Shown: piece by piece, positions 1 to 39,935 of the stretch | Position numbering within the stretch: the stretch's first letter is position 1 | Layout: each line of letters starts with the position of its first letter | IMG/VR virus record: IMGVR_UViG_2711768011_000006 | Length of the DNA: 39,935 nucleotides | DNA from: a virus | Taxonomy: Duplodnaviria > Heunggongvirae > Uroviricota > Caudoviricetes | Reading direction: 5' to 3' (one strand) | The notes under the pieces: generated by a model | Databases searched by the model: none | Seen by the model: only the letters and a program-made list of their open reading frames with translations | What the model was told of the DNA's origin: nothing | Translations under genes and position numbers: made by a program

Positions 1-306
1 CTCTCGTCTGGGGAATATCTCCCCGGCAGCCTTCAGGGAAAAATATCATCAGATGGCTGCTTAAAAAAAGAACAAATGGTAGTGTCCGCTATTGCCAGTA
101 CACCTCAGCTATTACCTTCTTCAGAGAGCCCCCAGCTACTTCCTGTGACTCTCGATGCAGCTGCCGAACAGCCAGAATCGCTCGCAGAGGACCCGAAAAC
201 CCTCAGTATCAGCTGTGAGGTAACGTTCCGGCACGGGACGCTCCGCTTCAATGGCAATGTCAGCGAAAAGCTCCTGACTCTGCTGATACAGGAACTGAAG
301 CGATGA
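1..306 (+). CDS. tnpA: IS66-family accessory protein TnpA (orf1), 5'-partial; reading frame is open from the window edge
   Basis: Frame is open from nt 1 with no stop. The stop overlaps the downstream start (ATGA at 303-306), as is typical for IS66 orf1/orf2. Identity rests mainly on position upstream of a recognisable IS66 orf2. Confidence 0.55.
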   Translation, partial: LSSGEYLPGSLQGKISSDGCLKKEQMVVSAIASTPQLLPSSESPQLLPVTLDAAAEQPESLAEDPKTLSISCEVTFRHGTLRFNGNVSEKLLTLLIQELKR

Positions 307-626
307 TCCCGTTACCTTCCGGGATCAAAATTTGGCTGGTTGCCGGTATCACCGATATGAGAAATGGCTTCAACGGCCTGGCTGCGAAAGTACAGACGGC
401 GCTGAAAGACGATCCCATGTCCGGCCATGTTTTCATTTTCCGGGGCCGCAGCGGCAGTCAGGTTAAACTGCTGTGGTCCACCAGTGACGGACTGTGCCTC
501 CTGACCAAACGGCTGGAGCGTGGGCGCTTCGCCTGGCCGTCAGCCCGTGATGGCAAAGTGTTCCTTACACAGGCGCAGCTGGCGATGCTGCTGGAAGGTA
601 TCGACTGGCGACATATAACCAGGTGA
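303..626 (+). CDS. tnpB: IS66-family TnpB (orf2); C-terminus altered and terminated at the prophage junction
   Basis: Translation MIPLPSGIKIWLVAGITDMRNGFNGLAAKV...FIFRGRSGSQVKLLWSTSDGLCLLTKRLERGRFAWP matches the conserved IS66 Orf2 pattern. The ORF ends ...DWRHITR with a TGA at 624-626, directly abutting the Mu-like end repeats. Confidence 0.85.
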   Translation: MIPLPSGIKIWLVAGITDMRNGFNGLAAKVQTALKDDPMSGHVFIFRGRSGSQVKLLWSTSDGLCLLTKRLERGRFAWPSARDGKVFLTQAQLAMLLEGIDWRHITR

Positions 627-629
627 ATC

Positions 630-787
630 ATTTGATACCGACAAGGGGTTTAGTGAAAGGAGGTGAAATCACCTGTAAGATACTGAAATAAAACAGGTGA
701 TGGCTAGATGTGCGGATAAGGTCTATTTGATACCGATTGTGCAATAATTAGTCATTTATTATAAAATCGGCAACTCATTTGATACTG
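630..787 (+). repeat. attL-like transposase-binding repeats (three direct copies of ATTTGATAC(C/T)G at 630-641, 725-736, 777-787)
   Basis: Three near-identical 11-12 bp motifs spaced 95 and 52 bp apart, comparable to Mu L1/L2/L3 spacing. The reverse complement of the same motif occurs at the right end (39165-39176, 39198-39204). Confidence 0.6.
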
Positions 788-859
788 TGGTTTTAGTCTT
801 TTAAGGCGTTCCAAACAATGCGAAATACTCGATATAGTGCAAAATGCGGGCTAATGCTA

Positions 860-1405
860 TTAACCCGCTTTTGGTTCTACCGCGTTAGATTTGCGACTTC
901 TCTCAGTTTCTTCCAAAATCTCTCTGACGCGTTCGTCAGACATACCTTCAAGCTGTAATGCAGCTATTCTTTTCCTTCCTTCTAAGCGGATTAGATCTTG
1001 ATTTTCAGGCTCTAACAACCGAGCTAAGTACTTGGCTCCATTCAGAACCAAATTTTTCGATAGCTGCTCTAAGTCTTTTTCATCAAGTGCGCTGATAATC
1101 GTCATAATTATCTTCTTGCTTTCATCTTGATTTTCCTTGATCTCACACCGATTCACTTGTGATGCATCACTGAATCCACATAGCCACTCAACACTTACTC
1201 CTTCGATAGACGCAATCTGAAGGGCGACACTTAAGGATGGCTCAGTGCCACGAGACAGATAATTGTTTAGTGTTGAAAATGAAAGCCCCCAATCTCTTGC
1301 TGCAGCTCTGACGCTGCGGGAGCCAATCAGCCTTTTCAGACGCTCAGCAATGCTTTCTTTTCTACCACCAGGAAAAGAAAGAGATGTTGTTGTTTGCTTG
1401 TTCAT
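860..1405 (-). CDS. Putative prophage repressor (Mu c-like position), HTH DNA-binding protein
   Basis: 181-aa ORF divergent from ner/A/B at the left end. N-terminal HTH-like segment (SVRAAARDWGLSFSTLNNYLSRG). ATG start with the divergent operator region upstream. Confidence 0.6.
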   Translation of the reverse strand: MNKQTTTSLSFPGGRKESIAERLKRLIGSRSVRAAARDWGLSFSTLNNYLSRGTEPSLSVALQIASIEGVSVEWLCGFSDASQVNRCEIKENQDESKKIIMTIISALDEKDLEQLSKNLVLNGAKYLARLLEPENQDLIRLEGRKRIAALQLEGMSDERVREILEETERSRKSNAVEPKAG

Positions 1406-1590
1406 TTTCTTTTCTTCCTATCAATTTGAAATTATTAACTTTTAGTGTTGTCAGCAACCATTGATCCACAATAGACAAAAGAAAGATGTTTTTTTTGCTT
1501 TACATGAAGCAGAAGTGGATCAATACTTATATCAAACTTGATAACTAAGTTTAGTTATCAAATTTCGTAACTTTTTAGGATAGATGAATC
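1406..1590. promoter_or_regulatory. Divergent early promoter/operator region between repressor and ner
   Basis: AT-rich 185-bp intergenic region. Contains a 24-bp near-perfect palindrome TTGATAACTAAGTTTAGTTATCAA (1538-1561), an inverted pair ATTGATCCAC (1460-1469) / GTGGATCAAT (1516-1525), and a sigma70-like TTTACA (1499-1504). Confidence 0.5.
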
Positions 1591-1821
1591 ATGGCGAGAA
1601 ATGAAGTTAAGCCTGATTGGCATCCTCAAAGAATTTTGGGGGAAGTCAGAGCCAGAGAAGGAAGCATGAGGGCGCTGGCCCGTAAAGCTGGCGTGGGTCA
1701 GAACAATCTGTACAACGCGGTATACCGCCATGTTCCCAAGTATGAGGGGATTATCGCGGAATGCCTGGGGGTGCCGCCCGAGGAGATTTGGCCCAGCCGC
1801 TACATTCGTAAGGTCGCGTAA
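1591..1821 (+). CDS. ner: Ner-like DNA-binding early regulator
   Basis: 76 aa, first gene of the rightward early operon. Contains the Ner-type C-terminal motif EEIWPSRY and a DWH motif near the N-terminus. Confidence 0.85.
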   Translation: MARNEVKPDWHPQRILGEVRAREGSMRALARKAGVGQNNLYNAVYRHVPKYEGIIAECLGVPPEEIWPSRYIRKVA

Positions 1822-1823
1822 TT

Positions 1824-3911
1824 ATGTTTGCTTCAGTTAAAGAACTGGTTGGATTACCGGGGATGCCGGGAACGGAGCAAGGCGTTCGCTATTCAATCAG
1901 GAAGTATGCAACCAGCGAAACCAGCAGACGCCGCAAGAAAGGCGCTAAAGGTTTTGAATACAGCATTGACTGTTTACCTGAAGTGACACAGCAGGCATTA
2001 CGCGAACGTTATGCCCTGCAACTGATGACGCAAAAAGCCGATGAATCACCGGCTCCGGTGGTGACAAAGGCCAGACGCTCGTCTGCCGTGGTTGATGCGG
2101 TGGAGGCATATCGCGGATCACCACAACTGATGGTCGAACGCCTCAATGCCCTGACTGAAAACCAGCGCCAGGTGGCAGACGCACGCATTGCGATCGTCAG
2201 TGAGGTGCTGAAATTCACGCAACAACCCGGTTTCAGCTGCGCTAAAGCTATCCGGTTCCTCGTTAACAGCCTGGCACGATCACAACTGGACGAGCGCATT
2301 GTGGCAATGGTTGAGACGGCGAACGCCAAAAAGGGAAACAGCCGCGCGTTGAGTGAAATCACGCTGAAACGCTGGATTGCGGCCTTTAACAAGGCACAGA
2401 ACGCCGCTGAACGCCTGCTTTTACTGGCACCGGGTAAACGCCAGGAAATAAAAGCCGAAGATATTAACTGGCTGCCCGAATTTCTGGCGCAGTATCGCCA
2501 GTCAAACGGCCGACCAATGACCGAGGCTTACGAGGATTTTGTTGCTGAATGGCAGCACCGGCACGCTGATGAGCCTTATATGCTCGATATCATGCCCTCT
2601 TATGACACCATTCGCCGCGCAATGAAGAAACTGCCGGAAGTGGTGAAACAAAAAGGCCGGGTAACTGGCAGTGAATACCGTCAGCTTGAGGGATTCACGC
2701 GCCGCGACTGGTCCAGAATGCCGGTGAATTATGTCTGGATTGGTGACGGTCACGGCATGAAGCTGAAATGCGCGCACCCGGTTCACGGGCGGCCATTCGC
2801 ACCGGAAGTGACCTTTGTTATCGACGGTGGCACGCGCTTTGTGGTGGGCTGGAGCCTTGACCTGGCTGAAAATGTTTTCGCCGTAGCCGGTGCCATACAG
2901 CACGGTATTCGCCATCATGGCAAACCGTTTCTGTATTACTCGGATAATGGCTCCGGGGAAACCGCCGACGTCCTGGATAAGGAGATTGTGGGGATACTGC
3001 CACGACTGGGGATTAATCACCCGACAGGGATTGCCGGTAATCCGCAGGGACGGGGCATTATCGAACGGCTTAACCGCACATTACCGATGCGCATAGCCCG
3101 TAAATACCGCACCTATTTCGGGAAAGGAGCAGATCGCGAGACGTTACGTAAAACCAACCGCGATTTACGCTCGGCATTCAGTGCCCTGCAACAGGGCAAA
3201 CGGCTGAACGCCCGGCAGCAGTCAGCGATGCGTGATTTACCGTCCTGGTCTGAACTGATTGATGCCATTCGTGACGGTGTTGAGTGGTACAACAACCGGC
3301 CGCACGATGAATTACCCATGAAGCCGAACGGTAAACATTACAGCCCGGCGGAGTTCAGAAAAAAACGCCTGGCGGAAGAGGACACGGAAATTGAATGGCT
3401 GTCCGATGTTGAACTGCGGGATATGTTCCGGCCGATGGTGGAGCGCCCTGTAAGACGCTGTGAAATACGCTGGCTGAATAATATTTACTACGCGCCCGAG
3501 CTGCGTGACGAGCATGGCCGTAAGGTACTTATCAGCTATGACATTCATGATGCCGAACGAATTACCGTGCGCCGCCCGGATGGCAGCGTGATTTGCGAGG
3601 CGGTATGGGACGGCAATAAACGCGAAGCCTTCCCTGTCAGCGCGGAATACTACAAACAGCAGCAGCGCCTTAAAGGCATGCGTAAACGCGCAGAGGAAAA
3701 AATCCGTGATGCCGAGGATGAGGTTGTCAACGTGCTGGAGCACAAGCCGCAGGAGCCCTGGCTGGAAAACATATACCGCCCTGTGGGTAATACGGTGACC
3801 GTTCAGCAACCGGTCGCTGACGATGAACCTGATGAAGAATACGAGCGTAATTTCCAGCGGGGATTGCAACTGCTCGAAGCGAAATTAAAAGAAAGTGATC
3901 CGCTGGCCTGA
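1824..3911 (+). CDS. A: Mu-type DDE transposase A
   Basis: 695 aa directly after ner. Central catalytic core resembles MuA (WIGDGHG...YYSDNGSGE...GNPQGRGIIERLNRT). Size and position match MuA. Confidence 0.95.
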   Translation: MFASVKELVGLPGMPGTEQGVRYSIRKYATSETSRRRKKGAKGFEYSIDCLPEVTQQALRERYALQLMTQKADESPAPVVTKARRSSAVVDAVEAYRGSPQLMVERLNALTENQRQVADARIAIVSEVLKFTQQPGFSCAKAIRFLVNSLARSQLDERIVAMVETANAKKGNSRALSEITLKRWIAAFNKAQNAAERLLLLAPGKRQEIKAEDINWLPEFLAQYRQSNGRPMTEAYEDFVAEWQHRHADEPYMLDIMPSYDTIRRAMKKLPEVVKQKGRVTGSEYRQLEGFTRRDWSRMPVNYVWIGDGHGMKLKCAHPVHGRPFAPEVTFVIDGGTRFVVGWSLDLAENVFAVAGAIQHGIRHHGKPFLYYSDNGSGETADVLDKEIVGILPRLGINHPTGIAGNPQGRGIIERLNRTLPMRIARKYRTYFGKGADRETLRKTNRDLRSAFSALQQGKRLNARQQSAMRDLPSWSELIDAIRDGVEWYNNRPHDELPMKPNGKHYSPAEFRKKRLAEEDTEIEWLSDVELRDMFRPMVERPVRRCEIRWLNNIYYAPELRDEHGRKVLISYDIHDAERITVRRPDGSVICEAVWDGNKREAFPVSAEYYKQQQRLKGMRKRAEEKIRDAEDEVVNVLEHKPQEPWLENIYRPVGNTVTVQQPVADDEPDEEYERNFQRGLQLLEAKLKESDPLA

Positions 3912-3984
3912 AATAAAAAAATAACCCGAGGGGTGACTCAGGTTATTTGAGGTTTCAGTCTCGGAGAATGCTGTCTCAAGCGAG

Positions 3985-4926
3985 GTGAATAATATGACCG
4001 ATATTAACGATGTAATCAAGACCATTGATGAACTTATTGATGGCGGCGTACTGACGCAGTATGCCATCGCCAGAGAGGCGGGAATTTCCGACGGCACATT
4101 ATCGGCTTTCCGTAAGGGAAAATATAAAGGCGATAACGCTGCTGTGGCTGCTTCCCTGCGCTCCTGGTATGAGAACTGGAATAAACAAAGCGCACTGCCG
4201 GAACCGCCGCAGTTTGTGGAAACTCAGACAGTCCAGGAGCTGCGCGCACTGTTTCAGGCGGTTCGCCTGATGGGCTGTATTAACGTTATTGTGGGCGTAC
4301 CGGGTGTGGGTAAAACGGCCACTGCCCGTAATTACTGCCAGGAGCAACCAAACACCTGGATGATCACCCTGTCACCCGCGCACTCCAGCGTCACGGAGTG
4401 TCTGCTGGAGCTGGCCGATGCGCTGGGGATTGATTACACCCGCGCGAACAAAGGGGCATTATCCCGCGCCATCCGCCGTCGCCTGATGGGAACGCGTGGA
4501 CTGGTGATTGTGGATGAGGCGGATCATCTTGGTATTGACGGTCTGGAGCAACTCCGGGCAATTCAGGACGCCACGGGGATCGGGATGGTGCTTATTGGTA
4601 ACCCGCGCGGATTGTTTAAAGGTGGACGCCGCGCCTTTGATGATTTATCGCGCCTGTTCAGCCGTCTTGCCCGTACAAAACAACTTCGCAAGGCCAAAAA
4701 GGCGGATGTGCTGGCCATTGCCATGGCGTGGGGGATCAGTGGTGAGGCCGAGCTGGCCGTCATGCAGGCTATCGCTGAAAAGCCGGGAGCGTTACGCGTT
4801 CTGACACATACGCTTAACCAGGCGTGGCTCACCGCCAGCGGTGAAGGCGCGGCGCTGACAGAAAAACATATTAATGCGGCCTTTAAAGAGGTTTATACCA
4901 ACCCTGAATTACTCTCACAGGTGTGA
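3985..4926 (+). CDS. B: Mu B-type transposition ATPase / target DNA activator (GTG start at 3985; alternative ATG at 3994)
   Basis: Walker A motif GVPGVGKT. N-terminal HTH-like region. Strong co-linearity with Mu B (PEPPQFVETQTV, VIVDEADHLG, KPGALRVL). Confidence 0.95.
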   Translation: MNNMTDINDVIKTIDELIDGGVLTQYAIAREAGISDGTLSAFRKGKYKGDNAAVAASLRSWYENWNKQSALPEPPQFVETQTVQELRALFQAVRLMGCINVIVGVPGVGKTATARNYCQEQPNTWMITLSPAHSSVTECLLELADALGIDYTRANKGALSRAIRRRLMGTRGLVIVDEADHLGIDGLEQLRAIQDATGIGMVLIGNPRGLFKGGRRAFDDLSRLFSRLARTKQLRKAKKADVLAIAMAWGISGEAELAVMQAIAEKPGALRVLTHTLNQAWLTASGEGAALTEKHINAAFKEVYTNPELLSQV

Positions 4927-4928
4927 TT

Positions 4929-5150
4929 ATGGCGGTATTTAATATTCCTGATATTTACGGACGCTTTTACCTGGTTAATTTCGATAACGTGAAGGTGATT
5001 TCACTGGCCGAAAATAAAGAATGTGGCGATTTACTTTTTGAATTTAATGACCGCACACGAATGGTGATATCTGCCGGACTTGATCGCGAAGGTGCGACAG
5101 AAGTTTACAGCGGAATATGCCGTTCTGTTGGTGCGAAACAAGTCAGCTAA
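4929..5150 (+). CDS. Hypothetical small early protein (kil-region position)
   Basis: ATG at 4929 just after the B stop; 73 aa. Position corresponds to the Mu semi-essential early region. Confidence 0.45.
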   Translation: MAVFNIPDIYGRFYLVNFDNVKVISLAENKECGDLLFEFNDRTRMVISAGLDREGATEVYSGICRSVGAKQVS

Positions 5151-5162
5151 ATGAGGTGTTAT

Positions 5163-5417
5163 ATGAATATGCAATCCTGCGGTAACAAAATGAATTTATT
5201 CGACTCCCTGAACAGCGCGCGCCGTCTGACCGAACTTGCCGGTGCGGTACTGGAACGCAGTAAGCGCTATCCGCAACGTTTTGCACTGAAAACCACGCCG
5301 CCGGTAGGCAACGTGCAGGGAACCGGTGAAATTGAAATCACCATACAGACCAACGGCCTGCGCCGCCGTGTGAAGGCCACCCGCATCAGCGGCTGCACGG
5401 TTTACTGGGAGGTGTGA
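5163..5417 (+). CDS. Hypothetical small early protein
   Basis: ATG at 5163 preceded by GAGG (5153-5156); 84 aa. In-frame alternative ATG at 5151. Confidence 0.4.
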   Translation: MNMQSCGNKMNLFDSLNSARRLTELAGAVLERSKRYPQRFALKTTPPVGNVQGTGEIEITIQTNGLRRRVKATRISGCTVYWEV

Positions 5418-5418
5418 G

Positions 5419-5700
5419 GTGAAAAAAAATCTCATTGCATGGGCGTGGTCGAGTGGTCTTATTGAGTTTGGTTACGTCCTGCCGGAAGGTGCATTGCCGA
5501 TAGTTGCCGGAAAGCCTGCCACGGTACGGCATGTGATTGAGGTTATGGCGCGTCATGGACGTGATGAACAGGAGCAGTTACTGGTTCCGGGGATACCGGA
5601 AGCGGTGACGGAGGAAGAAGCCTTTAATGCCATGATTCGGTTCTGCCGTGAGGTTAGACGCCGGGTCAGTTATCCAAACAGAACGAGGACCAGAGGATGA
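5419..5700 (+). CDS. Hypothetical small early protein
   Basis: 93-aa ORF with GTG start, tightly packed (overlaps next gene by 4 nt). Confidence 0.45.
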   Translation: MKKNLIAWAWSSGLIEFGYVLPEGALPIVAGKPATVRHVIEVMARHGRDEQEQLLVPGIPEAVTEEEAFNAMIRFCREVRRRVSYPNRTRTRG

Positions 5701-5969
5701 GTAAAGTCGTACGCATTATTTTCGAATACAAGGAAGATGTTATCTGCAAAAACTCTGATGGCAGCACGCACAGAGGGGTAAGTCTGGATATACGTTCAAC
5801 CGGAATAAAGAAGAAAGATAATGGACCCGCCATGATTTTTGGGGTGGTTATGCTGGCAGAAAGCAGAAACTTCGCAGAGTTTGTGGCAATGAAAGCCAGT
5901 GCATTCATGAAAGACAGAGGCATGGCTTCCGGGGTTATTAACGGTAATGAATTTAATCAACAGGGGTAA
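5697..5969 (+). CDS. Hypothetical small early protein (paralog 1, starts MSKVVRIIFEY)
   Basis: ATG with upstream GAGGACCAGAGG. N-terminus is similar to the next ORF (MSKVRVIFEF). Confidence 0.5.
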   Translation: MSKVVRIIFEYKEDVICKNSDGSTHRGVSLDIRSTGIKKKDNGPAMIFGVVMLAESRNFAEFVAMKASAFMKDRGMASGVINGNEFNQQG

Positions 5970-5973
5970 TTCC

Positions 5974-6267
5974 ATGAGCAAAGTACGCGTTATTTTTGAA
6001 TTTAATCATGTTTCGCATGACGAAAAGTTGGCAGGCAATGACTGTGTTGAAGTGCATGAAAAGATTGGAGTGGATGTGAAAACAGAACGTGATACGGATA
6101 ACAGGCCGACGTCACTCTGTGACGTTTATGCAAGTATTCTCCAGTATCACAGTCCTGCAATTATTCAGTTTCTCTCAGCGGAATTTCAGGCATCTGCACA
6201 GTCTTTTGGAGCGGATGCCATCATTAAACGCCACCGCGTGCATAAAGCATCAGGCACACTGCAATAA
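5974..6267 (+). CDS. Hypothetical small early protein (paralog 2, starts MSKVRVIFEF)
   Basis: ATG at 5974 preceded by AGGGGT. N-terminal similarity to the upstream ORF suggests tandem duplication. Confidence 0.5.
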   Translation: MSKVRVIFEFNHVSHDEKLAGNDCVEVHEKIGVDVKTERDTDNRPTSLCDVYASILQYHSPAIIQFLSAEFQASAQSFGADAIIKRHRVHKASGTLQ

Positions 6268-6278
6268 GGAAAAACAAA

Positions 6279-6809
6279 ATGGCTAAACGCGTTACAAAAT
6301 TAAAGGCCGCAGCCGAGGCGGCACCGCAGACCCGGGAAGAAGTCAGCCGTGATATCCGCACCCTGGGAGATATTCAGCGAGAGGCGCTGCGCCTGGAAAC
6401 GGCGATGAATGACGAAGTGGCAGAAATCACCGCCCGTTATACGCCGCAGATTGAAAATCTTAAAAAGCAAATCAAAGTGCTTTTTAAAGGGATTCAGGAC
6501 TGGTGCAAAACCAACCGTGATGAGCTGACGAACGGCGGCAAAACCAAAACAGCCAATCTGACCACCGGAACGGTGTCATGGCGGCTGGGAACGCCATCAT
6601 GCAGCGTCAGCCGTGATGTGGAAGGTGTGATTGAAATGCTGCGCCGTATGGGGCTTGAGCGTTTCATCCGCACGAAAGAGGAAGTGAACAAGGAAGCCGT
6701 CCTGGCGGAGCCGGATGCTGTGAAAGGCATTGCCGGTATCAAGGTGAATAAAGGCGCTGAAAGTTTTTATGTCGAGCCTTTTGAACAGGACGCCGGACTG
6801 AATAAATAA
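6279..6809 (+). CDS. gam: Gam-like host-nuclease inhibitor (Ku-like DNA end-binding protein)
   Basis: 176 aa. Strong co-linearity with Mu Gam (LRLETAMNDEVAEIT, NRDELTNGGKTKTANLTTGTVSWR, RFIRTKEEVNKEA, PFEQDAG). Confidence 0.9.
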   Translation: MAKRVTKLKAAAEAAPQTREEVSRDIRTLGDIQREALRLETAMNDEVAEITARYTPQIENLKKQIKVLFKGIQDWCKTNRDELTNGGKTKTANLTTGTVSWRLGTPSCSVSRDVEGVIEMLRRMGLERFIRTKEEVNKEAVLAEPDAVKGIAGIKVNKGAESFYVEPFEQDAGLNK

Positions 6810-6954
6810 CACCGCATTAATCAATTAAATATCACTTCATTTTAATTATGGCGCTCGCGTCAGGGGACTGCTTGCGCCTGAAAACAGAAAATAAGGGTTA
6901 AGAAATATGAAATACGTTTATATCGTCATTAATAATGTGGTGGGGAAATAAATC

Positions 6955-7488
6955 ATGATTGATGCAAAAGTGCTTGAAGGGGTTAAAAACTGGCTGTGTA
7001 TTTATGGCCGCCTGACCTGCGGTGTACTGGCTGAAAAAATGAATATGCCGCCATCCTCCATGGTTTATTTTCTGCGTGATGCGGTTGATGCAGGCGTGCT
7101 GACGGAATGTAACGGTTTTTATGATATTCCGCGTCCCCGCCCGGTGCAGCCGGTTCGTCGCAAATGCAGCCAGGAATCTGCGGCTGATGATGTTCAGTGG
7201 TGCGGCTTCAGAAAATCCCTGCCATGGATTGAGGGGCATGATATTCCGTCGATGGCGTGGGAATTTGCTCAGGGCGTTCTGACCTGTGAAACCGTTTATG
7301 TGGTGGCTGAAGTTGATGAGCAGGCCATGAAAGAAGGCGTGCCCCAGTTTGTGATGGCGTATATCGACATACGCCTGGGCGTCATTATCTGCGGTTTAAG
7401 CGGCTGGAATATCACTGAACATGTTCTGCGCTACCTGATTGTTGACCGGACAGCAGCGCCTGCCGGGATATCTGCGGAGGTGGCGTAA
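6955..7488 (+). CDS. Hypothetical accessory early protein
   Basis: 177-aa ORF with ATG start. Preceded by a 14-codon mini-ORF (6907-6951) and a 145-bp AT-rich gap. Confidence 0.5.
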   Translation: MIDAKVLEGVKNWLCIYGRLTCGVLAEKMNMPPSSMVYFLRDAVDAGVLTECNGFYDIPRPRPVQPVRRKCSQESAADDVQWCGFRKSLPWIEGHDIPSMAWEFAQGVLTCETVYVVAEVDEQAMKEGVPQFVMAYIDIRLGVIICGLSGWNITEHVLRYLIVDRTAAPAGISAEVA

Positions 7489-8003
7489 TGTTCTTTAAAA
7501 CATCAAACCCTTCCGCGCTGGCTGCGTGGCAAAAATACCAGCAGGACTGCCAGAAAGTTAAGGATGAGGCAAAACGCCTTGAGGCCGTGCTGAATGTTGC
7601 GTGCCGGTCGGTATTTGTATCCGGTATCAGTGGATTTTACTTTAAGGGACTGCGTTTTACGGAGGACAAATATCCTTTTCATCGCGACTTATGGCGAAAA
7701 CCGACTGCGTCGAATGGCTGGAGCTGCACACCGCGCACATCACGTATCCCTAAAACCCTGCGTGTTGCCTCTGATGAACTGAACAGTCTGTGGCGTGAAT
7801 ATTCGCCCGTCACGTATGCCAGAACCGATGCGCTGTTGTTCTGGTTGGGTATTGATTTCTCGGCAATCCTGTTTGGCCCTGTGAAGTGGTTCTGCGTTGA
7901 CGATGTGATTTACCTTCAGTGCGGCGTAAAACCCGCAAAACAGAAAATGACCGAAATACTGTCTGATGAGTTTTATGCTGCTGAAAAGCGAGTCAGGGGG
8001 TGA
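7488..8003 (+). CDS. Hypothetical accessory early protein
   Basis: 171-aa ORF; start overlaps the previous stop. Confidence 0.5.
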   Translation: MFFKTSNPSALAAWQKYQQDCQKVKDEAKRLEAVLNVACRSVFVSGISGFYFKGLRFTEDKYPFHRDLWRKPTASNGWSCTPRTSRIPKTLRVASDELNSLWREYSPVTYARTDALLFWLGIDFSAILFGPVKWFCVDDVIYLQCGVKPAKQKMTEILSDEFYAAEKRVRG

Positions 8004-8006
8004 TGC

Positions 8007-8558
8007 ATGATGAAATTACAACCCATGGGACTAAAAGGTCGCGCCCCCGCTCATGTCCGTCCGTGGACACCTGAAGAAGATGCGCTGCTGATTGCGCTTT
8101 ATTCATCCACCCCGGTTAAGGATATTGCTGCCAGAATAAAAAGAACTGTCTGGGCTGTATATAACCGGACTGGTGTATTGCGCAGTTCATACCCGGAGTT
8201 ACTGAAATATAAACACCCAAGATTTACACCTGATGAAGATAAGTTTATTCGAAAAAATGCCAGAACAATGACCTGCCAGCAAATGGGAGAATATCTCGGA
8301 CGTAATAAAGATTCTGTCAGATGTCGGGCAGGAATGATTGGTGCTGGATTAACAAAGTGCGGAGAGTTACGCCCCGGCACGCGCATATCTGATGATGATG
8401 TACGTCTTATACGTGAGCTGCGTGATTCCGATTACCCACGCCGTCTGTCATTCCGGGAAATTGGCGAAAAGTTTGGAATATCTGAACATTCTGCTCACGC
8501 AGTTTATTACCGTCGCCGGACTGCCGAGGACGCTGTATTACGGGAGTTAACGCCATGA
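8007..8558 (+). CDS. Putative DNA-binding protein with repeated HTH-like modules
   Basis: 183 aa with two similar segments (WTPEEDALLIALYS...TVWAVYNRTG and FTPDEDKFIRKNAR...SVRCRAGMIG) plus a C-terminal HTH-like segment (LSFREIGEKFGISEHSAHAVYYRR). Confidence 0.5.
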   Translation: MMKLQPMGLKGRAPAHVRPWTPEEDALLIALYSSTPVKDIAARIKRTVWAVYNRTGVLRSSYPELLKYKHPRFTPDEDKFIRKNARTMTCQQMGEYLGRNKDSVRCRAGMIGAGLTKCGELRPGTRISDDDVRLIRELRDSDYPRRLSFREIGEKFGISEHSAHAVYYRRRTAEDAVLRELTP

Positions 8559-8887
8559 TAACGACCTTATTTGTTGAATCAGATGAACCTCTTGTGTGTG
8601 CCGCCGGAATGCCGCTCTGTGGCGGAACGCTGACCGGCGTTTATTTCGGGGATTTGCGCGGTTATCCCTGGCATTCACTGGATGACGCATTTCCGCCTGA
8701 TATGGAGGCTGTCGTGCTGATTGTTCAGTATGGTGACCAACAGGAACTGCGCATCGGCCATATGGGGTATGAAGGCTTTTTTATTGATGAAGAAACCGGA
8801 GCCTGCCTTGAAGATGAGGACGGACAGGTGACGCACTGGTGCCATCTTTCGGCCTTGCCGGAATTACAGGGGATACATAATGGATGA
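8555..8887 (+). CDS. Hypothetical accessory early protein
   Basis: 110-aa ORF; ATGA overlap with the previous gene and ATGGATGA overlap with the next small ORF. Confidence 0.5.
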   Translation: MITTLFVESDEPLVCAAGMPLCGGTLTGVYFGDLRGYPWHSLDDAFPPDMEAVVLIVQYGDQQELRIGHMGYEGFFIDEETGACLEDEDGQVTHWCHLSALPELQGIHNG

Positions 8888-9023
8888 GCAAATTGTTGAA
8901 TGTCCCACCTGTGGAAATGAGGACCCGGAGTATCTGAAAGAGTGCCCACATTGTGGTGAGATAAAATGTAACCACTGCGATATGGGCGACGACACTGCAT
9001 GTATAAATTGTGAGGATGAATAA
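8880..9023 (+). CDS. Small cysteine-rich zinc-ribbon protein (47 aa; four CxxC pairs); absent from the ORF track because it is under 60 aa
   Basis: ATG at 8880 overlapping the upstream stop. Translation MDEQIVECPTCGNEDPEYLKECPHCGEIKCNHCDMGDDTACINCEDE; stop TAA at 9021-9023, 1 nt before the next ATG. Confidence 0.5.
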   Translation: MDEQIVECPTCGNEDPEYLKECPHCGEIKCNHCDMGDDTACINCEDE

Positions 9024-9024
9024 T

Positions 9025-9312
9025 ATGGAAAAAGAAATCAAATTTGCGCCTAAATCTATCGACGAAGAACTGGCTAAAATCGGCATGCTTGAACGTATGC
9101 GGGACATTATCGAATATGCGATAAAAGAAAATCTTGCAGCCAGAGAAGCCCTTTTGATAATGGAGCGGGAGATTAACCTGATTAAGGATGCTGTATCTCT
9201 GGATAATAAAATAGCCCGCGAGGAATACGTTCGCCGTAGGCTCGGTGTTGATGGTTCAGCAATTCTTACATCTGAACATTATGCAAAAATTTTTAATCTT
9301 TTTCAGCGGTAA
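9025..9312 (+). CDS. Hypothetical early protein (coiled-coil-like)
   Basis: ATG at 9025 (MEKEIKF...); 95 aa, rich in charged residues. Confidence 0.45.
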   Translation: MEKEIKFAPKSIDEELAKIGMLERMRDIIEYAIKENLAAREALLIMEREINLIKDAVSLDNKIAREEYVRRRLGVDGSAILTSEHYAKIFNLFQR

Positions 9313-9532
9313 TCCCCATACAGGCCCGGAGATTGTCGAAATGCCAGTCGGTATTAATATATGAGCCATCCTGGATATCTTCTGCATTTTCCGGGGTAGA
9401 GTTTTTTTGAGCGAGATTGATAATATGTATTGCCTCCTCACGGGAAATCAGCCCCTTATCGAACAGGGTTACCATAAGATTTCCAGCCATTGTGAATGCG
9501 GCAACATCAAGTGCATTTTTTATATCTGACAT
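9293..9532 (-). CDS. Hypothetical protein encoded antisense to the early operon
   Basis: 79-aa ORF with ATG and a well-spaced AAGGA ribosome-binding site on the minus strand. Sits in an otherwise non-coding 290-bp stretch. Confidence 0.45.
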   Translation of the reverse strand: MSDIKNALDVAAFTMAGNLMVTLFDKGLISREEAIHIINLAQKNSTPENAEDIQDGSYINTDWHFDNLRACMGITAEKD

Positions 9533-9560
9533 AGATTTTTCCTTTTATGTTAATTGACAT

Positions 9561-9590
9561 GGCGGTGCGGTAACACCGCCCATTTTTTAT
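9561..9590 (+). terminator. Rho-independent terminator-like hairpin (GGCGGTG-CGGTAA-CACCGCC followed by CATTTTTTAT)
   Basis: Perfect 7-bp GC-rich stem, 6-nt loop and T-run, read directly from the sequence. Confidence 0.6.
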
Positions 9591-9602
9591 GGAGCCACGA
9601 TA

Positions 9603-10115
9603 ATGAATCGCGCTTCCCTGATTACCTTAATACATGTCGCAAAACGCGATCTACAGCTTGACCATGATACCTATACATCCGCGCTGCTGGCAGCCACCGG
9701 CAAATCCAGTTGCCGTGATATGTCACCCGGTGAGTTATCCCGCGTGCTGGATGTTTTCAAAAAACGCGGTTTTAAAGTGCGTCAGAAGCCGGTTAACCGG
9801 GCCTTAAAACCGGGTACGGTGACCGCCAAAATTCGCGCCATCTGGAAAGTGATGCACCGGCAGGGATTTATCTCTGATGGCGGGGAAACGGCCCTTAACC
9901 GCTGGGTGAAATCGCAGACGGCCGCGCAGAACGACGGCGAAGGTGTGGCTAACTGGCAGTGGCTGGAGCAACAACCCGCGCTGGCCTCTGATGTGCTGGA
10001 GCGTCTCAAACGCTGGCACCGCCGCAAAATGCTGGCAGCCCTGGATATGTCGGAACGTGCAGTGATGAGTTATGAGCGTGTTTGCAGGCTGTATGAAAAA
10101 TCATTCCCCCGTTAA
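9603..10115 (+). CDS. gemA: GemA-like protein (Mu gp16 family regulatory protein)
   Basis: 170 aa. N-terminus (RASLITLIHVAKRDLQLDHDTYTSALL) resembles the gp16/GemA family signature. Position upstream of the Mor/C-like gene matches Mu. Confidence 0.7.
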   Translation: MNRASLITLIHVAKRDLQLDHDTYTSALLAATGKSSCRDMSPGELSRVLDVFKKRGFKVRQKPVNRALKPGTVTAKIRAIWKVMHRQGFISDGGETALNRWVKSQTAAQNDGEGVANWQWLEQQPALASDVLERLKRWHRRKMLAALDMSERAVMSYERVCRLYEKSFPR

Positions 10116-10121
10116 CCCCAA

Positions 10122-10150
10122 ATCCCGCCACAGCGCGGGATTTTTATTTT
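10122..10150 (+). terminator. Rho-independent terminator (ATCCCGC-CACAGC-GCGGGAT followed by TTTTTATTTT)
   Basis: 7-bp GC-rich stem with T-run immediately downstream of gemA and upstream of the Mor/C-family gene. Confidence 0.65.
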
Positions 10151-10185
10151 AAACTTGCCCTGTGTAATGATGACCGGAGGCGGGT

Positions 10186-10608
10186 ATGGCTGAAACACAG
10201 ATGAGCATGTTTGGTGACAGCGAACAGCTGCACGCGCTGATTGACCGTCTGGATGATATTCCTGATGATGAGCTGAAAAAGAACTGGCCCGGCACGCTGC
10301 GGGACCTGGTTGATGTGATCAGTGCTGAACTGCACCGTCAGGGGATTGAACCTGCTCAGGCGGGAATGCTTGCCCGTAAGGTTGCAGCCGCACAGGCCGG
10401 GTACATGGGCGGGCGTGGTTATTATCTCCCGGTCGGTGAATCCCTTTTCACCGAACTGCGCAATAATGAAATTTTTTCCCGCTGGAGCCAGGGCGAAAAA
10501 ATTGAAACCCTGCGCCGCCACTACCAGATGTCAGAGACGCAGATTTACTCCGTTATCCGCAACCAGCGTCGCCTGCATCAGGAACGCACGCAGCCACGGC
10601 TTTTCTGA
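10186..10608 (+). CDS. Mor/C-family transcriptional activator (middle/late gene activator)
   Basis: 140 aa with Mor/C-like features (N-terminal MFGDSEQL, central GGRGYYLPVG, C-terminal HTH TQIYSVIRNQRRL). Located immediately upstream of the lysis genes. Confidence 0.8.
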   Translation: MAETQMSMFGDSEQLHALIDRLDDIPDDELKKNWPGTLRDLVDVISAELHRQGIEPAQAGMLARKVAAAQAGYMGGRGYYLPVGESLFTELRNNEIFSRWSQGEKIETLRRHYQMSETQIYSVIRNQRRLHQERTQPRLF

Positions 10609-10679
10609 TATTCCGCAAATCCTGCCCCCTTTTCCTCACGGTTACGCTGACTCAGAGAACACCATGAGACAGCGTAACA

Positions 10680-11180
10680 ATGCCAAAACTCCCCGCACCC
10701 CTGCGTAAAAAGCTGATTGCCCTTGTTCTGGCCGGAGCCGGGACGTTCACCATTGCCACGCACTACACCGGCTACTGGGAAGGGAAAGAAAACACCACGT
10801 ACATTGATCCCACCGGCACCCCCACCATCTGTTACGGCCATACCGGCCCGGATGTGAAACCGGGGATGACAAAAACTGATGAAGAGTGTCTGGAGCTGCT
10901 GGAAAAGGACATGAAATGGGCCTTTGCGGCTATCGATCGTCATGTTCAGGTGCCGCTTACCCGTGGTCAGACGGTGGCGCTGGCCTCCTGGATTTTCTGG
11001 GCCGGTGAAACGAACTTTCGCAACTCCACGCTCCTGCGCCTTATCAATGCCGGGCAGATGCCCGCGTCCTGTAAGCAGTATATCCGCTGGATTTATTCAA
11101 AGGGGGTAAAACTCCCCGGTCTTGAGGCCCGCCGTTCGGCGGATGAATGGTTATGTCGTTACGATTTGCCGAAAGTCTGA
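10680..11180 (+). CDS. lys: Endolysin, phage lysozyme family, with N-terminal signal-anchor (SAR-type)
   Basis: 166 aa. N-terminal hydrophobic segment LIALVLAGAGTFTIA followed by a lysozyme-like catalytic region (YWEGKENTTYIDPTGTPTICYGHTG). Confidence 0.85.
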   Translation: MPKLPAPLRKKLIALVLAGAGTFTIATHYTGYWEGKENTTYIDPTGTPTICYGHTGPDVKPGMTKTDEECLELLEKDMKWAFAAIDRHVQVPLTRGQTVALASWIFWAGETNFRNSTLLRLINAGQMPASCKQYIRWIYSKGVKLPGLEARRSADEWLCRYDLPKV

Positions 11181-11292
11181 ACCGCTTCTGGCGACCGCTC
11201 ATGATTGCGCTGCTGTGTGCCGTTGTGCTGCTGCGGGGTGTGCTGTGTCTGCGGTGAACAATCCCTTACCGGCCCTGATTGCCGGAGGCTGT

Positions 11293-11643
11293 ATGGCGGC
11301 GCTGGGGGTGATGAGCGTGCTGGCTGCCGTGGTATGGGGAATGCACCAGAAGACGCAGCGCCTTGAGGACAATAATCATGTGCTTGTGCGTGAACGGGAC
11401 GAAGCCCGTCTGGTGCTGGCAAACCAGCAACGCACCCTGCAACTCATTTCACAAATCAGCAAGGCGGCCACGAATGAAAAACAGCAGAACATGCAGCACA
11501 GCGAGGAACAGCAGAGCATTGTCCGCCGGTCACTGGCAACGGTGCCTGCTGCCGCTGTGCCTGTGCCTGATGATGTGGCTGACCGGGTGCGGCGGGCCGT
11601 CTGTGAAATACGTGCCGGTGAAGCCGGTGCCGATCCCCGCTGA
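11293..11643 (+). CDS. Putative i-spanin (Rz-like); start uncertain (frame open from 11122; ATG at 11143 and 11293)
   Basis: N-terminal transmembrane-like segment (AALGVMSVLAAVVWG) followed by a charged coiled-coil-like region. GGAGG lies just upstream of ATG 11293. Contains an embedded lipoprotein ORF in another frame. Confidence 0.5.
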   Translation: MAALGVMSVLAAVVWGMHQKTQRLEDNNHVLVRERDEARLVLANQQRTLQLISQISKAATNEKQQNMQHSEEQQSIVRRSLATVPAAAVPVPDDVADRVRRAVCEIRAGEAGADPR

Positions 11644-11845
11644 ATGGCTGGCTGACTGCCTGGTCCCTCCCGCGCCGCAGCCGTTCACGTTTGGTGCATC
11701 GGTCACTTACAACCTGCAACTGCTGGCGGTGATTAAAAACTGCAACGTGGACAAGGCCAGCATCCGCCGTCTGGAGACACAGCGACAGCATGAATTTACT
11801 GATATGGCCGGAACGACTGCTGTTCCGGCAGGAAAGACGAAGTAA
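11474..11845 (+). CDS. Putative o-spanin (Rz1-like outer-membrane lipoprotein), overlapping the i-spanin 3' end in another frame
   Basis: ATG at 11474. Signal-peptide-like region ending in lipobox LTGC, followed by a proline-rich segment (PVKPVPIP, PPAPQP). Confidence 0.5.
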   Translation: MKNSRTCSTARNSRALSAGHWQRCLLPLCLCLMMWLTGCGGPSVKYVPVKPVPIPAEWLADCLVPPAPQPFTFGASVTYNLQLLAVIKNCNVDKASIRRLETQRQHEFTDMAGTTAVPAGKTK

Positions 11846-11855
11846 GGAAAAAGGT

Positions 11856-12083
11856 ATGGATGATTCAGATTGTGCTCAGGCAGTCATGGAGCGTGCAACA
11901 GAACGCGCCCTTTGTGACCGGCTGACACGTAAGCGCCGGGTGGCGGAGACACCGGGCAGGCGTGTATGCGCGGACTGCGGGGGTGACATTCCGGCTGCCC
12001 GTCTGGTTGCCGTGCCGGATGCCATCCGTTGTGTGAACTGCCAGAACATCATGGAGGCCGGTCATGTGGGTCAGCATCGTTAA
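11856..12083 (+). CDS. TraR/DksA-family C4 zinc-finger protein
   Basis: ATG at 11856 with AAGGAAAAAGG upstream; 75 aa. Contains CADCG...CVNCQ four-cysteine motif. Confidence 0.6.
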   Translation: MDDSDCAQAVMERATERALCDRLTRKRRVAETPGRRVCADCGGDIPAARLVAVPDAIRCVNCQNIMEAGHVGQHR

Positions 12084-12375
12084 AGATTATGTCGTGCCGA
12101 TCCTGTCGGCAACGGCCACAGCCGGGGGGATCTTCATGGCGCTGATGCGCAAAACCTTTGTCCCCCGCGAGGCCTTTGAAAAACTCTCCGACCGGGTTGA
12201 GCGGGTGGAGAGCCGGATTTCCGGCCTGCCCACGCAGCAGGAGGTGAACAGACTCAATATCGAAATCACCACCCTGCGCGGTGAGCTTAAGGCCACCAAT
12301 GCCACCCTGAAATCCGTCTCCCATCAGAACGAACTGCTGCTGGAGCAGGCTGTAAGGAAAAAACACAATGAGTGA
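12064..12375 (+). CDS. Small membrane-anchored coiled-coil protein (possible lysis accessory protein)
   Basis: 103 aa. N-terminal hydrophobic segment (VVPILSATATAGGIFMAL) then a heptad-like charged region. Located in the lysis gene cluster. Confidence 0.5.
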   Translation: MWVSIVKDYVVPILSATATAGGIFMALMRKTFVPREAFEKLSDRVERVESRISGLPTQQEVNRLNIEITTLRGELKATNATLKSVSHQNELLLEQAVRKKHNE

Positions 12376-12658
12376 TTTCATTACTGAAGATCAGCGTCTT
12401 GTCATTCTGCGGTCGCTGGCGGATTACAACGGCGAACTGGGCGAATCCGTGCTTCAGGACTGCCTGGATGATTACGGTCACCGCGTGTCCCGCGACACCG
12501 TTCATACCCACATTGCCTGGCTTGCCGAGCAGGGACTGGTGCGTAAGCGCACGCTTGTTAACGGTTATTTCATCGCTGAACTGACCGGCCGGGGTCAGGA
12601 TGTGGCGGAAGGCCGCGCCACCGTTCCGGGTGTGAAGAAACCACGCGCAAGGGGGTAA
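12368..12658 (+). CDS. Hypothetical protein (Mu gp26 position)
   Basis: 96-aa ORF with ATG start, translationally coupled to neighbours. Confidence 0.5.
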   Translation: MSDFITEDQRLVILRSLADYNGELGESVLQDCLDDYGHRVSRDTVHTHIAWLAEQGLVRKRTLVNGYFIAELTGRGQDVAEGRATVPGVKKPRARG

Positions 12659-12660
12659 CG

Positions 12661-13242
12661 ATGGATAAGCCAGCGCGTGGCCGTGTACGCAAGGTGGATT
12701 TGCTCCCCGACAGCATCCGTAAGCCGCTGCTGGAAATGCTGCGTGAAAAACGTCTGACGCAGGTCCAGATCCGCGAGGAAATCAACCGTCTGATCCGTGA
12801 AGCAGGTCTGCCGGAAGAGCAGCAGCTCTCACCGGCGGCCATCAGCCGGGAAGCCTCCCGTAATGAGCTGATTGCCCGTAATCTGCGTGATTTACGCGAG
12901 CAGACAAAAGCCATGATGGCCGAACTGGGGGATAAGCCGACCGGTGAAACCACGGCACTGATTCTGGAGATGTCCCGTGCCCTGATGTACCGCCGTCTGC
13001 GTGCCGCCACCGAATCCCTGAACAGCGACAGCGATGTGGATATGCGCCTTATTAAGGACATCCTCCTGTCGGCACAGCGTGCAGAAAGTGCCGCCGAGCG
13101 CAGCATTAAGCGTGAAAAAGAAATCCGGGCCGCATTTGCTGAAGAGATGGCGAATGCGGTCACCGATGAGTTGCGCGGCGTGGATGGCATGAGCGAGCAG
13201 ATCGAATTCCGTATCAGGCAGATGCTGCTGGGTAAGGCGTAG
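12661..13242 (+). CDS. Putative terminase small subunit (Mu gp27-like)
   Basis: 193 aa immediately upstream of the large terminase. Charged helical protein with an N-terminal DNA-binding-like region. Confidence 0.6.
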   Translation: MDKPARGRVRKVDLLPDSIRKPLLEMLREKRLTQVQIREEINRLIREAGLPEEQQLSPAAISREASRNELIARNLRDLREQTKAMMAELGDKPTGETTALILEMSRALMYRRLRAATESLNSDSDVDMRLIKDILLSAQRAESAAERSIKREKEIRAAFAEEMANAVTDELRGVDGMSEQIEFRIRQMLLGKA

Positions 13243-13252
13243 GAGGTGAATC

Positions 13253-13501
13253 ATGGCAACAGATAACCGCTCACTGATGAGCAGTGCCCATCAGAAAGCA
13301 TTCAGTCTTGCAACACAGTTACCTCCTGAAACCATAAAGGTATGTCGTGAGTTGACTGAACTCAGCATTGCCGGGGAAATATCCCTGGAACAACTGCATT
13401 CGCTGCTGGCAGAGGCTGCCACTGATGAGTTGAGCGGCGTGGACGTGATGACTGAAGAGCTTGAGTCCCGAATCAAAAGCATTCTGACAGGTAAAGCATG
13501 A
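13253..13501 (+). CDS. Small protein whose C-terminus duplicates the C-terminus of the upstream gp27-like protein
   Basis: 82 aa. C-terminal TDELSGVDVMTEELESRIKSILTGKA parallels TDELRGVDGMSEQIEFRIRQMLLGKA of the preceding ORF. Confidence 0.5.
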   Translation: MATDNRSLMSSAHQKAFSLATQLPPETIKVCRELTELSIAGEISLEQLHSLLAEAATDELSGVDVMTEELESRIKSILTGKA

Positions 13502-15165
13502 TGAACAAAGCCAGAGAAACGTCGCCTTCACTGATGCAAATGACGCCTCCCCGCAAAATTGATCTGTCAGGTGAAAAAGCCCTGCTGGGCGTGGATGTGC
13601 CGGACAGCCTTGATTTGCCCGGTGATATGCCGGTGTTTCTGGATTATCAGGCCCGCTGGTTTGCAGATGAAAGTCAGGTCTGCATCGCGGAGAAATCCCG
13701 CCGCACCGGTCTTACCTGGGCGGAAGCCGGGCGTAACGTCATTACTGCTGCAAAACCGAAGCGTCGTGGTGGCCGCAATGTGTTTTATGTGGGATCAAAG
13801 CAGGAGATGGCGCTGGAATATATTTCTGCCTGCGCGCTGTTCTCCCGTGCCTTTAACCAGCTGGCAGATGCTGATGTGTATGAGCAGACATTCTGGGATC
13901 GGGATAAAAAAGAAGAAATTTTGACCTACATGATCCGCTTTCCGAACAGTGGATTCAAAATTCAGGCATTGTCTTCCCGTCCGTCAAACCTGCGCGGCCT
14001 TCAGGGGGATGTGGTGATTGATGAAGCCGCGTTCCACGAGTCACTGGATGAGCTTCTCAAGGCGGCAATGGCGCTCACTATGTGGGGCGCGCGCGTGCGT
14101 ATTATCTCCACGCATAACGGCGTCGATAATCTGTTTAATCAGTACATTCAGGAAGCCCGCGAGGGGCGCAAGGATTACAGCGTCCACCGCATAACCCTGG
14201 ATGATGCCATTGCGGACGGGCTGTACCGTCGTATCTGTTACGTCACCGATCAGGAATGGTCACCGGAAAGCGAGCAGAAATGGCGTGATGATCTCTACAA
14301 AAACGCCCCGACCCGTGAGGATGCCGACGAGGAATACGGCTGTATCCCGAAAAAATCCGGCGGTGCCTATATCCCCCACGCGCTTATTGAAATGGCGATG
14401 ATCCGCGACATCCCGATTCTGACGTTTGAAGCCCCGGACAACTTCATCAGCCGTGCCGCATGGCTGCGTGAATCGGAAGTTTTAACCTGGTGTGAAGAAC
14501 ATTTAAAACCGCTTTTAGAGAAATTAAATCCCCGTTCCCGCTTCAGCTTCGGGGAAGACTTTGCCCGCACCGGTGACCTGTCCTGCTTTGTGCTGCTGGA
14601 AATCACCGAATCCCTGGCAAAGCGCGAGGTGTTTCGCGTGGAGCTGCGCAACCTGCCGTATGCCCAGCAGGAACAGGTGATGATGTACATCCTGACCCGC
14701 GTTCCGGCGCTGGTCGGTGCGGCGTTCGACGCCACCGGTAACGGCGGCTATCTGGCAGAGGCCGCACTGCTGGCCTTTGGCCCGGACATCATCGACTGCG
14801 TGATGTTGTCGCCGAAGTGGTACGGCGAGTGGATGCCAAAACTGAAAGCCGAGTTTGAAGATCAGAATATCCTCGTCGCCCGCCATCAGACCACGCTTGA
14901 TGATTTGCGCCATGTGAAGGTAGTGAATGGTATCCCGCAAATCGACAAGGGGCGCACGAAGGACCAGAACGCAACGGCTGCGAACGCCCGCCGCCATGGT
15001 GATTTTGCCGTGGCGCTCTGTATGGCAAACCGGGCGTCATACATGGAGGGCTTCATCCTGGATGAATCAGCCTGTCAGGCGCTACAGGAGCGGTCGCGGG
15101 CAATGGAGGGCGGTTATCGTGATGACGATGAGGCATATCATGAATTTGATCGGGGGGGCTGGTAG
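13498..15165 (+). CDS. Terminase large subunit (Mu gp28-like)
   Basis: 555 aa with ATPase and nuclease-like regions, in the Mu terminase position directly upstream of the portal gene. Confidence 0.9.
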   Translation: MMNKARETSPSLMQMTPPRKIDLSGEKALLGVDVPDSLDLPGDMPVFLDYQARWFADESQVCIAEKSRRTGLTWAEAGRNVITAAKPKRRGGRNVFYVGSKQEMALEYISACALFSRAFNQLADADVYEQTFWDRDKKEEILTYMIRFPNSGFKIQALSSRPSNLRGLQGDVVIDEAAFHESLDELLKAAMALTMWGARVRIISTHNGVDNLFNQYIQEAREGRKDYSVHRITLDDAIADGLYRRICYVTDQEWSPESEQKWRDDLYKNAPTREDADEEYGCIPKKSGGAYIPHALIEMAMIRDIPILTFEAPDNFISRAAWLRESEVLTWCEEHLKPLLEKLNPRSRFSFGEDFARTGDLSCFVLLEITESLAKREVFRVELRNLPYAQQEQVMMYILTRVPALVGAAFDATGNGGYLAEAALLAFGPDIIDCVMLSPKWYGEWMPKLKAEFEDQNILVARHQTTLDDLRHVKVVNGIPQIDKGRTKDQNATAANARRHGDFAVALCMANRASYMEGFILDESACQALQERSRAMEGGYRDDDEAYHEFDRGGW

Positions 15166-16754
15166 TGGGACGCATCATTGATACTGACGGAAAACCTTTC
15201 TCCTTTGACCCGGAGATGCAGAGTGCCGCGCTGGATATTCCGCAGATTGCCAGCCGTTATATTGAACATCCGGCTTCGGGTATCACCCCGAACCGGGCGG
15301 CGCAGTGCCTTCGCGGGGCTGAACGTGGCGATCTGATTGCCCAGTCCGATCTGGCCGCTGATATTGAAGAAAAGGACACCCACCTTTTTGCGGAGCTGGG
15401 CAAGCGACGTCTTGCCATTCAGGGGGTGCCATGGAGTATTGAGCCGCCACCGAACGCCAGCGCGAATGAGAAAAAGGACGCGGAAATGCTCGACGAATAT
15501 CTGCATTCCGCAGACTGGTTTGATGCCATGCTGTTTGACGCCACGGATGCCATCCTGAAGGGCTATTCCTGCATGGAAATTGAGCACGGGATGCTCGGTA
15601 AAATGCACATCATCCGCGCCATCCGCTGGCGTGACAGCGGGCATTTCTGCCTTAACCCGGATGATTTGAGCGAACTGCGGCTGCGTGACGGCAGCCATGC
15701 CGGGGTGGCGTTTCAGCCCTTTGGCTGGATAGTGCATCAGTCGCGTTCACGCACCGGCTACGGTGGTGCGACGGGGCTTGTCAGAACGCTTATCTGGCCG
15801 TTCATTTTCAAAAACTATTCCGTGCGCGATCTGGCGGAATTTCTGGAGGTGTACGGCCTGCCAATGAAGGTCGGGAAATACCCGTCCGGGGCAACACCGG
15901 AGCAGAAAAGTGCCCTGATGCGGGCGGTGATGGATATCGGGCGACGTACAGGCGGGATCATCCCGGCCGGGATGTCGCTGGAGTTTCAGGCGGCAGCGAA
16001 CGGTCAGGCCGATCCGTTTGAAACCATGATTTCGTGGGGTGAGCGTTCCATCTCCAAAGCAATACTCGGCGGCACGCTGACCACAGAAGCCGGAGACAAA
16101 GGCGCGCGCTCGCTGGGTGAGGTGCATAACGAGGTGCGCCGGGAAATCAGGGATTCTGATTTACGCCAGCTGGCTGCAACCCTGAACCGCGATCTGGTGT
16201 ATCCGCTGTATGCCCTGAACACCGCCCACGCCATTGATATCCGTCGCCTGCCGCGTATCTGTTTCCAGACCAAAGAACCGGGGGATATCACCAAAATAGC
16301 CAGTGCGGTGATGCAACTCAGTGCGGGGATGGATATTCCTGATCCCTGGGTACGGGATCAGACCGGTATTCCACAGCCCACGCCCGGTGAAGCCATATTC
16401 CGTGTCCGTCAGAGCAGTAATGAACCGGCCATGCCTGACAGGGAAACGCTACCGGAAAAACAGGAAAAGACAGAACAGACGGCGCTTTCAGCCCGACTGC
16501 CGGAAGCGAAAAACACGCCGCGTGATGAACTGGACGACATGGGGGACGCGGTGCCTGCCCGCCGCTTACAGGAGGCCATCGATCCGGTGCTGGAGCCGGT
16601 CATTGATGTCATCAGAACGCGGGGGCTGGCGGAGGCACTGGCAGACCTGCCTGCCCTTTACCGTGAAATGGATGATTCCCGCCTGATGACGCTGCTCAGT
16701 GATGCCATGTTTGCTGCGGAAATGAAGGGGATGCTGGATGGCTCAGGGGATTGA
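15165..16754 (+). CDS. Portal protein (Mu gp29-like)
   Basis: 529 aa with GTG start overlapping the terminase stop. Size and position match the Mu portal. Confidence 0.85.
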   Translation: MGRIIDTDGKPFSFDPEMQSAALDIPQIASRYIEHPASGITPNRAAQCLRGAERGDLIAQSDLAADIEEKDTHLFAELGKRRLAIQGVPWSIEPPPNASANEKKDAEMLDEYLHSADWFDAMLFDATDAILKGYSCMEIEHGMLGKMHIIRAIRWRDSGHFCLNPDDLSELRLRDGSHAGVAFQPFGWIVHQSRSRTGYGGATGLVRTLIWPFIFKNYSVRDLAEFLEVYGLPMKVGKYPSGATPEQKSALMRAVMDIGRRTGGIIPAGMSLEFQAAANGQADPFETMISWGERSISKAILGGTLTTEAGDKGARSLGEVHNEVRREIRDSDLRQLAATLNRDLVYPLYALNTAHAIDIRRLPRICFQTKEPGDITKIASAVMQLSAGMDIPDPWVRDQTGIPQPTPGEAIFRVRQSSNEPAMPDRETLPEKQEKTEQTALSARLPEAKNTPRDELDDMGDAVPARRLQEAIDPVLEPVIDVIRTRGLAEALADLPALYREMDDSRLMTLLSDAMFAAEMKGMLDGSGD

Positions 16755-18069
16755 TTTAGGTTATGCCGCCACGCTTCCCTCAAAAGAGACGGTGGCATAC
16801 TTCCGCGCCAAAGGGGCGCATATCAGCTGGAACTGGTTCGAAACAGACGCGGATGTTCATGCCCGCTCATTCACGGCAGCAAAAACGGCACGGCTGGATG
16901 TGGTAACCACATTACAGGCCGAAGTGCAGCGGGCCATTGATGAGGGGATTTCACAGAAAGAATTTATCCGCACACTGACGCCACGCCTGCAAAAGCTGGG
17001 ATGGTGGGGAAAGCAGATTGTGGTGGACAGCGACGGTAACGCGGAAGAAGTGCAGCAGGGCAGTCCCCGTCGTCTGGCGCTGATTTACAACGTGAACACC
17101 CGTGTGGCTTACAATGCCGGGCGTTACACGCAGATGATGAACAACACGGACACGCATCCGTTCTGGCAGTATGTGGCGGTCATGGACAGCCGTACCCGCC
17201 CGTCGCATTCCGCCCTTAACGGTCTGGTATTCCGCTATGACGATCCGTTCTGGAAAACACACTACCCGCCCAATGGCTGGAACTGCCGCTGCCGTGTGCG
17301 GCCATTGTCTCAGGCCCGTCTGGATGCAATGGGGTTATCCGTTTCATCCGGTGAGGATCATCTCTCCACCCGCAATGTTGAGGCTGGCGTGGATAAACAG
17401 ACCGGAGAAGTCAGAGAAATGCCGGTGACCACATATTCAGATGGCGCCAGAACCATGACACCGGATGTGGGCTGGTCATATAACCCCGGCTCGGCAGCGT
17501 TCGGCACAGACCAGGCGCTGATCCGCAAACTGATCGAGGTGAAAAGCCCGGCGTTACGGGAAATGGTGGTTCAGGAGATGAACAACAGCCCGGAGCGGCA
17601 GCTGGCGTTCCGCATCTGGGCAAAAAACATCATGCAGACCCGGCGAGGTGGTAACGATATCCGCACGCTGGGCTTTATGACTGAAAGCATTGCGCAGGCA
17701 GTGGAAAGCCGGACGGGAACGCCACCGGCCCGCCTGCTGGCGATGAGCGGTAAAAATGTGCTCCATGCGGACAGTGTGAAACATCAGAATGACGGCATCG
17801 CTCTGACGCCGGAGGACTTCGGGCGCTTACCGGCAATGCTGGCAAGGCCAAAAGCGGTACTGTGGGACAAACGGCACAACAATCTGATGTATATCGTGGA
17901 AAATCAGGATGGCAGTGTGCAGATTGCCGTTAATGCACCGTACAGTCTGAAACGTCAGCCCGACAAACTGGATGTGATTGTGAATGCTTACCGGGTTATC
18001 AATATGGATAAGCTGAAATCGGATATCCGGGGCGGAATGCTTGAGGTGCTGGAAGGACAAATTGATTAA
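16738..18069 (+). CDS. Head morphogenesis protein (Mu F / gp30-like, SPP1 gp7 family)
   Basis: 443 aa containing the conserved block YVAVMDSRTRPSHSALNGLVF...NGWNCRCRVRPL typical of the F/gp7 family. Confidence 0.85.
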   Translation: MAQGIDLGYAATLPSKETVAYFRAKGAHISWNWFETDADVHARSFTAAKTARLDVVTTLQAEVQRAIDEGISQKEFIRTLTPRLQKLGWWGKQIVVDSDGNAEEVQQGSPRRLALIYNVNTRVAYNAGRYTQMMNNTDTHPFWQYVAVMDSRTRPSHSALNGLVFRYDDPFWKTHYPPNGWNCRCRVRPLSQARLDAMGLSVSSGEDHLSTRNVEAGVDKQTGEVREMPVTTYSDGARTMTPDVGWSYNPGSAAFGTDQALIRKLIEVKSPALREMVVQEMNNSPERQLAFRIWAKNIMQTRRGGNDIRTLGFMTESIAQAVESRTGTPPARLLAMSGKNVLHADSVKHQNDGIALTPEDFGRLPAMLARPKAVLWDKRHNNLMYIVENQDGSVQIAVNAPYSLKRQPDKLDVIVNAYRVINMDKLKSDIRGGMLEVLEGQID

Positions 18070-18070
18070 C

Positions 18071-18150
18071 GGTCAGTGGCGGGGGTCGAACCCGCATACA
18101 TGATCCACCCGGAGGCAGGCACCGACTTTACCAGTTAAGCGTACACTGAC
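18071..18150 (-). other. tRNA-like structured element (acceptor-like stem, D-arm-like and T-arm-like hairpins; no canonical anticodon arm)
   Basis: On the minus strand, GTCAGTG pairs with CACTGAC 66 nt away. A T-arm-like GCGGG-TTCGACC-CCCGC and a D-arm-like GCTT-AACTGGTA-AAGT are present. No 5-bp anticodon stem could be folded by eye. Confidence 0.3.
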
Positions 18151-18190
18151 CGCCTGTTTATTTTATATTCATCCTTTATGCGGAGGCAAT

Positions 18191-18664
18191 ATGTCATCCA
18201 TTGATGCAGCTGTCGTTGTTGACGTTACGCGTCTCCAGCGAGTGTTTGCCCGGCTTCAGTTTGTGGGCGGCGGAAAAGACCTGGCCCGCAGTGTGGCGGC
18301 GAGTCTTCTGTCATCGTCAGAAATGGCGTTTGAGCAGGAAAAAGAGCCGGATGGTGAACGCTGGCATGACTGGTCAGATCCTTACCGTGAGTGGCGTACC
18401 CGTAAGGGATACACGCCCGGCAAAATCCTGACGCTGAACGGCGATCTGGCCCGCCGCCTGACCACGGATTATGGCGATACCTGGGCGCTGATTGGATCAA
18501 ATGAACCTTATGCAGCCATTCATCAGTGGGGTGGCCTGCCTGGTATGCCACCGGGACCGGCGGCCATTGGCGCACGTCCGTATATGGGCTTTGATCAGGT
18601 GGCAGAACAGGAGATCATGGACGAAATCAGAAAACGCTTTAAAAAGGCCACAGAAACGCCGTAA
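18191..18664 (+). CDS. Virion morphogenesis protein (Mu G / gp31-like)
   Basis: 157 aa in the Mu G position between F and I. Confidence 0.7.
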   Translation: MSSIDAAVVVDVTRLQRVFARLQFVGGGKDLARSVAASLLSSSEMAFEQEKEPDGERWHDWSDPYREWRTRKGYTPGKILTLNGDLARRLTTDYGDTWALIGSNEPYAAIHQWGGLPGMPPGPAAIGARPYMGFDQVAEQEIMDEIRKRFKKATETP

Positions 18665-18841
18665 TGGTTTAAGGTATGCAAACGTATTACCTTACCCCCT
18701 TCAGGCGCGTGTCGTGATTTTCTAACCTGTATTTAACGGGCTTTAAAATCTGCGTGAAGCGCCTTTCTCATTCCCCCCCTGTCAGCACTTTCTGAAGTCC
18801 CGCAAAACCAGCCCCAAAAATACCCGGCTTATGCTGCCGGT

Positions 18842-19975
18842 ATGAAGACAGAAAATCACCCAAAAGACGCAAATCGCCCCTCCGGTTTAGCCGTGCTTTC
18901 AGCTTCGCTGACTGCATCCGGCGACGGATGGTGTCAGTTACTGCCAGCCGGTCGGGTAAAGGCCCGTGACGGTCGCCCGGAAAAACCGACTGAAGGCTGG
19001 CTGATTAACGAATCCGCCTGTAACCGGATGAAAGCCGGGCTTTCCGCCCTGCATCAGCCGTTACTGATTGATTATGACCATCACTCCGTGAATGCGCAGA
19101 AAAACGGATTCAAGGCTATTGCTGCAGGATGGGTTAAGCCGGAAAACATCGAATGGCGTGAGGGTCAGGGGATTTTCATTAAACCTGAATGGACACCACA
19201 GGCACAAAAACATATTGATGACCGTGAATATGCCTATCTGTCTGCATATATGCATTATTTCGCTGACACCGGGGAACCCTACCTGTTGCGCATGGCTTCC
19301 CTGACGAATGATCCGGGTATTACGGGTATGAACCCTGTCGCGGCACTCAGTGCTGATGATCTCTATGTCGTTTCCCCTTCTCAGGAGCAATCCCCCATGA
19401 ATGAGCAATTACGCCAGTTGCTGACGGCGCTCGGTCTGACCGTGGCTGACGGTGACGAATTTACACCGGAACTGGGCACGGCGGCGCTGTCTGCCCTTAC
19501 CGGGATCAAAACCCGTGCGGATGCGCACGACACCCTGAAAACGCAGGTTGCCAGCCTGTCGGCAGAACTGGAAACCGCAAAAGGCACACCAACTGGCGGC
19601 ACTATTGATCTGACGAAATATGTGCCCGTTGAGACGTATAACGCCCTGCGTACCGAATATGCCGCGCTGTCGGCACAACACGGCAGCACCACGCTGGAGC
19701 AGTTGCTGGATAAGGCCGAGTCCGAAGGACGCATTTTCAAAAGCGAACGCGGATACATGGAAGGACTCGGACAACAGATTGGCGTCGCGGCACTTTCTGC
19801 ACAGCTTGACGCCCGCCAGCCGGTTGCGGCTCTGACCACTCTTCAGACCGACACCGTAACCGTGCCGGATAAAAAGACCGCCACCGCTGTGCTGTCGGCT
19901 GAAGATATCGCCGCCGCACGTCTGTTGGGTAAAACCGAAGCCGAGTTCCTGAAAATGAAAGAGGAAATGCAATAA
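18842..19975 (+). CDS. Prohead protease/scaffold protein (Mu I-like)
   Basis: 377 aa immediately upstream of the major capsid gene. Alanine/leucine-rich helical C-terminal half is consistent with a scaffold domain. Confidence 0.8.
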   Translation: MKTENHPKDANRPSGLAVLSASLTASGDGWCQLLPAGRVKARDGRPEKPTEGWLINESACNRMKAGLSALHQPLLIDYDHHSVNAQKNGFKAIAAGWVKPENIEWREGQGIFIKPEWTPQAQKHIDDREYAYLSAYMHYFADTGEPYLLRMASLTNDPGITGMNPVAALSADDLYVVSPSQEQSPMNEQLRQLLTALGLTVADGDEFTPELGTAALSALTGIKTRADAHDTLKTQVASLSAELETAKGTPTGGTIDLTKYVPVETYNALRTEYAALSAQHGSTTLEQLLDKAESEGRIFKSERGYMEGLGQQIGVAALSAQLDARQPVAALTTLQTDTVTVPDKKTATAVLSAEDIAAARLLGKTEAEFLKMKEEMQ

Positions 19976-20922
19976 TGCCTACCCCGATTACACCGGCGAT
20001 GATCACCGCCCTGATGACGGGCTACCGTTCTGATTTTCAGGCCGGGATGTCCATGGCTCCGTCGCAGTACCAGAAAATTGCGATGACCGTGCCGTCCACC
20101 TCGAAATCCAACACCTACGGCTGGCTGGGGCAGTTCCCGCAGTTCCGTGAGTGGATCGGCTCCCGCGTCATCGAGAAGATGAAAGCCTATGGCTACGCCA
20201 TCGTGAACAAAACCTTTGAAGGCACCGTTGCCATTAGCCGCGATGACTTTGAAGACGACAATCTCGGCATCTACTCCCCGTTATTCCAGGAAATGGGTCG
20301 TGCCGCTGCGGCACAACCGGATGAACTGGTCTTTGCTGCACTGCGTGATGGTCTGAATGCGGCCTGCTATGACGGCCAGAACTTCTTTGATACCGAACAC
20401 CCTGTTTACCCCAAAGTGGATGGCTCCGGTGATGCACAGATGGTCAGCAATATGTTTGTGGCAAAAACCGGCTCTGTCGGTGCACAGGCGGATTACAGCG
20501 GCCCGGCCTGGTATCTGCTTGACTGCTCCCGCGCGGTAAAACCGCTGATTTATCAGGATCGCCGCAAAGCCGAACTGGTTGCCCAGACAAAAGTCGATGA
20601 AGGCCGTGCGTTTACTGATAACGAGTTTGTGTTCGGTGCTTCCGCCCGTCGCAATGTGGGCTACGGCTTCTGGCAGATGGCCTACATGATGCAGTCACCG
20701 CTGACGCTGGATGCGCTGTGGCACGGCTGGTCAGCCATGCGTGACTTTAAGGCTGACGGTGGCCGCAAACTCGGCATCAAACCCACCCATATTGTTGTCC
20801 CCACCTCGCTGGAAAAACAGGCGGTGCAGCTGCTGGAGCGCGAGCTGTTCGCAGACGGTAACGCCACAGTCTCTAACGAGATGAAGGGCAAGCTGGAGCT
20901 GGTTGTCGCGGATTATCTGTAA
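19975..20922 (+). CDS. Major capsid protein (Mu T-like)
   Basis: 315 aa directly following the protease/scaffold gene (ATGA overlap). Confidence 0.85.
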   Translation: MPTPITPAMITALMTGYRSDFQAGMSMAPSQYQKIAMTVPSTSKSNTYGWLGQFPQFREWIGSRVIEKMKAYGYAIVNKTFEGTVAISRDDFEDDNLGIYSPLFQEMGRAAAAQPDELVFAALRDGLNAACYDGQNFFDTEHPVYPKVDGSGDAQMVSNMFVAKTGSVGAQADYSGPAWYLLDCSRAVKPLIYQDRRKAELVAQTKVDEGRAFTDNEFVFGASARRNVGYGFWQMAYMMQSPLTLDALWHGWSAMRDFKADGGRKLGIKPTHIVVPTSLEKQAVQLLERELFADGNATVSNEMKGKLELVVADYL

Positions 20923-20965
20923 ACGGTGAGCCGGGCTTACGGCCCGGCCCCTGCGGAGGGCAAAT

Positions 20966-21325
20966 ATGAATGAACATCACACTGTGGCAGCAACAGATGA
21001 TTCAGGCCTTCAGGTCAGTGGTGACAGTCCTGTCACGGTACTGGCAGAAGTGCGTTGCAGTCGTACGCATTTTCGTCGTGCGGGGTTCCTGTTCATGCGG
21101 GGACGCCAGCAGGTTGACGTCACCCCGGAGCAGCTTGCCCGACTGGAAGCGGAGCCATGCCTCACTGTACGAATACTACAGACGCCTGGTGATGATGCGG
21201 GAGCCGTGGCGGGTGTGGTTCATGCAGAGACCGGTGCAGATTTAGCCGAAGCCGAAACCGTACAGGATGCTCCCCGGAAAAAGACCGGCAATAACGCCAG
21301 ACAGGCGAAAAAGGCGCGCGCATGA
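20966..21325 (+). CDS. Hypothetical head-associated protein
   Basis: 119-aa ORF between the capsid and gp36-like genes. Confidence 0.45.
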   Translation: MNEHHTVAATDDSGLQVSGDSPVTVLAEVRCSRTHFRRAGFLFMRGRQQVDVTPEQLARLEAEPCLTVRILQTPGDDAGAVAGVVHAETGADLAEAETVQDAPRKKTGNNARQAKKARA

Positions 21326-21741
21326 ATTACGCCACCGAAACCGATATGCGGGCACGTTACCGCGAGGATTTGCTCAGGCCATTACTGGCCGTGCCCCGTT
21401 CGGATGAACCGGACACGCGCAAGCTGAACCGGGCACTGACGGACGCGTCTGCCCTTATCGACAGCTATCTGTCTTCCCGTTACACGCTGCCGCTGGCGGT
21501 GGTTCCGGCGGTCCTTGTTCAGCATTGCTGCACGATTGCCTTTTATTACCTGTGCGATCAGCGGGCATCCGATCAGGCGCGTGACCGTTACCGTGAGGCG
21601 CTGGCCTGGCTGAAAGATGTCATGAACGGTAACGTGCCGGTCGGCGTGGATACAGACGGTGCGGCCCCTGAATCCGGGGATTTACCGCAGGTGCAGTCTG
21701 ATGCGGCGGTGTTCGGGCGCAACCAGAAGGGCTTTATATGA
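21322..21741 (+). CDS. Mu gp36-like protein (head-tail connector region)
   Basis: 139 aa, translationally coupled; position corresponds to Mu J/gp36. Confidence 0.6.
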   Translation: MNYATETDMRARYREDLLRPLLAVPRSDEPDTRKLNRALTDASALIDSYLSSRYTLPLAVVPAVLVQHCCTIAFYYLCDQRASDQARDRYREALAWLKDVMNGNVPVGVDTDGAAPESGDLPQVQSDAAVFGRNQKGFI

Positions 21742-22301
21742 TTACGGAAACCGAGCAGGCGTACATCGCCCGTATCCGTGAGTATTTCGGGAATGAACTG
21801 GTGTCTGTTGACACACATCCCGGCGACTGGAGCGACAGCGTACTGCGCACCATGCTGATTAACGCCCCGGCTATCTATGTTGCCTGGCTGGGTGCCGGTG
21901 AAGGGCGTACCCGTGGGCGTCTGGTCAGTCACTGGGTGTTCTACGTCATCGGCGACATGCTCAATGGCCGTGAGGTCAGCCGTCCCGGGCTTTATCAGAT
22001 TGTGGCCCGCCTGATTACCGTGCTGGACGGCTTCAGAGCAGAAAAAACCTCACCGCTTTACTTTGAAAAGGCGGTCAACGGTTACACCGAAACGCAGGCA
22101 GGCAGCGGTGCCGTGATGTACGCCCTGTATTTCTCATGCGAGGAAATGATCGACCCGCTGACGGATATCAGCTCGCTGGATGATTTCCTGCGCCATTACG
22201 AAACCTTTACCGAACCGGAAGGCACGCCGGAATTTAAGGCACACATCCGTCTGCCTGGTGCAACTGCCGCCGGTGAAAACGCCGGACTGTCAGAGGAATA
22301 A
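21738..22301 (+). CDS. Mu gp37-like protein (tail completion/terminator region)
   Basis: 187 aa; position corresponds to Mu K/gp37. Confidence 0.6.
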   Translation: MITETEQAYIARIREYFGNELVSVDTHPGDWSDSVLRTMLINAPAIYVAWLGAGEGRTRGRLVSHWVFYVIGDMLNGREVSRPGLYQIVARLITVLDGFRAEKTSPLYFEKAVNGYTETQAGSGAVMYALYFSCEEMIDPLTDISSLDDFLRHYETFTEPEGTPEFKAHIRLPGATAAGENAGLSEE

Positions 22302-22304
22302 CAG

Positions 22305-22583
22305 ATGACAACCATTTTTATTAAACCTGCGCCGGGATGCCTGATCCGCGATCCCGACACGATGACTCCGCTCTCTCAGGACGGGGAAGAGAAACCCTTC
22401 ACTCCGTTCTGGTGCCGCCGTCTTAATGATGGCGACGTCATTGTGGTGGATAAAACGGCGGAGCCTGCCCCGGCTGCCACAACTGCTAATACCGGCGCGG
22501 CGGCAAAACCAGCGGGAGCGGTAGCAGAAAAAACTGCGGCGGTGGCTGAAAAAACCGCAGCATCAGATAAGGGGACGTCCTGA
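22305..22583 (+). CDS. Mu gp38-like small protein
   Basis: 92 aa with an Ala/Thr-rich C-terminal tail, immediately upstream of the sheath gene. Confidence 0.5.
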   Translation: MTTIFIKPAPGCLIRDPDTMTPLSQDGEEKPFTPFWCRRLNDGDVIVVDKTAEPAPAATTANTGAAAKPAGAVAEKTAAVAEKTAASDKGTS

Positions 22584-24085
22584 TGATTAACTTTGATTAT
22601 ATCGGCGATAACAATCGCATTCCGCTGGTACAGATTGAAATCAATAATTCAATGGCCGTGACCGGCACTCCACCACAGCGTCAGGCGGTACTGTTGTTTG
22701 GTCAGGCTGCAATGAAAGACACTACCATTCAGGGGCGCGGTCAGCTTGATGTACCAGTACGTATTACCCGAGCTTCACAAGCAAGAGAACTCTGGGGGCG
22801 AGGTTCCATGATTGCACTGATGGTAGAGGAATTTATCGCCATTAACCCTGACACAGAGTTATATGCCATTGCACAGGGGGCTGGAACAGGTCAGTCCAGG
22901 GCATGCGTGATGAATATCATTGGAACAGCATTGGCAGACGGGGTGTTAAGTGTTTACATCGGCGGTCGCCGTTACCTCCTGCCCGTCAGTAAGGGGAAAA
23001 AAGGTAAAGAGCTTGTGGAAGAGCTGGCTAAGGTCATTAACGCTGACACTGATGCGCCATTCACTGCTATCGCAGCTGAAGTCAGTGGTGATAATGCTGA
23101 AGGACTTAAAGGCAGCATGGGGGTTAACGCCCGCTTTATCGGTGAATGCTCAGCTCATGATTTACGGGTGAACTATTATGACGGTGAAACTACACCGGCC
23201 GGTCTTACGCTGGAGCTCGTCGCGCCAACACAGAAGGCAACAAACCCCGATATCACCCGTAGCGTCTCAGGGATGGGGAATCGTCAGTACAACTACATCG
23301 TCATGCCCTATAAGGATGCGGCAAATCTCAAAATTCTGGCGGATGAACTGCTGAAACGCTGGGGACCGGTAAAAATGTCGGACGGTATGGTCTGGATGGC
23401 GCATACCGGCACCTTCGGTACGGCAACCAGTTTTGGTGAATCCCGTAATGACTTCCTGTTTACCTGCACTTCTATTCCTAAAGCACCAGAGCCGGATTAT
23501 GTCTGGGCTGCCTCCATTTGTGCGGTCTGTGCGCCCTCCCTGTCAACGGATCCGGCCCGACCATTACAGACACTGGCGCTGCCTGCCCGTATGGCACCTG
23601 AAGCACCGGATCGTCTGACGCGGGAAGAGCGAAACAGCCTGCTTTATACCGGCATGTCCACGGTGACCGTCGCGGCCGCGGATGTGGTGCAGATTGAACG
23701 TCAGGTGACGATGTACCGTCAGAATGCATACGGCGAAATCGATCCCAGCTATCTGGATGTGGAAACCATCTACACCCTGTCATATCTGCGTTATTCCCTG
23801 CGCACCTTTATCACGCAGCGTTTTCCGCGCCATAAACTGGCTGATGACGGGACGCCCGTTCGTGCCGGTCAGAATATCGTGACACCGGAGATCATGAAAC
23901 TTCAGTTAATTTCGCTGGGGGAAGAATGGGTGGATCTGGGACTGGTCGAAAATCTGGACACCTTTAAAAAGAATCTGCTCGTGGAGCGCAACACAAAAGA
24001 CCGTAACCGTCTGGATGTGATGTGTACACCGGATCTGGTTAACCAGTTCCGCTTCATGGCCGCGCAGATCCGTTTCATTTTGTGA
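22583..24085 (+). CDS. Contractile tail sheath protein (Mu L-like)
   Basis: 500 aa followed directly by the tail tube gene; size and position typical of myovirus sheath. Confidence 0.9.
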   Translation: MINFDYIGDNNRIPLVQIEINNSMAVTGTPPQRQAVLLFGQAAMKDTTIQGRGQLDVPVRITRASQARELWGRGSMIALMVEEFIAINPDTELYAIAQGAGTGQSRACVMNIIGTALADGVLSVYIGGRRYLLPVSKGKKGKELVEELAKVINADTDAPFTAIAAEVSGDNAEGLKGSMGVNARFIGECSAHDLRVNYYDGETTPAGLTLELVAPTQKATNPDITRSVSGMGNRQYNYIVMPYKDAANLKILADELLKRWGPVKMSDGMVWMAHTGTFGTATSFGESRNDFLFTCTSIPKAPEPDYVWAASICAVCAPSLSTDPARPLQTLALPARMAPEAPDRLTREERNSLLYTGMSTVTVAAADVVQIERQVTMYRQNAYGEIDPSYLDVETIYTLSYLRYSLRTFITQRFPRHKLADDGTPVRAGQNIVTPEIMKLQLISLGEEWVDLGLVENLDTFKKNLLVERNTKDRNRLDVMCTPDLVNQFRFMAAQIRFIL

Positions 24086-24093
24086 GGTAAGGC

Positions 24094-24459
24094 ATGAGCG
24101 GAAAACAGTATCAGGGCACGGCCACCATCCGTGTGAACGGGCAGGAGTACGACACCCTTGAGGGGGCCACGTTCTCCCCGTCCGGCTTTGAGCGTGAAGT
24201 GGTGAAAGGCGCGAAAGTTTACGGCTATCGCGAGAAACCCCGTGAGGCGACGCTGGACTGTAAATTCCCGGCGGGCGGAGAAGGTTCACCGGCTGCCGAT
24301 GAAATCAACACCTGGACTGCGGTCACGATTGAGTTCGTGGCCGATACCGGTGAAGTCCACATGATGACGAAGGCCTGGAGCAGTGAACCGGCCTCGCTTG
24401 ACGGTGGTGGTGATATCTCCGCGAAGTTCGCCAGCGCCACCAGTACCCGTGTCCAGTAA
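24094..24459 (+). CDS. Tail tube protein (Mu M-like)
   Basis: 121 aa directly after the sheath gene. Confidence 0.85.
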   Translation: MSGKQYQGTATIRVNGQEYDTLEGATFSPSGFEREVVKGAKVYGYREKPREATLDCKFPAGGEGSPAADEINTWTAVTIEFVADTGEVHMMTKAWSSEPASLDGGGDISAKFASATSTRVQ

Positions 24460-24473
24460 TCAGGAAAAATGTA

Positions 24474-24950
24474 ATGAGCACACGTAAGAAAAAAACGGCG
24501 GTTTCTGACGAGGCCGTGATGGAGGCTATCCGGGATGCACTTGAAGACGGCGATCCCCGCACCGCCGGGCTGGCTGAACAACTGGCGAACGGCTATGTGG
24601 ATCTGCTCGACGGTCTGCCGTTCGGGGAATCCCGTGAATACCGCGTCACCTTCCGCGAACTGACGGCAAAAGACAGCATTGATGCGGAGAGCGAGGCCGA
24701 GCGTCTTATGGAAACCCGAAACGGTCCGGTTCTTGTGGCCTCACCGGCACTGCGCGGCATTGCGCTGCTGCGCCGTCAGATTGCCGCTGTCGGCCAGATT
24801 GAGGGGCCATTGTCTCCGCGTCAGATAGGACAGCTCAGCGAGCGCGATCTCTCCCGACTGATGGCGGCAGTAAGCCTGCTTGATTCCGCGATGGCCGGAA
24901 AGCTGGTCGCTGAACGGGGGCGACCAGATGCAGTGCCGGGATCAGATTGA
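24474..24950 (+). CDS. Tail assembly chaperone (Mu gp41-like)
   Basis: 158 aa immediately upstream of the tape measure gene. Confidence 0.6.
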   Translation: MSTRKKKTAVSDEAVMEAIRDALEDGDPRTAGLAEQLANGYVDLLDGLPFGESREYRVTFRELTAKDSIDAESEAERLMETRNGPVLVASPALRGIALLRRQIAAVGQIEGPLSPRQIGQLSERDLSRLMAAVSLLDSAMAGKLVAERGRPDAVPGSD

Positions 24951-25074
24951 AGAAGCCGCAATTGTGCTGGGGATGGTGACAAAAAGCGGCCCGGAGTGGG
25001 CGCTTAACCTCCCCTTATCGCAGCTTTACCGGCACTGCCGACAGACCGAAAAAATTCTCAGAACGAAGCAGTAA
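24880..25074 (+). CDS. Possible frameshift extension of the tail assembly chaperone (+1 frame overlapping the chaperone 3' end)
   Basis: 64-aa ORF in the +1 frame overlapping the last 70 nt of the chaperone gene and ending just before the tape measure start. This is the usual location of programmed frameshifts in tail chaperone genes. Confidence 0.3.
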   Translation: MIPRWPESWSLNGGDQMQCRDQIEEAAIVLGMVTKSGPEWALNLPLSQLYRHCRQTEKILRTKQ

Positions 25075-25077
25075 CCC

Positions 25078-27135
25078 ATGGCAAAAAACCTGAAAGCCTC
25101 CCTGATTGTCGATTTACTCGGCAATATTTCTGCCAAATCCCGCCAGTGGTCACAGGAGCTGGGGGCATTCTCCCGTTCCGGCAGGACGGGGCTGGGTGGT
25201 CTTGGAAATGCAGCACGTCGTGCCGGTCAGGAGACAGAACTTGTCGGCTCCCGTATGCAGCGAACGCTTGCCGGTGTTCGTGGCAGTATCCGCACGGTGA
25301 CGTCAGATTTTGACCGCCTTCAGGGCAGCATTACCGGCACCATCGGGCGGATAAGCAACCTTTACGGGATGCTGGCGGGAGGGGCTGCGGTCTACGGGTT
25401 TAATAAAGCCTTTATCCGCCCGGCCGCAGAGATGGAGAACTATATTCTGCGTCTCAACGCCATTAATCATGGCGATACGGCAAAAACGGAAGCAGTGAAA
25501 GCCTGGGCGGTACAGAACGCCAAAGACACCACCTGGGGGCTGGCGGGGGTTATGCAGGAATACGCCTCCAGTCGCGGGTTCGGTATGAGTGACAGGGAAG
25601 CCCGTCGCTTTATTACCATGCTTCAGGATCAGGGCGGCTATCACGGCTGGTCACTGTCAGATGCACAGGGTGCGTCCCTGCAACTCAAACAGATGTTTGC
25701 CCGCCAGAGTATCCAGGCAGCGGACGCCAATATTCTGACCGGATACGGGATTAACGTTTACCAGTTGCTGGCCGATAAGCTGGGTGTAAACCAGAAGATC
25801 ATCCGTGAGAAAGGCGAGAAAGGAAAACTGGGACCGGACAGCATTCGCCTGTTATTTCAGGTGATGGCCGAACAGGCAAAAGGTGCCCAGAAAAACGCCA
25901 TGAATTCCTGGACGGGAATGACGTCCATGATGGGCGATGTCTGGGACGGATTTGCCCGCGAGGTGATGGCAAAGGGACCGTTTGACAGCCTGAAAAAGAG
26001 CCTGAAAGGCTTTCTGGATTATGCTGATGCGGCACAGAAAAGCGGCTTACAGGATAAGCTGGCCACACAGACGGCCTCAGCCCTGAATCAGGGATTTGAG
26101 TATGCCAGAGACGCTGCGACCGGCTTTTACCGGGTCATTCAGAAAGTCAGGGAAACGCTTCAGGCACTGCGCGACGCCGGTTATGGCGATGCGCTGGATC
26201 GCATTGGTCAGGGTGCGCAGACCGCCGCAAAGTACCTGATGTATATGTATCTCGCCTCCCGTGCGCTGAAGGTGCTCAGGTTTGCGGGGACGGGGGCATT
26301 ACGTCTCGGCGCAACCCCCTTACGCTATGGCATGGCGATGACCTCCGTGCTGACGTCGCCCTTCCGCAAACCGCAGACCACTGTACCGGGAACGCAGCCC
26401 GGACGCGCTGGCCGGTTCCTGAATTTCCTTACCGGGGTAAATCCGGCTGCCGTTCAGCCCGTGCTGGTCACCAATTGGCCTGCGGGTGGCCTGGCCTCAG
26501 GTGGCGGGGATGTGGTGGTCAGCGGTGACGGCAAAACCGTGCGCGGCCGTAAAAAACGCGGCCCCGGACGTGGACGGGGTGTCACGACCGTCGTGACTGC
26601 CGGTGAGCAACTGGCGGAGAGTGCCGGTAAACAGGGCTTCTTCGGTCGTATGATGAGCCGTGCCGGTGGTCTGCTAACGGCGGCCGGAAACCGCATGGGG
26701 CTGGGGCGTTTTGCCGGGCTGTTCCGTGGTGCCGGTCGGCTGGGTGGTGGTGCCCTGTGGGCCGGTGCCATGGCGGCTCCTGTACTGCTGGACAGCAGCG
26801 CCAGTGCAGCCGATAAAGCCGGTGCCGTGGGTTCCCTTGCCGGAAGTATCGCCGGTGGCGCGCTGGGGGCGGCTGCCGGTCCGGTCGGGGTTGCCATTGG
26901 TTCCACGGTGGGCAGCTATCTCGGTGATTATCTGGGGGGCTGGCTGACGCAGGCCTGGCAGAAACTGCGTGGCGGCAGTGACGAAAACGGCGGACAGGCC
27001 ACCGCGAAAACCGCCGCACGGGTGGAGCTTGTTGCCCCTGAAGGCTGGCGGGCGCGCAGTATTGATGTGGATGATACCGCACAGCATGGCCTGGATGTGA
27101 ACGTCTGGAACGGAGGGAACTATGGCCTCTACTGA
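25078..27135 (+). CDS. Tail tape measure protein
   Basis: 685 aa, helical N-terminal two-thirds and Gly/Ala-rich C-terminal region. Located between the chaperone and baseplate genes. Confidence 0.85.
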   Translation: MAKNLKASLIVDLLGNISAKSRQWSQELGAFSRSGRTGLGGLGNAARRAGQETELVGSRMQRTLAGVRGSIRTVTSDFDRLQGSITGTIGRISNLYGMLAGGAAVYGFNKAFIRPAAEMENYILRLNAINHGDTAKTEAVKAWAVQNAKDTTWGLAGVMQEYASSRGFGMSDREARRFITMLQDQGGYHGWSLSDAQGASLQLKQMFARQSIQAADANILTGYGINVYQLLADKLGVNQKIIREKGEKGKLGPDSIRLLFQVMAEQAKGAQKNAMNSWTGMTSMMGDVWDGFAREVMAKGPFDSLKKSLKGFLDYADAAQKSGLQDKLATQTASALNQGFEYARDAATGFYRVIQKVRETLQALRDAGYGDALDRIGQGAQTAAKYLMYMYLASRALKVLRFAGTGALRLGATPLRYGMAMTSVLTSPFRKPQTTVPGTQPGRAGRFLNFLTGVNPAAVQPVLVTNWPAGGLASGGGDVVVSGDGKTVRGRKKRGPGRGRGVTTVVTAGEQLAESAGKQGFFGRMMSRAGGLLTAAGNRMGLGRFAGLFRGAGRLGGGALWAGAMAAPVLLDSSASAADKAGAVGSLAGSIAGGALGAAAGPVGVAIGSTVGSYLGDYLGGWLTQAWQKLRGGSDENGGQATAKTAARVELVAPEGWRARSIDVDDTAQHGLDVNVWNGGNYGLY

Positions 27136-28480
27136 CACGCCGGGGCGTGGCTCCTTTCGTGGCGTACCGTTCCTGGTTTATCAGGAGCAGCGGGAACGGG
27201 GCGGACGTAACATTGTGCGCCGTGAATACCCACTGCGTGAAAGCGGCGGTGCGGATGATCTGGGGCCAAAACTCCCGGAGTTCACATTCACGGTTCTGGT
27301 GACCGGAGACGATCTTCAGACACAGCGAAGCCGCCTGCGTGATGCGCTGCGTGCACCCGGTGCCGGTGAACTGATGCACCCGGATTACGGCACGTTAAAC
27401 GTGCTGATAAACAGCTTTGAAAGCCGTTATAACGCCAGCGAGCAGGGAACGGTTGAGTTCACGATCAACGTGATCCCCGCCAGTGACGATACCGCCCCTG
27501 CGGTGGCAGAAGATACGGCAGCTGCGCTGGAGCAGAAAAGCGGCTCAGCAATGAATCAGCTGTTTAACACGCTTTCAGACGGCTGGACGGTGATTTCAGA
27601 CGGTCTGCATGATGTACAGGCCATGACCGACACCATCAGCGATAAGATTGATGCACTGGAGAATGCCGTTTCGGGGATGGGGATTGTGCAGGATATCAGT
27701 GCCTTTACGGCCAGTTTTACTGCCCTGAAAGGCAATGCCGCCGCCCTGATTAATGCGCCCCGTCGCATGGCTGAATCGCTGGCCGGAATGTTTGCCGTGC
27801 TGACCGGGCTGCCCGGCGATCCTTCCCTGTCTCTGACCGGAAAAGCCGGAACGCCGTCCGGCAGCCTGACCACAAACCGTGACAGCATGGCAGAGCAGGC
27901 CATGCCGCAGCTGTACCGCACACTTTCCTCCCTGCGTTACACCCTCAGCGAACAGGATGATCCACAGCGCCTGATTGGCCTGACGCCTGCGGCACAGAAA
28001 AATATCCGTCTGCTGCGGAGCGTGATGCAGAGTGCAACCCTGGTGTCGCAGGCACAGACGCTCGGAAAACTGCTGGATCAGGTCATCCGGCAGAATACGA
28101 CGCACGTTCAGGATACTGACCGTTCGGGCGGACTGGCCTGGCTGGAAAGTTCTGCTGATGTGCAGCGTATCAACCGGGATTTGAGCGATGCCATGGAACA
28201 ACAGGTGCTGGATCTGTCCGCACAGGGCTATACCGGGACTGCCCTTGCATTACGTGATGCAGGGCTTGCGCTGACAGAAGATTTAACCACACGGAGCGTG
28301 CATCTTCCCGGTGCTTTTCAGGTCATGGTTCGCACCACCGAACCGGCACTGGTCACGCTGTACCGTGCCACCGGCAACAGCAGTCGCTGGCAGTATTTTG
28401 TCCGCAGAAACAATATCCCCGATCCGGTTTTTGTTCCGGGTGGCCGCAGCGTGGAGGTGATCAGTGAGCAGCAGGATTGA
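27122..28480 (+). CDS. DNA circularization protein (Mu P / gp43-like)
   Basis: 452 aa in the Mu P position after the tape measure. Confidence 0.75.
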   Translation: MASTDTPGRGSFRGVPFLVYQEQRERGGRNIVRREYPLRESGGADDLGPKLPEFTFTVLVTGDDLQTQRSRLRDALRAPGAGELMHPDYGTLNVLINSFESRYNASEQGTVEFTINVIPASDDTAPAVAEDTAAALEQKSGSAMNQLFNTLSDGWTVISDGLHDVQAMTDTISDKIDALENAVSGMGIVQDISAFTASFTALKGNAAALINAPRRMAESLAGMFAVLTGLPGDPSLSLTGKAGTPSGSLTTNRDSMAEQAMPQLYRTLSSLRYTLSEQDDPQRLIGLTPAAQKNIRLLRSVMQSATLVSQAQTLGKLLDQVIRQNTTHVQDTDRSGGLAWLESSADVQRINRDLSDAMEQQVLDLSAQGYTGTALALRDAGLALTEDLTTRSVHLPGAFQVMVRTTEPALVTLYRATGNSSRWQYFVRRNNIPDPVFVPGGRSVEVISEQQD

Positions 28481-29588
28481 ACTGTATATCGGTGGCAGTA
28501 TTTTTTCCGGCTGGCTGACGGTCAGCGTCCGTCGCTCGCTGGAGCATCTGGCCGGGTCGTTTGAACTGGGGCTGATGCTGCCCGGTGAGCGCATCCCCTC
28601 AGCCCTGCGAACCGGTCAGTCCCTGACGCTCAGAATTAACGGGCAGACGGTCATCAGTGGCTGGCTGGATCAGGTCAGTCAGCGGATCAGTGCAACCCGT
28701 CATCAGATCAGCATCAGCGGTCGGGATAAAACCGGCGACCTGGTGGACTGTGCCGCCATCCATCCCGGCAGCCAGTGGCGCAACCGGACGCTGGCACAGA
28801 TTGCCGCAGATTTATGTGCGCCCTTCGGGATAGCCGTGCGCTGGCAGGTTAACGACGACACGGCTGCACGCCCCTTCAGCTCTTTTACGCTGGAAAACTC
28901 AGAAACCGTGGCGGATGCGCTGACCCGTGCTGCCCGGCATCGCGGGGTGCTGGTGACCAGTAATGCTGACGGCGATCTGGTGTTCACCCAGGCAGGAAGC
29001 CAGCAGACGGACAGACTGGTGCTGGGAGATAACCTGCTTGATGCCGATTACAACACGGACTGGCGAGGACGATACAGCGAATACCGTGTCCGGGGACACG
29101 GGCGCGGTGGTGGCAAACGGGGAGACAGCGAATCCGCCGCCCGTCTGGCAGCACCTGTGGGCGTCATCAGTGATGAGCAGATCGGCCGCTACCGGTCGAA
29201 AATCATCCTCGCCGATCAACAGACAGACACCACCGGTGCACGGCAGCGTGCCCTGCGTGAAATGCGCCGTGCGATTGCCCGTTCAGAACGGTTTTCTGCC
29301 ACCGTGCGTGGCTGGTTCCGGGATGATGGCCGGTTATGGGATGTCAATCTGCTGACCGGTGTTTCAGCCCTGCGTTTCGGTATAGAACAGACTGAACTGC
29401 TGGTCTGTCAGGTGGAGTTTTTACTTGATGAACATAACGGGGAAGTCACCCGGCTGGTACTGGCACCGCGTGACGGCTTTATCGTTCCGGCAGAGCCGGA
29501 CAGTAAGGGCCGGGGTGGTTCCGGTGACGATGTTGATGCCTTTATTCGCCAGCAGATGAAAAAACAGGGGATCAGCTTTGATGAATGA
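28464..29588 (+). CDS. Baseplate hub protein (Mu Q / gp44-like)
   Basis: 374 aa in the Mu Q position. Confidence 0.75.
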   Translation: MSSRIELYIGGSIFSGWLTVSVRRSLEHLAGSFELGLMLPGERIPSALRTGQSLTLRINGQTVISGWLDQVSQRISATRHQISISGRDKTGDLVDCAAIHPGSQWRNRTLAQIAADLCAPFGIAVRWQVNDDTAARPFSSFTLENSETVADALTRAARHRGVLVTSNADGDLVFTQAGSQQTDRLVLGDNLLDADYNTDWRGRYSEYRVRGHGRGGGKRGDSESAARLAAPVGVISDEQIGRYRSKIILADQQTDTTGARQRALREMRRAIARSERFSATVRGWFRDDGRLWDVNLLTGVSALRFGIEQTELLVCQVEFLLDEHNGEVTRLVLAPRDGFIVPAEPDSKGRGGSGDDVDAFIRQQMKKQGISFDE

Positions 29589-30192
29589 TGAAGTGTTCAG
29601 CCGCCTGATTGCCCCGGTAACGCGCGGTATTCGCCTGTTGTTTGGCCGGGGCGTTCTGACCGGCACACATGACGAACTGAAAATGCAGAATGTGCAGCTC
29701 ACCGGCATGGACGGCGAAACCTTTGATGATGTGGAGCGTCCCCAGCAGTACGGGCAGATCAGCGTTCCCCTGCCGGGTGCGGAAACCTTTTTTGCCTGTC
29801 TGGGCGGACAGCGGGATCAGACTGTGGTGCTTGTGGTGGAAGACCGGCGCAGCCGCCCGACCGGACTCACAGCCGGAGATACGGGGGTGTATCACCATGA
29901 GGGGCACCGGATACGGTTAACAAAGGATGGTCGCATTATTGTGACATGCAAAATGCTGGAGATTTACGCCGATGAGGGGATGCGGGTGGATACGCCGGAG
30001 GCCACCTTTACGGGCAATGTGACGGTGGATAAAAACCTGCATGTTAAGGGTAATTTCGTGCTTGATGGTACAGGTAAATCAGACGGGCTGTTCACGATGT
30101 CTGATGCCGTTATTGCCGGGATCACCTATTCCGGCCATGTGCATCAGGATAACGGCAAAGGCAGTAAGACAGGAGCGCCGGAGAATGGCTGA
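29578..30192 (+). CDS. Baseplate central spike/assembly protein (Mu V / gp45-like)
   Basis: 204 aa in the Mu gp45 position. Confidence 0.75.
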   Translation: MMNDEVFSRLIAPVTRGIRLLFGRGVLTGTHDELKMQNVQLTGMDGETFDDVERPQQYGQISVPLPGAETFFACLGGQRDQTVVLVVEDRRSRPTGLTAGDTGVYHHEGHRIRLTKDGRIIVTCKMLEIYADEGMRVDTPEATFTGNVTVDKNLHVKGNFVLDGTGKSDGLFTMSDAVIAGITYSGHVHQDNGKGSKTGAPENG

Positions 30193-30622
30193 TATTGCAA
30201 TTGTATGGGATCAGGGGTGCGGTTCGCTGCAACTGAACGGTGCCGACTTGCTGACGGATGACAGTCTGCTGACGGCCGTTCTGATTTCGCTGTTTACTGA
30301 CCGCCGGGCGCTGGCATCGGATGAAATCCCTGACGGTACGCGCGACCGCCGGGGATGGTGGGGAGACAGTTTTCGCCCGCGCCCCATTGGCTCCCGTCTG
30401 TGGCTTCTCAGCCGGGAAAAAACGCTGGCCTCGGTGATAAGCCGTGCCCGTGCTTACGCGGATGAGGCGCTGGGCTGGCTCAGTCAGGATGGCGTGGCGT
30501 CATCCGTGGTCTGTCATGCAGAACGTGTGGGACACGCGCGGCTGGCGCTTTCGGTGCGCATAACCCTGCCTGATGGTTCAGTGAGGCCCATGATTTTTTA
30601 TGCTGATCTTAAGGGGGAGTAA
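30185..30622 (+). CDS. Baseplate protein (Mu W / gp46-like); ATG at 30185 (ORF frame is open from 30041)
   Basis: ATG at 30185 overlaps the previous stop (ATGGCTGA). 145 aa in the Mu gp46 position. Confidence 0.7.
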   Translation: MADIAIVWDQGCGSLQLNGADLLTDDSLLTAVLISLFTDRRALASDEIPDGTRDRRGWWGDSFRPRPIGSRLWLLSREKTLASVISRARAYADEALGWLSQDGVASSVVCHAERVGHARLALSVRITLPDGSVRPMIFYADLKGE

Positions 30623-31704
30623 TGCCTTATCAGCCTTTACCGCTGGCACAGTTAATCACGCAGACACAGCAGGATATCAGCCAGCGCCTGCCCGGCTCGC
30701 AGCCGGGTGTGAATGAAACCACCCTGAATGCCATTGCTTACGCTCAGGCAGGGTTATCTGCTCAGGAGCATGAGCATCTGGCCTGGATTGCGCGTCAGAT
30801 CATCCCGACCGAAGCCGATGAAGCCGAACTGCTGAAACACTGTGCATTCTGGGGCGTCATGCGTAAGCCTGCCTCTCGGGGGGACGGGCCGGTTCAGCTG
30901 ATGCTGACCACGGATGCGGGGATCAAGGAAGGTGTGCTTCTCCAGCGAAGTGATGGCGTGGTTTACCGTATCACCACCTCCCTGACCGGTAAGGCCGGTA
31001 CGCTGAATGTCAGTGTGGAAGCCGAAAGTGCCGGTCGTGCGGGGAATGCCCCGGCAGGGACAAAACTGACATTTATCACACCGCAGGCGGGGATCAACCA
31101 GACGGCCACGGTGACCGGAACGGGGATCACCGGTGGTGCGGATGTGGAAACCGTGCCGGAGCTGCTTTCCCGTCTGGTTTTCCGGGTGCAGAATCCACCG
31201 TCCGGCGGCACGCAGTATGATTTTGAACGCTGGGCGCGTGAAGTGCCGGGCGTGACGCGGGCATGGTGCCGCCCGGAATGGCCGCAGGCGGGCAGCGTGG
31301 GGGTAACGTTTGTTCAGGATAATAACCCGGATATTTTCCCCGGTGACGGTGATGTTCAGCGGGTGGCGGATTATATCCGCAGTCATGATGATCCGGCGAC
31401 CGGCCAGCCTGTCGGACAGCCTCTGGGGCCGACGGTGACCGTGTTTAAACTGACCAATAAGCCGGTGCCCTTCAGCATCAGGATCATCCCGAAAACACCG
31501 GAGAATCAGGCGGCCGTAAAACAGGCGCTGACCGACCTGTTGTATAACGAATCCCGGCCCGGCGGTCTGGTTCTGCCGTCGTCTTTCTGGCGGGCGGTGG
31601 CAGGGGTGAAAAATCTGGAGGATTTTGAAGTGCGCAGTCCGCTGACGTCAGTTCAGGCGGGAGACAGTGAGCTGCTGACGGTAGGAGAAATCACATGGCT
31701 GTAA
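30622..31704 (+). CDS. Baseplate J-like protein (Mu gp47-like)
   Basis: 360 aa; size and position typical of the baseplate J family. Confidence 0.8.
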   Translation: MPYQPLPLAQLITQTQQDISQRLPGSQPGVNETTLNAIAYAQAGLSAQEHEHLAWIARQIIPTEADEAELLKHCAFWGVMRKPASRGDGPVQLMLTTDAGIKEGVLLQRSDGVVYRITTSLTGKAGTLNVSVEAESAGRAGNAPAGTKLTFITPQAGINQTATVTGTGITGGADVETVPELLSRLVFRVQNPPSGGTQYDFERWAREVPGVTRAWCRPEWPQAGSVGVTFVQDNNPDIFPGDGDVQRVADYIRSHDDPATGQPVGQPLGPTVTVFKLTNKPVPFSIRIIPKTPENQAAVKQALTDLLYNESRPGGLVLPSSFWRAVAGVKNLEDFEVRSPLTSVQAGDSELLTVGEITWL

Positions 31705-32255
31705 CCCTGACCCCGCATCAGCGCGCCCTGTTGCAGTTACTGCCTGACGGGCTGGCATGGGACAAGCGTCCGTCATCCGTACTGGCATCATTATGTCTGG
31801 GCCTCAGTCATTCGACAGCGCGTGTATCCTGGACGGGTAAACAGCTGCTTGCCGAGCGTTTCCCTGACACGTCGCGCCTGCTGCTGGAAGACTGGGAGCG
31901 TTATCTCGGGCTTCCCGAGTGTGATATGGCCGGAGCCACCCTCACGGAGCGACAGCGTTATGCCGGAAATAAATACCGGATGAAGCCCTCGCTGAACCGT
32001 GAATTTTATATCCGGTTTGCGGCGGAGTTTGGTTATCAGATTGACATTCAGCCCTCACCGGATTCGCAGTGGGTCAGTATTGTCACGATTAACAGTGAAA
32101 CCGGCTACCGGAATATGAATGTGCTGGATGATATTCTCACGCCGCTGCGTATTTATGAAGGCGGTGCGCTGGAATGTATTCTGAACCGTTATAAGCCTGC
32201 ATGGCAGACGTTTATTTACGTTTATGCAAACAGCCATGAAGAGGAGACTATTTAA
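31695..32255 (+). CDS. Tail protein (Mu gp48-like)
   Basis: 186 aa directly upstream of the tail fiber gene. Confidence 0.7.
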
Positions 32256-33136
32256 TGTTTCATGTTGATAATAATTCCGGCGTGGCGAATATGCCTGCGC
32301 TGGCACCGGCGCAGAGTAATACCACCACCTGGTTTACCGAAGGTGACGGACAAAAAGGTATCAGCTGGATTGGTCAGGACTGGCTGAATATTCTCCAGGC
32401 CGAACTGCTGAATATTCTGGCTGAAGCCAGTATTCAGCCGGATAAGGCGCAGTTAAACCAGCTTACGCTGTCCATTAAAGCCATTATCGCTGCGAATGCC
32501 TTTTCCCGGAAAAATAACCTGAAAGAAATTGCTGATGCCGGTGCGGAGGCCCAGCGTCTGGCCCGTGGTTATCTTGGTCTGGGGACGCTTGCCACAAAAA
32601 ACAGTCTTGGTCCCGCTGACGTTAATGCCCTGGCGAAGGATCAGAATCTCGCCGACCTGGAGAATAAGGGAACCGCCCGTAATAATCTGGATGTTTACAG
32701 CAAAAGCGAAGGTGATAACCGTTACCTGCGCAGGGAGCAGAACGGCGCAGACATTCCGGATAAAGGGGCTTTTATCGATAACGTCGGTTTACGGGAAACG
32801 GTAAACAGGGCGGCGAATGCCCTGCCATCGGACGGCACCGCCGTTGCCGCGAACAGGCTGGCAAATGCCCACACAATTAATGGTGTTCCCTTTGACGGGA
32901 CGCAGGATATCACTATCTCATCAGGAACAGTAACCGCCATAAGACTGGGGTCGGTGACCGCACATATGCCCGGAACATGGGAAAGCTGGGATCTGAATCT
33001 GGGGGGCGGCAATGTTCTTACCGGAATTAAAGTACAGGATGTCGGTAAGAATACGGCAGATAACGTCGGCGGCGTGTATTACCGGCCGTTGCAGTATCTG
33101 TTAAATGGAGCATGGGTGACGGCTGCAAGTATATAA
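32255..33136 (+). CDS. Tail fiber protein (constant N-terminal part to about 32785 plus currently expressed variable C-terminal part)
   Basis: 293 aa. The 3' third lies inside the invertible segment; the gene crosses the left crossover site and the 68-bp inverted repeat. Confidence 0.8.
32772..32797. promoter_or_regulatory. gix-like recombination site (left): TTATCGATAACG-TC-GGTTTACGGGAA
   Basis: 26-bp site with 2-bp core. Right half-site is identical to the reverse complement of the left half of the right-hand site. Overall resembles the Gin gix site (TTCCTGTAAACC GA GGTTTTGGATAA) as recalled from memory. Confidence 0.55.
32786..32853 (+). repeat. Inverted repeat, left copy (68 bp), internal boundary of the invertible segment
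   Basis: Reverse complement of 34033-34100 with one mismatch. Encodes the shared residues [23 protein letters not shown] in both fiber variants. Confidence 0.85.
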
Positions 33137-33144
33137 TGATATTC

Positions 33145-33168
33145 AGAAGGCCTTCCGGCCTTCTTTAT
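33145..33168. terminator. Hairpin between the convergent tail fiber and tail fiber assembly genes (AGAAGGCC-TTCC-GGCCTTCT followed by TTTATT)
   Basis: 8-bp perfect stem with 4-nt loop, flanked by a T-run on the plus strand. Confidence 0.55.
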
Positions 33169-33689
33169 TACTGTGGCTGCTCAGGCCATTTAATGGCGTT
33201 AAATTCAGCTTCTGTTTTAATGGCGGGTAGTTCCATTTTCTTCACCTGACTGATGTATGCCATCCATTGGGTAAGTGCTGCTCTGTCTTCATCGCTGATG
33301 GTGCCCAGTTGTAGCTCCGTTCTCCAGTCATTAATTTTTTCATATGCCTGATTAAGATATGACTGGCGCATTGCTTCCAGTTTTCTTGCGTAGTTAACCG
33401 GAATACGGGAGATTATGCCATTATCAAACTTCCAGTTTCCTGAAATATCCGTGCCTTCAGGGAGTTCATCGACCTCAACCACAGAAAACCCCGCAGGATA
33501 CAGCGCCGAGGCGTCCTGTGATATTGAGCAGATAACGCCGCTGTCAGGTGTTATGCAAAGTTTATATTTTTTGGTGAATAATGGCAGGGATTCGTAGAAA
33601 TCCTTACCATCTTCACTCTGGAAATACTGAACATTATTACCATATGGCATATTTTCAGGATAATAACGGGTTATATTTTTTAGTTCCAT
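33168..33689 (-). CDS. Tail fiber assembly protein (chaperone for the alternative fiber C-terminus; Mu U'-like position)
   Basis: 173 aa inside the invertible segment on the opposite strand, immediately downstream of the alternative fiber C-terminal segment. Confidence 0.75.
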   Translation of the reverse strand: MELKNITRYYPENMPYGNNVQYFQSEDGKDFYESLPLFTKKYKLCITPDSGVICSISQDASALYPAGFSVVEVDELPEGTDISGNWKFDNGIISRIPVNYARKLEAMRQSYLNQAYEKINDWRTELQLGTISDEDRAALTQWMAYISQVKKMELPAIKTEAEFNAIKWPEQPQ

Positions 33690-33740
33690 AAAATCCTCCT
33701 GGAAATAAATCTGTTTTAAAATATATTATTTACTGACTAT

Positions 33741-34100
33741 TTATAACTGAGATACCGTAATCCATGTACCTCCGACTAATTTTTGCAGGGGTCTGAATGC
33801 TATAAAATCGTTTGAAGCATCAACTTTACTGTCAATCTGCAGGCCTGCCATAACATTACCGTACGCAGAGTAATATGCCCCACCGTACATTACCTGCCTG
33901 TTCTCTGCTCCCAGCCTGATATCCTGGATATATCGGGAATCCGCATCCTGCTGTGTTATACCAGAAGTGATGTTTATGTCCTGCGTCCCGTCAAAGGGAA
34001 CCCCATTAATATTTCTTGGGGTGGCGAGTCTATTCGCGGCAACGGCGGTGCCGTCCGATGGCAGAGCATTCGCCGCCCTGTTTACCGTTTCCCGTAAACC
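33741..34100 (-). other. Alternative tail fiber C-terminal coding segment (no start codon of its own; would be fused to the constant fiber part after inversion)
   Basis: Minus-strand frame continuous with the inverted repeat reads [47 protein letters not shown]...WITVSQL then stop. Its first residues are identical to the current fiber at the repeat and then diverge. Confidence 0.65.
34033..34100 (-). repeat. Inverted repeat, right copy (68 bp)
   Basis: Reverse complement of 32786-32853 with one mismatch. Confidence 0.85.
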
Positions 34101-34114
34101 GAGGTTTTCAGGAA
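34089..34114. promoter_or_regulatory. gix-like recombination site (right): TTCCCGTAAACC-GA-GGTTTTCAGGAA
   Basis: Near-palindromic 26-bp site. Differs from the recalled Mu gixL at 1 position in the left half. Confidence 0.6.
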
Positions 34115-34179
34115 AGCCAGGATTAACTCTGTTTTATTCCTCATGCGACAATTCCGGCTTTTTATAATAAGGAAATCGT

Positions 34180-34752
34180 ATGCTGATTGGGTATATCAGG
34201 GTGTCAACAAATGACCAGAATACGGCGCTACAAAGAAATGCGCTGGAATGTGCAGGATGTGAGCTGTTTTTCGAAGACAGAATAAGCGGTAAGACAAGGG
34301 AGCGTCCCGGACTTAAACGCGCATTAAAGCGACTCCGGCCAGGGGATACCCTGCTGGTCTGGAAACTGGATCGCCTTGGACGCAGTATGCAGCACCTTGT
34401 CCTTTTAACAGAAGAACTCCGGCAACGCGGCGTTAACTTCCGCAGCATTACGGACAATATTGATACATCCACTCCCATGGGACGTTTCTTTTTCCATATA
34501 ATGGGCGCGCTGGCGGAAATGGAGCGGGAACTCATTATTGAACGTACACGCGCGGGTCTTGCTGCTGCCCGTGCTCAGGGGCGTCATGGCGGCAGACCTC
34601 AGAAACTGACAGAGAAAGAGCGGGAGCAAATCGCCCGTTTGCTGGCTAATGGCGAGTCCCGTAAACAAATCGCACTGATATTTGATATTGGCCTTTCCAC
34701 CCTTTATCGTTATTTTCCTGCCTCACCAGCTCCGTCACCAAAAGTACCGTGA
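34180..34752 (+). CDS. gin: Site-specific DNA invertase, serine recombinase (Gin/Pin/Hin/Cin family)
   Basis: 190 aa. N-terminal catalytic region (MLIGYIRVSTNDQNTALQ...WKLDRLGRSMQHLV) and C-terminal HTH (GESRKQIALIFDIGLSTLYRYF). Sits adjacent to the invertible segment as in Mu. Confidence 0.95.
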   Translation: MLIGYIRVSTNDQNTALQRNALECAGCELFFEDRISGKTRERPGLKRALKRLRPGDTLLVWKLDRLGRSMQHLVLLTEELRQRGVNFRSITDNIDTSTPMGRFFFHIMGALAEMERELIIERTRAGLAAARAQGRHGGRPQKLTEKEREQIARLLANGESRKQIALIFDIGLSTLYRYFPASPAPSPKVP

Positions 34753-34837
34753 CGCTTTTTTGAATTTCCGCAAAACACATATTTTTCAGCGGTCGCTATT
34801 CTGACTCTGTTTAATTCAGAAACAGGCAGAAAAGACG

Positions 34838-36892
34838 ATGTCAGACTCCAAGTGGAAAATGCTCTCCGCCATGCCCGGAGAGTTTTCAGTCAAGGTTGCC
34901 GGTGGCACGGTGGCATTTATTGAAAGCCCTTTCCGCCCTTCGGGTAATAAAGGGGGGATCACCTTCGCAGACTGCGTGATCCGCTTCAGCACGAAAGAGC
35001 CATTATGGGTAATGCCGGTATCCGGTAATCCCAGTGCAGAAATCACCAGTTCAGGCGTGACTGGCATCATTCCAATCACATCTGACGTGGCCGGAACGCT
35101 CACGCCCTCCGACTGGAATGCACCGGATAACGCCGGGCCTTCCGGTAGCACGAATGGCAGCAGTTCAGAGCCGGAATATTACTTTGTTGTCATTCTCGCG
35201 GGTCAGTCAAATGGCATGGCCTACGGCGAGGGGCTGCCGTTACCGGATTCGTTTGACCGCCCGGACCCACGCATTAAGCAACTGGCACGCCGCAGTACGG
35301 TAACGCCCAACGGTACGTCGTGTACATACAACGACATCATTCCGGCAGACCACTGCCTGCATGATGTTCAGGATATGAGCGGGATAAACCACCCGAAAGC
35401 TGATCTGGCAAAAGGCCAGTACGGGACTGTCGGTCAGGGGTTGCATATTGCCAAAAAACTGCTTCCCTATATCCCACAGAATGCCGGGATACTTCTGGTG
35501 CCCTGTTGTCGTGGCGGGTCAGCATTCACCACTGGAGCCGACGGCTCATTCAGTGAGGCCAGCGGTGCTTCCGCTGATTCTTCACGCTGGGGGGCCGGTA
35601 AACCTCTGTATCAGGACCTGGTAAGCCGCACCAAAGTCGCGCTGGCGAAAAACCCGAAAAACAAACTTCTGGCTGTGGTCTGGATGCAGGGAGAGGCAGA
35701 CCTTGCCTCAGGAAGCCAGCAGCATAATAGTTTATTCACGGCCATGGTTCAGCAGTTCAGAACTGACCTGGCTCCGCTTGCTGCGCAGTGCGTGAGTGGA
35801 AATGCCACCACGGTGCCGTGGATTTGCGGTGATACCACGTATTACTGGAAAAACGCTGGCACCGATAAATATGAGGCAGTATACGGTGGCTACAAAGGCA
35901 AGGAAGCACAGAAAATTTTCTTTGTACCGTTCCTGACGGATGAGAATGGACAGAGCACGCCAACGAATGCTCCGGCGGAAGACCCGGATATTGTGGCTGT
36001 CGGGTATTACGGTGCAGCATCCCGAACCCAGGGCAGTTTTGTTTCGACACAGCGTGACAGCCATTTCAGCTCATGGGCACGCAGGGGCGTCATTTCAGAC
36101 CGTCTGGCCTCAGCTATTATGCTCCATGCAGGGCGCACGGCTGAACTGATGCGTGGGCAGACCGTGACACCACCGGATGAGAAGCCGTCACCTGATACAC
36201 CATCAAAACCGTCCACGCCACCCGCAGACACCACGACGATGAGTACGCTATTTGCTTACCGGGCATCTGAGTCTGAAGGACGGTTGACACCACAGGGTTG
36301 GGCTGCCGGAGGTGGCAAGGCTCAAATCGTGGATGATGCCGGAGCCAGCGGGGGTAAGGCAATGAAACTGACCAAGGAAACAGGAAGAGCCCCCTGGTAC
36401 CTTGAGCATGATGCTGGTAATGGTGCGGACCTGCTGGGTAAAGGTGGTCTTGTCAGTTGTCGTTTTAAACTCGATGGCGCGCTTACGGCTAATCAGTACG
36501 CACTGGCGCTGTACTGGCCGGTTTCTGCCCTGCCGCAAGGGGTTACTCTGGAAGGAAATGCCGGTCATAACCTGCTGGCATCGTTCTACGTACAGAGCGA
36601 TGCCACAGACCTTAACGTGATGTATCACAAAGGAAACACGGCGCAGAACACGAAGCTGGGGTCATTCGGCGCATTTAATAACGAATGGCATACGCTGGGC
36701 TTCCGTTTTGCCGGTAACAACAGTATTGAGGTGACGCCGGTCATTGATGGTAAGGACGGGACACCATTCATGCTGTCGCAGTCTCCGGTCGGCACGTTTA
36801 CGGCAGACAAGTTGCGCGTGACCGATATCACTAAAAATGCGACTTACCCGGTACTGATTGACAGTATCGTGGTGGAAGTGAATAACGCGTAA
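34838..36892 (+). CDS. Multidomain SGNH-hydrolase / sialate-O-acetylesterase-like protein with Pro/Thr-rich linker and C-terminal beta-sandwich-like domain
   Basis: 684 aa. The block YYFVVILAGQSNGMAYGEG matches the GQSN-type catalytic block of the SASA carbohydrate esterase family. A PDEKPSPDTPSKPSTPPADTTT linker follows. Not part of the canonical Mu gene set. Confidence 0.6.
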   Translation: MSDSKWKMLSAMPGEFSVKVAGGTVAFIESPFRPSGNKGGITFADCVIRFSTKEPLWVMPVSGNPSAEITSSGVTGIIPITSDVAGTLTPSDWNAPDNAGPSGSTNGSSSEPEYYFVVILAGQSNGMAYGEGLPLPDSFDRPDPRIKQLARRSTVTPNGTSCTYNDIIPADHCLHDVQDMSGINHPKADLAKGQYGTVGQGLHIAKKLLPYIPQNAGILLVPCCRGGSAFTTGADGSFSEASGASADSSRWGAGKPLYQDLVSRTKVALAKNPKNKLLAVVWMQGEADLASGSQQHNSLFTAMVQQFRTDLAPLAAQCVSGNATTVPWICGDTTYYWKNAGTDKYEAVYGGYKGKEAQKIFFVPFLTDENGQSTPTNAPAEDPDIVAVGYYGAASRTQGSFVSTQRDSHFSSWARRGVISDRLASAIMLHAGRTAELMRGQTVTPPDEKPSPDTPSKPSTPPADTTTMSTLFAYRASESEGRLTPQGWAAGGGKAQIVDDAGASGGKAMKLTKETGRAPWYLEHDAGNGADLLGKGGLVSCRFKLDGALTANQYALALYWPVSALPQGVTLEGNAGHNLLASFYVQSDATDLNVMYHKGNTAQNTKLGSFGAFNNEWHTLGFRFAGNNSIEVTPVIDGKDGTPFMLSQSPVGTFTADKLRVTDITKNATYPVLIDSIVVEVNNA

Positions 36893-36906
36893 GCAGGATA
36901 AAAAAA

Positions 36907-36950
36907 TGCCGCCGGTAAGGGAAAACAAGAAACCGGCGGCAAAAAGATCG
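36907..36950. terminator. Hairpin downstream of the esterase gene (GCCGCCGGT-15 nt loop-ACCGGCGGC) flanked by A-runs
   Basis: 9-bp GC-rich perfect stem. The flanking A-runs would be T-runs for the minus strand, so this may act bidirectionally. Confidence 0.4.
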
Positions 36951-37036
36951 TTATATCCAAAGCAAAAAATGCAGTGCACCTTTTTACCTAACAGATATTA
37001 CCGGTGTCAACACCATGTCAATAATTGGGAGGGATA

Positions 37037-37219
37037 ATGACATTTTTACAGCTTATTTTATTGTATTTCTGCACGGCAGTATGTGCGTTATATCTGGTGA
37101 GTGGTGGTTATAAGGCCATCAGAAATTATGTTCGCCGCAAAATTGAGGACGCAGCAGCTGAAAAACTCAGTAAAACAGCGCAGGTAACTCCGCTCCCAAA
37201 AGACCCGACCCAGCCCTGA
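37037..37219 (+). CDS. Small membrane protein (single N-terminal transmembrane helix)
   Basis: ATG at 37037 preceded by GGGAGGG; 60 aa. Hydrophobic N-terminus (FLQLILLYFCTAVCALYLVSGG) followed by a charged tail. Confidence 0.4.
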   Translation: MTFLQLILLYFCTAVCALYLVSGGYKAIRNYVRRKIEDAAAEKLSKTAQVTPLPKDPTQP

Positions 37220-37254
37220 TTGCAGGGCTTTATTCCCGCATAAGGAGGATATAC

Positions 37255-37509
37255 ATGCCAGAAATTAAAGGCACCGTCACTGAAGACCTGGTAAAACAGG
37301 CACTGTATTCCGGTGAAGTAAATAAGTTGCTGAAAGCGCAGGTCCGCAAGGATTTTGAGGCACAAATCGACACTTACGTTGATGAAGTGCTGGCAAAACT
37401 TATTGGGCCAGCAGTTGCGGCCAGTGATGCTGATAATGAGCCGAAAACCGACGCGCAGCCAGAGCAACCAGACCCGGCTCAGCCCGGAACTGACAGTACC
37501 ATGATGTAA
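37255..37509 (+). CDS. Small acidic hypothetical protein
   Basis: ATG at 37255 with strong ribosome-binding site (AAGGAGG) 7 nt upstream; 84 aa, acidic Pro-rich C-terminus. Confidence 0.5.
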   Translation: MPEIKGTVTEDLVKQALYSGEVNKLLKAQVRKDFEAQIDTYVDEVLAKLIGPAVAASDADNEPKTDAQPEQPDPAQPGTDSTMM

Positions 37510-37676
37510 CAATACAAACCGGTGGTGTCCTCTGCCGGTTTGACACTAATGAAAACATCTTTGCCGCTATCCAGCCATATGTAATCGCTGGATAGTATTT
37601 CGTATTCAGAAATATAGCTGCTTATGGAGCAGTCAATCCTGCTTCCCCATCCGGGCAGGCAAATGAACCGGTATCA

Positions 37677-37970
37677 TTAGTCCGATTCACGCTTTTGTAG
37701 AATCGTTCCCAGAATGCTATACAGCTCATTAGCCTGTTGCTCCATCATTGAGACGGAGGCTATACGGTGCAAAGTGATTTCAGGAGGTGGCACACCTCCA
37801 TCTTCTTGCTGTGGAGGAAAAACATAAGATTTAATAAAAAAGTTGAAGCATATGAACTCTCCCGCACTCGAACTGTATTTGCAGGCATCTGAATAATCGG
37901 AAAAATAATCATTATAGATTTCCGCATTTTCAATCATTTTTCGATTTCTCGTCGTTACATGATTGTCCAT
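37677..37970 (-). CDS. Hypothetical protein on the minus strand in the AT-rich cargo region
   Basis: 97-aa ORF in a region of much lower GC content than the phage body. Confidence 0.4.
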   Translation of the reverse strand: MDNHVTTRNRKMIENAEIYNDYFSDYSDACKYSSSAGEFICFNFFIKSYVFPPQQEDGGVPPPEITLHRIASVSMMEQQANELYSILGTILQKRESD

Positions 37971-38162
37971 AGCAGCCTCTTACGCTGGCAATTAACCAAT
38001 TGACTTCTATAAATTAGTTGATTTGTTTGCTTTGCGGTATTCAAATGTACAATCATTCAGCACTTATGCGTTACAGCACCGTTTAAAATTAGTGATCAAA
38101 CTCATAAATTTTCGCTAATGACATTTCGTGTTATTTGTTGTATCAATTAAATAAATCAAATC

Positions 38163-38179
38163 GATCGTTTTTGTCGATC
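38163..38179. promoter_or_regulatory. Clustered GATC (Dam) sites upstream of com-mom (38163-38166 and 38176-38179) within the direct repeat TCGATCG-N6-TCGATCG
   Basis: Two GATC sites 13 bp apart about 50 bp upstream of the com start. In Mu, mom transcription is controlled by Dam methylation of upstream GATC sites. Confidence 0.4.
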
Positions 38180-38226
38180 GATTGAGTGATAAAGATATCA
38201 ACAACAAAGCAGGAGGTTATGCGGCC

Positions 38227-38427
38227 ATGTATCGAAACATACGGTGCCGACATTGTAACAAGCTACTGGCACGAGCCAGCTTCAGTTATCTGGAAGTTAA
38301 ATGTCCGCGCTGTAAAACCCTCAATCAAATCACATCTCAGAGCGCCACAGAGCACCCCACATACACAAGGAAATCCTGTCGTGGGGAACAGAAAGCAAGT
38401 TACATCCCGTATCATCAGCACGCCTGA
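38227..38427 (+). CDS. com: Com-like zinc-finger translational activator of mom
   Basis: ATG at 38227 with AGGAGG 10 nt upstream. Translation [35 protein letters not shown] resembles Mu Com (two CxxC pairs). Overlaps the 5' end of the mom frame. Confidence 0.8.
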
Positions 38428-39118
38428 ACTTATTCACTATAACGACAATATCGTCGGTTATGGCTCCCGTGAGTTACGGGTTGAGACAATAAGTTGCTGG
38501 CTGGCCCGGCTGGTCGTCGTCAATAAACATTACAGCCATCGTTTCGTAAATAATTCCTACCTTCATCTGGGCATATTTTCAGAACGGGAGCTGGTTGGCG
38601 TAATGCAATGGGGTTATGCCCTTAATCCAAACAATGGTGCACGCGTCGTAACTGGCACGCAGAACCGCGAATATATGGAGCTTAACCGGTTATGGCTGCA
38701 TGACTGTATGCCGAGAAACTCCGAATCAAGGGCAATCAGTTACGCGCTCAAACTAATCAGACAACTTTATCCGCAGGTGCAGTGGGTTCAGTCGTTTGCA
38801 GATGAGCGTTGTGGCTGTCTTGGTGTCGTGTACCAGGCAAGCAATTTTGATTATGTAGGCAGTCATGAAACAACATTCTATGAACTTGATGGCGAGTGGT
38901 ATCACGAGATTTGCAAGAATGCAATCAAACGAGGAGGACAGCGAGGTGAACATCTGCGGGCTAATATCGACAGAGCCAGTGTTCATAAATTCCGTCAGTT
39001 TCGTTACATCCGGTTTCTGGACAAGAGAGCCAGAAAACGCCTTAACACAAAGCTATTCAAAGTCCAGCCTTACCCAAAACCACAAACAGTTAAAACTGGT
39101 TTGAAAGAGAGTGAATGA
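38381..39118 (+). CDS. mom: Mom-like DNA modification protein; start uncertain (GTG at 38381 chosen; frame is open from 38186)
   Basis: Long ORF overlapping the com 3' end in another frame, as in Mu. Sequence ([18 protein letters not shown]...FADERCG...[10 protein letters not shown]) resembles Mu Mom as recalled. No in-frame ATG exists between com and the conserved region. Confidence 0.8.
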
Positions 39119-39164
39119 ACGCTTAAAAACTCATTCTAAAACTCAAAAGAAAAGCGCCGATTTA

Positions 39165-39204
39165 GTATCAAATAAGTTGCGTATCGGCGTTTTTCAGCGG
39201 TATC
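39165..39204 (-). repeat. attR-like transposase-binding motifs (reverse complement of the left-end motif); terminal site truncated by the N gap
   Basis: GTATCAAATAAG (39165-39176) is the reverse complement of CTTATTTGATAC. CGGTATC (39198-39204) is the reverse complement of GATACCG and abuts the N run. Confidence 0.5.
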
Positions 39205-39453
39205 NNNNNNNNNNNNNNNNNNNNNNNNNNNNNNNNNNNNNNNNNNNNNNNNNNNNNNNNNNNNNNNNNNNNNNNNNNNNNNNNNNNNNNNNNNNNNNNN
39301 NNNNNNNNNNNNNNNNNNNNNNNNNNNNNNNNNNNNNNNNNNNNNNNNNNNNNNNNNNNNNNNNNNNNNNNNNNNNNNNNNNNNNNNNNNNNNNNNNNNN
39401 NNNNNNNNNNNNNNNNNNNNNNNNNNNNNNNNNNNNNNNNNNNNNNNNNNNNN
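39205..39453. other. Assembly gap (249 N)
   Basis: Continuous run of N. ORFs translated across it (39111-39470, 39194-39748) are artefacts. Confidence 1.
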
Positions 39454-39745
39454 CCAGTGGCCGGCGCTGACGTACTATGCAGATGATGGCTGGGCTGAGG
39501 CGGACAATAACATCGCTGAAAATGCGTTGCGGATGGTCAGTCTGGGCCGCAAAAACTACCTGTTCTTCGGTTCGGATCATGGAGGAGAGCGGGGAGCGCT
39601 GCTGTACAGCCTGATCGGGACGTGCAAACTGAACGGAGTGGAGCCAGAAAGCTACCTCCGCTATGTCCTTGACGTCATAGCCGACTGGCCGATAAACCGG
39701 GTCGGCGAACTGCTCCCCTGGCGCGTAGCACTGCCGACTGAATAA
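39454..39745 (+). CDS. tnpC: IS66-family transposase TnpC, C-terminal fragment (5' part lost in or before the gap)
   Basis: Frame open from the gap edge: QWPALTYYADDGWAEADNNIAENALRMVSLGRKNYLFFGSDHGGERGALLYSLIGTCKLNGVEP..., the conserved C-terminal block of IS66 transposases. Confidence 0.8.
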
Positions 39746-39782
39746 CACATTCCCGTCAATACGGTTCTTGCTGCACGCTTAC
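39454..39782 (+). mobile_element. IS66-family element, right portion, ending with terminal repeat ...CGCTTAC at 39782
   Basis: tnpC 3' end followed by about 37 bp ending in GCACGCTTAC, the reverse complement of the IS66-type terminus GTAAGCG. Confidence 0.6.
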
Positions 39783-39935
39783 GGTAAACACCCCGGAAGT
39801 GGTGATGCACACTGTTGCTGATGTGATGACAGGAAACGATGGTGAATACTGTTTCCATGCGCGGACTGGAAAATATGGTGTGTATCTGAAACCGGGCTGG
39901 CACAACGAGTACAACGTTGGCGACATTGCTGTATA

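Follow-up and report, generated by a model that had tools for sequence, protein, structure and literature searches.

How a Mu-like prophage comes to lie between two pieces of an IS66-family insertion sequence, and in what state that element was when the phage arrived, are the questions raised by the 39,935 nucleotide stretch analysed here (the window), which makes up the whole of scaffold CWVS01000029.1 in a public draft assembly of Shigella sonnei. In our view a complete Sp18/Mu-like phage very probably entered the IS66 tnpB gene at codon 104 by simple transposase-mediated insertion, in one S. sonnei sublineage and in an IS66 copy that was already non-functional.

The left flank and the TnpB fusion

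The preliminary description of this DNA assigned positions 1 to 626 to IS66 tnpA and tnpB, an assignment that holds for 106 to 613 only, as positions 1 to 105 are IS600 and those beyond 613 are phage. The first 105 bases (plus strand) are the 3′ end of an IS600 element of the IS3 family, in which orfB stops at 61-63 and the right terminus, ...ACACCTCA, falls at 105, and RefSeq labels the matching sequence an IS600-family transposase. The complete 1264 bp IS600, flanked by GCT, lies at exactly this place in the complete chromosome CP176614.1 (contig L009, 8542-9805) and in strain 53G, and, as the GCT on both sides of it in CP176614.1 shows, the GCT at 106-108 is the right copy of the 3-bp IS600 target duplication in IS66 tnpA; the site lacking IS600, in contig L010, reads ...AAAGCTGCTATTACC. 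Positions 106 to 613 (plus strand) correspond to positions 273-780 of a 2,442-bp IS66-family element and comprise the 3′ part of tnpA, ending at the stop 304-306, and a truncated tnpB that begins at 303 and is cut in codon 104 of 115. This segment is 99.6% identical to the intact 2,442-bp copy on plasmid pAA of E. coli O104:H4, and 100% identical to S. sonnei contigs and 53G.

The left junction is read directly at the exact phage end: IS66 matches stop at 613 and phage matches in many genomes start at 614. The phage had earlier been taken to start at 603, but its left end (TATAACCAGG...) is at 614, the start common to all independent phage copies. The tnpB frame does, as previously proposed, run into the phage end, giving the fusion ORF TnpB′ (303-626, plus strand; Pfam TnpB_IS66, E=1e-37), whose 107 residues are 103 of the 115 of TnpB followed by HITR and a stop (624-626) read from the phage. 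About 108-110 S. sonnei assemblies have precisely this protein on record. The TnpB′ junction marks one S. sonnei sublineage and could serve as a lineage marker; it also carries a warning for annotation, as the deposited 107-aa ‘TnpB’ is a truncated IS66-phage fusion product.

The right flank and the uninterrupted allele

At the other end of the window, positions 39454 to 39782 (plus strand) equal IS66 positions 2114-2442, and so bear out the reading of this stretch as the tnpC 3′ end with its terminus. They hold the last 96 tnpC codons, the stop at 39743-39745 and the right inverted repeat ...CGCTTAC; the 96-aa product has the Pfam domains DDE_Tnp_IS66 and DDE_Tnp_IS66_C, and identity to the pAA copy is 99.1-99.4%. 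Positions 39783 to 39935 (plus strand) are a fragment of the prophage tail-fibre gene that is the IS66 insertion site, 99.3% identical to the uninterrupted gene in E. coli CFSAN029787 (3001-3153) and in S. sonnei it carries the name ‘prophage tail fiber N-terminal domain’. Its first bases, GGTAAACA (39783-39790), would be the 8-bp IS66 target; placing the IS66 terminus at 39790 was ruled out, the 8 extra matching bases being a chance likeness of two target sites.

Both flanks are found in a single uninterrupted element in the complete 53G chromosome, where window 1-613, IS600 end included, corresponds to 2499-3111 (613/613) and window 39454-39935 to 3365-3846 (481/482 bases, one mismatch). The two are co-linear there, share one orientation and are separated by 253 bp. 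The order at that locus is an IS110-family element, tnpA′, IS600, an intact tnpB (115 aa), a 152-aa TnpC remnant and the tail-fibre remnant. Four further S. sonnei contigs (L050-L053) carry the same uninterrupted IS66 deletion allele and match both window parts at 100%. The central proposal of the preliminary description, a Mu-like prophage inside an IS66-family element, is thus upheld by IS66 on both sides and co-linear in 53G, and the two parts share one orientation and very probably do not come from different IS copies. The further proposal of co-linearity at a single breakpoint needs qualifying: order and orientation agree with the pAA element, but against an intact IS66 there is an additional loss of 1080 bp of tnpC.

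In the complete chromosome CP176614.1 (GCA_046272205.1), which has its left junction at about 1,015,140, the upstream context is 99.87% identical to that of 53G up to IS66 position 780, where the phage follows. All four combinations of IS600 and phage presence occur (both in the window and L009, the phage without IS600 in L010, IS600 without the phage in 53G and L053, neither in L050-L052), so a strictly clonal history of single events does not explain the distribution; recurrent insertion of IS600, its loss, or an assembly artefact in CWZC01000017.1 may lie behind it.

State of the IS66 copy

The gene order tnpA-tnpB-tnpC (the last encoding the DDE protein) is present in the window parts and confirmed in uninterrupted copies. 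The inverted repeats of the element read GTAAGCG..., and 8-bp duplications are seen in the pAA and ISEc22 copies; the window shows the right terminus only (39782). The S. sonnei IS66 lacks the first 9 bp of its left inverted repeat, a truncation at position 10 shared by all S. sonnei copies seen, and an in-frame deletion of 1080 bp has reduced its tnpC to 152 codons; the resulting 152-aa remnant is an annotated protein of Ss046 and is present on 674 contigs. Strains with the IS600 insertion of the window (53G, L053) also carry this deletion, and some S. sonnei assemblies (contigs L048 and L049) have a full-length IS66 at the same tail-fibre site. Given the truncated left inverted repeat, the IS600 in tnpA and the tnpC deletion, this IS66 copy was dead before the phage arrived, and the earlier conclusion that the phage inactivated it has to be abandoned. 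Likewise tnpB is indeed separated from tnpC, as had been stated for tnpA-tnpB, but the partner it is parted from is a 152-codon remnant and not a working tnpC.

Taken together the order of elements suggests a layered history, in which an IS66 would have entered the tail-fibre gene of a degraded, ipaH-linked prophage, IS600 would have entered tnpA of this copy in the window strain, and the phage would have entered tnpB at codon 104 by simple transposase-mediated insertion. The chromosome would then read, from left to right, IS600, IS66 273-780 and the phage, followed on the right by GACA and IS66 781-921 joined to 2002-2113 (all within the scaffold gap described below), IS66 2114-2442 and the tail-fibre remnant.

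Prophage content and ends

The prophage extends in the window from 614 to 39204 (plus strand), where the gap begins, and was identified by Pfam analysis of the window proteins and by matches to other prophages. It is 38,633 bp long if the 42 bp hidden in the gap are counted, and is complete-looking. The gene content could be read directly, by Pfam on the window proteins together with the Pfam lists for identical DNA in L009 and L010 and for the window’s own record. A repressor (860-1405, minus strand) is followed by a ner-like gene (about 1590-1820), MuA (1824-3911; HTH_Tnp_Mu_1 and Mu-transpos_C), MuB (3985-4926; AAA_22 and Phage-MuB_C), Gam (6279-6809), GemA (9603-10115), Mor (10186-10608) and a lysozyme (10680-11180). 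The structural genes comprise a large terminase-like gene (13498-15165), portal (15165-16754), MuF (16738-18069), major head (19975-20922), sheath (22583-24085), tape measure (25078-27135), baseplate (27122-32255) and tail fibre (32255-33136), and Com (38227-38427) and Mom (38381-39118) lie at the right. A tail-fibre segment at 32777-34109, invertible in the manner of a G segment, is bounded by 86-nt inverted repeats (32777-32862 and 34024-34109) whose arms are 93% complementary, and adjoins a Gin-type invertase gene (34180-34752; Resolvase and HTH_7 domains). Regulatory and structural modules of the Mu type (Gam, GemA, Mor, Mu portal, gpF, gpT, Gin segment, Com/Mom) are present.

Close to the left terminus the motif TTTGATAC is repeated three times (631-638, 726-733 and 778-785, plus strand), and these subterminal copies are putative transposase-binding sites L1-L3. 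The right end has three inverted copies of the motif, at distances of 18, 40 and 75 bp from its terminus as against 18, 113 and 165 bp on the left; right-end repeat R1 and half of R2 fall in the gap. The prophage is 99.97-99.99% identical to prophages at many other sites, and 92% identical to ‘Mu-like phage’ regions in LC727895.

Copies of this widespread phage type have 30 different right flanks among those fetched, and a 4-bp duplication flanks each of 10 independent complete insertions (10/10); no integrase is found among the called genes of the prophage. With these varied flanks, the 4-bp duplications and the MuA/MuB gene set, this phage type behaves as a transposable phage. The target duplication of Mu is 5 bp, and 5 bp had been expected here too, an expectation that the ten insertions contradict. 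From them we predict that GACA at 610-613 is the left copy of the target duplication; the right copy would lie in the gap.

The scaffold gap and the right junction

A run of 249 N (39205-39453) separates the phage from the tnpC end. It is carried by the public record itself, which rules out a mask added to the sequence. The gap starts 42 bp short of the phage right end, so that the right junction is not in the scaffold sequence; we see no obvious cause for the left contig to end there, inside the phage and not at its end. The right contig is only 482 bp long, two-thirds of it IS sequence, and begins at IS66 position 2114.

The predicted gap content for a simple insertion is 299 bp, made up of the last 42 bp of the phage (AAATGAAATGCAAATCGGTATCAAAAAAATCGCCGCGCTATA), GACA and 253 bp of the IS66 deletion derivative, in which the 42 bp are taken from more than 30 other phage copies and the 253 bp from 53G and contig L053. 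The 249 N are close to the 299 bp (42+4+253) predicted for a simple insertion into the S. sonnei deletion allele, whereas about 1379 bp would be required for an intact IS66. The right junction would accordingly read ...AAAAAAATCGCCGCGCTATA-GACA-GCCTAAGCGGCTGCTGACC... before the 253-bp IS66 stretch or, in longer form, ...GGTATCAAAAAAATCGCCGCGCTATA / GACA / GCCTAAGCGGCTGCTGACCTCCCTGACCATGCTGTAA..., the 253-bp stretch and then CCAGTGGCCGGCGCTGACG at window position 39454.

In the protein and contig collection there was no gapless contig running from the phage through the IS66 3′ end to the tail fibre, and no contig above 2.6 kb with the end-truncated 44-aa tail-fibre product. Exact look-up of a predicted 58-aa right-junction ORF and its shorter versions returned no record, a result that carries no weight if such an ORF was never called. 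Neither the left junction nor the predicted right one gave a match in exact-pattern scans of genome, viral and metagenome contig collections (one viral-contig scan used the pAA variant GCCCAAG, where S. sonnei reads GCCTAAG); the clone is not in these three collections. Nor is it among the best 10 places listed for Com, the 374-aa baseplate protein and Mom (299 aa, 245 aa), or among the best 10 listed for the 684-aa protein and the 293-aa tail fibre.

Alternative explanations

The gap leaves room for other histories of the right side. The phage could sit at IS66 position 780 with a right side disturbed by an end-adjacent deletion or rearrangement, or by a later IS insertion or IS-mediated deletion in the gap, in which case the IS66 parts would be of one locus but would not meet at a single breakpoint with a 4-bp duplication. 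This would account for the two unexplained breaks (the left contig 42 bp inside the phage end, the right contig only from IS66 2114) and for a gap 50 bp below the predicted length, and S. sonnei does acquire IS copies fast, as IS600 and IS1 at this same locus illustrate. However, an estimate of 249 N for 299 bp is well within the normal error of paired-read scaffolding, an IS of 768-1264 bp is too big for a gap of about 250 bp, and in all ten complete genomes the resident prophage of this type is a simple insertion flanked by a 4-bp duplication, so we regard such a disturbed right side as quite unlikely. An intact and active IS66, inactivated by the phage and with 1333 bp of its sequence hidden in the gap, is conceivable from the full-length element at this tail-fibre site in L048 and L049, yet it is extremely improbable in view of a gap of 249 N instead of some 1379, the tnpC deletion that accompanies the window’s IS600 insertion in 53G and L053, and the left inverted repeat truncated in every S. 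sonnei copy seen.

We also think it very unlikely that the scaffold is misjoined, such that the contig at 39454-39935 derives from another IS66 copy or place and the true right flank differs. It is the case that the join is no more than an N gap in a short-read scaffold, that the right contig is short and mostly IS sequence, and that contigs of many unrelated E. coli assemblies begin at the same tnpC point; in 53G, moreover, a related prophage directly adjoins this tail-fibre gene at a point 624 bp farther downstream, and no IS66 lies between. Against this, the 53G flanks are just 253 bp apart in one element and oriented as in the scaffold, a distance with which the gap estimate agrees, and the prophage of 53G is not the same phage, being distinguished by its repressor, its left end (TGTAACC) and a 4-bp duplication of its own (GCTG). 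The left contig passes from the phage into 508 bp of IS66 without branching, which speaks against another copy spanning 780/781 in this genome, and a second IS66 copy behind the scaffold is disfavoured on the same ground, the contig continuing unbranched into IS600. The 53G prophage as the same prophage after a phage-end deletion is ruled out by the intact tnpB, its own 4-bp duplication and the different immunity region. A simple insertion at codon 104 therefore remains the reading we prefer.

Comparison with known systems

One mobile element inside another is here an ordinary case. The locus illustrates how S. sonnei stacks mobile elements, with IS66 in a prophage tail-fibre gene and both IS600 and a Mu-like phage in IS66, but matters little beyond bookkeeping, the 4-bp duplication being the only point that a transposition specialist might check.

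The closest relative of the IS66 copy considered is the pAA element, which is 99.1-99.6% identical to both window parts, shares their tnpA-tnpB-tnpC layout, and has GTAAGCG... inverted repeats and the 8-bp duplication AGTTGAAT; the copy in S. sonnei differs from it in the loss of the first 9 bp and of 1080 bp of tnpC, in the IS600 within tnpA and in being interrupted by the phage. A product near-identical to that of the pAA element is called ISSfl4 ORF3 in one source. ISEc22 matches the window well only in its last 330 bp (99%), and the identification of the IS as ISEc22 was ruled out by tnpA and tnpB that are only 83.5% identical.

The Mu-like prophage of 53G (HE616528.1) has the species and the degraded ipaH-linked prophage remnant in common with that of the window, and its late region differs from that of the window at 17 of 10,986 bases. 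Its site, though, is 1.2 kb away in the tail-fibre remnant and not in tnpB, and its immunity region is different (a 176-aa repressor, 78% DNA identity there), as is its left terminus; it looks like an independent acquisition. A distance of 4 bp separates its target from ten bases (CCAGGTGAAT) that recur as bases 6-15 of its own left end. Two Sp18/Mu-like phages with different immunity regions and left termini thus lie 1.2 kb apart in two lineages, but that the ipaH-linked remnant is a preferred landing zone for such phages seems to us doubtful. Were it not chance, target choice would be regional or guided by end homology and, together with the 4-bp stagger, transposition would be distinct from that of Mu.

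Sp18 is a Mu-like prophage of E. coli O157:H7 Sakai with relatives in E. coli, and these share with the window prophage the size class (38.6-38.8 kb), the gene order, an invertible host-range segment with genes unlike those of Mu, and strain-specific integration sites (PMC2669165, PMC7430833). The mom-end region of the window is 96% identical to O157:H7 prophages, E. coli prophages at other sites are up to 99.99% identical to the window prophage over the 11 kb compared, and the insertion site is the sole difference from Sp18 in a comparison short of full-length alignment.

The likeness to Mu itself is one of organisation. Both have a MuA-type transposase with Mu DNA-binding and Mu-transpos_C domains, MuB, repressor/ner, kil, gam, gemA and mor, a Mu-type portal, gpF, gpT, a contractile tail, a Gin-inverted tail-fibre segment and com-mom at the right end, as well as three subterminal repeats per end, spaced as in attL/attR, and near-random insertion; at the nucleotide level no match to Mu is found among those listed from the phage collection. 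The two differ in their termini, 5′-TATA (or TGTA)...TATA-3′ in the phage type of the window and TG...CA in Mu, and in the flanking duplication, which is 4 bp instead of 5.

IS66 flanks of the prophage

The preliminary description, that a Mu-like prophage lies within an IS66-family element, is supported, with a revised left boundary. The IS66 tnpA/tnpB sequence that it placed at 1-626 occupies only 106-613 (IS66 positions 273-780, 99.6% identity to the copy on plasmid pAA of E. coli O104:H4); bases 1-105 are the 3' end (last 105 bp) of the IS3-family element IS600, and phage DNA starts at 614, as in all independent copies, and not at 603. Complete IS600 (1264 bp, ends TGAGGTAGCC...ACACCTCA, GCT on both sides, the right copy corresponding to window 106-108) is found at exactly the same place in the complete chromosomes of Shigella sonnei 53G and CP176614.1, the latter 99.99% identical to window 1-10627. 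The pAA element (2,442 bp, inverted repeats beginning GTAAGCG, duplication AGTTGAAT) was the closest intact IS66 among those compared; ISEc22 was rejected as the identity of the IS, being just 83.5% identical to the window over tnpA/tnpB. IS66 homology ends at 613 and the tnpB frame, opening at 303, does run on into the phage end as proposed, to a stop at 624-626, giving a 107-aa fusion that keeps 103 of 115 TnpB residues. About 108 assemblies on record already contain this fused gene, and source names on records matching it and the right-hand tail-fibre fragment are Shigella sonnei.

On the right, the predicted tnpC 3' end with its terminus was confirmed at 39454-39782 (positions 2114-2442, 99.1-99.4% identity to pAA), comprising the last 96 tnpC codons, which end in a stop at 39743-39745, followed by the terminus ...CGCTTAC. 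The adjoining fragment of a prophage tail-fibre gene (39783-39935) is uninterrupted in E. coli CFSAN029787, and as the gene is whole there and cut here, IS66 had inserted into it. Every short S. sonnei contig with this fragment (L048-L057) stops no more than 3 bp from the scaffold end at 39935, the final bases being either TATGA or TACGA, which suggests a fork where repeated tail-fibre sequence from other prophages starts.

A probable single insertion into an already defective IS66

Aligned to one intact member, the two IS66 parts prove co-linear and similarly oriented, as anticipated. The window is the whole of scaffold CWVS01000029.1 (39,935 bp; assembly GCA_001260095.1), which was matched through the 96-residue TnpC fragment. 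Between phage and tnpC lie 249 bases (39205-39453), identical in that public record, which has the same length; being all N, they are a scaffolding gap of a short-read assembly. Intact IS66 would put 1333 bp (positions 781-2113) into this gap. In S. sonnei contigs L050-L053, which both window parts match at 100%, IS66 stands beside the same tail-fibre fragment with tnpB intact and tnpC carrying an in-frame deletion of 1080 bp (360 codons) between 18-bp direct repeats (L053 629-646; 53G region L114 3198-3656). The resulting 152-aa TnpC remnant is the annotated Ss046 protein Q3YYZ0, 'protein encoded within IS', and is present on 674 contigs. Full-length IS66 occupies the same tail-fibre site in two other S. 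sonnei assemblies (L048, L049).

At this locus 53G has, in order, an IS110-family element, tnpA', IS600, rest of tnpA, intact tnpB, 152-aa TnpC remnant, tail-fibre remnant. The window flanks match it at 613/613 bases (1-613) and 481/482 bases (39454-39935), both on one strand with 253 bp between them, and CP176614.1 upstream of the junction is 99.87% identical to 53G as far as IS66 position 780, where it turns to phage; 53G is therefore the empty site for the window insertion, bearing out the proposal that one mobile element landed in another. The single breakpoint proposed would hold for this uninterrupted 53G element; against intact IS66 it does not, 1080 bp of tnpC being already missing. 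Nor did the phage inactivate IS66, as had been implied: with its left repeat truncated, IS600 in tnpA and the tnpC deletion, the copy was already dead.

Window sequence breaks off at 39204/39205, midway through the second TTTGATAC repeat and 42 bp short of the phage right terminus, leaving the right junction inside the gap (the CP176614.1 chromosome must include it); no repeat or IS accounting for this break was found. From the flanking sequences the gap is predicted to hold the last 42 bp of the phage, 4 bp of duplicated target and 253 bp of IS66, 299 bp that would be close to the 249 N, where intact IS66 would need roughly 1379 bp. That the right side is less clean, or the scaffold wrongly joined, is unlikely; both keep some weight because of the contig break, because no contig in the collection spans phage, IS66 3' end and tail-fibre fragment without a gap, and because all four combinations of IS600 in tnpA and phage in tnpB occur among S. 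sonnei assemblies. Both are present in the window and CP176614.1, phage with uninterrupted tnpA in locus L010 (335-375), IS600 without phage in 53G (L114 1157-2800) and L053, and neither in L050-52. A single-event clonal history fails to explain this distribution; repeated insertion of IS600, a loss, or an artefact of the CWZC01000017.1 assembly may lie behind it.

The prophage

Window proteins carry Mu transposase domains, MuB_C, Mu portal, Mu F, gpT, tail sheath and Gin-type invertase Pfam domains, and identical DNA encodes further families (Ner-like HTH_35, Kil, Gam, GemA, Mor, baseplate proteins, Com, Mom). An invertible tail-fibre segment adjoining gin is bounded by 86-nt inverted repeats (32777-32862 and 34024-34109). 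ORF sizes agree with those of relatives and no IS insertion was seen inside the window's phage copy; the prophage is probably functional. Over the late 11 kb, prophages located elsewhere in chromosomes are 99.97-99.99% identical to it. Across 28219-39204 the closest relative (L039, another strain and site) differs by one base, at 36154, a synonymous T/C change in a 684-aa SASA/DUF6645 gene. RefSeq annotates a minus-strand 'tRNA-OTHER' between the Mu F and G-like genes of homologous prophages (window ~18070-18150, equivalent to 19144-19223 of prophage locus L006); ARAGORN found no tRNA anywhere in the window.

The phage type, Sp18/Mu-like, is already known. The best phage-collection matches (92%) are 'Mu-like phage' regions within two Stx phage records, and at the right end identity to O157:H7 prophages is 96%; their prototype, Sp18, is described as Mu-like, intact-looking and at strain-specific sites (PMC2669165, PMC7430833). 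The converse nesting, an IS66-family element within a prophage of this type, occurs in two E. coli genomes (L080 11009-13252, CP169402.1; L102 5226-7542, UGEP01000005.1). A different Mu-like prophage lies in the same tail-fibre remnant of 53G, only 1.2 kb away from where the window phage inserted (L114 4280-4420, L041 11029-11045); it differs from the window phage in its immunity region and left end (TGTAACC), and bases 6-15 of the phage left end recur exactly as a 10-base stretch, CCAGGTGAAT, 4 bp away from its target. Shigella routinely carries mobile elements nested in one another; given this, the known phage type and the fused gene's earlier deposition, we regard the prophage within IS66 as an ordinary finding.

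Termini and target duplication

In E. coli chromosomes every independent copy starts TATAACCAGGTGAATC, at the base equivalent to window 614, and finishes ...AAATGAAATGCAAATCGGTATCAAAAAAATCGCCGCGCTATA. At either end of the phage TTTGATAC is present three times, in inverted orientation and spaced like the attL and attR sites of Mu. Both flanks could be read for ten independent insertions (L070/L060, L072/L064, L073/L042, L075/L043, L078/L068, L006, L007, L021/L019, L058/L059, L114/L041), and in all ten a perfect 4-bp duplication lies immediately outside the constant ends (TGTT, CATA, TCTC, TAAT, TACC, GACG, TACG, AACA, TAGA; GCTG in 53G). No 5-bp duplication was present in any register in these ten. 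The duplication to expect is one of 4 bp, and not the 5-bp Mu-type one of the preliminary description; the window's duplication should be GACA, with its left copy at 610-613. This phage type differs from Mu in its ends, 5'-TATA (TGTA in 53G)...TATA-3' as against TG...CA, and in duplicating 4 bp of target where Mu duplicates 5 bp.

Follow-up and report, generated by a model that had tools for sequence, protein, structure and literature searches.

An early interval of an Escherichia coli Mu-like prophage: homologs of Mu gp11 and gp12, a D5-like protein of three HTH modules, and a small acidic orphan

What are the genes that lie between gam and gemA in this DNA, and do they represent anything that Mu itself lacks? 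An earlier note, made from the letters alone, had described four unknown, translationally coupled early genes here, the third encoding a protein with repeated HTH-like modules. We have followed these genes, ORF1 to ORF4, in the window—the whole stretch of 39,935 nucleotides—and find that the interval is an ordinary, mosaic, semi-essential early region of an E. coli Mu-like prophage. Its backbone is gam, gp11, gp12, gp13, gp14 and gemA, and two extra genes are present here between gp12 and gp13. We think it probable that the first of these, ORF3, is a D5-like HTH DNA-binding early regulator, in a mosaic Mu early region to which ORF4 is a separate accessory. The genes of the interval and its landmarks are:

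6279..6809, + strand: gam (host-nuclease inhibitor), the left landmark; Pfam Phage_Mu_Gam 5.5e-42, 57% identity with Mu Gam
6955..7488, + strand: ORF1, homolog of Mu gp11; 177 aa, pI 4.9
7488..8003, + strand: ORF2, homolog of Mu gp12; 171 aa, pI 9.3
8007..8558, + strand: ORF3, D5-like/SANT-Myb-like, three tandem three-helix HTH modules; 183 aa, pI 9.9
8555..8887, + strand: ORF4, small, very acidic orphan; 110 aa, pI 4.05
8880..9023, + strand: ORF5, 47-aa homolog of Mu gp13, zinc-ribbon-like with 8 Cys; 88% identity with Mu_13 over 41 aa, PHROG 5584 3e-26
9010..9312, + strand: ORF6, homolog of Mu gp14; 48% identity over 99 aa with Mu_14, E 8e-28, PHROG 6075
9603..10115, + strand: gemA, the right landmark; Pfam GemA 1.8e-28, 46% identity with Mu GemA

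The four genes stand exactly where the earlier note had placed them, and RefSeq annotates the same four CDSs in a prophage with 100% identity to the window over 6800-9000. Their position between gam and gemA is borne out by the Pfam matches to both flanks, and the spacing fits translational coupling: measured from the previous stop, the starts of ORF2, ORF3, ORF4 and the gp13 homolog lie at -1, +3, -4 and -8, respectively. The gp13 homolog, which is without CDS annotation in RefSeq, forms the right edge of the interval occupied by ORF3 and ORF4; Mu has no gene at that position. All four genes are under purifying selection (dN/dS 0.13-0.25 against orthologs). The prophage that carries them is widespread, with matches in 232 of the 5,426 complete genomes of E. 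coli.

The claim that these genes have no obvious counterparts in Mu fails at once for the first two. ORF1 is collinear with Mu_11 (68% identity over 177/177 aa, E 4e-73), fills the Pfam profile PF25754 Gp11_C from position 1 to position 78 of 78 (139.2 bits, cut-off 27, E 5.7e-41), falls into PHROG 1949 (4e-105), and occupies the place of Mu gp11, after gam and before gp12; its dN/dS is 0.13-0.17. ORF2 is 55% identical to Mu_12 over 169 aa (E 6e-62), falls into PHROG 2314 (1.2e-84), and is named 'Mu-Gp12 family protein' by one RefSeq record. Its Pfam evidence comes by way of orthologs, PF26885 (Phage_Mu_Gp12) being recorded on those of Salmonella and Serratia, and the model itself being missing from the Pfam copy that we used. 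Judged by their sequences, ORF1 belongs to the Mu gp11 family and ORF2 to the Mu gp12 family; gp11 may carry a winged helix at its N-terminus. Searches of PDB sequences with these two proteins returned nothing useful, and NCBIfam has no model that matches any of the four ORFs.

Among the four, a detectable Mu relative is missing only for ORF4. As to homology with Mu early proteins of known function, a matter that the earlier note had raised, the homology is there and the known function is not, because Mu gp11, gp12 and E8—the last a relative of ORF3, described below—are themselves uncharacterised. Our literature search found no paper on Mu gp8, gp9 or gp11-gp14, and the SfMu paper is silent on these genes.

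Upstream of ORF1 lies a 14-codon mini-ORF (MKYVYIVINNVVGK) with its stop 3 nt before the ORF1 start, as had been noticed earlier, and in front of it a conserved segment:

6810..6906, + strand: conserved gam-gp11 intergenic segment, carrying the RBS of the mini-ORF; aligns with Mu 6326-6423
6907..6951, + strand: mini-ORF, putative remnant of a 180-192-aa gene; RBS and ATG in common with the gene of prophage L004

The segment contains a GC-rich inverted repeat (GGCGC at 6850-6854, GCGCC at 6874-6878) that has no Rfam match, folds with an energy no better than that of shuffled sequences (z -1.1), and is not terminator-like. Positions 6810-6909, which include the ATG of the mini-ORF, are 92% identical over 100 nt to L004, and the RBS and ATG coincide with those of a 180-aa gene there (L004:2608-3150). 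Homologs of this gene fill the slot after gam in the sister prophages L002, L007 (Pfam DUF5420) and L008. The mini-ORF is probably the deletion scar of such a 180-192-aa gene, a reading that draws on the common RBS, the common ATG and the 100 nt upstream, and not on the 43 nt that follow the ATG, which gave no more than scattered short matches when aligned to the 180-aa gene under gap-permissive settings.

ORF3 is the gene that had attracted attention in the first place, for two internally similar segments and an HTH-like segment at its C-terminus. The two segments are homologous (R1 and R2 sub-profiles, hhalign 98%, E 1.9e-13), and the C-terminal segment turns out to be a third HTH module that keeps their register and is weakly similar to them (E 1e-3):

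8046-8204, + strand: module R1 (aa 14-66)
8205-8366, + strand: module R2 (aa 67-120)
8367-8555, + strand: module R3 plus C-terminal helix

In the AF2 model (pLDDT 84.6) the protein comprises three 3-helix bundles in tandem which, with one short helix, take up all 183 residues; the orientation of the modules relative to one another is unreliable in this model (pTM 0.57; full-length Foldseek TM-scores 0.2-0.4). Within the family, variability is highest in the third helices (1.5-1.9 bits), and helices 1 and 2 of R3 hardly vary (0.47 and 0.20 bits). In RefSeq, ORF3 already bears the label 'SANT/Myb-like DNA-binding'. Its scores with the corresponding Pfam models, PF00249 and PF13921, are 19.7 and 16.5 bits, below the gathering cut-offs of 24.4 and 22.9; more distant homologs (P0017-P0025) carry precomputed matches to both, and a search of PDB sequences gave marginal homeodomain and Myb matches only. 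The name 'AsnC family', which many NCBI records give to homologs of ORF3, is a misnomer. AsnC/Lrp identity was rejected for ORF3, which scores 18.8 bits against the HTH_AsnC-type cut-off of 27 and has no second, RAM/ACT-like ligand domain. Identity with the GcrA cell-cycle regulator (PF07750) was rejected likewise, for want of a Pfam match and of the C-terminal sigma-70-interacting domain. Kinship of ORF3 with SANT/Myb proteins or with GcrA, if any, is at the level of fold or superfamily only.

Among phage proteins, ORF3 is a remote homolog of T5 D5 and Mu E8. It falls into PHROG 323, 'transcriptional regulator, D5-like' (5.3e-53, profile positions 80-256 of 319), which also takes in D5 (1.2e-71) and E8 (1.3e-28). 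The ORF3 family profile aligns with D5 over 147 columns (hhalign 96.4%, E 1.1e-9), spanning D5 residues 71-232 and all three modules, at an identity over the aligned columns—about 29%—that marks the relationship as remote. BLASTP aligns residues 66-168 of ORF3 (R2 and R3) with residues 1-92 of E8 at 27% identity (E 2e-7); at Mu's E8 position, the window contains no E8 homolog. The T5 record annotates D5 as a DNA-binding protein that is needed for DNA replication and late transcription and is involved in shutoff, and PMC12630848 cites McCorquodale 1979 for the same. The full D5 architecture was not found in ORF3, some 70 N-terminal D5 residues being absent; because the relationship is remote and this N-terminus is missing, the function of ORF3 may differ from that of D5.

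The earlier suggestion for ORF3, 'a DNA-binding regulator or mimic', survives in its first half. The three HTH bundles, the high pI and the homology to D5 all favor a regulator, and the charge of the protein, on which the mimic reading was rejected, makes a mimic unlikely: known DNA mimics such as Ocr and ArdA are strongly acidic, and ORF3 is strongly basic (pI 9.88, 35 K+R versus 23 D+E). Its fold, charge and homology indicate that ORF3 most likely binds double-stranded DNA, and we would expect the third, recognition-type helix of every module to make the contact. It probably acts early in lytic development and, if the analogy with D5 holds, it would influence how phage or host DNA is transcribed, replicated, or both.

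A regulator of another kind can be imagined, a GcrA-like, methylation-aware transcription factor that would read N6-adenine-modified DNA of the Dam/Mom type and steer RNA polymerase. The same prophage encodes com and mom, in P2-like Salmonella prophages a Dam-type methyltransferase (PF02086) is encoded two genes upstream of the ORF3 homolog, ORF3-type repeats occur in mycobacteriophage genes that bear DNA methylase or HNH endonuclease annotations, and some multi-repeat relatives of ORF3 match Pfam GcrA weakly. We nevertheless consider this very unlikely: ORF3 itself has neither the GcrA match nor a counterpart of the sigma-70-binding domain, and no methyltransferase adjoins it in its Mu-like, Citrobacter P2-like and L014 contexts.

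The D5-like early regulator, as we prefer to read ORF3, does not keep constant company. It is a separately mobile, single-gene cassette, exchanged horizontally among Mu-like, P2-like and other temperate phages. In P2-like prophages homologs precede replication gene A, and one homolog lies in an integrase-type prophage (L014) without the other three genes; a Serratia Mu-like prophage, conversely, has kept gp11-gp12-ORF4 and lacks ORF3. Against L002, dS is 0.67 for ORF3 versus 0.17-0.21 for its neighbours, and recombination appears to have exchanged the ORF3 allele. A 109-aa gene adjoins the ORF3 homologs in P2-like prophages and was considered as kin of ORF4; it proved unrelated, and so ORF3 has no conserved partner. 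Genomic contexts differ by phage type, and therefore offer no consistent partner gene from which the pathway of ORF3 might be deduced.

This distribution bears on the treatment of the four genes as one unit, a co-functional, operon-level module with mutually dependent parts. Stop and start codons do overlap or abut, and the order gp11-gp12-ORF3-ORF4 is kept in the Mu-like prophages of E. coli and Salmonella, but tight coupling is the rule throughout the Mu early operon, Mu has gp11-gp12 and neither ORF3 nor ORF4, Serratia manages with ORF3 missing, and in P2-like and other prophages ORF3 stands alone. The one-module reading is already contradicted by these arrangements, and we give it hardly any credence.

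ORF4 is an Enterobacterales-restricted orphan, a separate small accessory protein. Its homologs come from Escherichia, Salmonella and Serratia only, with a Pfam domain in none of them; it falls into PHROG 6925, of unknown function (2e-51), has no sequence relative in the PDB, and evolves with a dN/dS of 0.14-0.18. DUF551 (PF04448) was tried and rejected as its identity: the match (14.6 bits against a cut-off of 22, E 0.062) is below threshold, and is seen in one of the 13 family members, ORF4 itself, and in none of the other 12. The composition of ORF4, 2 K+R versus 19 D+E, fits that of acidic DNA mimics of the Ocr/ArdA type; its AF2 model, built from a 13-sequence alignment, is of such low confidence (pLDDT 55) as to be unusable for the comparison.

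Acidity of this degree figures in a further reading, that ORF3 and/or ORF4 serve phage-defence conflict and not gene regulation. ORF3 might then be sensed by, or titrate, retron msDNA-type sensors, and ORF4 might inhibit a DNA-binding protein of the host's defence or repair, or mimic the DNA for it. The type IX retron-Kva2 is triggered by T5 D5, which is mildly toxic when alone; the authors ascribe the triggering to an AlphaFold3-predicted contact between HTH and msdDNA (bioRxiv 10.64898/2026.07.11.737809). The hypervariable recognition-type helices of ORF3 on their conserved scaffold, and its apparent allele swap, are compatible with an arms race, and the slot adjoins gam, an anti-nuclease gene, in a region where the accessory cargo varies. 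Plain diversification of DNA specificity, however, would be just as likely to yield variable recognition helices; ORF3 is basic and hence no mimic itself, and ORF4 is at most a candidate mimic. Nor did any protein of ORF1-ORF6 or the reverse ORF match a defence protein in PADLOC-DB at E<=0.01, although this null is weak evidence, the library holding defence proteins and not anti-defence proteins. On these grounds a role in conflict seems unlikely to us. Quite unlikely, too, is a broader conjecture in which D5-like proteins of the ORF3 type are an exchanged early class of temperate phages whose recognition helices have been shaped by conflict, and which bind or are sensed by retron msDNA-type components, or else silence competing prophages or host loci, with the acidic ORF4 as partner or antidote. 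Were ORF3 shaped by conflict in this way, the Mu semi-essential region would be an island of anti-defence and inter-phage competition, and the ORF3 alleles would be specificity variants.

The four-gene finding is real, then, and largely ordinary. It reveals no new type of system; ORF3, taken as a D5-like early regulator, adds to a known kind. The main value of the analysis is corrective and organisational: the gam-gemA interval becomes a Mu backbone (gp11-gp14) with defined slots for variable genes. Three previously unconnected and uncharacterised groups—Mu E8, the 'SANT/Myb-like' or 'AsnC family' prophage proteins, and the P2-like early proteins—are now tied to T5 D5, the one studied member of the group of ORF3 and, according to the 2026 preprint, a retron trigger. 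Part of the long-unexplained semi-essential region of Mu thereby acquires a testable handle, in DNA binding, transcription timing and retron activation.

Compared with known systems, ORF1 and ORF2 resemble Mu gp11 and gp12 in full length, position, order and overlapping junction, and differ from them in sequence divergence and in nothing else of note. ORF3 has the Myb/SANT/GcrA-DBD-like three-helix fold and is set apart from eukaryotic SANT/Myb repeats by Pfam Myb scores below cut-off, and from Caulobacter GcrA by the missing GcrA C-terminal domain. With Mu E8 (Mu_9, AAF01133.2, 95 aa) it has PHROG 323 and a Mu-type early operon in common, but E8, with two modules, is found upstream of gam, whereas ORF3, with three, is found between gp12 and gp13. 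T5 D5 (AAS77164) and ORF3 are both PHROG 323 members and both early phage proteins. D5, of 255 aa, sits among the replication genes of a virulent phage, which needs it for replication and late transcription; ORF3, of 183 aa, belongs to a transposable, temperate phage whose lineage can do without it.

The window as a whole carries a complete Mu-like prophage, from the repressor, a ner-like gene, transposase A, B and the early genes onward to a Mor/C-type activator, lysis, head and tail genes, a gin-like invertase and com/mom. Among the complete genomes of E. coli, 232 of 5,426 contain similar DNA. An earlier note placed four early genes, ORF1–ORF4, between gam and gemA, and that is where they lie: Pfam identifies both flanks (Gam, 5.5e-42; GemA, 1.8e-28), and an E. 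coli chromosome with 100% identity to the window over 6800–9000 has the same four CDSs in its RefSeq annotation.

Genes of the early block, with their counterparts in Mu, and one cargo gene
6955–7488, + strand: ORF1, 177 aa; Mu gp11, 68% identity over all 177 residues, E 4e-73
7488–8003, + strand: ORF2, 171 aa; Mu gp12, 55% identity over 169 residues, E 6e-62
8007–8558, + strand: ORF3, 183 aa
8555–8887, + strand: ORF4, 110 aa
8880–9023, + strand: 47-aa, 8-cysteine, zinc-ribbon-like product; Mu gp13, 88% over its C-terminal 41 residues, E 8e-22
9010–9312: Mu gp14, 48% identity over 99 residues, E 8e-28
34838–36892, + strand: cargo gene for a 684-aa product, with the gin-like invertase on one side and com/mom on the other

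The ORF2 start lies 1 nt within the stop codon of ORF1; 3 nt separate the ORF2 stop from the ORF3 start; ORF3 and ORF4 overlap by 4 nt (ATGA), and ORF4 and the next gene by 8 nt. These spacings (−1, +3, −4 and −8 nt) fit the translational coupling that had been proposed. Compared with orthologs in the related prophage loci L002 (E. coli) and L007 (Salmonella), all four genes have dN/dS values of 0.13–0.25; judged by these ratios they are under purifying selection, and therefore real genes.

The same note saw no obvious Mu counterparts, which is wrong for half of the block. In a tblastn comparison of the window's proteins with Mu (genome AF083977), ORF1 proved to be gp11 and ORF2 gp12. The Pfam ‘Phage Mu Gp11 C-terminal domain’ scores 139 bits in ORF1 (cut-off 27), and PF26885 (Phage_Mu_Gp12) is present on ORF2 orthologs. 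Both genes are annotated as hypothetical in Mu, and our literature search on gp11 and gp12 found no paper. Further along are the gp13 counterpart—also in PHROG 5584 (3e-26), and left unannotated where RefSeq records this prophage—and gp14. Relative to Mu, the extra genes are only ORF3 and ORF4, sited between gp12 and gp13.

Other parts of the prophage merit brief mention. Directly upstream of gam, in the place held by E7 and E8 in Mu, two small early genes (5697–5969 and 5974–6267, + strand) encode products that begin MSKVVRIIFEYKEDV... and MSKVRVIFEFNHVSH...; they look like tandem paralogs, and neither product has a Pfam match. Between gp14 and gemA lies a reverse-strand 79-aa gene (9293–9532, − strand; PHROG 32893, unknown function) without a Mu counterpart; another E. 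coli prophage has a different reverse-strand gene there, for a DUF2513 protein (L005:5280–5627), and the position looks like a moron slot. A terminator-like hairpin and T-run (GGCGGTG..CACCGCC CATTTTTTAT; 9561–9590, + strand) stands on the same strand as gemA, only some 13 nt ahead of its start codon; for a gene whose transcription has to accompany or follow that of the early operon, this is odd. The sole Mor/C-family activator (10186–10608, + strand), between gemA and the lysozyme gene, resembles Mu C (40% identity, 2e-32) more than Mu Mor (28%, 5e-14). The prophage lacks the Mu middle-operon genes gp18–gp20 and a separate C gene, and this gene content suggests a transcription cascade shorter than Mu's. 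The product of the cargo gene has a SASA carbohydrate (sialate O-acetyl) esterase domain (1.5e-13) and DUF6645 (7e-68), and may be an enzyme that modifies surface polysaccharide, or be tail-associated. At the position of 18071–18150 (− strand), RefSeq records a ‘tRNA-OTHER’ in a near-identical prophage; the whole window gives no tRNA or tmRNA with ARAGORN, and nothing with Rfam either. The window's flanks are unlike those in strain 600029, in which the prophage splits sgrR, and this copy is therefore at another insertion site; two small ORFs in the left flank (76–626, + strand) may encode IS66-type accessory proteins.

A 14-codon mini-ORF (6907–6951) lies between gam and ORF1. The stretch of 100 nt between the gam stop codon and the end of its ATG (6810–6909) is 92% identical to a segment of the related locus L004, found also in L002 and L008, that leads into a variable gene of 180–192 aa between gam and gp11 (L004:2608–3150; L008:3392–3946; L007:3368–3946). 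Versions of this gene have in common a C-terminal ‘...HSEYVALTE(E/K)’ motif, and one has Pfam DUF5420. The mini-ORF uses the same RBS and ATG; alignment with L004 resumes at 6953, shortly before gp11 begins, and the 43 bases between the aligned parts have no clear counterpart. The larger gene was, on the simplest reading, deleted imprecisely, which would have left a 14-codon frame with its stop codon 3 nt before gp11 and the gp11 RBS (GGGGA) inside it. Mu differs in that the larger gene is absent and the conserved intergenic sequence runs directly into gp11. That intergenic DNA (window 6835–6900, + strand; Mu 6340–6420) is conserved in both window and Mu, its GGCGC...GCGCC inverted repeat included, although the proteins flanking it are just 57–68% identical; the repeat segment has no Rfam match, and its RNA fold energy is not significant.

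ORF4 is very acidic (pI 4.05; 2 K+R vs 19 D+E), a composition that invites the idea of a putative DNA mimic or inhibitor. It belongs to PHROG 6925 (unknown function), and its homologs are limited to Escherichia, Salmonella and Serratia. No Pfam domain is found on these homologs; a weak match to DUF551 (E 0.062) was rejected, since the 12 other family members do not have it. Searches of PDB and PADLOC gave no relative and no match, and the AF2 model, beta-rich, is unreliable (pLDDT 55).

ORF3 and ORF4 are not always found together. Salmonella Mu-like prophages retain the order gp11-gp12-ORF3-ORF4, with variable cargo after it; a Mu-like prophage of Serratia lacks ORF3, and there gp12 is followed directly by the ORF4 homolog. 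That ORF1–ORF4 form an obligate four-gene system is highly improbable. ORF3 homologs occur, too, in quite different phages: in P2-like Salmonella prophages (44% identical), preceded by a Dam-type methyltransferase gene and one of 109 aa, and overlapping the start of replication gene A; in the Citrobacter P2-like phage Shae_phiSM (37%), with an ead/Ea22-like gene to one side and gene A to the other; and, as a further relative, in an integrase-type prophage, adjoining a ‘Sequestin’ gene. The 109-aa gene was considered as an ORF4 relative and rejected as unrelated. Between window and L002, ORF3 has a dS of 0.67 and 73% amino-acid identity vs 0.17–0.21 and 92–96% for ORF1, ORF2 and ORF4, a contrast that suggests recombinational exchange of the ORF3 allele. 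On this comparative evidence ORF3 is a mobile single-gene cassette, horizontally exchanged and probably dispensable. Just downstream of the ORF4 homolog, two Salmonella prophages carry a dATP/dGTP pyrophosphohydrolase (PF04447; L007:6040–6987, L009:2624–3700), possibly with a nucleotide-pool or anti-defence function.

The internal repeats noticed in ORF3 are genuine. When an alignment of 22 family members was split into three blocks and compared profile against profile, modules R1 (aa 14–66) and R2 (aa 67–120) matched with 98% probability (E 1.9e-13); R3 (aa 121–183) shares their register, in a weak match (E 1e-3 to 4e-3). Of the suggestion ‘regulator or mimic’, DNA binding fits the protein's basic charge (pI 9.88; 35 K+R vs 23 D+E), which argues against the mimic. 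RefSeq names it a ‘SANT/Myb-like DNA-binding domain-containing protein’, and its own Pfam Myb and HTH scores are all under cut-offs. The name ‘AsnC family protein’, given to many homologs, is unjustified: the HTH match is sub-threshold and there is no ligand-binding domain. In every module the third helix varies most across the family (1.54, 1.68 and 1.93 bits), and helices 1 and 2 of R3 are near-invariant (0.47 and 0.20 bits)—the pattern to be expected if a fixed scaffold carried a diversifying DNA-reading, or sensor-exposed, surface.

Searching 1.84 billion representative proteins with the profile returned 12,863 at E<=1e-3, many of them 300–800 residues long with 5–9 tandem copies of the module. 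Pfam finds Myb, sigma-70 region 4 and, now and then, GcrA on the relatives scanned; that ORF3 is a GcrA-like reader of methylation, a notion the Dam-type neighbor in P2-like Salmonella prophages might encourage, seems to us improbable. A guide to function is phage T5 D5 (AAS77164, 255 aa). ORF3 and D5 both match PHROG 323, ‘transcriptional regulator, D5-like’ (5e-53 and 1.2e-71), and residues 71–232 of D5 align with the ORF3 family profile over all three modules (96.4%, E 1.1e-9). The T5 record describes D5 as DNA-binding, needed both for replicating DNA and for late transcription, and with a part in shutoff, roles for which PMC12630848 cites the original work, McCorquodale 1979. D5 is also reported to be the trigger of the type IX retron-Kva2 (2026 preprint, 10.64898/2026.07.11.737809), which its authors ascribe to an AlphaFold3-predicted contact between a D5 HTH and the retron msdDNA; D5 alone is mildly toxic (same preprint). 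A part played in conflict with defence systems, including the sensing of ORF3 by retrons and mimicry by ORF4, is unlikely, and like the methylation reader and the obligate system it is less likely than a D5-like role. ORF3, then, is probably a D5-like DNA-binding early protein: it would bind DNA through its three tandem HTH modules early after induction and, by analogy with D5, might modulate transcription, replication or both, an outcome of which we are less sure.

The finding is real, and mostly ordinary: two Mu homologs, a narrow-range orphan (ORF4), and ORF3. ORF3 itself adds one member to a phage HTH-repeat family that is already known and that RefSeq and PHROGs label as DNA-binding. Mu has a member as well, E8 (Mu_9, 95 aa), encoded upstream of gam: it falls, like ORF3, in PHROG 323 (1.3e-28), and nearly its whole length aligns with R2 and R3 (27% identity, E 2e-7).

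Follow-up and report, generated by a model that had tools for sequence, protein, structure and literature searches.

The DNA analysed here, referred to below as the window, is a 39,935-nt viral stretch (IMG/VR record IMGVR_UViG_2711768011_000006) and represents a transposable E. coli prophage, Mu-like and of the Sp18 type. The genes of interest here all lie on the plus strand. These are transposases A (1824-3911) and B (3985-4926), the Mor activator (10186-10608), the large terminase (13498-15165), the portal (15165-16754), the MuF minor head protein F (16738-18069, with the Pfam domains Phage_Mu_F and MuF_C), the virion morphogenesis protein G (18191-18664, Pfam Phage_tail_S), a protease (18842-19975) and the major head protein (19975-20922). 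Along its full length, F shares 59% identity with Mu gp30. The idea that F is a MuF polymorphic toxin, with an RNA as its antidote, was ruled out, as the protein is an ordinary full-length orthologue of gp30 with no extra domain.

The F and G genes of Mu share 4 nt, which leaves no intergenic region, whereas in the Sp18-like phages a gap of about 120 bp separates the two genes. It is in this gap, on the minus strand, that a tRNA-like RNA element is found (18071-18150), and only 1 nt separates the 3' end of its core from the F stop codon. A covariance model built for the family gives no match in the F-G segment of Mu. The element is, like a moron, present in the Sp18-like phages and absent from Mu at the same junction.

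The F-G stretch (17600-18700) is 100% identical in strain 600029, and matches of at least 80% identity occur in 230 of the 5426 complete E. coli genomes (about 4%). The carriers include many O157:H7 and other Shiga-toxin strains. Prophage Sp18 of strain Sakai has a copy of type B, described below, which lies unannotated at about NC_002695.2:5058636-5058725.

Parts, fold and predicted transcript of the element

The preliminary description of this DNA had pointed out a 7-bp acceptor-like stem, a D arm with GG in its loop and a T arm with TTCGA on the minus strand at 18071-18150, and all of these are present as described. The RNA core is 80 nt long and covers tRNA positions 1-73. Read from 18150 to 18071 on the minus strand, it runs GUCAGUG-UAC-GCUU-AACUGGUA-AAGU-C-(GGUGC CUGCC UCCG GGUGG AUCAUGUAU)-GCGGG-UUCGACC-CCCGC-CACUGAC-C. 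The 7-bp acceptor stem is formed by the 5' strand GUCAGUG (18144-18150) and the 3' strand CACUGAC (18072-18078); it is followed by a discriminator C (18071), and no CCA is encoded at the 3' end. The D arm GCUU-AACUGGUA-AAGU (18125-18140), with GG in its loop, holds invariant columns, and its stem pairs covary in the Leminorella-type copy. The T arm GCGGG-UUCGACC-CCCGC (18079-18095) likewise holds invariant columns, and its pair 50:64 covaries.

Thus far the element has the features of a decoding tRNA, namely the 7-bp acceptor, the D arm with G18 and G19, and the T arm with U54, U55, C56, R57 and A58. The canonical anticodon arm, with its 5-bp stem, 7-nt loop, U33 and anticodon, is absent; the preliminary description, too, had failed to fold a canonical one. 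In its place stands a capped arm (18099-18123), which folds into a lower stem GUG/CAU, an internal loop, an upper stem CUGCC/GGUGG and a UCCG tetraloop; the upper part, CUGCC-UCCG-GGUGG, occupies 18105-18118.

With leader and trailer included, the family-specific model (R1) matches 18067-18155 on the minus strand at 91.9 bits, and this is the sole copy in the window. In the minimum free energy fold, the leader GGCG pairs with the trailer CGUU, by which the acceptor helix of the window copy is lengthened to about 11 bp. The same fold is a four-way junction, the third arm of which is a 5-bp stem closed by the UCCG tetraloop. Its stability compared with shuffled sequences is unremarkable (z = -1.3 to -1.9).

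The general Rfam tRNA model, RF00005, matches 18071-18150 on the minus strand over all of its positions (1-71 of 71) with 31.0 bits, against a gathering score of 29. This match is borderline: its E value is 9.4e-5 in the 351-nt scan and about 0.01 when scaled to the whole window, and the alignment carries a 24-nt insertion in place of 18 model positions of the anticodon region. A gathering-score Rfam scan of the whole window with fast filters missed the tRNA match, and ARAGORN called neither a tRNA nor a tmRNA in the window. A covariance-model hit had been proposed as a check on the element; besides RF00005 giving one, the same stretch on a 100% identical prophage in RefSeq is annotated by PGAP as 'tRNA-OTHER' (L002 1972-2051, equal to window 18071-18150). 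PGAP uses this label for many other copies as well, and it is absent where the T loop carries G57A. The element has so far been silently labelled in this way or left unannotated.

A consensus scan of 17500-19000 found a single sigma-70-type site, predicted on the minus strand at 18160-18189, where about one is expected by chance (once per 1.5 kb). It has the -35 box TTGCCT (18189-18184), an 18-nt spacer and the -10 box TAAAAT (18165-18160). On the opposite strand, the ribosome-binding site and the start codon of G fall on the -35 box, which would therefore be conserved anyway. The E. coli-type copies all keep TTGCC(T/C), a spacer of 17-18 nt and TAAAAT, while the spacer itself has essentially no shared sequence and cannot be aligned among the relatives. 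More distant copies have -10 boxes of their own: TATACT (L046), TGG-TATACT (L045 and L051), TGT-TATATT (L042), TATGCT (L048) and TAGGAT (L008). In each copy, 7-9 nt lie between the end of the -10 box and the first base of the extended acceptor helix, which is mostly 9-11 bp long and reaches 14 bp in L042.

Judged from these motifs, the tRNA-like gene probably has a promoter of its own, as a moron does, and transcription would start at about 18152-18154, where the extended helix has its first bases. Sigma-70 RNA polymerase of the host would then begin about 7 nt past the -10 box, on the strand opposite to late transcription, and the RNA could be made in the lysogen without phage activators. The first bases would pair with the 3' trailer, and a transcript of about 85-90 nt would fold into an L-shaped tRNA body with acceptor helix, D/T elbow and variable loop.

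At the other end, the Leminorella-type copy, and this copy only, has a terminator-like hairpin CCCCGCACUGCGGGG with a U-rich run 4 nt after the element. The consensus scan of 17500-19000 gave no terminator-like site after the window element. A conserved antisense reading frame downstream of the element was also considered; the window has an ORF of 77 aa there, and it was rejected since the open frame is not kept in relatives.

Conservation, covariation and arm alleles

Relatives were collected by T-arm and D-arm sequence searches of viral contigs, of genomes (one per species) and of metagenomes. About 60 loci were obtained in this way, 8 of which are unrelated genuine tRNAs. The others fall into two contexts, either the F-G junction of a Mu-like phage or a place downstream of SSB-PerC-Mor in a small island, to which the copy in L042/L049 is to be added. 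In the viral, genome and metagenome collections alike, the Mu-like copies lie invariably between F and G homologues and are antisense to both. Conservation at the same F-G site in related prophages, another check that had been proposed, is thus borne out. The carriers reach far from the window: the identity of their F proteins is 74-78% in L009, L017, L020, L022, L023 and L047, 63% in L046, 54% in L008 and in L029/L037 (Leminorella grimontii), and 43-47% in L045, L048 and L051. It is unusual that Mu-like phages should keep one site when their protein identity has dropped to about 45%.

Covariation was assessed in an alignment of 15 distinct sequences, over the acceptor, D and T stems and the -1:73 pair. 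Among the stem cells, 93.7% are paired, as against 36-58% when the partners are slid by 1-3 columns. Changes on both sides are seen in 8 of the 17 pairs, and none of 500 column shuffles matched the observed covariation score. In the acceptor stem, pair 2:71 is C-G, U-A, A-U or U-G among relatives, pair 3:70 is C-G or U-A, and pair 4:69 is G-C or A-U. The T-stem pair 50:64 is C-G or U-A, and three D-stem pairs also change on both sides. Even the -1:73 pair of the extension covaries (GC in 7, UA in 3, GU in 2).

These variable pairs also bear on two tRNA identities that were considered and rejected. The histidine signature G-1:C73 is found in many copies, but the pair is U:A or G:U elsewhere and is better taken as an extension of the helix. 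Alanine identity fails as there is no G3:U70, the pair 3:70 being C-G or U-A.

The invariant columns of the allele alignment are U8, A9, A14, A15, G18, G19, U20, A21, G53, U54, U55, C56, G57, A58 and C61-C63, and these are the builders of the tRNA elbow and core. Variants outside this consensus exist: some copies have A58C in the T loop, and G57A also circulates. Between the window and L009/L023, the element is 96-98% identical, whereas the 300 nt of G and of F beside it are only 67-70% identical.

The covarying stems, the invariant elbow and the difference between element and flanks rule out a decaying pseudogene. The preliminary description had left the choice between a degenerate tRNA, a tRNA mimic and another structured RNA; of these, decay is contradicted by the evidence just given, and the choice has narrowed to a tRNA mimic. 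It is also likely that the element descends from a phage tRNA, since real tRNAs on other viral contigs share its T-arm and acceptor-end sequence. With high confidence, then, the element can be regarded as a selected, structured, tRNA-derived, non-decoding RNA gene, which sits as a moron at the F-G junction of one Mu-like branch.

The arm that takes the place of the anticodon arm is a closed hairpin in every allele found, and a 7-nt anticodon loop occurs in no copy; most of the hairpins are capped by a tetraloop. Allele A (the window, L009 and L023) has the lower stem GUG/CAU and the upper stem CUGCC/GGUGG, with UCCG in the loop of the window copy and UUCG in L009 and L023. Allele B (Sakai, L004, L034, L020 and L022) has the stems CAUA/UAUG and ACCC/GGGU with a loop of UCAG, UCAA, UCCG or UUCG. 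The Leminorella type (L008) has ACGC/GCGU, compensatory relative to B, with the loop UAUC. Among metagenome contigs, L061/L070 have the loop UUCG and L064 has CUCU. Alleles C, D, E and others (L003, L017, L047, L045, L051 and L077) have longer arms, from 17 to about 45 nt. As the arm is closed by a stable tetraloop, the reading of codons is impossible.

Within an allele, the stems are fixed and the loop letters shift among stable tetraloops, which is the opposite of the pattern of an antisense seed. This bears on two pairing hypotheses, both of which were rejected. Between the window loop region UGCCUCCG and the ribosome-binding site of G, CGGAGGCA, complementarity is exact, which had suggested an anti-Shine-Dalgarno function. 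The 8-nt match is, however, lost in L009 and L023, where the loop is UUCG without a matching change; the motif is missing from the other alleles, and UCCG and UUCG are both UNCG tetraloops. A trans antisense target inside the prophage was rejected on the ground that the window has no complementarity of at least 12 nt outside the element's own locus. The few matches of 9-11 nt look like chance, although the shuffle control was confounded by the match of the RNA to its own locus.

The arm does not vary by itself. In 100-nt tiling of the window against four complete prophages (one of type A with G57A, two of type B and one of type C), identity to the B- and C-type prophages falls to 58-73% in about 17800-18190, compared with 93-100% on both sides. 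This is the sole interval that tracks the RNA allele. An allelic cassette (17800-18190) is thereby delimited, which takes in the tRNA-like gene with its promoter and, from F, the ~90 codons at the 3' end (MuF_C). No distant phage gene co-segregates with the RNA allele in the comparison of the four prophages with the window; only the adjacent F tail does so.

Irrespective of which of two phage backbones they come from, the final 90 residues of F group according to the RNA allele. The N-terminal parts of F are about 78% identical between the two backbones and 89-99% identical within them. The tails, on the other hand, are 71% identical for A with A and for B with B, and 56-66% for A with B, even in pairs whose N-terminal parts reach 95-97%. 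The F tails of alleles D and E are almost alike, but their arms differ. The clustering of the tails by RNA allele indicates that the alleles are ancient and that exchange involves the whole block. Linkage by itself suffices to account for the co-segregation, and a functional link between F tail and RNA arm is possible.

Copies in a satellite island

The second context of the family is a small island with an integrase gene. In strain JNEC-KY179, an island of about 8 kb is inserted at the tRNA-Ile gene beside mug and has two tRNA-like units at its end. It encodes an integrase, a helix-turn-helix protein, Ash, Icd-like proteins, DUF4222, a RepA-type helicase, SSB, PerC and a Mor-family activator. 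Strain STEC17-183 has three tRNA-like units, and the SSB-PerC-Mor-array arrangement recurs in four metagenome contigs. The site of integration is the genuine tRNA-Ile gene next to the integrase, and not the tRNA-like units. When the proteins of satellite and phage were compared, Mor alone was common to both, at 44% identity.

The units of an array differ in the class of their arm: one is B-like, one is C/D/E-like in its junction and one is A-like. The A-like unit has the palindromic arm CAGCC-UGUACA-GGCUG and is labelled 'tRNA-Tyr' by PGAP. Satellite locus L005 has two true C4 genes in its immunity region, plus isrK; the C4 genes came up with the method that gave no C4 match at the window locus. 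As the island has genuine C4 RNAs and isrK of its own, the tRNA-like units must be something else.

The island units run in the same orientation as the island genes and are antisense to no gene. The preliminary description had called the element antisense to late transcription, and this holds for the phage copies, in contrast to those of the satellite. It follows that the function of the family cannot depend on pairing with F-G mRNA, and the position antisense to late transcription is probably not essential to that function.

Known tRNA-like RNAs and possible functions

Phage tRNA genes (RF00005) share with the element the 7-bp acceptor, the GG-containing D arm, the UUCGA T arm and a short variable loop, and some of them, like the window element, have no encoded CCA. 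The element differs in that it has a closed hairpin of variable length and sequence where they have an anticodon loop, in its acceptor helix extended by leader and trailer, and in that it does not decode. Another kind of comparison is with the C4 RNA of P1 and P7 and the CI RNA of P4, which are cloverleaf-like immunity RNAs of about 77-79 nt processed by RNase P. These (RF01695) are likewise small, stable, tRNA-resembling RNAs of a temperate phage or satellite and are made in the lysogen, as the element may be. The element, in contrast, has no complementary target boxes in the window, and its loops vary freely and so are not antisense seeds. Immunity RNA of the C4/CI type was therefore rejected; RF01695 gives no match at the window locus with E up to 10, and the satellite has its genuine C4 genes.

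The 'tRNA-Other' of Bacillus cereus and the species 1 and 2 RNAs of T4 (rnaC and rnaD) are tRNA-like RNAs of unknown or regulatory role. Like the element, they are tRNA-derived and kept by selection outside ordinary decoding. The B. cereus RNA, however, keeps an anticodon-type arm, and the T4 RNAs lie in a tRNA cluster, while the element has a capped allelic arm and is an isolated antisense insertion in a head operon. The tRNA-like domain of tmRNA is similar in being a module of acceptor and T arm without an anticodon. The T arm of E. coli tmRNA, GCGGG-UUCAACU-CCCGC, has nearly the same sequence as that of the element, and Mu induction reportedly needs the tRNA function of tmRNA; both are leads. 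Unlike tmRNA, the element has no G3:U70, no tag reading frame and no pseudoknots, and its D arm is full. The tmRNA model gave only a partial match of 17.6 bits, in one relative.

In eukaryotic systems, the vtRNAs of MHV68, mascRNA and the tRNA-like 3' ends of plant viruses are known tRNA mimics. They too use the tRNA shape for recognition by host tRNA enzymes without decoding, but they belong to another domain of life, with other transcription and processing and with no sequence relationship to the element. Y RNA of the YrlA type brings its 5' and 3' ends together in the Ro-binding stem and has a tRNA-like module with a closed acceptor end, whereas the ends of the element form the acceptor helix; no Rfam match to the Y RNA families is found at the window locus. 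The element is thus rated as resembling the known tRNA mimics and pseudo-tRNAs, the new aspect being a mimic of phage and satellite with an interchangeable capped arm. Non-decoding tRNA-shaped RNAs are known as regulators or mimics, and to our knowledge few have been described in bacterial viruses. A literature search found no publication on this tRNA-like RNA.

The fold with its covariation, the constant F-G site, the promoter motif kept among relatives, the variation of the arm by allele and the copies in the satellite lead us to favour, tentatively and a little short of an even chance, an independently transcribed, non-decoding tRNA mimic. Such an RNA would act in trans via its elbow and acceptor, and the arm would provide the allele specificity. 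It is proposed that host tRNA enzymes (RNase P, 3' trimming and possibly CCA addition) may mature the RNA, and that a factor which reads the elbow and acceptor, rather than the anticodon, would bind it 'as a tRNA'. The stable tetraloop would keep the RNA from reading codons, and the allele-specific arm would tune the choice of the bound partner. The RNA could then serve as a tRNA-shaped decoy or adaptor in a conflict between phage and host or between phage and satellite.

Some points weigh against a tRNA mimic. The pairing of leader and trailer, which gives helices of 9-14 bp, makes the RNA a poor RNase P substrate and keeps an NCCA end from being free, so that the look of a mature tRNA may never be reached. 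A decoy made from a single-copy gene would face the very large cellular pool of tRNA. In the A58C copies, the elbow should be weakened.

The main rival to a tRNA mimic is a cis-antisense regulator, the transcript of which would run into the 3' end of F and either pair with late F-G mRNA or collide with late transcription. It might silence leaky late expression in the lysogen or set the F:G ratio, and the tRNA-like fold would give merely stability or a processing site, as in P1 C4 and P4 CI RNA. The position of the phage copies invites this reading. They are always antisense to F-G and abut the F stop codon, those of the E. coli type have no terminator of their own, and the element stands in place of the translationally coupled F/G overlap of Mu; the variable cassette also reaches into the very F tail that the transcript would cover. 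Nevertheless, it is rather unlikely, as the satellite copies form an intergenic array in sense orientation, opposite no gene, and an antisense role needs no invariant elbow nucleotides in the T and D loops. Moreover, the predicted RNA start lies downstream of the ribosome-binding site of G, which makes its masking impossible, and with a terminator 4 nt past the element the Leminorella-type transcript would barely enter F. Structure on the other strand offers a related explanation, in which the reverse complement would fold in late mRNA and, with the U-rich tract UGUUUAUUUUAUAUU, serve as a site of termination, attenuation or processing. On the plus strand an 8-bp helix does close a four-way structure, directly before a T-rich run, and the conserved ATTTTA could be a U-tract instead of a -10 box. 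The T-loop UUCGA and the D-loop GG, however, exist on the minus strand only, where alone Rfam gives a match, and the consensus scan called no terminator-like site at this place. Further, the Leminorella-type and other distant copies have a weak T-rich tract but good -10 boxes, and the satellite copies are without this context, so that a plus-strand element is very improbable.

The co-segregation described above suggests another candidate, in which the arm is recognised by the hypervariable C-terminal tail of F, the RNA being its cofactor, chaperone or packaged companion. The satellite would then carry each class of RNA to capture or block the F protein of its helper. The F C-terminal domain is the sole part of the prophage that co-segregates with the RNA allele, the tails group with the RNA alleles across both backbones (A-A and B-B 71%, A-B 56-66%), and the satellite arrays do hold B-like, C/D/E-like and A-like units. 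Linkage alone, though, predicts that adjacent divergent DNA co-segregates; D and E share nearly one F tail and yet differ in their arms, the tail has no recognisable RNA-binding motif, and the F of Mu functions without any such RNA. An RNA partner of F is on balance improbable. Least probable of all is that the element is a functionless relic, such as a decaying phage tRNA that has lost its anticodon, or a tRNA-like DNA site for recombination or attachment. The borderline tRNA score, the negative ARAGORN result and the inconsistent PGAP labels would fit it, as would the circulation of A58C and G57A, the mismatches in the T and acceptor stems of the L042/L049 copy beside accessory genes, and the coincidence of the cassette boundaries with recombination breakpoints. 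Against it stand the compensatory changes in three stems, the invariant elbow and the 96-98% identity beside flanks of 67-70%. In addition, every allele has a well-formed capped hairpin, which is not what random decay gives, and the satellite integrates at a genuine tRNA-Ile gene rather than at the tRNA-like units.

Apart from the general proposal of a tRNA mimic, a more specific role as an allele-specific player between helper, satellite and phage proteins can be envisaged, to which we give only a small chance. Here the hypervariable tail at the C-terminus of F, or some other polymorphic partner, would recognise the arm, and a Mor-encoding satellite with one RNA per arm class could engage Mu-like helpers of any type. 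If true, it would be the first tRNA-shaped specificity determinant in the morphogenesis or piracy of transposable phages. If the RNA is a decoy or adaptor, it would represent an unexplored RNA layer in the conflict of phage with host or satellite. The combination of a probable promoter of its own, interchangeable capped hairpins and sharing with a satellite island is also unusual. Since the fold tolerates arbitrary arms, it is a possible natural scaffold for stable RNA expression.

A minor observation concerns the copy in L042/L049, which lies in an accessory region and has the mismatched T and acceptor stems mentioned above. Its neighbour encodes a DUF2971 protein that matches the candidate defence family PDC-S31.

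The integrase island and its tRNA-like array

Another setting of the tRNA-like RNA is a small integrase island of about 8 kb, the terminal part of which is formed by the array of tRNA-like units. In strain JNEC-KY179, it occupies about 744400-752700 of NZ_AP045176.1 (loci L005 and L038 of the searches for relatives), and the tRNA-Ile gene adjoining mug is its integration site; loci L001, L072, L075, L078 and L080 also represent this island. The proteins encoded include an integrase, an HTH protein, Ash, Icd-like proteins, a DUF4222 protein, a RepA-type helicase, SSB, PerC and a Mor-family activator, and isrK and two C4 antisense RNAs are present as well, as confirmed with Rfam. Because a P4-like immunity region and a Mu-type activator occur together in one island, its gene content suggests a satellite of Mu-like helpers. 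No published description of such a Mu-helper satellite was found in the literature. In STEC17-183 (L001 3350-3763, NZ_CP075652.1), the satellite end adjoins a truncated mdtP and not the tRNA-Ile site, which points to rearrangement or to a second route of insertion.

Detection, variants and a divergent copy of the RNA

The copy in the window (18071-18150, minus strand) gave an Rfam match of 31.0 bits against a threshold of 29 in a 351-nt scan; the match was missed when the whole window was scanned with the Rfam fast filters. PGAP annotates the RNA in only some of the near-identical copies and passes over those with the common G57A change (TTCAACC). Position 58 of tRNA is normally a universal A. 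An A58C change in the T loop, with TTCGCCCCCC replacing TTCGACCCCC, is seen at loci L040, L041, L050 and L052-L054 and in the second unit of the JNEC-KY179 array. It is recurrent and affects both satellite and phage copies. Either a sequencing artefact at a homopolymer or a tolerated or relaxing mutation could account for it.

One divergent Mu-like prophage (L042 11859-14313; also L049) carries a copy with imperfect stems about 2 kb past the major head gene. This copy lies upstream of a 393-aa DUF2971 protein, which matches PDC-S31, a candidate defence family of PADLOC, and a DUF2199 protein is adjacent. The region resembles an islet of accessory or defence genes.

Allelic variation in F, gene I and the wider prophage

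The last ~90 codons of F (17800-18070), which encode the MuF_C domain, are an old polymorphism, with 56-66% identity between alleles against 95-97% in the rest of F. The most variable stretch is the ~12 residues directly ahead of the conserved GG-x-LE-L/V-LEG end. The protease/scaffold gene I (18842-19975) also has alleles that differ sharply among otherwise near-identical prophages (protein identity about 73-75% versus 96-100%). It is separated from G by a spacer at 18665-18841, and the annotation of Mu places a strong gyrase cut site directly after G.

Compared with four E. coli relatives, the window is mosaic at 8001-9500, 22000-31500 and 34000-37500. Its tail region has 70-84% identity to the three prophages with type A and B RNAs and 69-84% to the type C prophage. 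Among these four, only the type C prophage shares the stretch at about 9001-9500 in the early region.

Follow-up and report, generated by a model that had tools for sequence, protein, structure and literature searches.

Invertible tail fiber segments are a classic device for bet hedging on host range in temperate phages. In the Gin, Hin, Cin, and Pin switches, recombination relies on an enhancer that acts in cis and carries two Fis sites, and both the host factor Fis and DNA supercoiling are needed. Tail fiber assembly (Tfa) chaperones are a practical bottleneck in the fiber swaps that retarget phages, pyocins, and delivery particles; in Mu, Tfa remains on the tip and aids host binding. The G segment of Mu, found also in D108 and SfMu, follows gp47 and gp48 and precedes the invertase gene in a transposable phage with com and mom, and the locus described here has the same placement. 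It also shares with the P segment of e14 (invertase Pin), Qin (PinQ), and the C segment of P1 and P7 (Cin) a serine invertase that flips alternative tail fiber C-termini, as well as a position beside a gp48-like (YmfQ) baseplate gene. Flipping at the population level has been demonstrated for e14 (PMC4272514; PMC12529663), and an "invertible host-specificity region" was mentioned in Sp18 in 2009 (PMC2669165). In the literature that we searched, the single-chaperone layout and the sites of the Sp18-type segment are not described; this layout appears to be undescribed, while the mechanism itself is textbook Gin/gix.

The 39.9-kb window, by which we mean the whole stretch of DNA analyzed, is a complete Mu-type transposable prophage of E. 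coli belonging to the Sp18-like family. Its Mu-type content includes a Mu repressor-like gene, transposases A and B, portal, gpT, sheath, gp43 to gp48, and Com/Mom. Pfam matches to gp47 and gp48 place the segment between the gp48 baseplate gene and the invertase, with the tail fiber gene S coming after the Mu gp47/gp48 homologues. Between the invertase and com/mom lie genes for a DUF6645/SASA esterase, DUF1378, and DUF826. Sp18-like elements are a common and already annotated E. coli prophage family, found in about 4% of complete E. coli genomes (237/5426), and a carrier genome has a median of two related places and up to eight. We consider the locus very probably to be a working Gin/gix-type site-specific inversion switch that swaps the tail fiber tips of this prophage (Table 1).

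Table 1. Features of the invertible tail fiber locus, in window coordinates.
Feature	Position	Strand	Basis or remark
Tail fiber gene S, present state, 293 aa (Sc + tip A1)	32255-33136	+	PHROG 1833
Sc, constant N-terminal 177 codons, outside the segment	32255-32785	+	Match to Mu S
Left gix-like site	32772-32797	.	TTATCGATAACG-TC-GGTTTACGGGAA; core TC 32784-32785
Inverted repeat, main block	32777-32862 (left arm) / 34024-34109 (right arm)	.	86 nt, 93%, repeat tool
Invertible segment	32786-34100	.	1315 bp between core dinucleotides; natural exact flip
Tip A1 (Sv), 116 aa, "orphan", currently expressed, without co-oriented tfa	32786-33136	+	Layout
Inverted repeat, second block	32876-32925 (left) / 33961-34010 (right)	.	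50 nt, 84%
GC-rich hairpin	33145-33164	.	Exactly between the convergent stop codons of tip A1 and tfa
tfa, sole tail fiber assembly (chaperone) gene, 173 aa	33168-33689	-	Pfam PF02413; co-oriented with tip B
Tip B1 (Sv'), 119 aa + stop, no start codon	33741-34100	-	Joins Sc only on inversion
Right gix-like site	34089-34114	.	TTCCCGTAAACC-GA-GGTTTTCAGGAA; core GA 34101-34102
Gin-type serine DNA invertase, 190 aa	34180-34752	+	Pfam Resolvase + HTH_7; PHROG 125 "DNA invertase"

The invertase matches PF00239 (Resolvase, E = 2e-51) and PF02796 (HTH_7, E = 5e-15) and is 74% identical to Mu Gin, with Ser9 within the motif YIRVSTNDQ. The Mu enhancer is presumably situated within the 5' portion of the invertase gene. 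A single site, at nucleotides 71-85 of this gene, fits the degenerate Fis consensus in full (GTGCAGGATGTGAGC) and is conserved across the window, Mu, and the Sp18 type; a second Fis-site candidate is doubtful, matching 6/7 consensus positions at a spacing of 54 nt. The right site is separated from the invertase gene by a short spacer that is not conserved between W-type and Sp18-type alleles.

The initial annotation had proposed that gix-like sites bound a segment at 32772-34114, that this segment carries 68-bp inverted repeats, and that inversion would exchange the C-terminus of the fiber. Both sites are present at these positions beside the Gin-type invertase, and including them the segment measures 1343 bp. 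By manual count, the left and right sites agree with Mu gixL/gixR at 22/26 and 21/26 positions, respectively, and their 2-bp cores match when read in inverted orientation. A search of the window for Mu gixL with up to three mismatches returned no match, because the window sites differ from gixL at four to five positions (manual count); the core pattern AAMSNNGGTTTWC was therefore used in place of this query and proved to be confined to the two site positions in the window (3 strand-hits versus 0.07 expected). The 68-bp inverted repeat is present with one mismatch and can be extended to the main block of Table 1, which together with the second block encodes about 47 shared residues. Inversion in silico likewise bears out the proposed exchange, as it puts the 34100-33741 frame in phase with the constant part to give a 296-aa fiber.

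The segment inverts naturally, with exchange at the core dinucleotides. Over 26,546 bp, the near-isogenic genomes FORC_029 and NCCP 13983 differ in one respect alone: 32784-34102, an interval spanning core dinucleotide to core dinucleotide, is exactly reverse-complemented. The orientation of the window (state A) is present at 98.7-100% identity in 18 complete E. coli genomes (20 at a coverage of at least 80%), and the form flipped in silico (state B) is present at full length and 99.7-99.9% in four, while strains DLI.5a and TOE17 each carry one copy per state. State A is the commoner, in 20 versus 6 complete genomes and in 15 versus 5 IMG/VR loci that still carry the switch. The initial annotation had allowed that reads might show a single orientation; both occur in nature. 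A reading without any real inversion, in which the repeats are merely a shared coding motif and the orientations are assembly artefacts, might draw on the short-read IMG/VR contigs, which often break at the repeat (L014, L020, L023, L028, L033-35, L040, and L042), a sign that assemblers struggle at this segment. However, both states are seen in complete, independently assembled genomes, and one genome pair differs solely by an exact flip bounded by the core dinucleotides; the flipped complete genomes and the FORC_029/NCCP 13983 pair refute the artefact reading, to which we give practically no credence.

The constant N-terminus of the fiber lies outside the segment, with the two alternative C-termini inside it on opposite strands. 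Gene S matches PHROG 1833 "tail fiber protein" over its full length (E = 7e-141), and residues 1-191 match Mu S (PDB 5YVQ_A and 8JU3_A, E ~1e-46). Sc is conserved regardless of the tip, at 95-100% in the closest E. coli and IMG/VR loci of the family and about 70% in L047, L052, and L053. Over its distal 69 residues, tip A1 shares 44-55% identity with fiber tips that include those of SfMu S', a P1-like S, and P2-like H, and tips A1 and B1 are about 30% identical to each other over the distal 65 residues. The tfa product is recognized by Caudo_TAP (PF02413, E = 5e-19, 69 bits against a cut-off of 22.1) and PHROG 136 (E = 5e-56) and also matches Mu U (PDB 5YVQ_B, E = 4e-16).

The gene tfa lies 51 nt from tip B on the same strand, and the currently expressed tip A has no co-oriented tfa. 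The earlier statement that only the alternative variant has an assembly gene is thus accurate for the arrangement, one tfa co-oriented with tip B, and should be read as describing gene arrangement only. The initial annotation had also allowed for a chaperone encoded elsewhere, but a tblastn search of the whole window with Tfa found no second copy, and the small downstream genes considered as a second chaperone were rejected as DUF1378 and DUF826. The claimed terminator hairpin after the current variant held up in part. The hairpin between the convergent stops is stable (-15 to -16 kcal/mol, z about -3) and is probably a terminator; the terminator scan overall was not above chance. The Sp18-type allele has a hairpin of different sequence at the same position with its T-tail facing the opposite way, so a terminator behind the orphan tip is not conserved.

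Across the family, a single tfa was found in all 35 informative loci (27 invertible and 8 locked), co-oriented with tip B and never with tip A, and the allele classes A1/B1 and A2/B2/B3 share this layout despite their deep divergence. For the orphan tip A, dN/dS values of 0.05-0.13, with dS saturated (0.08-0.13 among A1 alleles), indicate strong purifying selection. Outside the family, a co-oriented gene for Tfa or of Tfa size came immediately after the tip A homologue in 7/7 loci, namely SfMu, a P1-like phage, fiAA91-ss, CR3, pPE4, TH18, and a Citrobacter prophage, a set covering Mu relatives, P1-like and P2-like phages, larger myoviruses, and the Citrobacter prophage. One lineage of the family is locked, having lost tip B and the invertase through a deletion with its boundary about 21 nt upstream of the tfa start codon; it is fixed in state A and keeps an intact convergent tfa with a dN/dS of 0.10-0.23. 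The dS of this tfa is about 0.4, versus about 4% divergence in the lineage-specific 130 nt. Since this flank is far less diverged than the synonymous sites of tfa, recombination can explain the conservation of tfa, and the low dN/dS could be due to it.

In the proposed mechanism, the invertase would act at the 2-bp cores of the two inverted 26-bp sites, recombining them and flipping the segment in between. In state A, the late tail operon would read Sc and tip A1 to give the 293-aa fiber, and the transcript would then meet the hairpin; in state B, it would read Sc and tip B1 and only then tfa, giving the longer fiber together with its chaperone. Both tips are small distal domains of the kind seen in Mu S and P2 H and are homologous to each other, so an alternation of host range, as in the Mu G segment, is the most likely role of the switch.

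How tip A works in state A can be read in several ways. State B may be a Mu-type tip with Tfa and state A a homologous tip working without a dedicated chaperone, a description that we offer tentatively. That tip A folds without any phage-encoded Tfa is plausible but somewhat short of an even chance; if true, it would be a natural, long-maintained exception to the cognate-Tfa rule for Mu/P2-type tips. The seven outside loci, where homologous tips are always followed by a co-oriented Tfa or Tfa-sized gene, argue against such independence, as does the intact tfa of the locked lineage. These same observations, that every A-like tip examined outside the Sp18-like family has a Tfa and that a lineage with tip A only keeps a conserved convergent tfa, would fit a single Tfa that works on both tips and is in some way produced in state A, which we rate about as probable as a Tfa-independent tip A. 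Minus-strand expression of tfa in state A would then need an unrecognized leftward promoter, and the central hairpin would be a two-way terminator. The N-terminal half of Tfa, which is the fiber-binding half (PMC9608196), is nearly invariant across alleles with three very different B tips, the variation sitting in the C-terminal helical part. In addition, SfMu and Mu have nearly identical Tfa proteins (91%), which follow an A-like tip in the former and a B3-like tip in the latter, so the chaperones of these two phages tolerate both tip classes. However, no sigma-70-like promoter facing tfa was found in the window or the Sp18-type allele; scans toward tfa in the window, the Sp18-type locus, and the locked locus gave nothing above chance, and the lone promoter match in the locked lineage is at chance level. 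The spacer before the invertase, not being conserved between W-type and Sp18-type alleles, also speaks against a shared chaperone, a search for the Mu C-box-like TTAT-N5-7-ATAA in candidate late-promoter regions and near the segment found no consistent motif, and the conservation of tfa in the locked locus may stem from recombination.

Alternatively, Tfa might be supplied in trans, by co-resident prophages or by copies flipped during lytic replication. Carrier genomes often hold several related places, DLI.5a and TOE17 hold two copies in opposite states, and Tfa is apparently promiscuous, but host prophage content would be an unreliable resource for a phage and inversion is rare during lytic growth of Mu (PMC4406740), and we regard this supply as unlikely. 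It is also quite improbable that the locus is a decaying G segment, in which one tfa was deleted from a two-chaperone ancestor and state A is defective or "off". The segment is indeed smaller than the Mu G segment, the fiber is without about 215 residues of the Mu Sv shaft, some relatives have two Tfa genes (e.g., L044), and a few loci have frameshifted tips (L026 and L057). Decay is nevertheless at odds with the persistence of the layout in both allele classes, with the intact reading frames of most loci, and with the low dN/dS of the orphan tip. It would further have the defective state in the majority among both complete genomes and IMG/VR loci, and one whole lineage fixed in it, in a prophage that otherwise looks complete.

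Because the Sp18-like family maintains two Mu-type tips with one chaperone gene, it provides a minimal module found in nature, about 1.3 kb in size and with tips of some 116 aa. Such a module offers a direct route to asking whether a tip of this kind folds without Tfa and how promiscuous one Tfa is. If neither answer proves surprising, the Sp18-like segment would be a compact allele of the Mu G switch.

The likeness to Mu G extends well beyond position. The 26-bp sites share an identical TC/GA core with Mu gix, the repeat runs on into the coding motif GLxETVNRA, Sc is homologous to Mu Sc, and the tips and Tfa are homologous to Mu S and U. The two differ in size and chaperone number. As the initial annotation had recognized, the segment here is less than half that of Mu, at 1315-1343 bp versus 3059 bp (43-44%). 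The alternative ends are 116 and 119 aa here and about 334 aa in Mu, which makes the fiber 293 rather than 504 aa. Mu has both U and U', whereas here there is one tfa and a hairpin where U would end; Mu, SfMu, and a P1-like phage have two tfa genes each, so that each tip has its own assembly gene, unlike in this segment. The genes between the invertase and com/mom, too, are extra relative to Mu.

Sp18, a Mu-like prophage of E. coli O157:H7 Sakai, has the same order of tip A, tfa, tip B, invertase, and esterase. In the Sp18-type loci L002 and L027, Sc is 98-99% identical to that of the window. The alleles nevertheless differ, with identities of 46% for tip A1, 35% for tip B1, 61% for Tfa, and 78% for the invertase. 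The e14 P segment, by contrast, is 1797 bp long, with two Tfa genes (TfaP and TfaE) and pix-type repeats (TTGGTTTGGGAGAAGG), and P1/P7-type segments have one Tfa per tip. The phase variation of the "Mu" of EPEC E2348/69 (PMC4272514) was considered as a possible report of the window element and set aside, as it concerns a 1.9-kb segment with pix-type repeats. The only other segment found with a single tfa between two convergent fiber ends is that of a Citrobacter braakii ATCC 51113 prophage (L008/L049). Its Sc is related (74%) and its invertase is of the Gin type (65%), but the segment is about 2 kb long, with longer fiber ends and a Tfa of 229 aa; there, the A-like tip adjoins tfa and the orphan is another type of tip. 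The switch described here belongs to a known kind of host-range switch and stands out only for its half size and its single chaperone gene for two tips.

A complete transposable prophage of the Mu type is present in the window. Its structural genes include those for the Mu portal, the gpT major head protein, and the tail sheath, and its invertible segment lies at the position that corresponds to the Mu G segment. RefSeq annotation covers the genes and labels the silent fiber end as a partial "phage tail protein." The initial annotation had placed the two 26-bp gix-like sites exactly. By our own count these match Mu gixL and gixR at 22/26 and 21/26 positions, their TC/GA cores are the same as in Mu, and the core pattern is restricted to them within the window (0.07 occurrences expected by chance). 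The inverted repeat comprises 86 nt at 93% and a further 50 nt at 84%, and runs on into the coding motif GL(R/Q)ETVNRA, as in Mu. When the segment is flipped in silico, the minus-strand end continues the reading frame of the constant fiber N-terminus (Sc); the resulting fiber has 296 aa, and the tail fiber assembly (chaperone) gene, tfa, comes next after a 51-nt spacer that carries a strong ribosome-binding site. We refer to Sc fused to tip A, as in the window, as state A, and to the flipped arrangement, Sc and tip B followed by tfa, as state B.

Features of the prophage and its fiber switch, in window coordinates
Feature	Position	Strand	Remarks
Repressor-like HTH gene	860-1405	minus	early region
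Mu transposase A	1824-3911		early region
MuB	3985-4926		early region
Baseplate set gp43-gp48	27122-32255		
Tail fiber gene	32255-33136		293 aa; directly after gp48 homologue; residues 1-191 match Mu S in PDB 5YVQ/8JU3 (E about 1e-46)
Left gix-like site	32772-32797		
Hairpin	33145-33164		exactly between convergent stop codons
tfa	33168-33689	minus	Caudo_TAP (E = 5e-19); Mu U in 5YVQ_B (E = 4e-16)
Start-less frame	34100-33741	minus	alternative fiber end
Right gix-like site	34089-34114		
Serine invertase	34180-34752	plus	74% identical to Mu Gin; Ser9 present
Esterase gene	34838-36892	plus	684 aa; directly 3' of invertase
DUF1378 small gene	37025-37219	plus	
DUF826 small gene	37255-37509	plus	
GATC cluster	38130-38190		just 5' of com/mom
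Com/Mom	38182-39118		right end of prophage
Run of 249 N	39205-39453		

The esterase gene encodes a sialate O-acetylesterase (SASA/SGNH-type) domain at residues 117-312 and a C-terminal DUF6645. Homologues with 49-100% identity occur in most family loci that reach far enough, and the product could be a receptor-modifying enzyme or act in lysogenic conversion, as part of the host-specificity region. Between it and com/mom lie two small genes that have no counterpart there in Mu; the DUF1378 and DUF826 families are typical of lambdoid/Stx prophages, so these genes would be mosaic cargo. The GATC cluster (…AAATCGATCG…GTCGATCGATTG…) is reminiscent of the GATC-rich stretch that precedes mom in the Mu sequence. 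When translated, the flanks on both sides of the prophage (1-700 and 39205-39935) look like fragments of what we take to be an IS66-family element; in that case the prophage copy here may have inserted by transposition into an IS element.

The segment inverts. The window arrangement is found in 18 complete E. coli genomes at 98.7-100% identity (20 at 80% coverage or more), and the flipped arrangement in four, where all 2546 bp align at 99.7-99.9%; DLI.5a and TOE17 have both states, with one copy of each. The decisive case is a pair of strains, FORC_029 and NCCP 13983, that share a prophage insertion in the same fimbrial usher gene (annotated FimD/PapC, beside elfD). Across 26,546 bp their loci differ solely by the exact reverse complement of window 32784-34102, the interval from TC core to GA core. 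Short-read IMG/VR contigs often end inside or just after the repeat, and those of related loci L014, L020, L023, L028, L033-L035, L040, and L042 end inside the left site or within about 130 nt after it. These ends look like assembly-graph breaks from mixed orientations in the sequenced cultures.

A tblastn search of the whole window returned one Tfa. In a map of 70 related loci that covered Sc, the tips, Tfa, the invertase, and the esterase that follows it, all informative family members, 27 invertible and eight locked (described below), carry a single tfa. The tip adjoining it is B1, B2, or B3, while the tip that never does is always class A, with the motif VQDxGxxxADNxGGVYYRP; the window carries allele A1 and the Sp18 type allele A2. 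State A, in which this orphan tip is on, accounts for 15 of the IMG/VR loci retaining the switch, with five in state B, and for 20 of the window-type complete genomes, with six in state B. Assemblies thus show a roughly threefold excess of the orphan-tip orientation, for which flipping at unequal rates, selection, or sampling may be responsible; induced Mu lysogens are reported to yield the two particle types in equal ratios (PMC4406740). The initial annotation had also described a terminator hairpin after the current tip. The hairpin is indeed stable (-15 to -16 kcal/mol, z about -3), but in the Sp18-type allele its position is taken by another hairpin, whose T-tail lies on the tfa strand, so the conserved feature is a hairpin between two converging genes and not specifically an orphan-tip terminator.

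In a derived "locked" lineage (L003, at 3936-4240; L017-19, L025, L036, L038, L041; strains M1, M3, M18, and CI5), tip B is missing along with almost the entire invertase gene, leaving Sc-tip A fixed with a convergent intact tfa behind it. The boundaries are the same in every member, and a unique 130-nt sequence common to all of them takes the place of the lost material; it holds a 40-codon ORF overlapping the tfa start. The deletion boundary lies about 21 nt upstream of the tfa start codon, and a weak promoter-like TGGACA-17-CATATT, directed at tfa, arises at the junction. The esterase gene is retained.

This layout raises the question of how state-A fibers fold. Tips A and B are homologous over their whole length, with a common skeleton (IRLG, GNVxTG, YYRPxQ, NGxWxT) and about 30% identity in the distal 65 aa. 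State A might simply be defective, decaying or "off," which we consider improbable: for the distal A tips dN/dS is 0.05-0.13 at dS values between 0.2 and saturation, which argues against it. Some family copies are decaying, since the L026 fiber stops 36 codons past the junction (5532-5640) and tip B of L057 is frameshifted (1178-1533). In all outside contexts examined, A-like tips are followed directly by a co-oriented Tfa or Tfa-sized gene (SfMu S', a P1-like phage, fiAA91-ss H, Cronobacter CR3, Actinobacillus pPE4, Escherichia TH18 with an unannotated 194-aa gene, and a Citrobacter braakii prophage), so the orphan status here is an exception for the domain family. Supply of Tfa in trans is an unlikely solution.

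That one Tfa serves both tips is a serious contender. Within Tfa, contact with the fiber tip is made by the variable N-terminal domain and trimerization is driven by the conserved C-terminal helices, and Mu Tfa stays on the mature fiber (literature summarized in PMC9608196). In this family the N-terminal 95 residues are almost invariant whether the adjacent tip is B1, B2, or B3, allele differences sit in the C-terminal part without tracking tip type (L037 versus L053), and 91%-identical Tfa proteins follow a B3-like tip in Mu and an A-like tip in SfMu. The locked lineage keeps tfa intact at dN/dS of 0.10-0.23. However, this selection signal could stem from recombination, because the flanking 130-nt insert is about 4% diverged versus a dS of about 0.4 in tfa, and promoter and motif scans found no promoter for tfa transcription in state A. 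A tip A that is independent of Tfa is rated only slightly likelier than a shared Tfa, and below even odds.

The mechanism is that of Mu Gin/gix. Those features of an invertase switch that could be tested were found, and a search for a Fis enhancer gave no confirmed element. The initial annotation's reading of an invertible fiber segment with one chaperone holds, given the natural exact flip and the single tfa. A full-text literature search, limited in coverage, found no description of a single-chaperone layout. A second invertible fiber segment with a single tfa occurs in Citrobacter braakii ATCC 51113 (L008 5001-8871, same as L049); it is about 2 kb, with longer fiber ends, and its A-like tip adjoins tfa while a different tip is the orphan, opposite to the tip-class roles here. 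Another related locus, L044, has two Tfa genes. In the Mu G, P1 C, and e14 P layouts both alternative ends have a Tfa of their own, a defining feature that the window segment lacks. The segment is a genuine, active, and compact version of a well-known type of fiber switch that most likely alternates host range. It belongs to a prophage family common in E. coli, the Sp18-type Mu-like prophages, for which an invertible host-specificity region was already mentioned in 2009 (PMC2669165). Its sole unusual trait, conserved and testable, is that a single chaperone gene accompanies two tips, the commoner state being the chaperone-less one.

Follow-up and report, generated by a model that had tools for sequence, protein, structure and literature searches.

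The analysed DNA, a 39,935-nucleotide stretch of viral sequence referred to below as the window, carries a nanS-p-type sialate O-acetylesterase gene followed by two small genes that encode a DUF1378 membrane protein and a DUF826 protein (Table 1). As the first-pass annotation had stated, the esterase gene occupies a slot between a DNA invertase gene and com-mom; Pfam matches identify the left neighbour as Gin-type and the right neighbours as com and mom. The host element is a Mu-like phage with transposase A/B, a Mor/C activator, Mu-type head and tail genes, gin and com-mom, an assignment based on the RefSeq annotation of near-identical prophages, on Pfam for gin, com and mom, and on collinearity with Mu. 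DUF1378, DUF826 and the lineage-specific nature of the N-terminal domain had gone without mention in the first-pass annotation. Scans for defence systems (PADLOC), Rfam families and tRNAs returned nothing relevant.

Table 1. Features of the esterase gene block and its surroundings, in coordinates of the window.
Feature	Position	Strand	Details
Gin-type DNA invertase (left neighbour, phage backbone)	34180..34752	+	Resolvase E 1.6e-51 plus HTH_7
Late-promoter-like activator motif, 18 nt, TTTTTGAATTTCCGCAAA	34757..34774	+	64 nt upstream of the esterase start codon
-10-like hexamer TATTCT (putative promoter element)	34797..34802	+	31 nt downstream of the TTCCGCAAA core start
nanS-p-type sialate O-acetylesterase gene	34838..36892	+	ATG-started ORF, 684 aa plus stop codon
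N-terminal domain specific to Mu-like prophages	34838..35122	+	aa 1-95; folded core aa ~7-79, about 75 residues
Flexible linker 1, Ser/Gly/Asn-rich	35123..35173	+	aa 96-112; poorly conserved between loci
SGNH/SASA catalytic domain	35174..36142	+	aa 113-435; 3PT5 match; Ser124 codon 35207-35209, His409 codon 36062-36064
Linker 2, Pro/Thr/Ser-rich	36143..36241	+	aa 436-468; from translation, contains TVTPPDEKPSPDTPSKPSTPPADTTT
DUF6645 lectin-like jelly-roll domain (C-terminal)	36242..36889	+	aa 469-684; PF20350 E 7e-68
Conserved GC-rich hairpin, 10-bp	36907..36941	.	between esterase gene and DUF1378; -23.3 kcal/mol, z -4.45
DUF1378 small membrane protein (block gene 2)	37025..37219	+	PF07125 E 1.2e-31; one hydrophobic helix, residues 7-25
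DUF826 small protein (block gene 3)	37255..37509	+	PF05696 E 6.4e-16; phrog_311
com and mom (right neighbours, phage backbone)	38182..39118	+	com 38182-38427, Zn_ribbon_Com E 1.3e-12; Mom PF25680 E 1.6e-77

The order esterase, DUF1378, DUF826 is seen in Mu-like and lambdoid loci alike, but the surroundings differ. In lambdoid prophages the block follows the Q antiterminator (or stx) and precedes the holin gene, whereas here it is located between gin and com-mom; the lambdoid locus L005, for example, reads Q antiterminator, tRNAs, esterase, DUF1378, DUF826, holin. The hairpin downstream of the esterase gene is also present in L005. Its U-run is confined to the minus strand, so it does not qualify as a terminator of rightward transcription, and a generic scan detected no terminator between the block genes. 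A homology break at about position 34686 was considered as the left edge of the block and rejected, as the alignment reflects a deletion of gin in some prophages; the 3' end of gin persists even where the gene is deleted, as in the prophage of strain M3.

From its profile and structure matches, the 684-aa protein is a sialate 9-O-acetylesterase of the NanS-p type. The PHROG search assigned it to phrog_143 (E 1.7e-296), and a 100% identical public protein (P0124), which heads a 599-member cluster, already bears the name "sialate O-acetylesterase". The domain order is N-domain, flexible linker, SGNH/SASA domain, Pro/Thr-rich linker and DUF6645. An N-terminal part, a GQSN esterase, a Pro/Thr-rich linker and a C-terminal domain had been described in the first-pass annotation, together with kinship to esterases of lambdoid prophages of enterohaemorrhagic E. 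coli. This layout is borne out by Pfam and PDB matches and by the translation, and the kinship by Pfam, by 3PT5 and by alignment, which place the protein among NanS-p enzymes.

The catalytic domain was recognised by the SASA/SGNH profile PF03629 over residues 117-312 (51.3 bits, gathering cut-off 24.8). Over a longer range, residues 110-428 align with residues 16-331 of the chromosomal enzyme NanS (PDB 3PT5, E 1.8e-117), in which the positions of the SGNH blocks are those given in PMC10792757. In block I, G122-Q-S124-N125 aligns with 17-GQSNA-21 of 3PT5 and is invariant across six loci. The two oxyanion-hole blocks are found as RGGSAF 225-230, equal to 120-RGGSAF-125 of 3PT5 (block II), and MQGEAD 283-288, paired with 178-MQGEFD-183 (block III). 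Block V, RDSHFS 406-411, pairs with R298..S-H301-F-S. In alignment A1 of the six loci, no variation occurs at Ser124 (the nucleophile), at His409 (the base) or at most other residues of the blocks. Blocks I, II, III and V are thus intact and catalysis is predicted; since all catalytic residues are present on alignment, the esterase reading of the first-pass annotation stands.

The two linkers are variable. AlphaFold2 gave pLDDT values below 50 for residues 82-113, a range that spans linker 1, and linker 2 differs in length and sequence from locus to locus. The lectin-like C-terminal domain that had been anticipated was found as DUF6645, and residues 469-683 also align with 6YP6 (E 7e-98), a structure solved for this domain of NanS-p in which a jelly-roll fold has been described (PMC10462455). 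Identity of this domain among Mu-like loci ranges from 34% to 94%, and ligand preferences may be expected to differ accordingly. It probably targets the enzyme to glycans.

The N-terminal domain has few relatives. Residues 1 to about 95 gave no Pfam match, even when the N-terminal 113 residues were searched alone with E values up to 10, and an NCBIfam search with the whole esterase gave nothing over this part. Against PHROGs, the same 113 residues found only a marginal match to phrog_27997 (E 0.021), and a word-indexed protein search with the N-terminus returned only near-identical fragments from E. coli and Shigella. An exhaustive HMMER search of 1.84 billion representatives identified a single remote relative (P0006), a fragment that is 30% identical and likewise fused to an esterase. 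The N-domain alignment, run against 185,579 species-representative genomes, gave no confirmed locus. The AlphaFold2 model, built on an alignment of six sequences only, is all-beta with six strands and no helix, with pLDDT 77-88 over residues 10-70.

In lambdoid NanS-p proteins the N-terminus is DUF1737. No DUF1737 (PF08410) match was obtained in the esterase N-terminus, even at E 10 with the N-terminus alone, whereas the same search with the lambdoid L005 protein as a control yielded DUF1737 at E 1.6e-13. The six-strand model also does not reproduce the capsid-binding DUF1737 fold of one helix plus three strands. The N-domain is common to all Mu-like versions that we examined (61-100% identity) and only 13-17% identical to the lambdoid DUF1737 N-terminus. 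It is larger than DUF1737 and unrelated to it, without detectable sequence or fold relationship, and, as judged from the compared sequences, it occurs in Mu-like versions only, in the place that DUF1737 takes in lambdoid proteins.

Comparison of alleles revealed mosaicism that follows the domain borders. The window esterase and the lambdoid L005 allele are 94% identical in the catalytic domain and 92% in the C-terminal domain, but only 13% in the N-terminal region. Conversely, the Mu-like locus L006 has an N-domain 100% identical to that of the window and a C-terminal domain with only 34% identity. The versions from O157:H7 (L008/L009) are 61.5%, 64% and 40% identical to the window esterase in the N-domain, catalytic domain and C-terminal domain, respectively, while their prophage is collinear with the window and its major capsid protein is 98% identical. 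Because of this difference (61.5% vs 98%), the N-domain subtypes do not co-vary with the major capsid protein. The alignments indicate that the N-domain remains tied to the Mu-like backbone, whereas catalytic and C-terminal domains are swapped with lambdoid alleles; the enzyme part of the window allele was evidently exchanged in this way.

Among 5,426 complete E. coli genomes, the two variants of the Mu-type N-domain occurred in 205 and 28 genomes, and com-mom of this kind in 233. The totals agree both for genomes (205 + 28 = 233) and for places (246 + 39 = 285, against 285), and it is this matching of totals that suggests a one-to-one relation of esterase and com-mom. In L001-L004 and L006-L009, at different chromosomal sites, the block takes the same place; it is absent from Mu and SfMu. 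Apparently, it is present between gin and com-mom in every Mu prophage of the Sp18-like kind. From the agreement in counts and the same slot at many sites, it follows that the block is fixed in the Sp18-like lineage, of which about 4% of the complete E. coli genomes carry a member, O157:H7 included. The first-pass annotation had regarded the esterase as cargo and as an unusual find for a Mu-like phage, a view that the distribution does not bear out. An O157:H7 prophage of this lineage was sequenced about two decades ago, and within the lineage the gene is nothing out of the ordinary; public databases already carry its annotation. What is new here is the lineage-specific N-domain, the domain-by-domain mosaicism and the late-promoter-like motif upstream of the gene.

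This motif was recognised with the pattern TTTCTGAWRTYCCGCAAA, which was derived solely from the sites upstream of lys (10602) and of the head protease gene (18789). When up to two mismatches were allowed, the esterase site was the sole further match in the whole window on both strands, and there were 0 matches in 100 shuffles. Of the lys and protease sites, it reproduces the upstream half only; their downstream CC-GCCCC part is absent. The -10-like hexamers of the lys and protease sites are TACGCT and TATGCT, at a distance of 32 nt. The O157 prophage has a diverged copy of the motif at the same position, with TATGAT in place of TATTCT, and a related core, TCCCGCACCT, is present in Mu upstream of lys and gene I. 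A similar motif was not found upstream of com or the baseplate genes, therefore the motif does not mark every late operon. A generic scan for sigma-70 promoters and terminators performed no better than on shuffled sequences. The presence of the motif suggests late expression of the esterase gene.

We consider it likely that the gene encodes an active esterase of the NanS-p type that is a fixed component of Sp18-like phages rather than sporadic cargo, and that it is expressed late and released by lysis. Its own promoter, with the activator motif as at the lys and head-protease promoters, would drive late lytic transcription, the likely activator being the Mor/C-family protein encoded at 10186-10608. 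No export signal was found in the protein, which has a maximum hydropathy of 1.03 and an N-terminus that is not hydrophobic; because a signal peptide is missing, the esterase would reach its substrates only upon cell lysis. It may leave the cell either free or attached to virions. By analogy to lambdoid NanS-p, the enzyme would then strip 9-O-acetyl groups from free and mucin-bound sialic acids, a specificity that we extrapolate from relatives with 63-94% identical catalytic domains. The de-O-acetylated sialic acids would become usable by sialidases and E. coli, as found experimentally for lambdoid NanS-p. Those enzymes remove O-acetyl groups from Neu5,9Ac2 and from mucin glycans and sustain growth (PMC8065619). 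The host-fitness function proposed in the first-pass annotation fits this published work, while the receptor-modifying function that it also suggested finds no specific support here.

Among the closest known relatives are the NanS-p proteins of lambdoid Stx and non-Stx prophages, such as L0105/z1466 of 933W and vb_24B_21 (gp84) of phi24B, which have the SASA/SGNH and DUF6645 domains in common with the window protein. Proteins of 933W-type phages are about 65% identical to it from residue ~94 to 683. Like the window gene, the lambdoid genes are prophage-borne, encode proteins without signal peptide and are followed by DUF1378 and DUF826. They differ in that they have DUF1737 where the window protein has the larger all-beta N-domain, in that their hosts are lambdoid phages and not a transposable Mu-like myovirus, and in that they depend on Q antitermination, whereas the putative promoter of the window gene looks like the late promoters that serve lys and the head genes in this phage. 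Chromosomal NanS (YjhS, 3PT5) of E. coli aligns over the whole length of the catalytic domain with the same SGNH blocks, but it is a single-domain protein of about 326 aa that serves host sialic-acid catabolism; the window protein is phage-encoded and adds the N-domain, two linkers and the lectin-like domain. A further relative is the Sp18-type prophage esterase of O157:H7 (L008/L009), with the same slot, three-gene block and type of N-domain.

NanS-p esterases are mostly treated as accessory genes with which Stx phages nourish their lysogens on mucin sialic acids. Here the same enzyme cassette is fixed in a quite different type of phage, a transposable Mu-like myovirus, where the gene seems to be wired into the Mu-type late programme. 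Together with the capsid-binding DUF1737 described in a preprint on phi24B (10.64898/2026.04.10.717836), this leads to the hypothesis that the esterase serves the particle across phage families, e.g., in mucus adherence or penetration, with a bearing on models of phage-mucus interaction and on the role of EHEC prophages in gut colonisation. Should this hypothesis be wrong, the correction that the gene is ordinary for its lineage and publicly annotated is still useful.

Display on virions is compatible with late expression and lysis release and would extend that reading. The N-domain would then serve as a particle anchor, to the capsid or another virion surface, as the Mu-like counterpart of DUF1737 in phi24B, and the particles would bear a mucus-directed module of esterase and lectin. 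The preprint reports that gp84 of phi24B, a NanS-p homologue, is an abundant virion protein whose DUF1737 (residues 2-57) binds capsid hexons as a hexamer, and proposes a mucus link for this capsid-decorating esterase (10.64898/2026.04.10.717836). In the window protein, as in gp84, a small N-domain is followed by a disordered linker and the enzyme, and these by a second linker and a lectin-like domain, but the N-domain is a different one. Both gp84 and T4 Hoc combine a small anchor with flexible, outward glycan-directed domains, and the window protein, with its N-domain as a candidate anchor, is alike in modules, although no Ig-like domain of the Hoc type was recognised in it. Retention of the N-domain with the Mu-like backbone, fixation of the gene in the lineage and the resemblance of its promoter motif to that of the head genes also agree with display, as does the efficient DNA packaging of the O157 relative Sp18 (PMC2669165). 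On the other hand, the N-domain subtypes are only 61% identical against a 98% identical major capsid protein, and the fold model stems from a six-sequence alignment only. On balance, we regard display as a serious possibility, though one that is probably not correct.

A more general version is put forward tentatively, namely that the N-domain is an unrecognised virion anchor and that NanS-p proteins are swappable enzyme-plus-lectin cassettes with morphotype-specific adaptors. If true, the adaptors would be DUF1737 in lambdoid phages and the beta domain in Sp18-like Mu phages, and the esterase would be a structural, mucus-directed decoration of a transposable phage, not a metabolic gift to the host.

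Instead of acting after lysis, the esterase could be produced at a low level in uninduced lysogens, through transcription running on from gin or starting at a weak sigma-70 promoter, and act in the cytoplasm on imported Neu5,9Ac2, giving the host a growth advantage without lysis. In Mu lysogens, gin is expressed. The generic scan detected no terminator from gin to the esterase gene and placed a sigma-70-like site at 34682-34710, but this site scores 9 of 12 and such sites are no commoner than in shuffled sequence. Lysogens with lambdoid nanS-p alleles grow with Neu5,9Ac2 as sole carbon source (PMC8065619), and chromosomal NanS, which is so close in the catalytic domain, serves host catabolism. 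Against this, lambdoid nanS-p is among the most induced late genes, being strongly induced along with them (PMC8065619), and in the window the gene is directly preceded by the specific late-promoter motif. Targeting through a lectin-like domain, and long flexible linkers, would also be of little use to a purely cytoplasmic enzyme. Such lysogenic conversion appears rather unlikely, and we retain late expression with release by lysis as the preferred reading.

That the protein is carried by the tail or fibre and deacetylates O-antigen or capsule to aid adsorption is improbable. The idea of a receptor-related function has been raised for NanS-p generally in a review (PMC8065619), and the gene lies just past the tail-fibre/invertase region. 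There is a weak match of residues 211-312 to phrog_25867, annotated as tail protein (E 1.2e-6), and a minor tail protein of an Arthrobacter phage is 29% identical over residues 115-312; however, these matches are confined to the shared SGNH core, and the catalytic domain is much nearer to sialate-specific NanS (E 1.8e-117) and NanS-p (94% to the lambdoid allele). Furthermore, gin closes the tail-fibre/invertase region and the esterase gene comes after it, with an apparent promoter of its own, and no tail-attachment domain was recognised in N-terminal Pfam and PHROG searches. Finally, L004 has a frameshifted esterase copy in an IS1-truncated prophage, but we can hardly regard the window gene as a decaying, inactive leftover from recombination with a lambdoid phage, given its intact 684-aa ORF with Ser124 and His409 invariant across six loci, the identical protein that heads a 599-member cluster, and the retention of the gene in diverged prophages of 233 genomes.

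The ORF listing contains the 684-aa, ATG-initiated reading frame described in the first-pass annotation, at exactly 34838..36892 on the plus strand, and the assignment of its product to the esterase family is confirmed. Pfam recognized a SASA domain, in agreement with the proposed GQSN esterase domain, as well as a C-terminal DUF6645 domain at a position for which a lectin-like fold had been considered. The NanS/YjhS structure 3PT5 matches residues 110-428 (E 1.8e-117) and the 'NanS-p' C-terminal domain structure 6YP6 matches residues 469-683 (E 7e-98). Most of the protein is thus covered by two solved structures, the second of which bears out the predicted C-terminal beta-sandwich-like domain. 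The family phrog_143 aligned nearly end to end (residues 71-684, E 1.7e-296), and the Pro/Thr-rich linker is visible in the translation. Three features are new: a lineage-specific N-domain where lambdoid versions have the capsid-binding DUF1737, domain-level mosaicism with lambdoid alleles, and a late-promoter-like motif upstream of the gene.

Features of the esterase gene, its product and the surrounding prophage (nucleotide positions in the window unless residues are indicated)
Feature	Position	Strand	Evidence or remark
Left prophage end	~611-616		
Gin-type invertase gene	34180-34752		directly upstream of esterase gene
Esterase ORF, 684 aa, ATG start	34838..36892	+	ORF listing
SASA carbohydrate-esterase domain PF03629	residues 117-312		Pfam, 51.3 bits, cut-off 24.8
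Pro/Thr-rich linker	residues ~436-468		read in translation
DUF6645 PF20350	residues 533-650		Pfam, E 7e-68
DUF1378 gene	37025-37219		Pfam; downstream of esterase gene
DUF826 gene	37255-37509		Pfam; after DUF1378

The SGNH blocks of 3PT5 are 17-GQSNA-21, 120-RGGSAF-125, 178-MQGEFD-183 and R298..S-H301-F-S (PMC10792757). By alignment, the equivalents in the window protein are G122-Q-S124-N, R225-GGSAF, M283-QGEAD and R406-D-S-H409-F-S, so that both the SASA match and the catalytic residues are present. Across six aligned esterases from different loci, the nucleophile (Ser124), the base (His409) and most of the remaining block residues do not vary. Judged from its sequence, the protein should be an active esterase, and since its catalytic domain is 94% identical to that of a lambdoid allele, the same chemistry as in lambdoid NanS-p is expected. 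The latter acts on Neu5,9Ac2 and mucin O-glycans, gives lysogens a growth benefit and is strongly induced together with the late genes, while a role in the phage's own cycle is left open in the literature (PMC8065619). Of the two functions proposed earlier, the growth benefit favors host fitness; a receptor-modifying role is improbable, its one basis being weak matches limited to the SGNH core. Neither a hydrophobic N-terminus nor a membrane segment was found in the esterase, which would therefore reach extracellular mucin only via lysis, free or on particles. For DUF1378, by contrast, a single clear transmembrane helix was found. Sp18, the O157 relative, packages its DNA efficiently and is predicted to be intact (PMC2669165).

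The N-domain is the part of the protein without an existing explanation. As the first-pass annotation had anticipated, the N-terminal ~95 residues gave no match in Pfam or NCBIfam. This domain is common to all Mu-like versions examined and occurs in two subtypes, with identities of 98-100% within and 61-62% between subtypes; identity to the lambdoid N-terminus is at noise level (13-17%). Pfam confirmed DUF1737 in the lambdoid protein and did not find it in four Mu-like proteins. In a large protein collection, the 22 clusters matching over the full length carry SASA and DUF6645 only, whereas almost all clusters matching only ~85% of the query have DUF1737, the few exceptions being N-terminally truncated or partial. 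When 1.84 billion representatives were scanned in full with HMMER, a single remote relative was recovered, P0006 (30% identical), in which the N-domain is likewise joined through a Pro-rich linker to the beginning of an esterase. Even P0006 retains tryptophan 6, in support of the annotated start codon. An AlphaFold2 model based on six sequences predicts a six-stranded all-beta fold with pLDDT 77-88 for residues ~7-79 and a linker (residues 82-113) that is disordered.

Domain-wise comparison showed separate histories of the three domains. With the allele in lambdoid locus L005, the window protein shares 94% identity in the catalytic and 92% in the C-terminal domain, but with the O157 Mu-like allele only 63% and 42%, respectively. 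The Mu-like prophage of a marmot STEC (L006) has an identical N-domain (100%) with a C-terminal domain that is only 34% identical. The enzyme and lectin parts are thus swapped between phage types, while the N-domain stays with the Mu-like backbone. Such a tie would be predicted for a phage-specific attachment module displaying the esterase on the virion, although it does not prove one. The phi24B homologue gp84 is an abundant virion protein, processed after release, whose DUF1737 (residues 2-57; one helix, three strands) binds capsid hexons as a hexamer (preprint 10.64898/2026.04.10.717836). The window protein resembles gp84 in overall layout but differs in its N-domain. On the other hand, N-domain identity between two prophages is only 61.5%, although their major head proteins are 98% identical, and we regard virion display as a tentative explanation that is more likely to be wrong than right.

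A complete Mu-like prophage lies within the window, and the annotations of near-identical RefSeq copies include Mu transposase, Mor-family activator, lysozyme, portal, Mu gpT major head protein, sheath, tube, tape measure, baseplate and tail fibre genes. To the right of DUF826 follow a small minus-strand ORF, com and mom. In L005 the order is Q antiterminator, tRNAs, esterase (DUF1737, SASA and DUF6645), DUF1378, DUF826, holin and lysozyme, which identifies esterase, DUF1378 and DUF826 as a block common to lambdoid and Mu-like phages. The position of the block does not change among Mu-like prophages integrated at many chromosomal locations, namely L002 (mouse isolate, gin deleted), L003, L004 (IS1-truncated), L006, L007 and the O157:H7 loci L008/L009. 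The esterase had been considered unusual cargo for a Mu-like phage; instead, it is a regular and publicly annotated component of Sp18-like Mu prophages. A public cluster of 599 members is headed by an identical protein, and its close relatives bear the name 'sialate O-acetylesterase'. Of 5,426 complete E. coli genomes, 28 contain DNA of the window-type N-terminal segment, 205 the O157-type segment and 233 com-mom of this lineage. Counted by places, there are 246 + 39 = 285 N-terminal segments and 285 com-mom places, and these totals fit a one-to-one relation. In phage Mu, com directly follows gin, and in SfMu the distance from gin to mom is only ~1.5 kb, so the block is a feature of the Sp18-like lineage and not of all Mu-like phages. 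In a phage sequence collection, matches starting at residue 4 occurred only in records with an 'inserted Mu-like phage', whereas sampled lambdoid Stx phages matched only from residue ~94-112, except for one record matching from residue 63. A literature search found no paper mentioning both NanS-p and Mu-like.

Two ~93-kb Stx-converting prophage records, LC727881.1 and LC727895.1, contain a 'region of the inserted Bacteriophage Mu-like phage', which indicates transposition of a Mu-like phage into an Stx prophage. In LC727881.1, this region contains the gene for a Mu-type esterase of full length, with 66% identity starting at residue 4, and the match to LC727895.1 covers the gin region. Three Escherichia myovirus records of ~33-40 kb (ON470599.1, ON470623.1 and PV468777.1), one of them annotated 'similar to DUF1737 domain-containing protein', have an esterase-like sequence with 76% nucleotide identity over ~500 nt of the catalytic domain. 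They look P2-like, and the esterase family may thus span a third phage type.

A search for words common to the stretches preceding lys, the head protease/scaffold gene and com yielded TTCCGCAAA, which also precedes the esterase gene; the shared sequence is 18 nt long. The lys (10602) and protease (18789) sites alone were used to build the pattern TTTCTGAWRTYCCGCAAA. With up to 2 mismatches allowed, it matched the window at just one additional place, 34757-34774, which lies 64 nt before the esterase ATG, and it had no match in 100 shuffles. Counted from the first base of the CCGCAAA core, the -10-like hexamers TACGCT (lys), TATGCT (protease) and TATTCT (esterase) lie at 31-32 nt. In the esterase site, the downstream half (CC-GCCCC) of the lys and protease sites is absent, and neither com nor the baseplate genes were found to be preceded by an equivalent motif. 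In the O157 prophage, the motif occurs at lys (0 mismatches) and the protease gene (1 mismatch), and the esterase gene is preceded by a diverged copy with a TATGAT hexamer; no such motif precedes the lambdoid esterase gene. In phage Mu, a related core, TCCCGCACCT, precedes both lys and gene I, at positions that we take to be the C-dependent late promoters Plys and PI. The esterase gene is accordingly likely to be a late gene, with the Mor/C-family protein (gene at 10186-10608) as its putative activator. Since no terminator was detected between gin and the esterase gene, read-through from gin in lysogens may occur as well. A generic promoter and terminator scan was uninformative. Late-promoter-like sequences (TTTCTGAAATAACGCATA or TGTCTGAAATAACGCATA, 3-4 mismatches) also occur just past the tail-fibre assembly gene at L002:5915, L006:6624 and L007:7821, the L002 site lying in the gin-deleted stretch before the esterase gene; no such site was found in the window at this stringency.

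Between the esterase gene and DUF1378, a strong, conserved hairpin (36907-36941; 10 GC-rich pairs, 15-nt loop, z -4.5) is present that also occurs in L005. It resembles a leftward terminator because the U-run is on the minus strand only, while the flanking genes run rightward. The stretch from DUF826 to com (37541-38180) varies among otherwise similar Mu-like prophages, and homology to some genomes ends at ~37541. Pfam, PHROG and PADLOC gave nothing for its 97-aa minus-strand ORF (37677-37970), whose place is taken at other loci by a 66-aa plus-strand ORF or by pseudogenes. Beside gin, 86-nt inverted repeats (32777-32862 and 34024-34109, 93% complementary) flank a ~1.16-kb invertible segment with the fibre gene 3' end on the plus strand and, on the minus strand, a tail-fibre assembly gene (33168-33689) and an alternative fibre 3' end. 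This single assembly-chaperone gene lies, in the orientation shown, on the strand opposite the complete fibre gene.

The window and the O157:H7 RV06 prophage (L009) are collinear along their whole length and strongly mosaic. B transposition protein, lysozyme, portal and major head protein are 96-99.7% identical, transposase A 93% and the C-like activator 84%, but protease/scaffold, gp35, sheath, tape measure, N and P only 73-78%. In E. coli JKHS016 (L001, NZ_CP147059.1 926012-970112), the gin-to-com region is 100% identical over 4.1 kb. The prophage is rearranged by an inversion that reaches from the head protease gene to the beginning of the tape-measure gene, and breakpoint genes (portal, protease, tape-measure and others) are annotated as partial pseudogenes. 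In the window, mom ends at 39118 and is followed by masked bases (N, 39170-39470) and an ORF fragment (39527-39745) with LFFGSDHGGERGALLYSLIGTCKLNGVEPESYLRYVL, presumably resembling the C-terminus of an IS66-family transposase. Transposase pseudogenes of the IS66 and ISL3 families are annotated further out in the prophage flank of strain JKHS016.

Follow-up and report, generated by a model that had tools for sequence, protein, structure and literature searches.

Positions 38163 to 39118 of the DNA analysed here, a stretch of 39,935 nucleotides referred to below as the window, raise the question of whether the com-mom DNA-modification operon of phage Mu is present in this phage, and of how far its expression is controlled as in Mu. 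The locus is, with a probability of roughly 0.88, a com-mom operon that works essentially in the manner of Mu and belongs to a transposable, Mu-like prophage of the Sp18 type of E. coli. The presence of an intact com-mom at the right end of such a prophage, a common one in E. coli, is correctly recognised but ordinary, and it is already known from the RefSeq annotation of the family and from a mention of Sp18-type prophages in the literature. Its main value lies in confirmation of the annotation, which places anti-restriction DNA hypermodification in a mobile Mu-like prophage found in about 4% of complete E. coli genomes. The mechanism of com-mom is treated elsewhere (PMC13219725, PMC6483171, PMC3378877). 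All of the elements noticed in an earlier, sequence-only reading of this DNA are present, with minor corrections of coordinates, and its interpretation of two overlapping reading frames as orthologues of Com and Mom in the arrangement of Mu is supported by the comparisons described below.

Com, Mom and the prophage that carries them

The com gene (38227..38427, + strand) encodes a protein of 66 amino acids. Its start codon is ATG at 38227, not 38228, and its stop codon ends at 38427. A Shine-Dalgarno sequence, AGGAGG (38211..38216, +), can be read from the sequence 10 nt before this ATG and is conserved in the family. The product had been described as a Com-like zinc-finger protein, which holds: it matches Pfam PF10122 at 48.2 bits (cut-off 22.9; E 7.5e-13) and is 45% identical to Mu Com (BLASTP, E 2e-14). 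Its cysteines 7, 10, 26 and 29 are aligned with cysteines 6, 9, 26 and 29 of Mu Com and form a CCCC zinc ribbon that agrees with the family profile. Com is thereby predicted to be an RNA-binding protein that activates the translation of mom.

The mom gene (38381..39118, +) starts with GTG, overlaps the 3' end of com by 47 nt (38381-38427) in a different frame, and encodes a protein of 245 amino acids. The same gene order, with com lying over the 5' end of mom in another frame, is found in Mu, where the overlap is 50 nt; D108 and SfMu carry operons of the same kind. The identification of this frame as Mom is borne out by a match to Pfam PF25680 that covers profile positions 1-202 of 202 (261.2 bits, cut-off 27.1; E 7.8e-78), by 78% identity to Mu Mom (BLASTP, E 5e-140) and by a match to the sequence of the Mu Mom crystal structure, PDB 8bv8 (E 2.4e-123). 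Mom here has two additional residues at the N-terminus and 12 at the C-terminus compared with Mu Mom. All ten residues inspected for activity (Y28, W48, H58, Y59, R111, S124, D149, R151, Y159 and W181 in the Mu numbering) are conserved; R103, S116, D141, R143, W40, H50, Y51, Y151 and W173 are the numbers in the window protein. In Mu Mom, mutation of these residues abolishes or strongly lowers activity, and a helix-turn-helix (HTH)-like insertion is also needed for activity. This insertion (175-209) is conserved and aligned with that of Mu Mom without a gap. Among members of the family, mom has a dN/dS of 0.04-0.07 and com one of 0.04-0.11; both genes are therefore maintained by selection.

Mom is a GNAT-fold dimer that transfers glycine from Gly-tRNA(Gly) to the N6 of adenine in double-stranded DNA, after which the glycyl group rearranges on the base to yield N6-carbamoylmethyl-adenine (PMC13219725). 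By orthology, the protein encoded in the window is predicted to be a Gly-tRNA(Gly)-dependent adenine-N6 aminoacyltransferase of the same fold, which would glycylate adenine at N6 to give the same modified base. N6-carbamoylmethyl-adenine would shield the DNA of progeny phage from many restriction enzymes.

The window is a segment of the E. coli chromosome with a Mu-like transposable myovirus prophage. A fully annotated relative, in which the com-mom region is 100% identical, has the gene order of Mu: the repressor, a ner-like gene, transposase A, the B ATPase, kil, gam, gemA and an activator of the Mor/C family are followed by lysis genes, head genes, tail genes, the invertase and, at the last position, com-mom. 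As in Mu, com-mom thus occupies the right end of the genome of a transposable phage, although gin is not adjacent here and 3.3 kb of cargo is located between gin and com. The end of the prophage is placed at about 39246 from its relatives; the window has a run of N at 39205-39453 there. Downstream of mom, a very stable hairpin with an A-run on one side and a T-run on the other (39149..39195, +; AAAAGCGCCGAU...AUCGGCGUUUUU) is likely to be the intrinsic terminator of the operon. Its folding energy is -23.2 kcal/mol (z -4.19), and 0 of 200 shuffled sequences folded as well.

Of 5,426 complete E. coli genomes, 233 contain DNA that matches 37900-39205 at 90-100% identity. A single genome may have as many as four matching places, more than 10 genomes have a match of 100% identity, and the identity in O157:H7 strains is 95.6%. 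The insertion site differs between genomes (within dcyD, within bcsA or next to citF), and the phage family is therefore mobile and active. On identical DNA, RefSeq/PGAP calls a 'Com family' protein and a 'tRNA(Gly)-dependent adenine aminoacyltransferase Mom', whose gene coordinates correspond to 38227-38427 and 38381-39118 of the window. Mu-like E. coli prophages of the Sp18 type (Sp18 of O157:H7 Sakai and its relatives) belong to the same family as the window phage and show no essential difference from it; variants differ in the 16 bp just downstream of the GATC palindrome described later and in the cargo further upstream. Sp18 has been reported to encode homologues of Mom and its regulators (PMC3299994).

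A predicted Com target and an inhibitory hairpin on the mRNA

A stem-loop was to be expected around 38360-38400 if the translation of mom is gated as in Mu. Folding places a translation-inhibition hairpin (TIS) at 38355..38386 (+), in which CCCCAC (38355-60) is paired with GUGGGG (38381-86). Its 3' arm holds the GUG start codon of mom, and a Shine-Dalgarno-like AAGGA (38367-71) is partly included in the apical stem. The GUG start of Mu mom also lies within the TIS stem (PMC6483171), in a CCCAC/GUGGG hairpin, the loop of which is 11 nt in contrast to 20 nt here. The local folding energy is -11.5 kcal/mol in the window versus -9.5 in Mu.

Immediately 5' of this hairpin is a predicted Com target (38340..38356, +), GAGCGCC-ACA-GAGCACC. 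The Com-binding motif selected in vitro by SELEX is bipartite, NGAGNNCC(N)2-3GAGNNCC, and its CC(N)2-3GAG part is critical (PMC6483171). The stretch 38340-38356 is a perfect match to this motif. Four base pairs, between 38342-45 and 38352-55, close a hexaloop, CACAGA, that presents CC(N)2-3GAG, as does the Com-binding hairpin of Mu. Thus, com is upstream of and overlaps a gated gene, and the Com target is located beside the hairpin that contains the start codon.

Both hairpins were compared in an alignment of 12 distinct lineages, including the window family, Mu, Edwardsiella, Scandinavium and several viral contigs. In the Com hairpin, compensatory double changes occur in 4 of 4 pairs and 89.6% of cells are paired, whereas slid controls, in which the partners were shifted by 1-3 columns, have no double change in any case. 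The sole unpaired cells are C.A at 38343/38354, a mismatch that is specific to the window family and its nearest relatives and that distinguishes this hairpin from that of Mu. The TIS stem is paired in all cells of the 12 lineages, with five invariant pairs and a sixth that covaries as C-G, U-A or U-G. The five invariant pairs carry no information on the structure, since the same nucleotides code for His-Pro-Thr of Com and Val-Gly of Mom. The whole stretch of Com target and inhibitory hairpin is identical between the window and two viral-contig lineages (L050 and L051) although synonymous sites are otherwise saturated, which points to a constraint at the RNA level. The complete 101-nt fold gains nothing in stability over shuffled sequence (z -0.45), and the evidence for the hairpins consequently comes from the local stem, the homology to Mu and the covariation. 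A search of Rfam gave no family for the hairpin RNA, its sole match being a spurious one to IS102 (E 0.59). The comparative data provide independent in silico support for the model, derived from Mu, of a Com-binding hairpin coupled to an inhibitory hairpin.

Nucleotide 38355 is included in both helices, which fits a mutually exclusive switch. A single transcript would carry com and mom, and com would be translated from ATG 38227. Translation of mom would not take place by itself, GUG 38381 and its Shine-Dalgarno sequence being locked in the 38355-38386 hairpin. The zinc ribbon of Com would bind to CC(N)3GAG in the small hairpin just upstream. Since 38355 can pair in only one helix or the other, binding of Com would open the inhibitory hairpin and allow initiation at the GUG.

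The control region upstream of com

The two GATC sites that had been noticed about 50 bp upstream occupy 38163-66 and 38176-79, or -64 and -51 relative to the ATG of com. They are 13 bp apart and are carried by a 9-bp inverted repeat, AATCGATCG-N7-CGATCGATT, at 38159..38183. Clustering by itself is not unusual, as several pairs with this spacing exist among the 122 GATC sites of the window; the significance of the pair comes from its conservation in Mu and in most of the enterobacterial com-mom lineages examined, where the same pair, spacing and palindrome are found, and not from rarity. In Mu, the corresponding pair, also 13 bp apart, is AATCGATC-N9-GATCGATT, which comprises GATC sites 2 and 3. 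The site of Mu has three GATCs whereas two are present here, and its pair is at -91/-78 from the ATG of com, so that the pair of the window is 27 bp closer. A third GATC in the window, at 38094, was set aside, being outside the OxyR-like site and not conserved in the family.

The GATC pair is within a predicted binding site for an OxyR tetramer (38142..38178) composed of half-sites ATCAATTAAATAAAT (38142-56) and ATCGTTTTTGTCGAT (38164-78) with 7 bp between them. This site agrees with the consensus ATAGnTnnnAnCTAT-N7-ATAGnTnnnAnCTAT at 13 of 20 positions, a score that 3 of 39,899 positions of the window reach and none exceeds. The GATC-cluster region of Mu also scores 13/20, in the same register, and is reportedly the OxyR-binding region of that phage. 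Among variants of the window family, the predicted site belongs to a block that is nearly unchanged, and both of its flanks vary. OxyR should bind to this site and repress com-mom unless the GATCs are fully methylated, and methylation by Dam should relieve the repression.

Other Dam/OxyR switches, P22 gtr and agn43, provide a further likeness. In P22 gtr, pairs of GATCs 13 bp apart lie inside OxyR half-sites, and the core promoter is overlapped by the pair nearer to it (-46/-33; PMC2909390). The window also has a pair 13 bp apart inside a predicted half-site, which would be at about -39/-26 if a -10 element is present at about 38190. Only one half-site carries GATCs here, in contrast to gtr and agn43. 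Taken together, homology of the GATC pair with Mu, the top OxyR score and the resemblance to P22 gtr make Dam/OxyR control reasonable. The earlier suggestion of Dam-dependent control can be carried over from Mu only in part: the GATC pair homologous to Mu sites 2 and 3 and the OxyR-like region are retained while the promoter and activator part of Mu is missing.

The missing part is the segment of Mu that contains the C operator (TTATGCCCCAATAA), the -35 element and a run of six T, and it corresponds to 27-33 bp of Mu sequence. A search upstream of com for the Mu C operator in the form TTAT-N6-ATAA did not find it. The phage nevertheless encodes a C orthologue of 140 aa (10186-10608) that shares 40% identity with Mu C (E 2e-37) and 28% with Mor; its gene sits directly upstream of the lysozyme gene. 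In Mu, the box of Pmom, ATAAYCM-N21-(-10), is common to Plys and PI. The late promoters of the window phage have the signature CGCAAAWCM-N19-20-TAYKCT, which occurs only at 10614 (lys), 18801 (gene I) and 34769 (before the cargo genes downstream of the invertase). These three matches compare with 0.02 expected in the window, a ratio that is partly circular because the pattern was derived from the same three sites; it is supported by the positions of two of the three, which are those of Mu Plys and PI. Upstream of com, the best match to this signature is 10/16, which is background, since 899 positions of the window score as high. Between the GATC cluster and com there is accordingly neither a C operator nor an activator-dependent -10 that shares the late box.

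A scan for sigma-70 promoters called none on the + strand upstream of com. A weak and uncertain candidate for a -10 element is TGaTAAAGAT (38187..38196, +), which is aligned by MAFFT with the Mu -10, TTTAAGAT (TAAGAT). It is 15 nt upstream of the com Shine-Dalgarno sequence, a distance that resembles Mu, but sister variants have GAGAAAGGC in its place and hence do not conserve it, nor was it called by the sigma-70 scan. Two other candidates were rejected. An inverted repeat, TTATTT...AAATAA (38131-54), is not conserved in sister variants, and CAAATCG beside GATC 38163, which resembles the late box, is at the wrong distance from any -10 and was judged to be coincidental. CAAATCG is also found in Mu, as part of the OxyR region. 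The short control architecture is shared with an Edwardsiella lineage (L007) and three viral-contig lineages (L050-L052), some of which have good -10 boxes (TATACT, TATAGT) 11-13 nt past the second GATC. It is therefore a recurrent design and not a one-off deletion, and a control region shortened in this way, without a recognisable C box, is a modest point of interest for the evolution of phage regulatory regions.

How com-mom is switched on might be explained by a weak local promoter under the OxyR site or by read-through from 34769. A tentative reading, less likely than not, is that transcription of mom has been rewired in this widespread lineage. The C operator and the T-run promoter would have been lost, leaving the half-site with its two GATCs at or beside the sole plausible core promoter, much as in P22 gtr. 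In that case mom would be governed not by direct activation by C but mainly by a methylation switch through Dam and OxyR, perhaps with differences or phase variation among lysogens or infected cells, or by C-dependent read-through from a distance.

It is rather doubtful that com-mom, with the same coding module, has no activator-dependent promoter of its own and is transcribed late by read-through from the C-box promoter at 34769, the GATC/OxyR region serving as a roadblock or else repressing a weak local promoter. This promoter is 3.4 kb upstream of com, in front of a gene for a NanS-p-like esterase. Such transcription would agree with the late signature occurring at 10614, 18801 and 34769 but not upstream of com, and with the region 34769-38227, in which no convincing + strand terminator was found, the predicted sites being T-poor and their number at chance level. 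However, an opposite-strand ORF with promoter-like sites of its own intervenes, and about 250 bp before com, relatives of the L034 type contain a hairpin with a T-rich stretch after it. Moreover, homology with the O157 genomes, with L002 (a relative described below) and with the L034 type starts about 95-110 bp upstream of com, beyond which the cargo differs, and the module therefore travels with its own control region of about 100 bp.

Less likely still is that the short regulatory region amounts to damage, the C operator and promoter having been deleted so that mom is effectively silent in this lineage. The absence of the Mu C operator and T-run, the poor and variable -10-like sequence and an outright deletion in one relative (L054), which joins the GATC cluster to the ATG of com, could all be read in this way. 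A silent operon would hardly keep dN/dS at 0.04-0.07 for both genes across the family, which indicates continued selection on the proteins, nor a Com target and an inhibitory hairpin that are invariant even where synonymous sites are saturated. The occurrence of the short architecture in several lineages, in part with good -10 boxes, and the wide distribution and mobility of the phage family also argue against it.

The start of mom and exchange of the gated gene

The Mom frame offers only three start codons upstream of the Mom domain, GTG 38186, ATG 38219 and GTG 38381, the last of which had been proposed as the first plausible start. Four lines of sequence evidence agree with this proposal, and GTG 38381 is taken to be the start of mom. 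In the alignment with Mu it falls on the GTG at which the 231-aa form of Mu Mom begins, and it is homologous to the GUG of the Mu hairpin; a structural study of 2026 used a form of Mu Mom without the 10 residues that an upstream ATG adds in RefSeq. In the commonest sister variants, a TAA closes the frame 81 nt before this GTG, which is thus the only start possible in them. PGAP picks the same start. The start is thus pinned to a GTG that gene callers can miss.

That Mom is made in a longer form from GTG 38186 or ATG 38219, independently of the hairpin GUG, is hardly credible: the frame is indeed open for 65 codons upstream of 38381 in the window (a 310-aa ORF from 38186) and ATG 38219 is just past AGGAGG, but this ATG is only 2 nt from the Shine-Dalgarno sequence, the extension wholly overlaps com and has no match to the Pfam Mom model, which begins at residue 96 of the 310-aa ORF, a run of some 54-65 open codons has a chance probability of roughly 5-8%, and the TAA of the sister variants shows that the extension is not conserved. 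Because these variants close the frame 81 nt upstream of the GTG, the 310-aa ORF was ruled out as a chance extension, and initiation at GTG 38381 is retained.

The E. coli relative L002, a Mu-like prophage inserted in a Stx phage, has the same control region, com and hairpin as the window. Directly after GTGGGGAACA, its sequence switches to a C5 cytosine DNA methylase of 350 amino acids (PF00145, E 2e-42). As the switch is exactly at GTGGGGAACA, a recombination joint is placed at the start of the gated gene, which is the fourth line of evidence for GTG 38381. A comparable use of com is known from FluMu, Pnme1 and Hia (hin1523, nma1821, hia5), where com together with a Com target and hairpin gates translation of the DNA-modification gene that follows it at the phage right end (PMC3299994). 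L002 resembles these systems in that com and the hairpin of the window type are fused to a C5 cytosine methylase; in FluMu, Pnme1 and Hia the gated gene is a methyltransferase, whereas in the window it is a true Mom.

Gene content behind the com–hairpin cassette

The combination of com with an inhibitory hairpin is not restricted to mom. The Mu-like prophage within an Stx1a phage (L002; LC727895) has the same control region as the window and the same com gene, Com target and inhibitory hairpin, while the gated ORF that follows GTGGGGAACA (L002 3264-4316) encodes not Mom but a 350-aa C5 cytosine DNA methylase (PF00145, E 2e-42). In FluMu, adenine methylases are known at the same gated position (PMC3299994). 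The com and hairpin cassette appears to act as a portable gate on translation, behind which one DNA-modification gene can be swapped for another. The product name given to Com (window 38227-38427) in RefSeq by PGAP, 'DNA-binding transcriptional regulator', is misleading, because the experimental literature describes Com as an RNA-binding translational activator.

Upstream of com in the window, a divergent 97-aa ORF lies on the minus strand (37677-37970), which PGAP calls in a shortened form as a hypothetical protein and for which no Pfam match was found. Two sigma-70-like promoter matches are present on the strand of this ORF (37991-37962 and 37933-37905).

mom loci lacking com

About half of the fetched Mom homologues, which are approximately 68-70% identical and come from non-Mu contigs of the Serratia/Yersinia type, are encoded without com. 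In 5 of the 10 com-less loci checked, mom is preceded at a distance of 100-270 bp by a co-oriented tRNA-Gly(UCC) gene (L087, 633-706; L089, 1310-1384; L095, 1306-1379; L098, 1218-1291; L102, 1306-1379). In L089, this tRNA gene is preceded by a gene for a cysteine-rich protein, which looks Q-antiterminator-like as judged by eye. Gly-tRNA(Gly) is a co-substrate of Mom (PMC13219725), and a search of that 2026 structural study with selected text terms found no mention of a linkage between tRNA-Gly and mom. The tRNA-Gly(UCC) beside mom could be a co-substrate supplied by the phage, or it could merely be a tRNA typical of late regions.

Late transcription and the cargo region

The prophage has a single activator of the Mor/C family (window 10186-10608; 40% identical to Mu C and 28% to Mor), the gene for which, in the region 9603-10680, is directly preceded by gemA and then a terminator-like hairpin, whereas Mor and C are separate in Mu. 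Accordingly, a simpler transcription cascade than that of Mu, possibly with auto-activation, may operate in this phage. The late-promoter-like signature CGCAAAWCM-N19-20-TAYKCT has three matches in the window against 0.02 expected by chance, a count that is partly circular in that the pattern was derived from these same sites, which lie upstream of the lysozyme gene (10614-10648), the homologue of gene I (protease; 18801-18835) and the cargo operon (34769-34802). Two near-matches of 14/16 are found at 10116, upstream of the C-like gene itself, and at 7933.

The cargo, which Mu lacks, separates the invertase from com by approximately 3.3 kb (genes at window 34838-37509), and all of its genes lie downstream of a predicted C-box-type late promoter. 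It encodes a 684-aa protein with a sialate O-acetylesterase (SASA) domain and DUF6645, resembling NanS-p of Stx phages, followed by small DUF1378 and DUF826 genes.

Annotation, GATC content and the right end

PGAP assigns a 'tRNA-OTHER' to the F-G intergenic gap of the relative L005 (21517-21596), equivalent to window 18070-18190; ARAGORN found no tRNA anywhere in the window. GATC is under-represented over the whole window (122 sites versus 153.9 +/- 12.9 expected from dinucleotide-preserving shuffles, 100 of 100 of which contained at least 122), and only four sites occur from 35402 to 39575.

Comparison with the relatives L003 and L004 places the prophage end at ~39246, and a run of 249 N bases (39205-39453) hides the last ~42 bp of the prophage together with the host junction. 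Beyond this run, the flank (39454-39935) encodes the C-terminus of a transposase of the IS66 family (39527-39745; PF13817, E 6e-18), and thus the insertion site of the phage appears to be within or beside an IS66 element.
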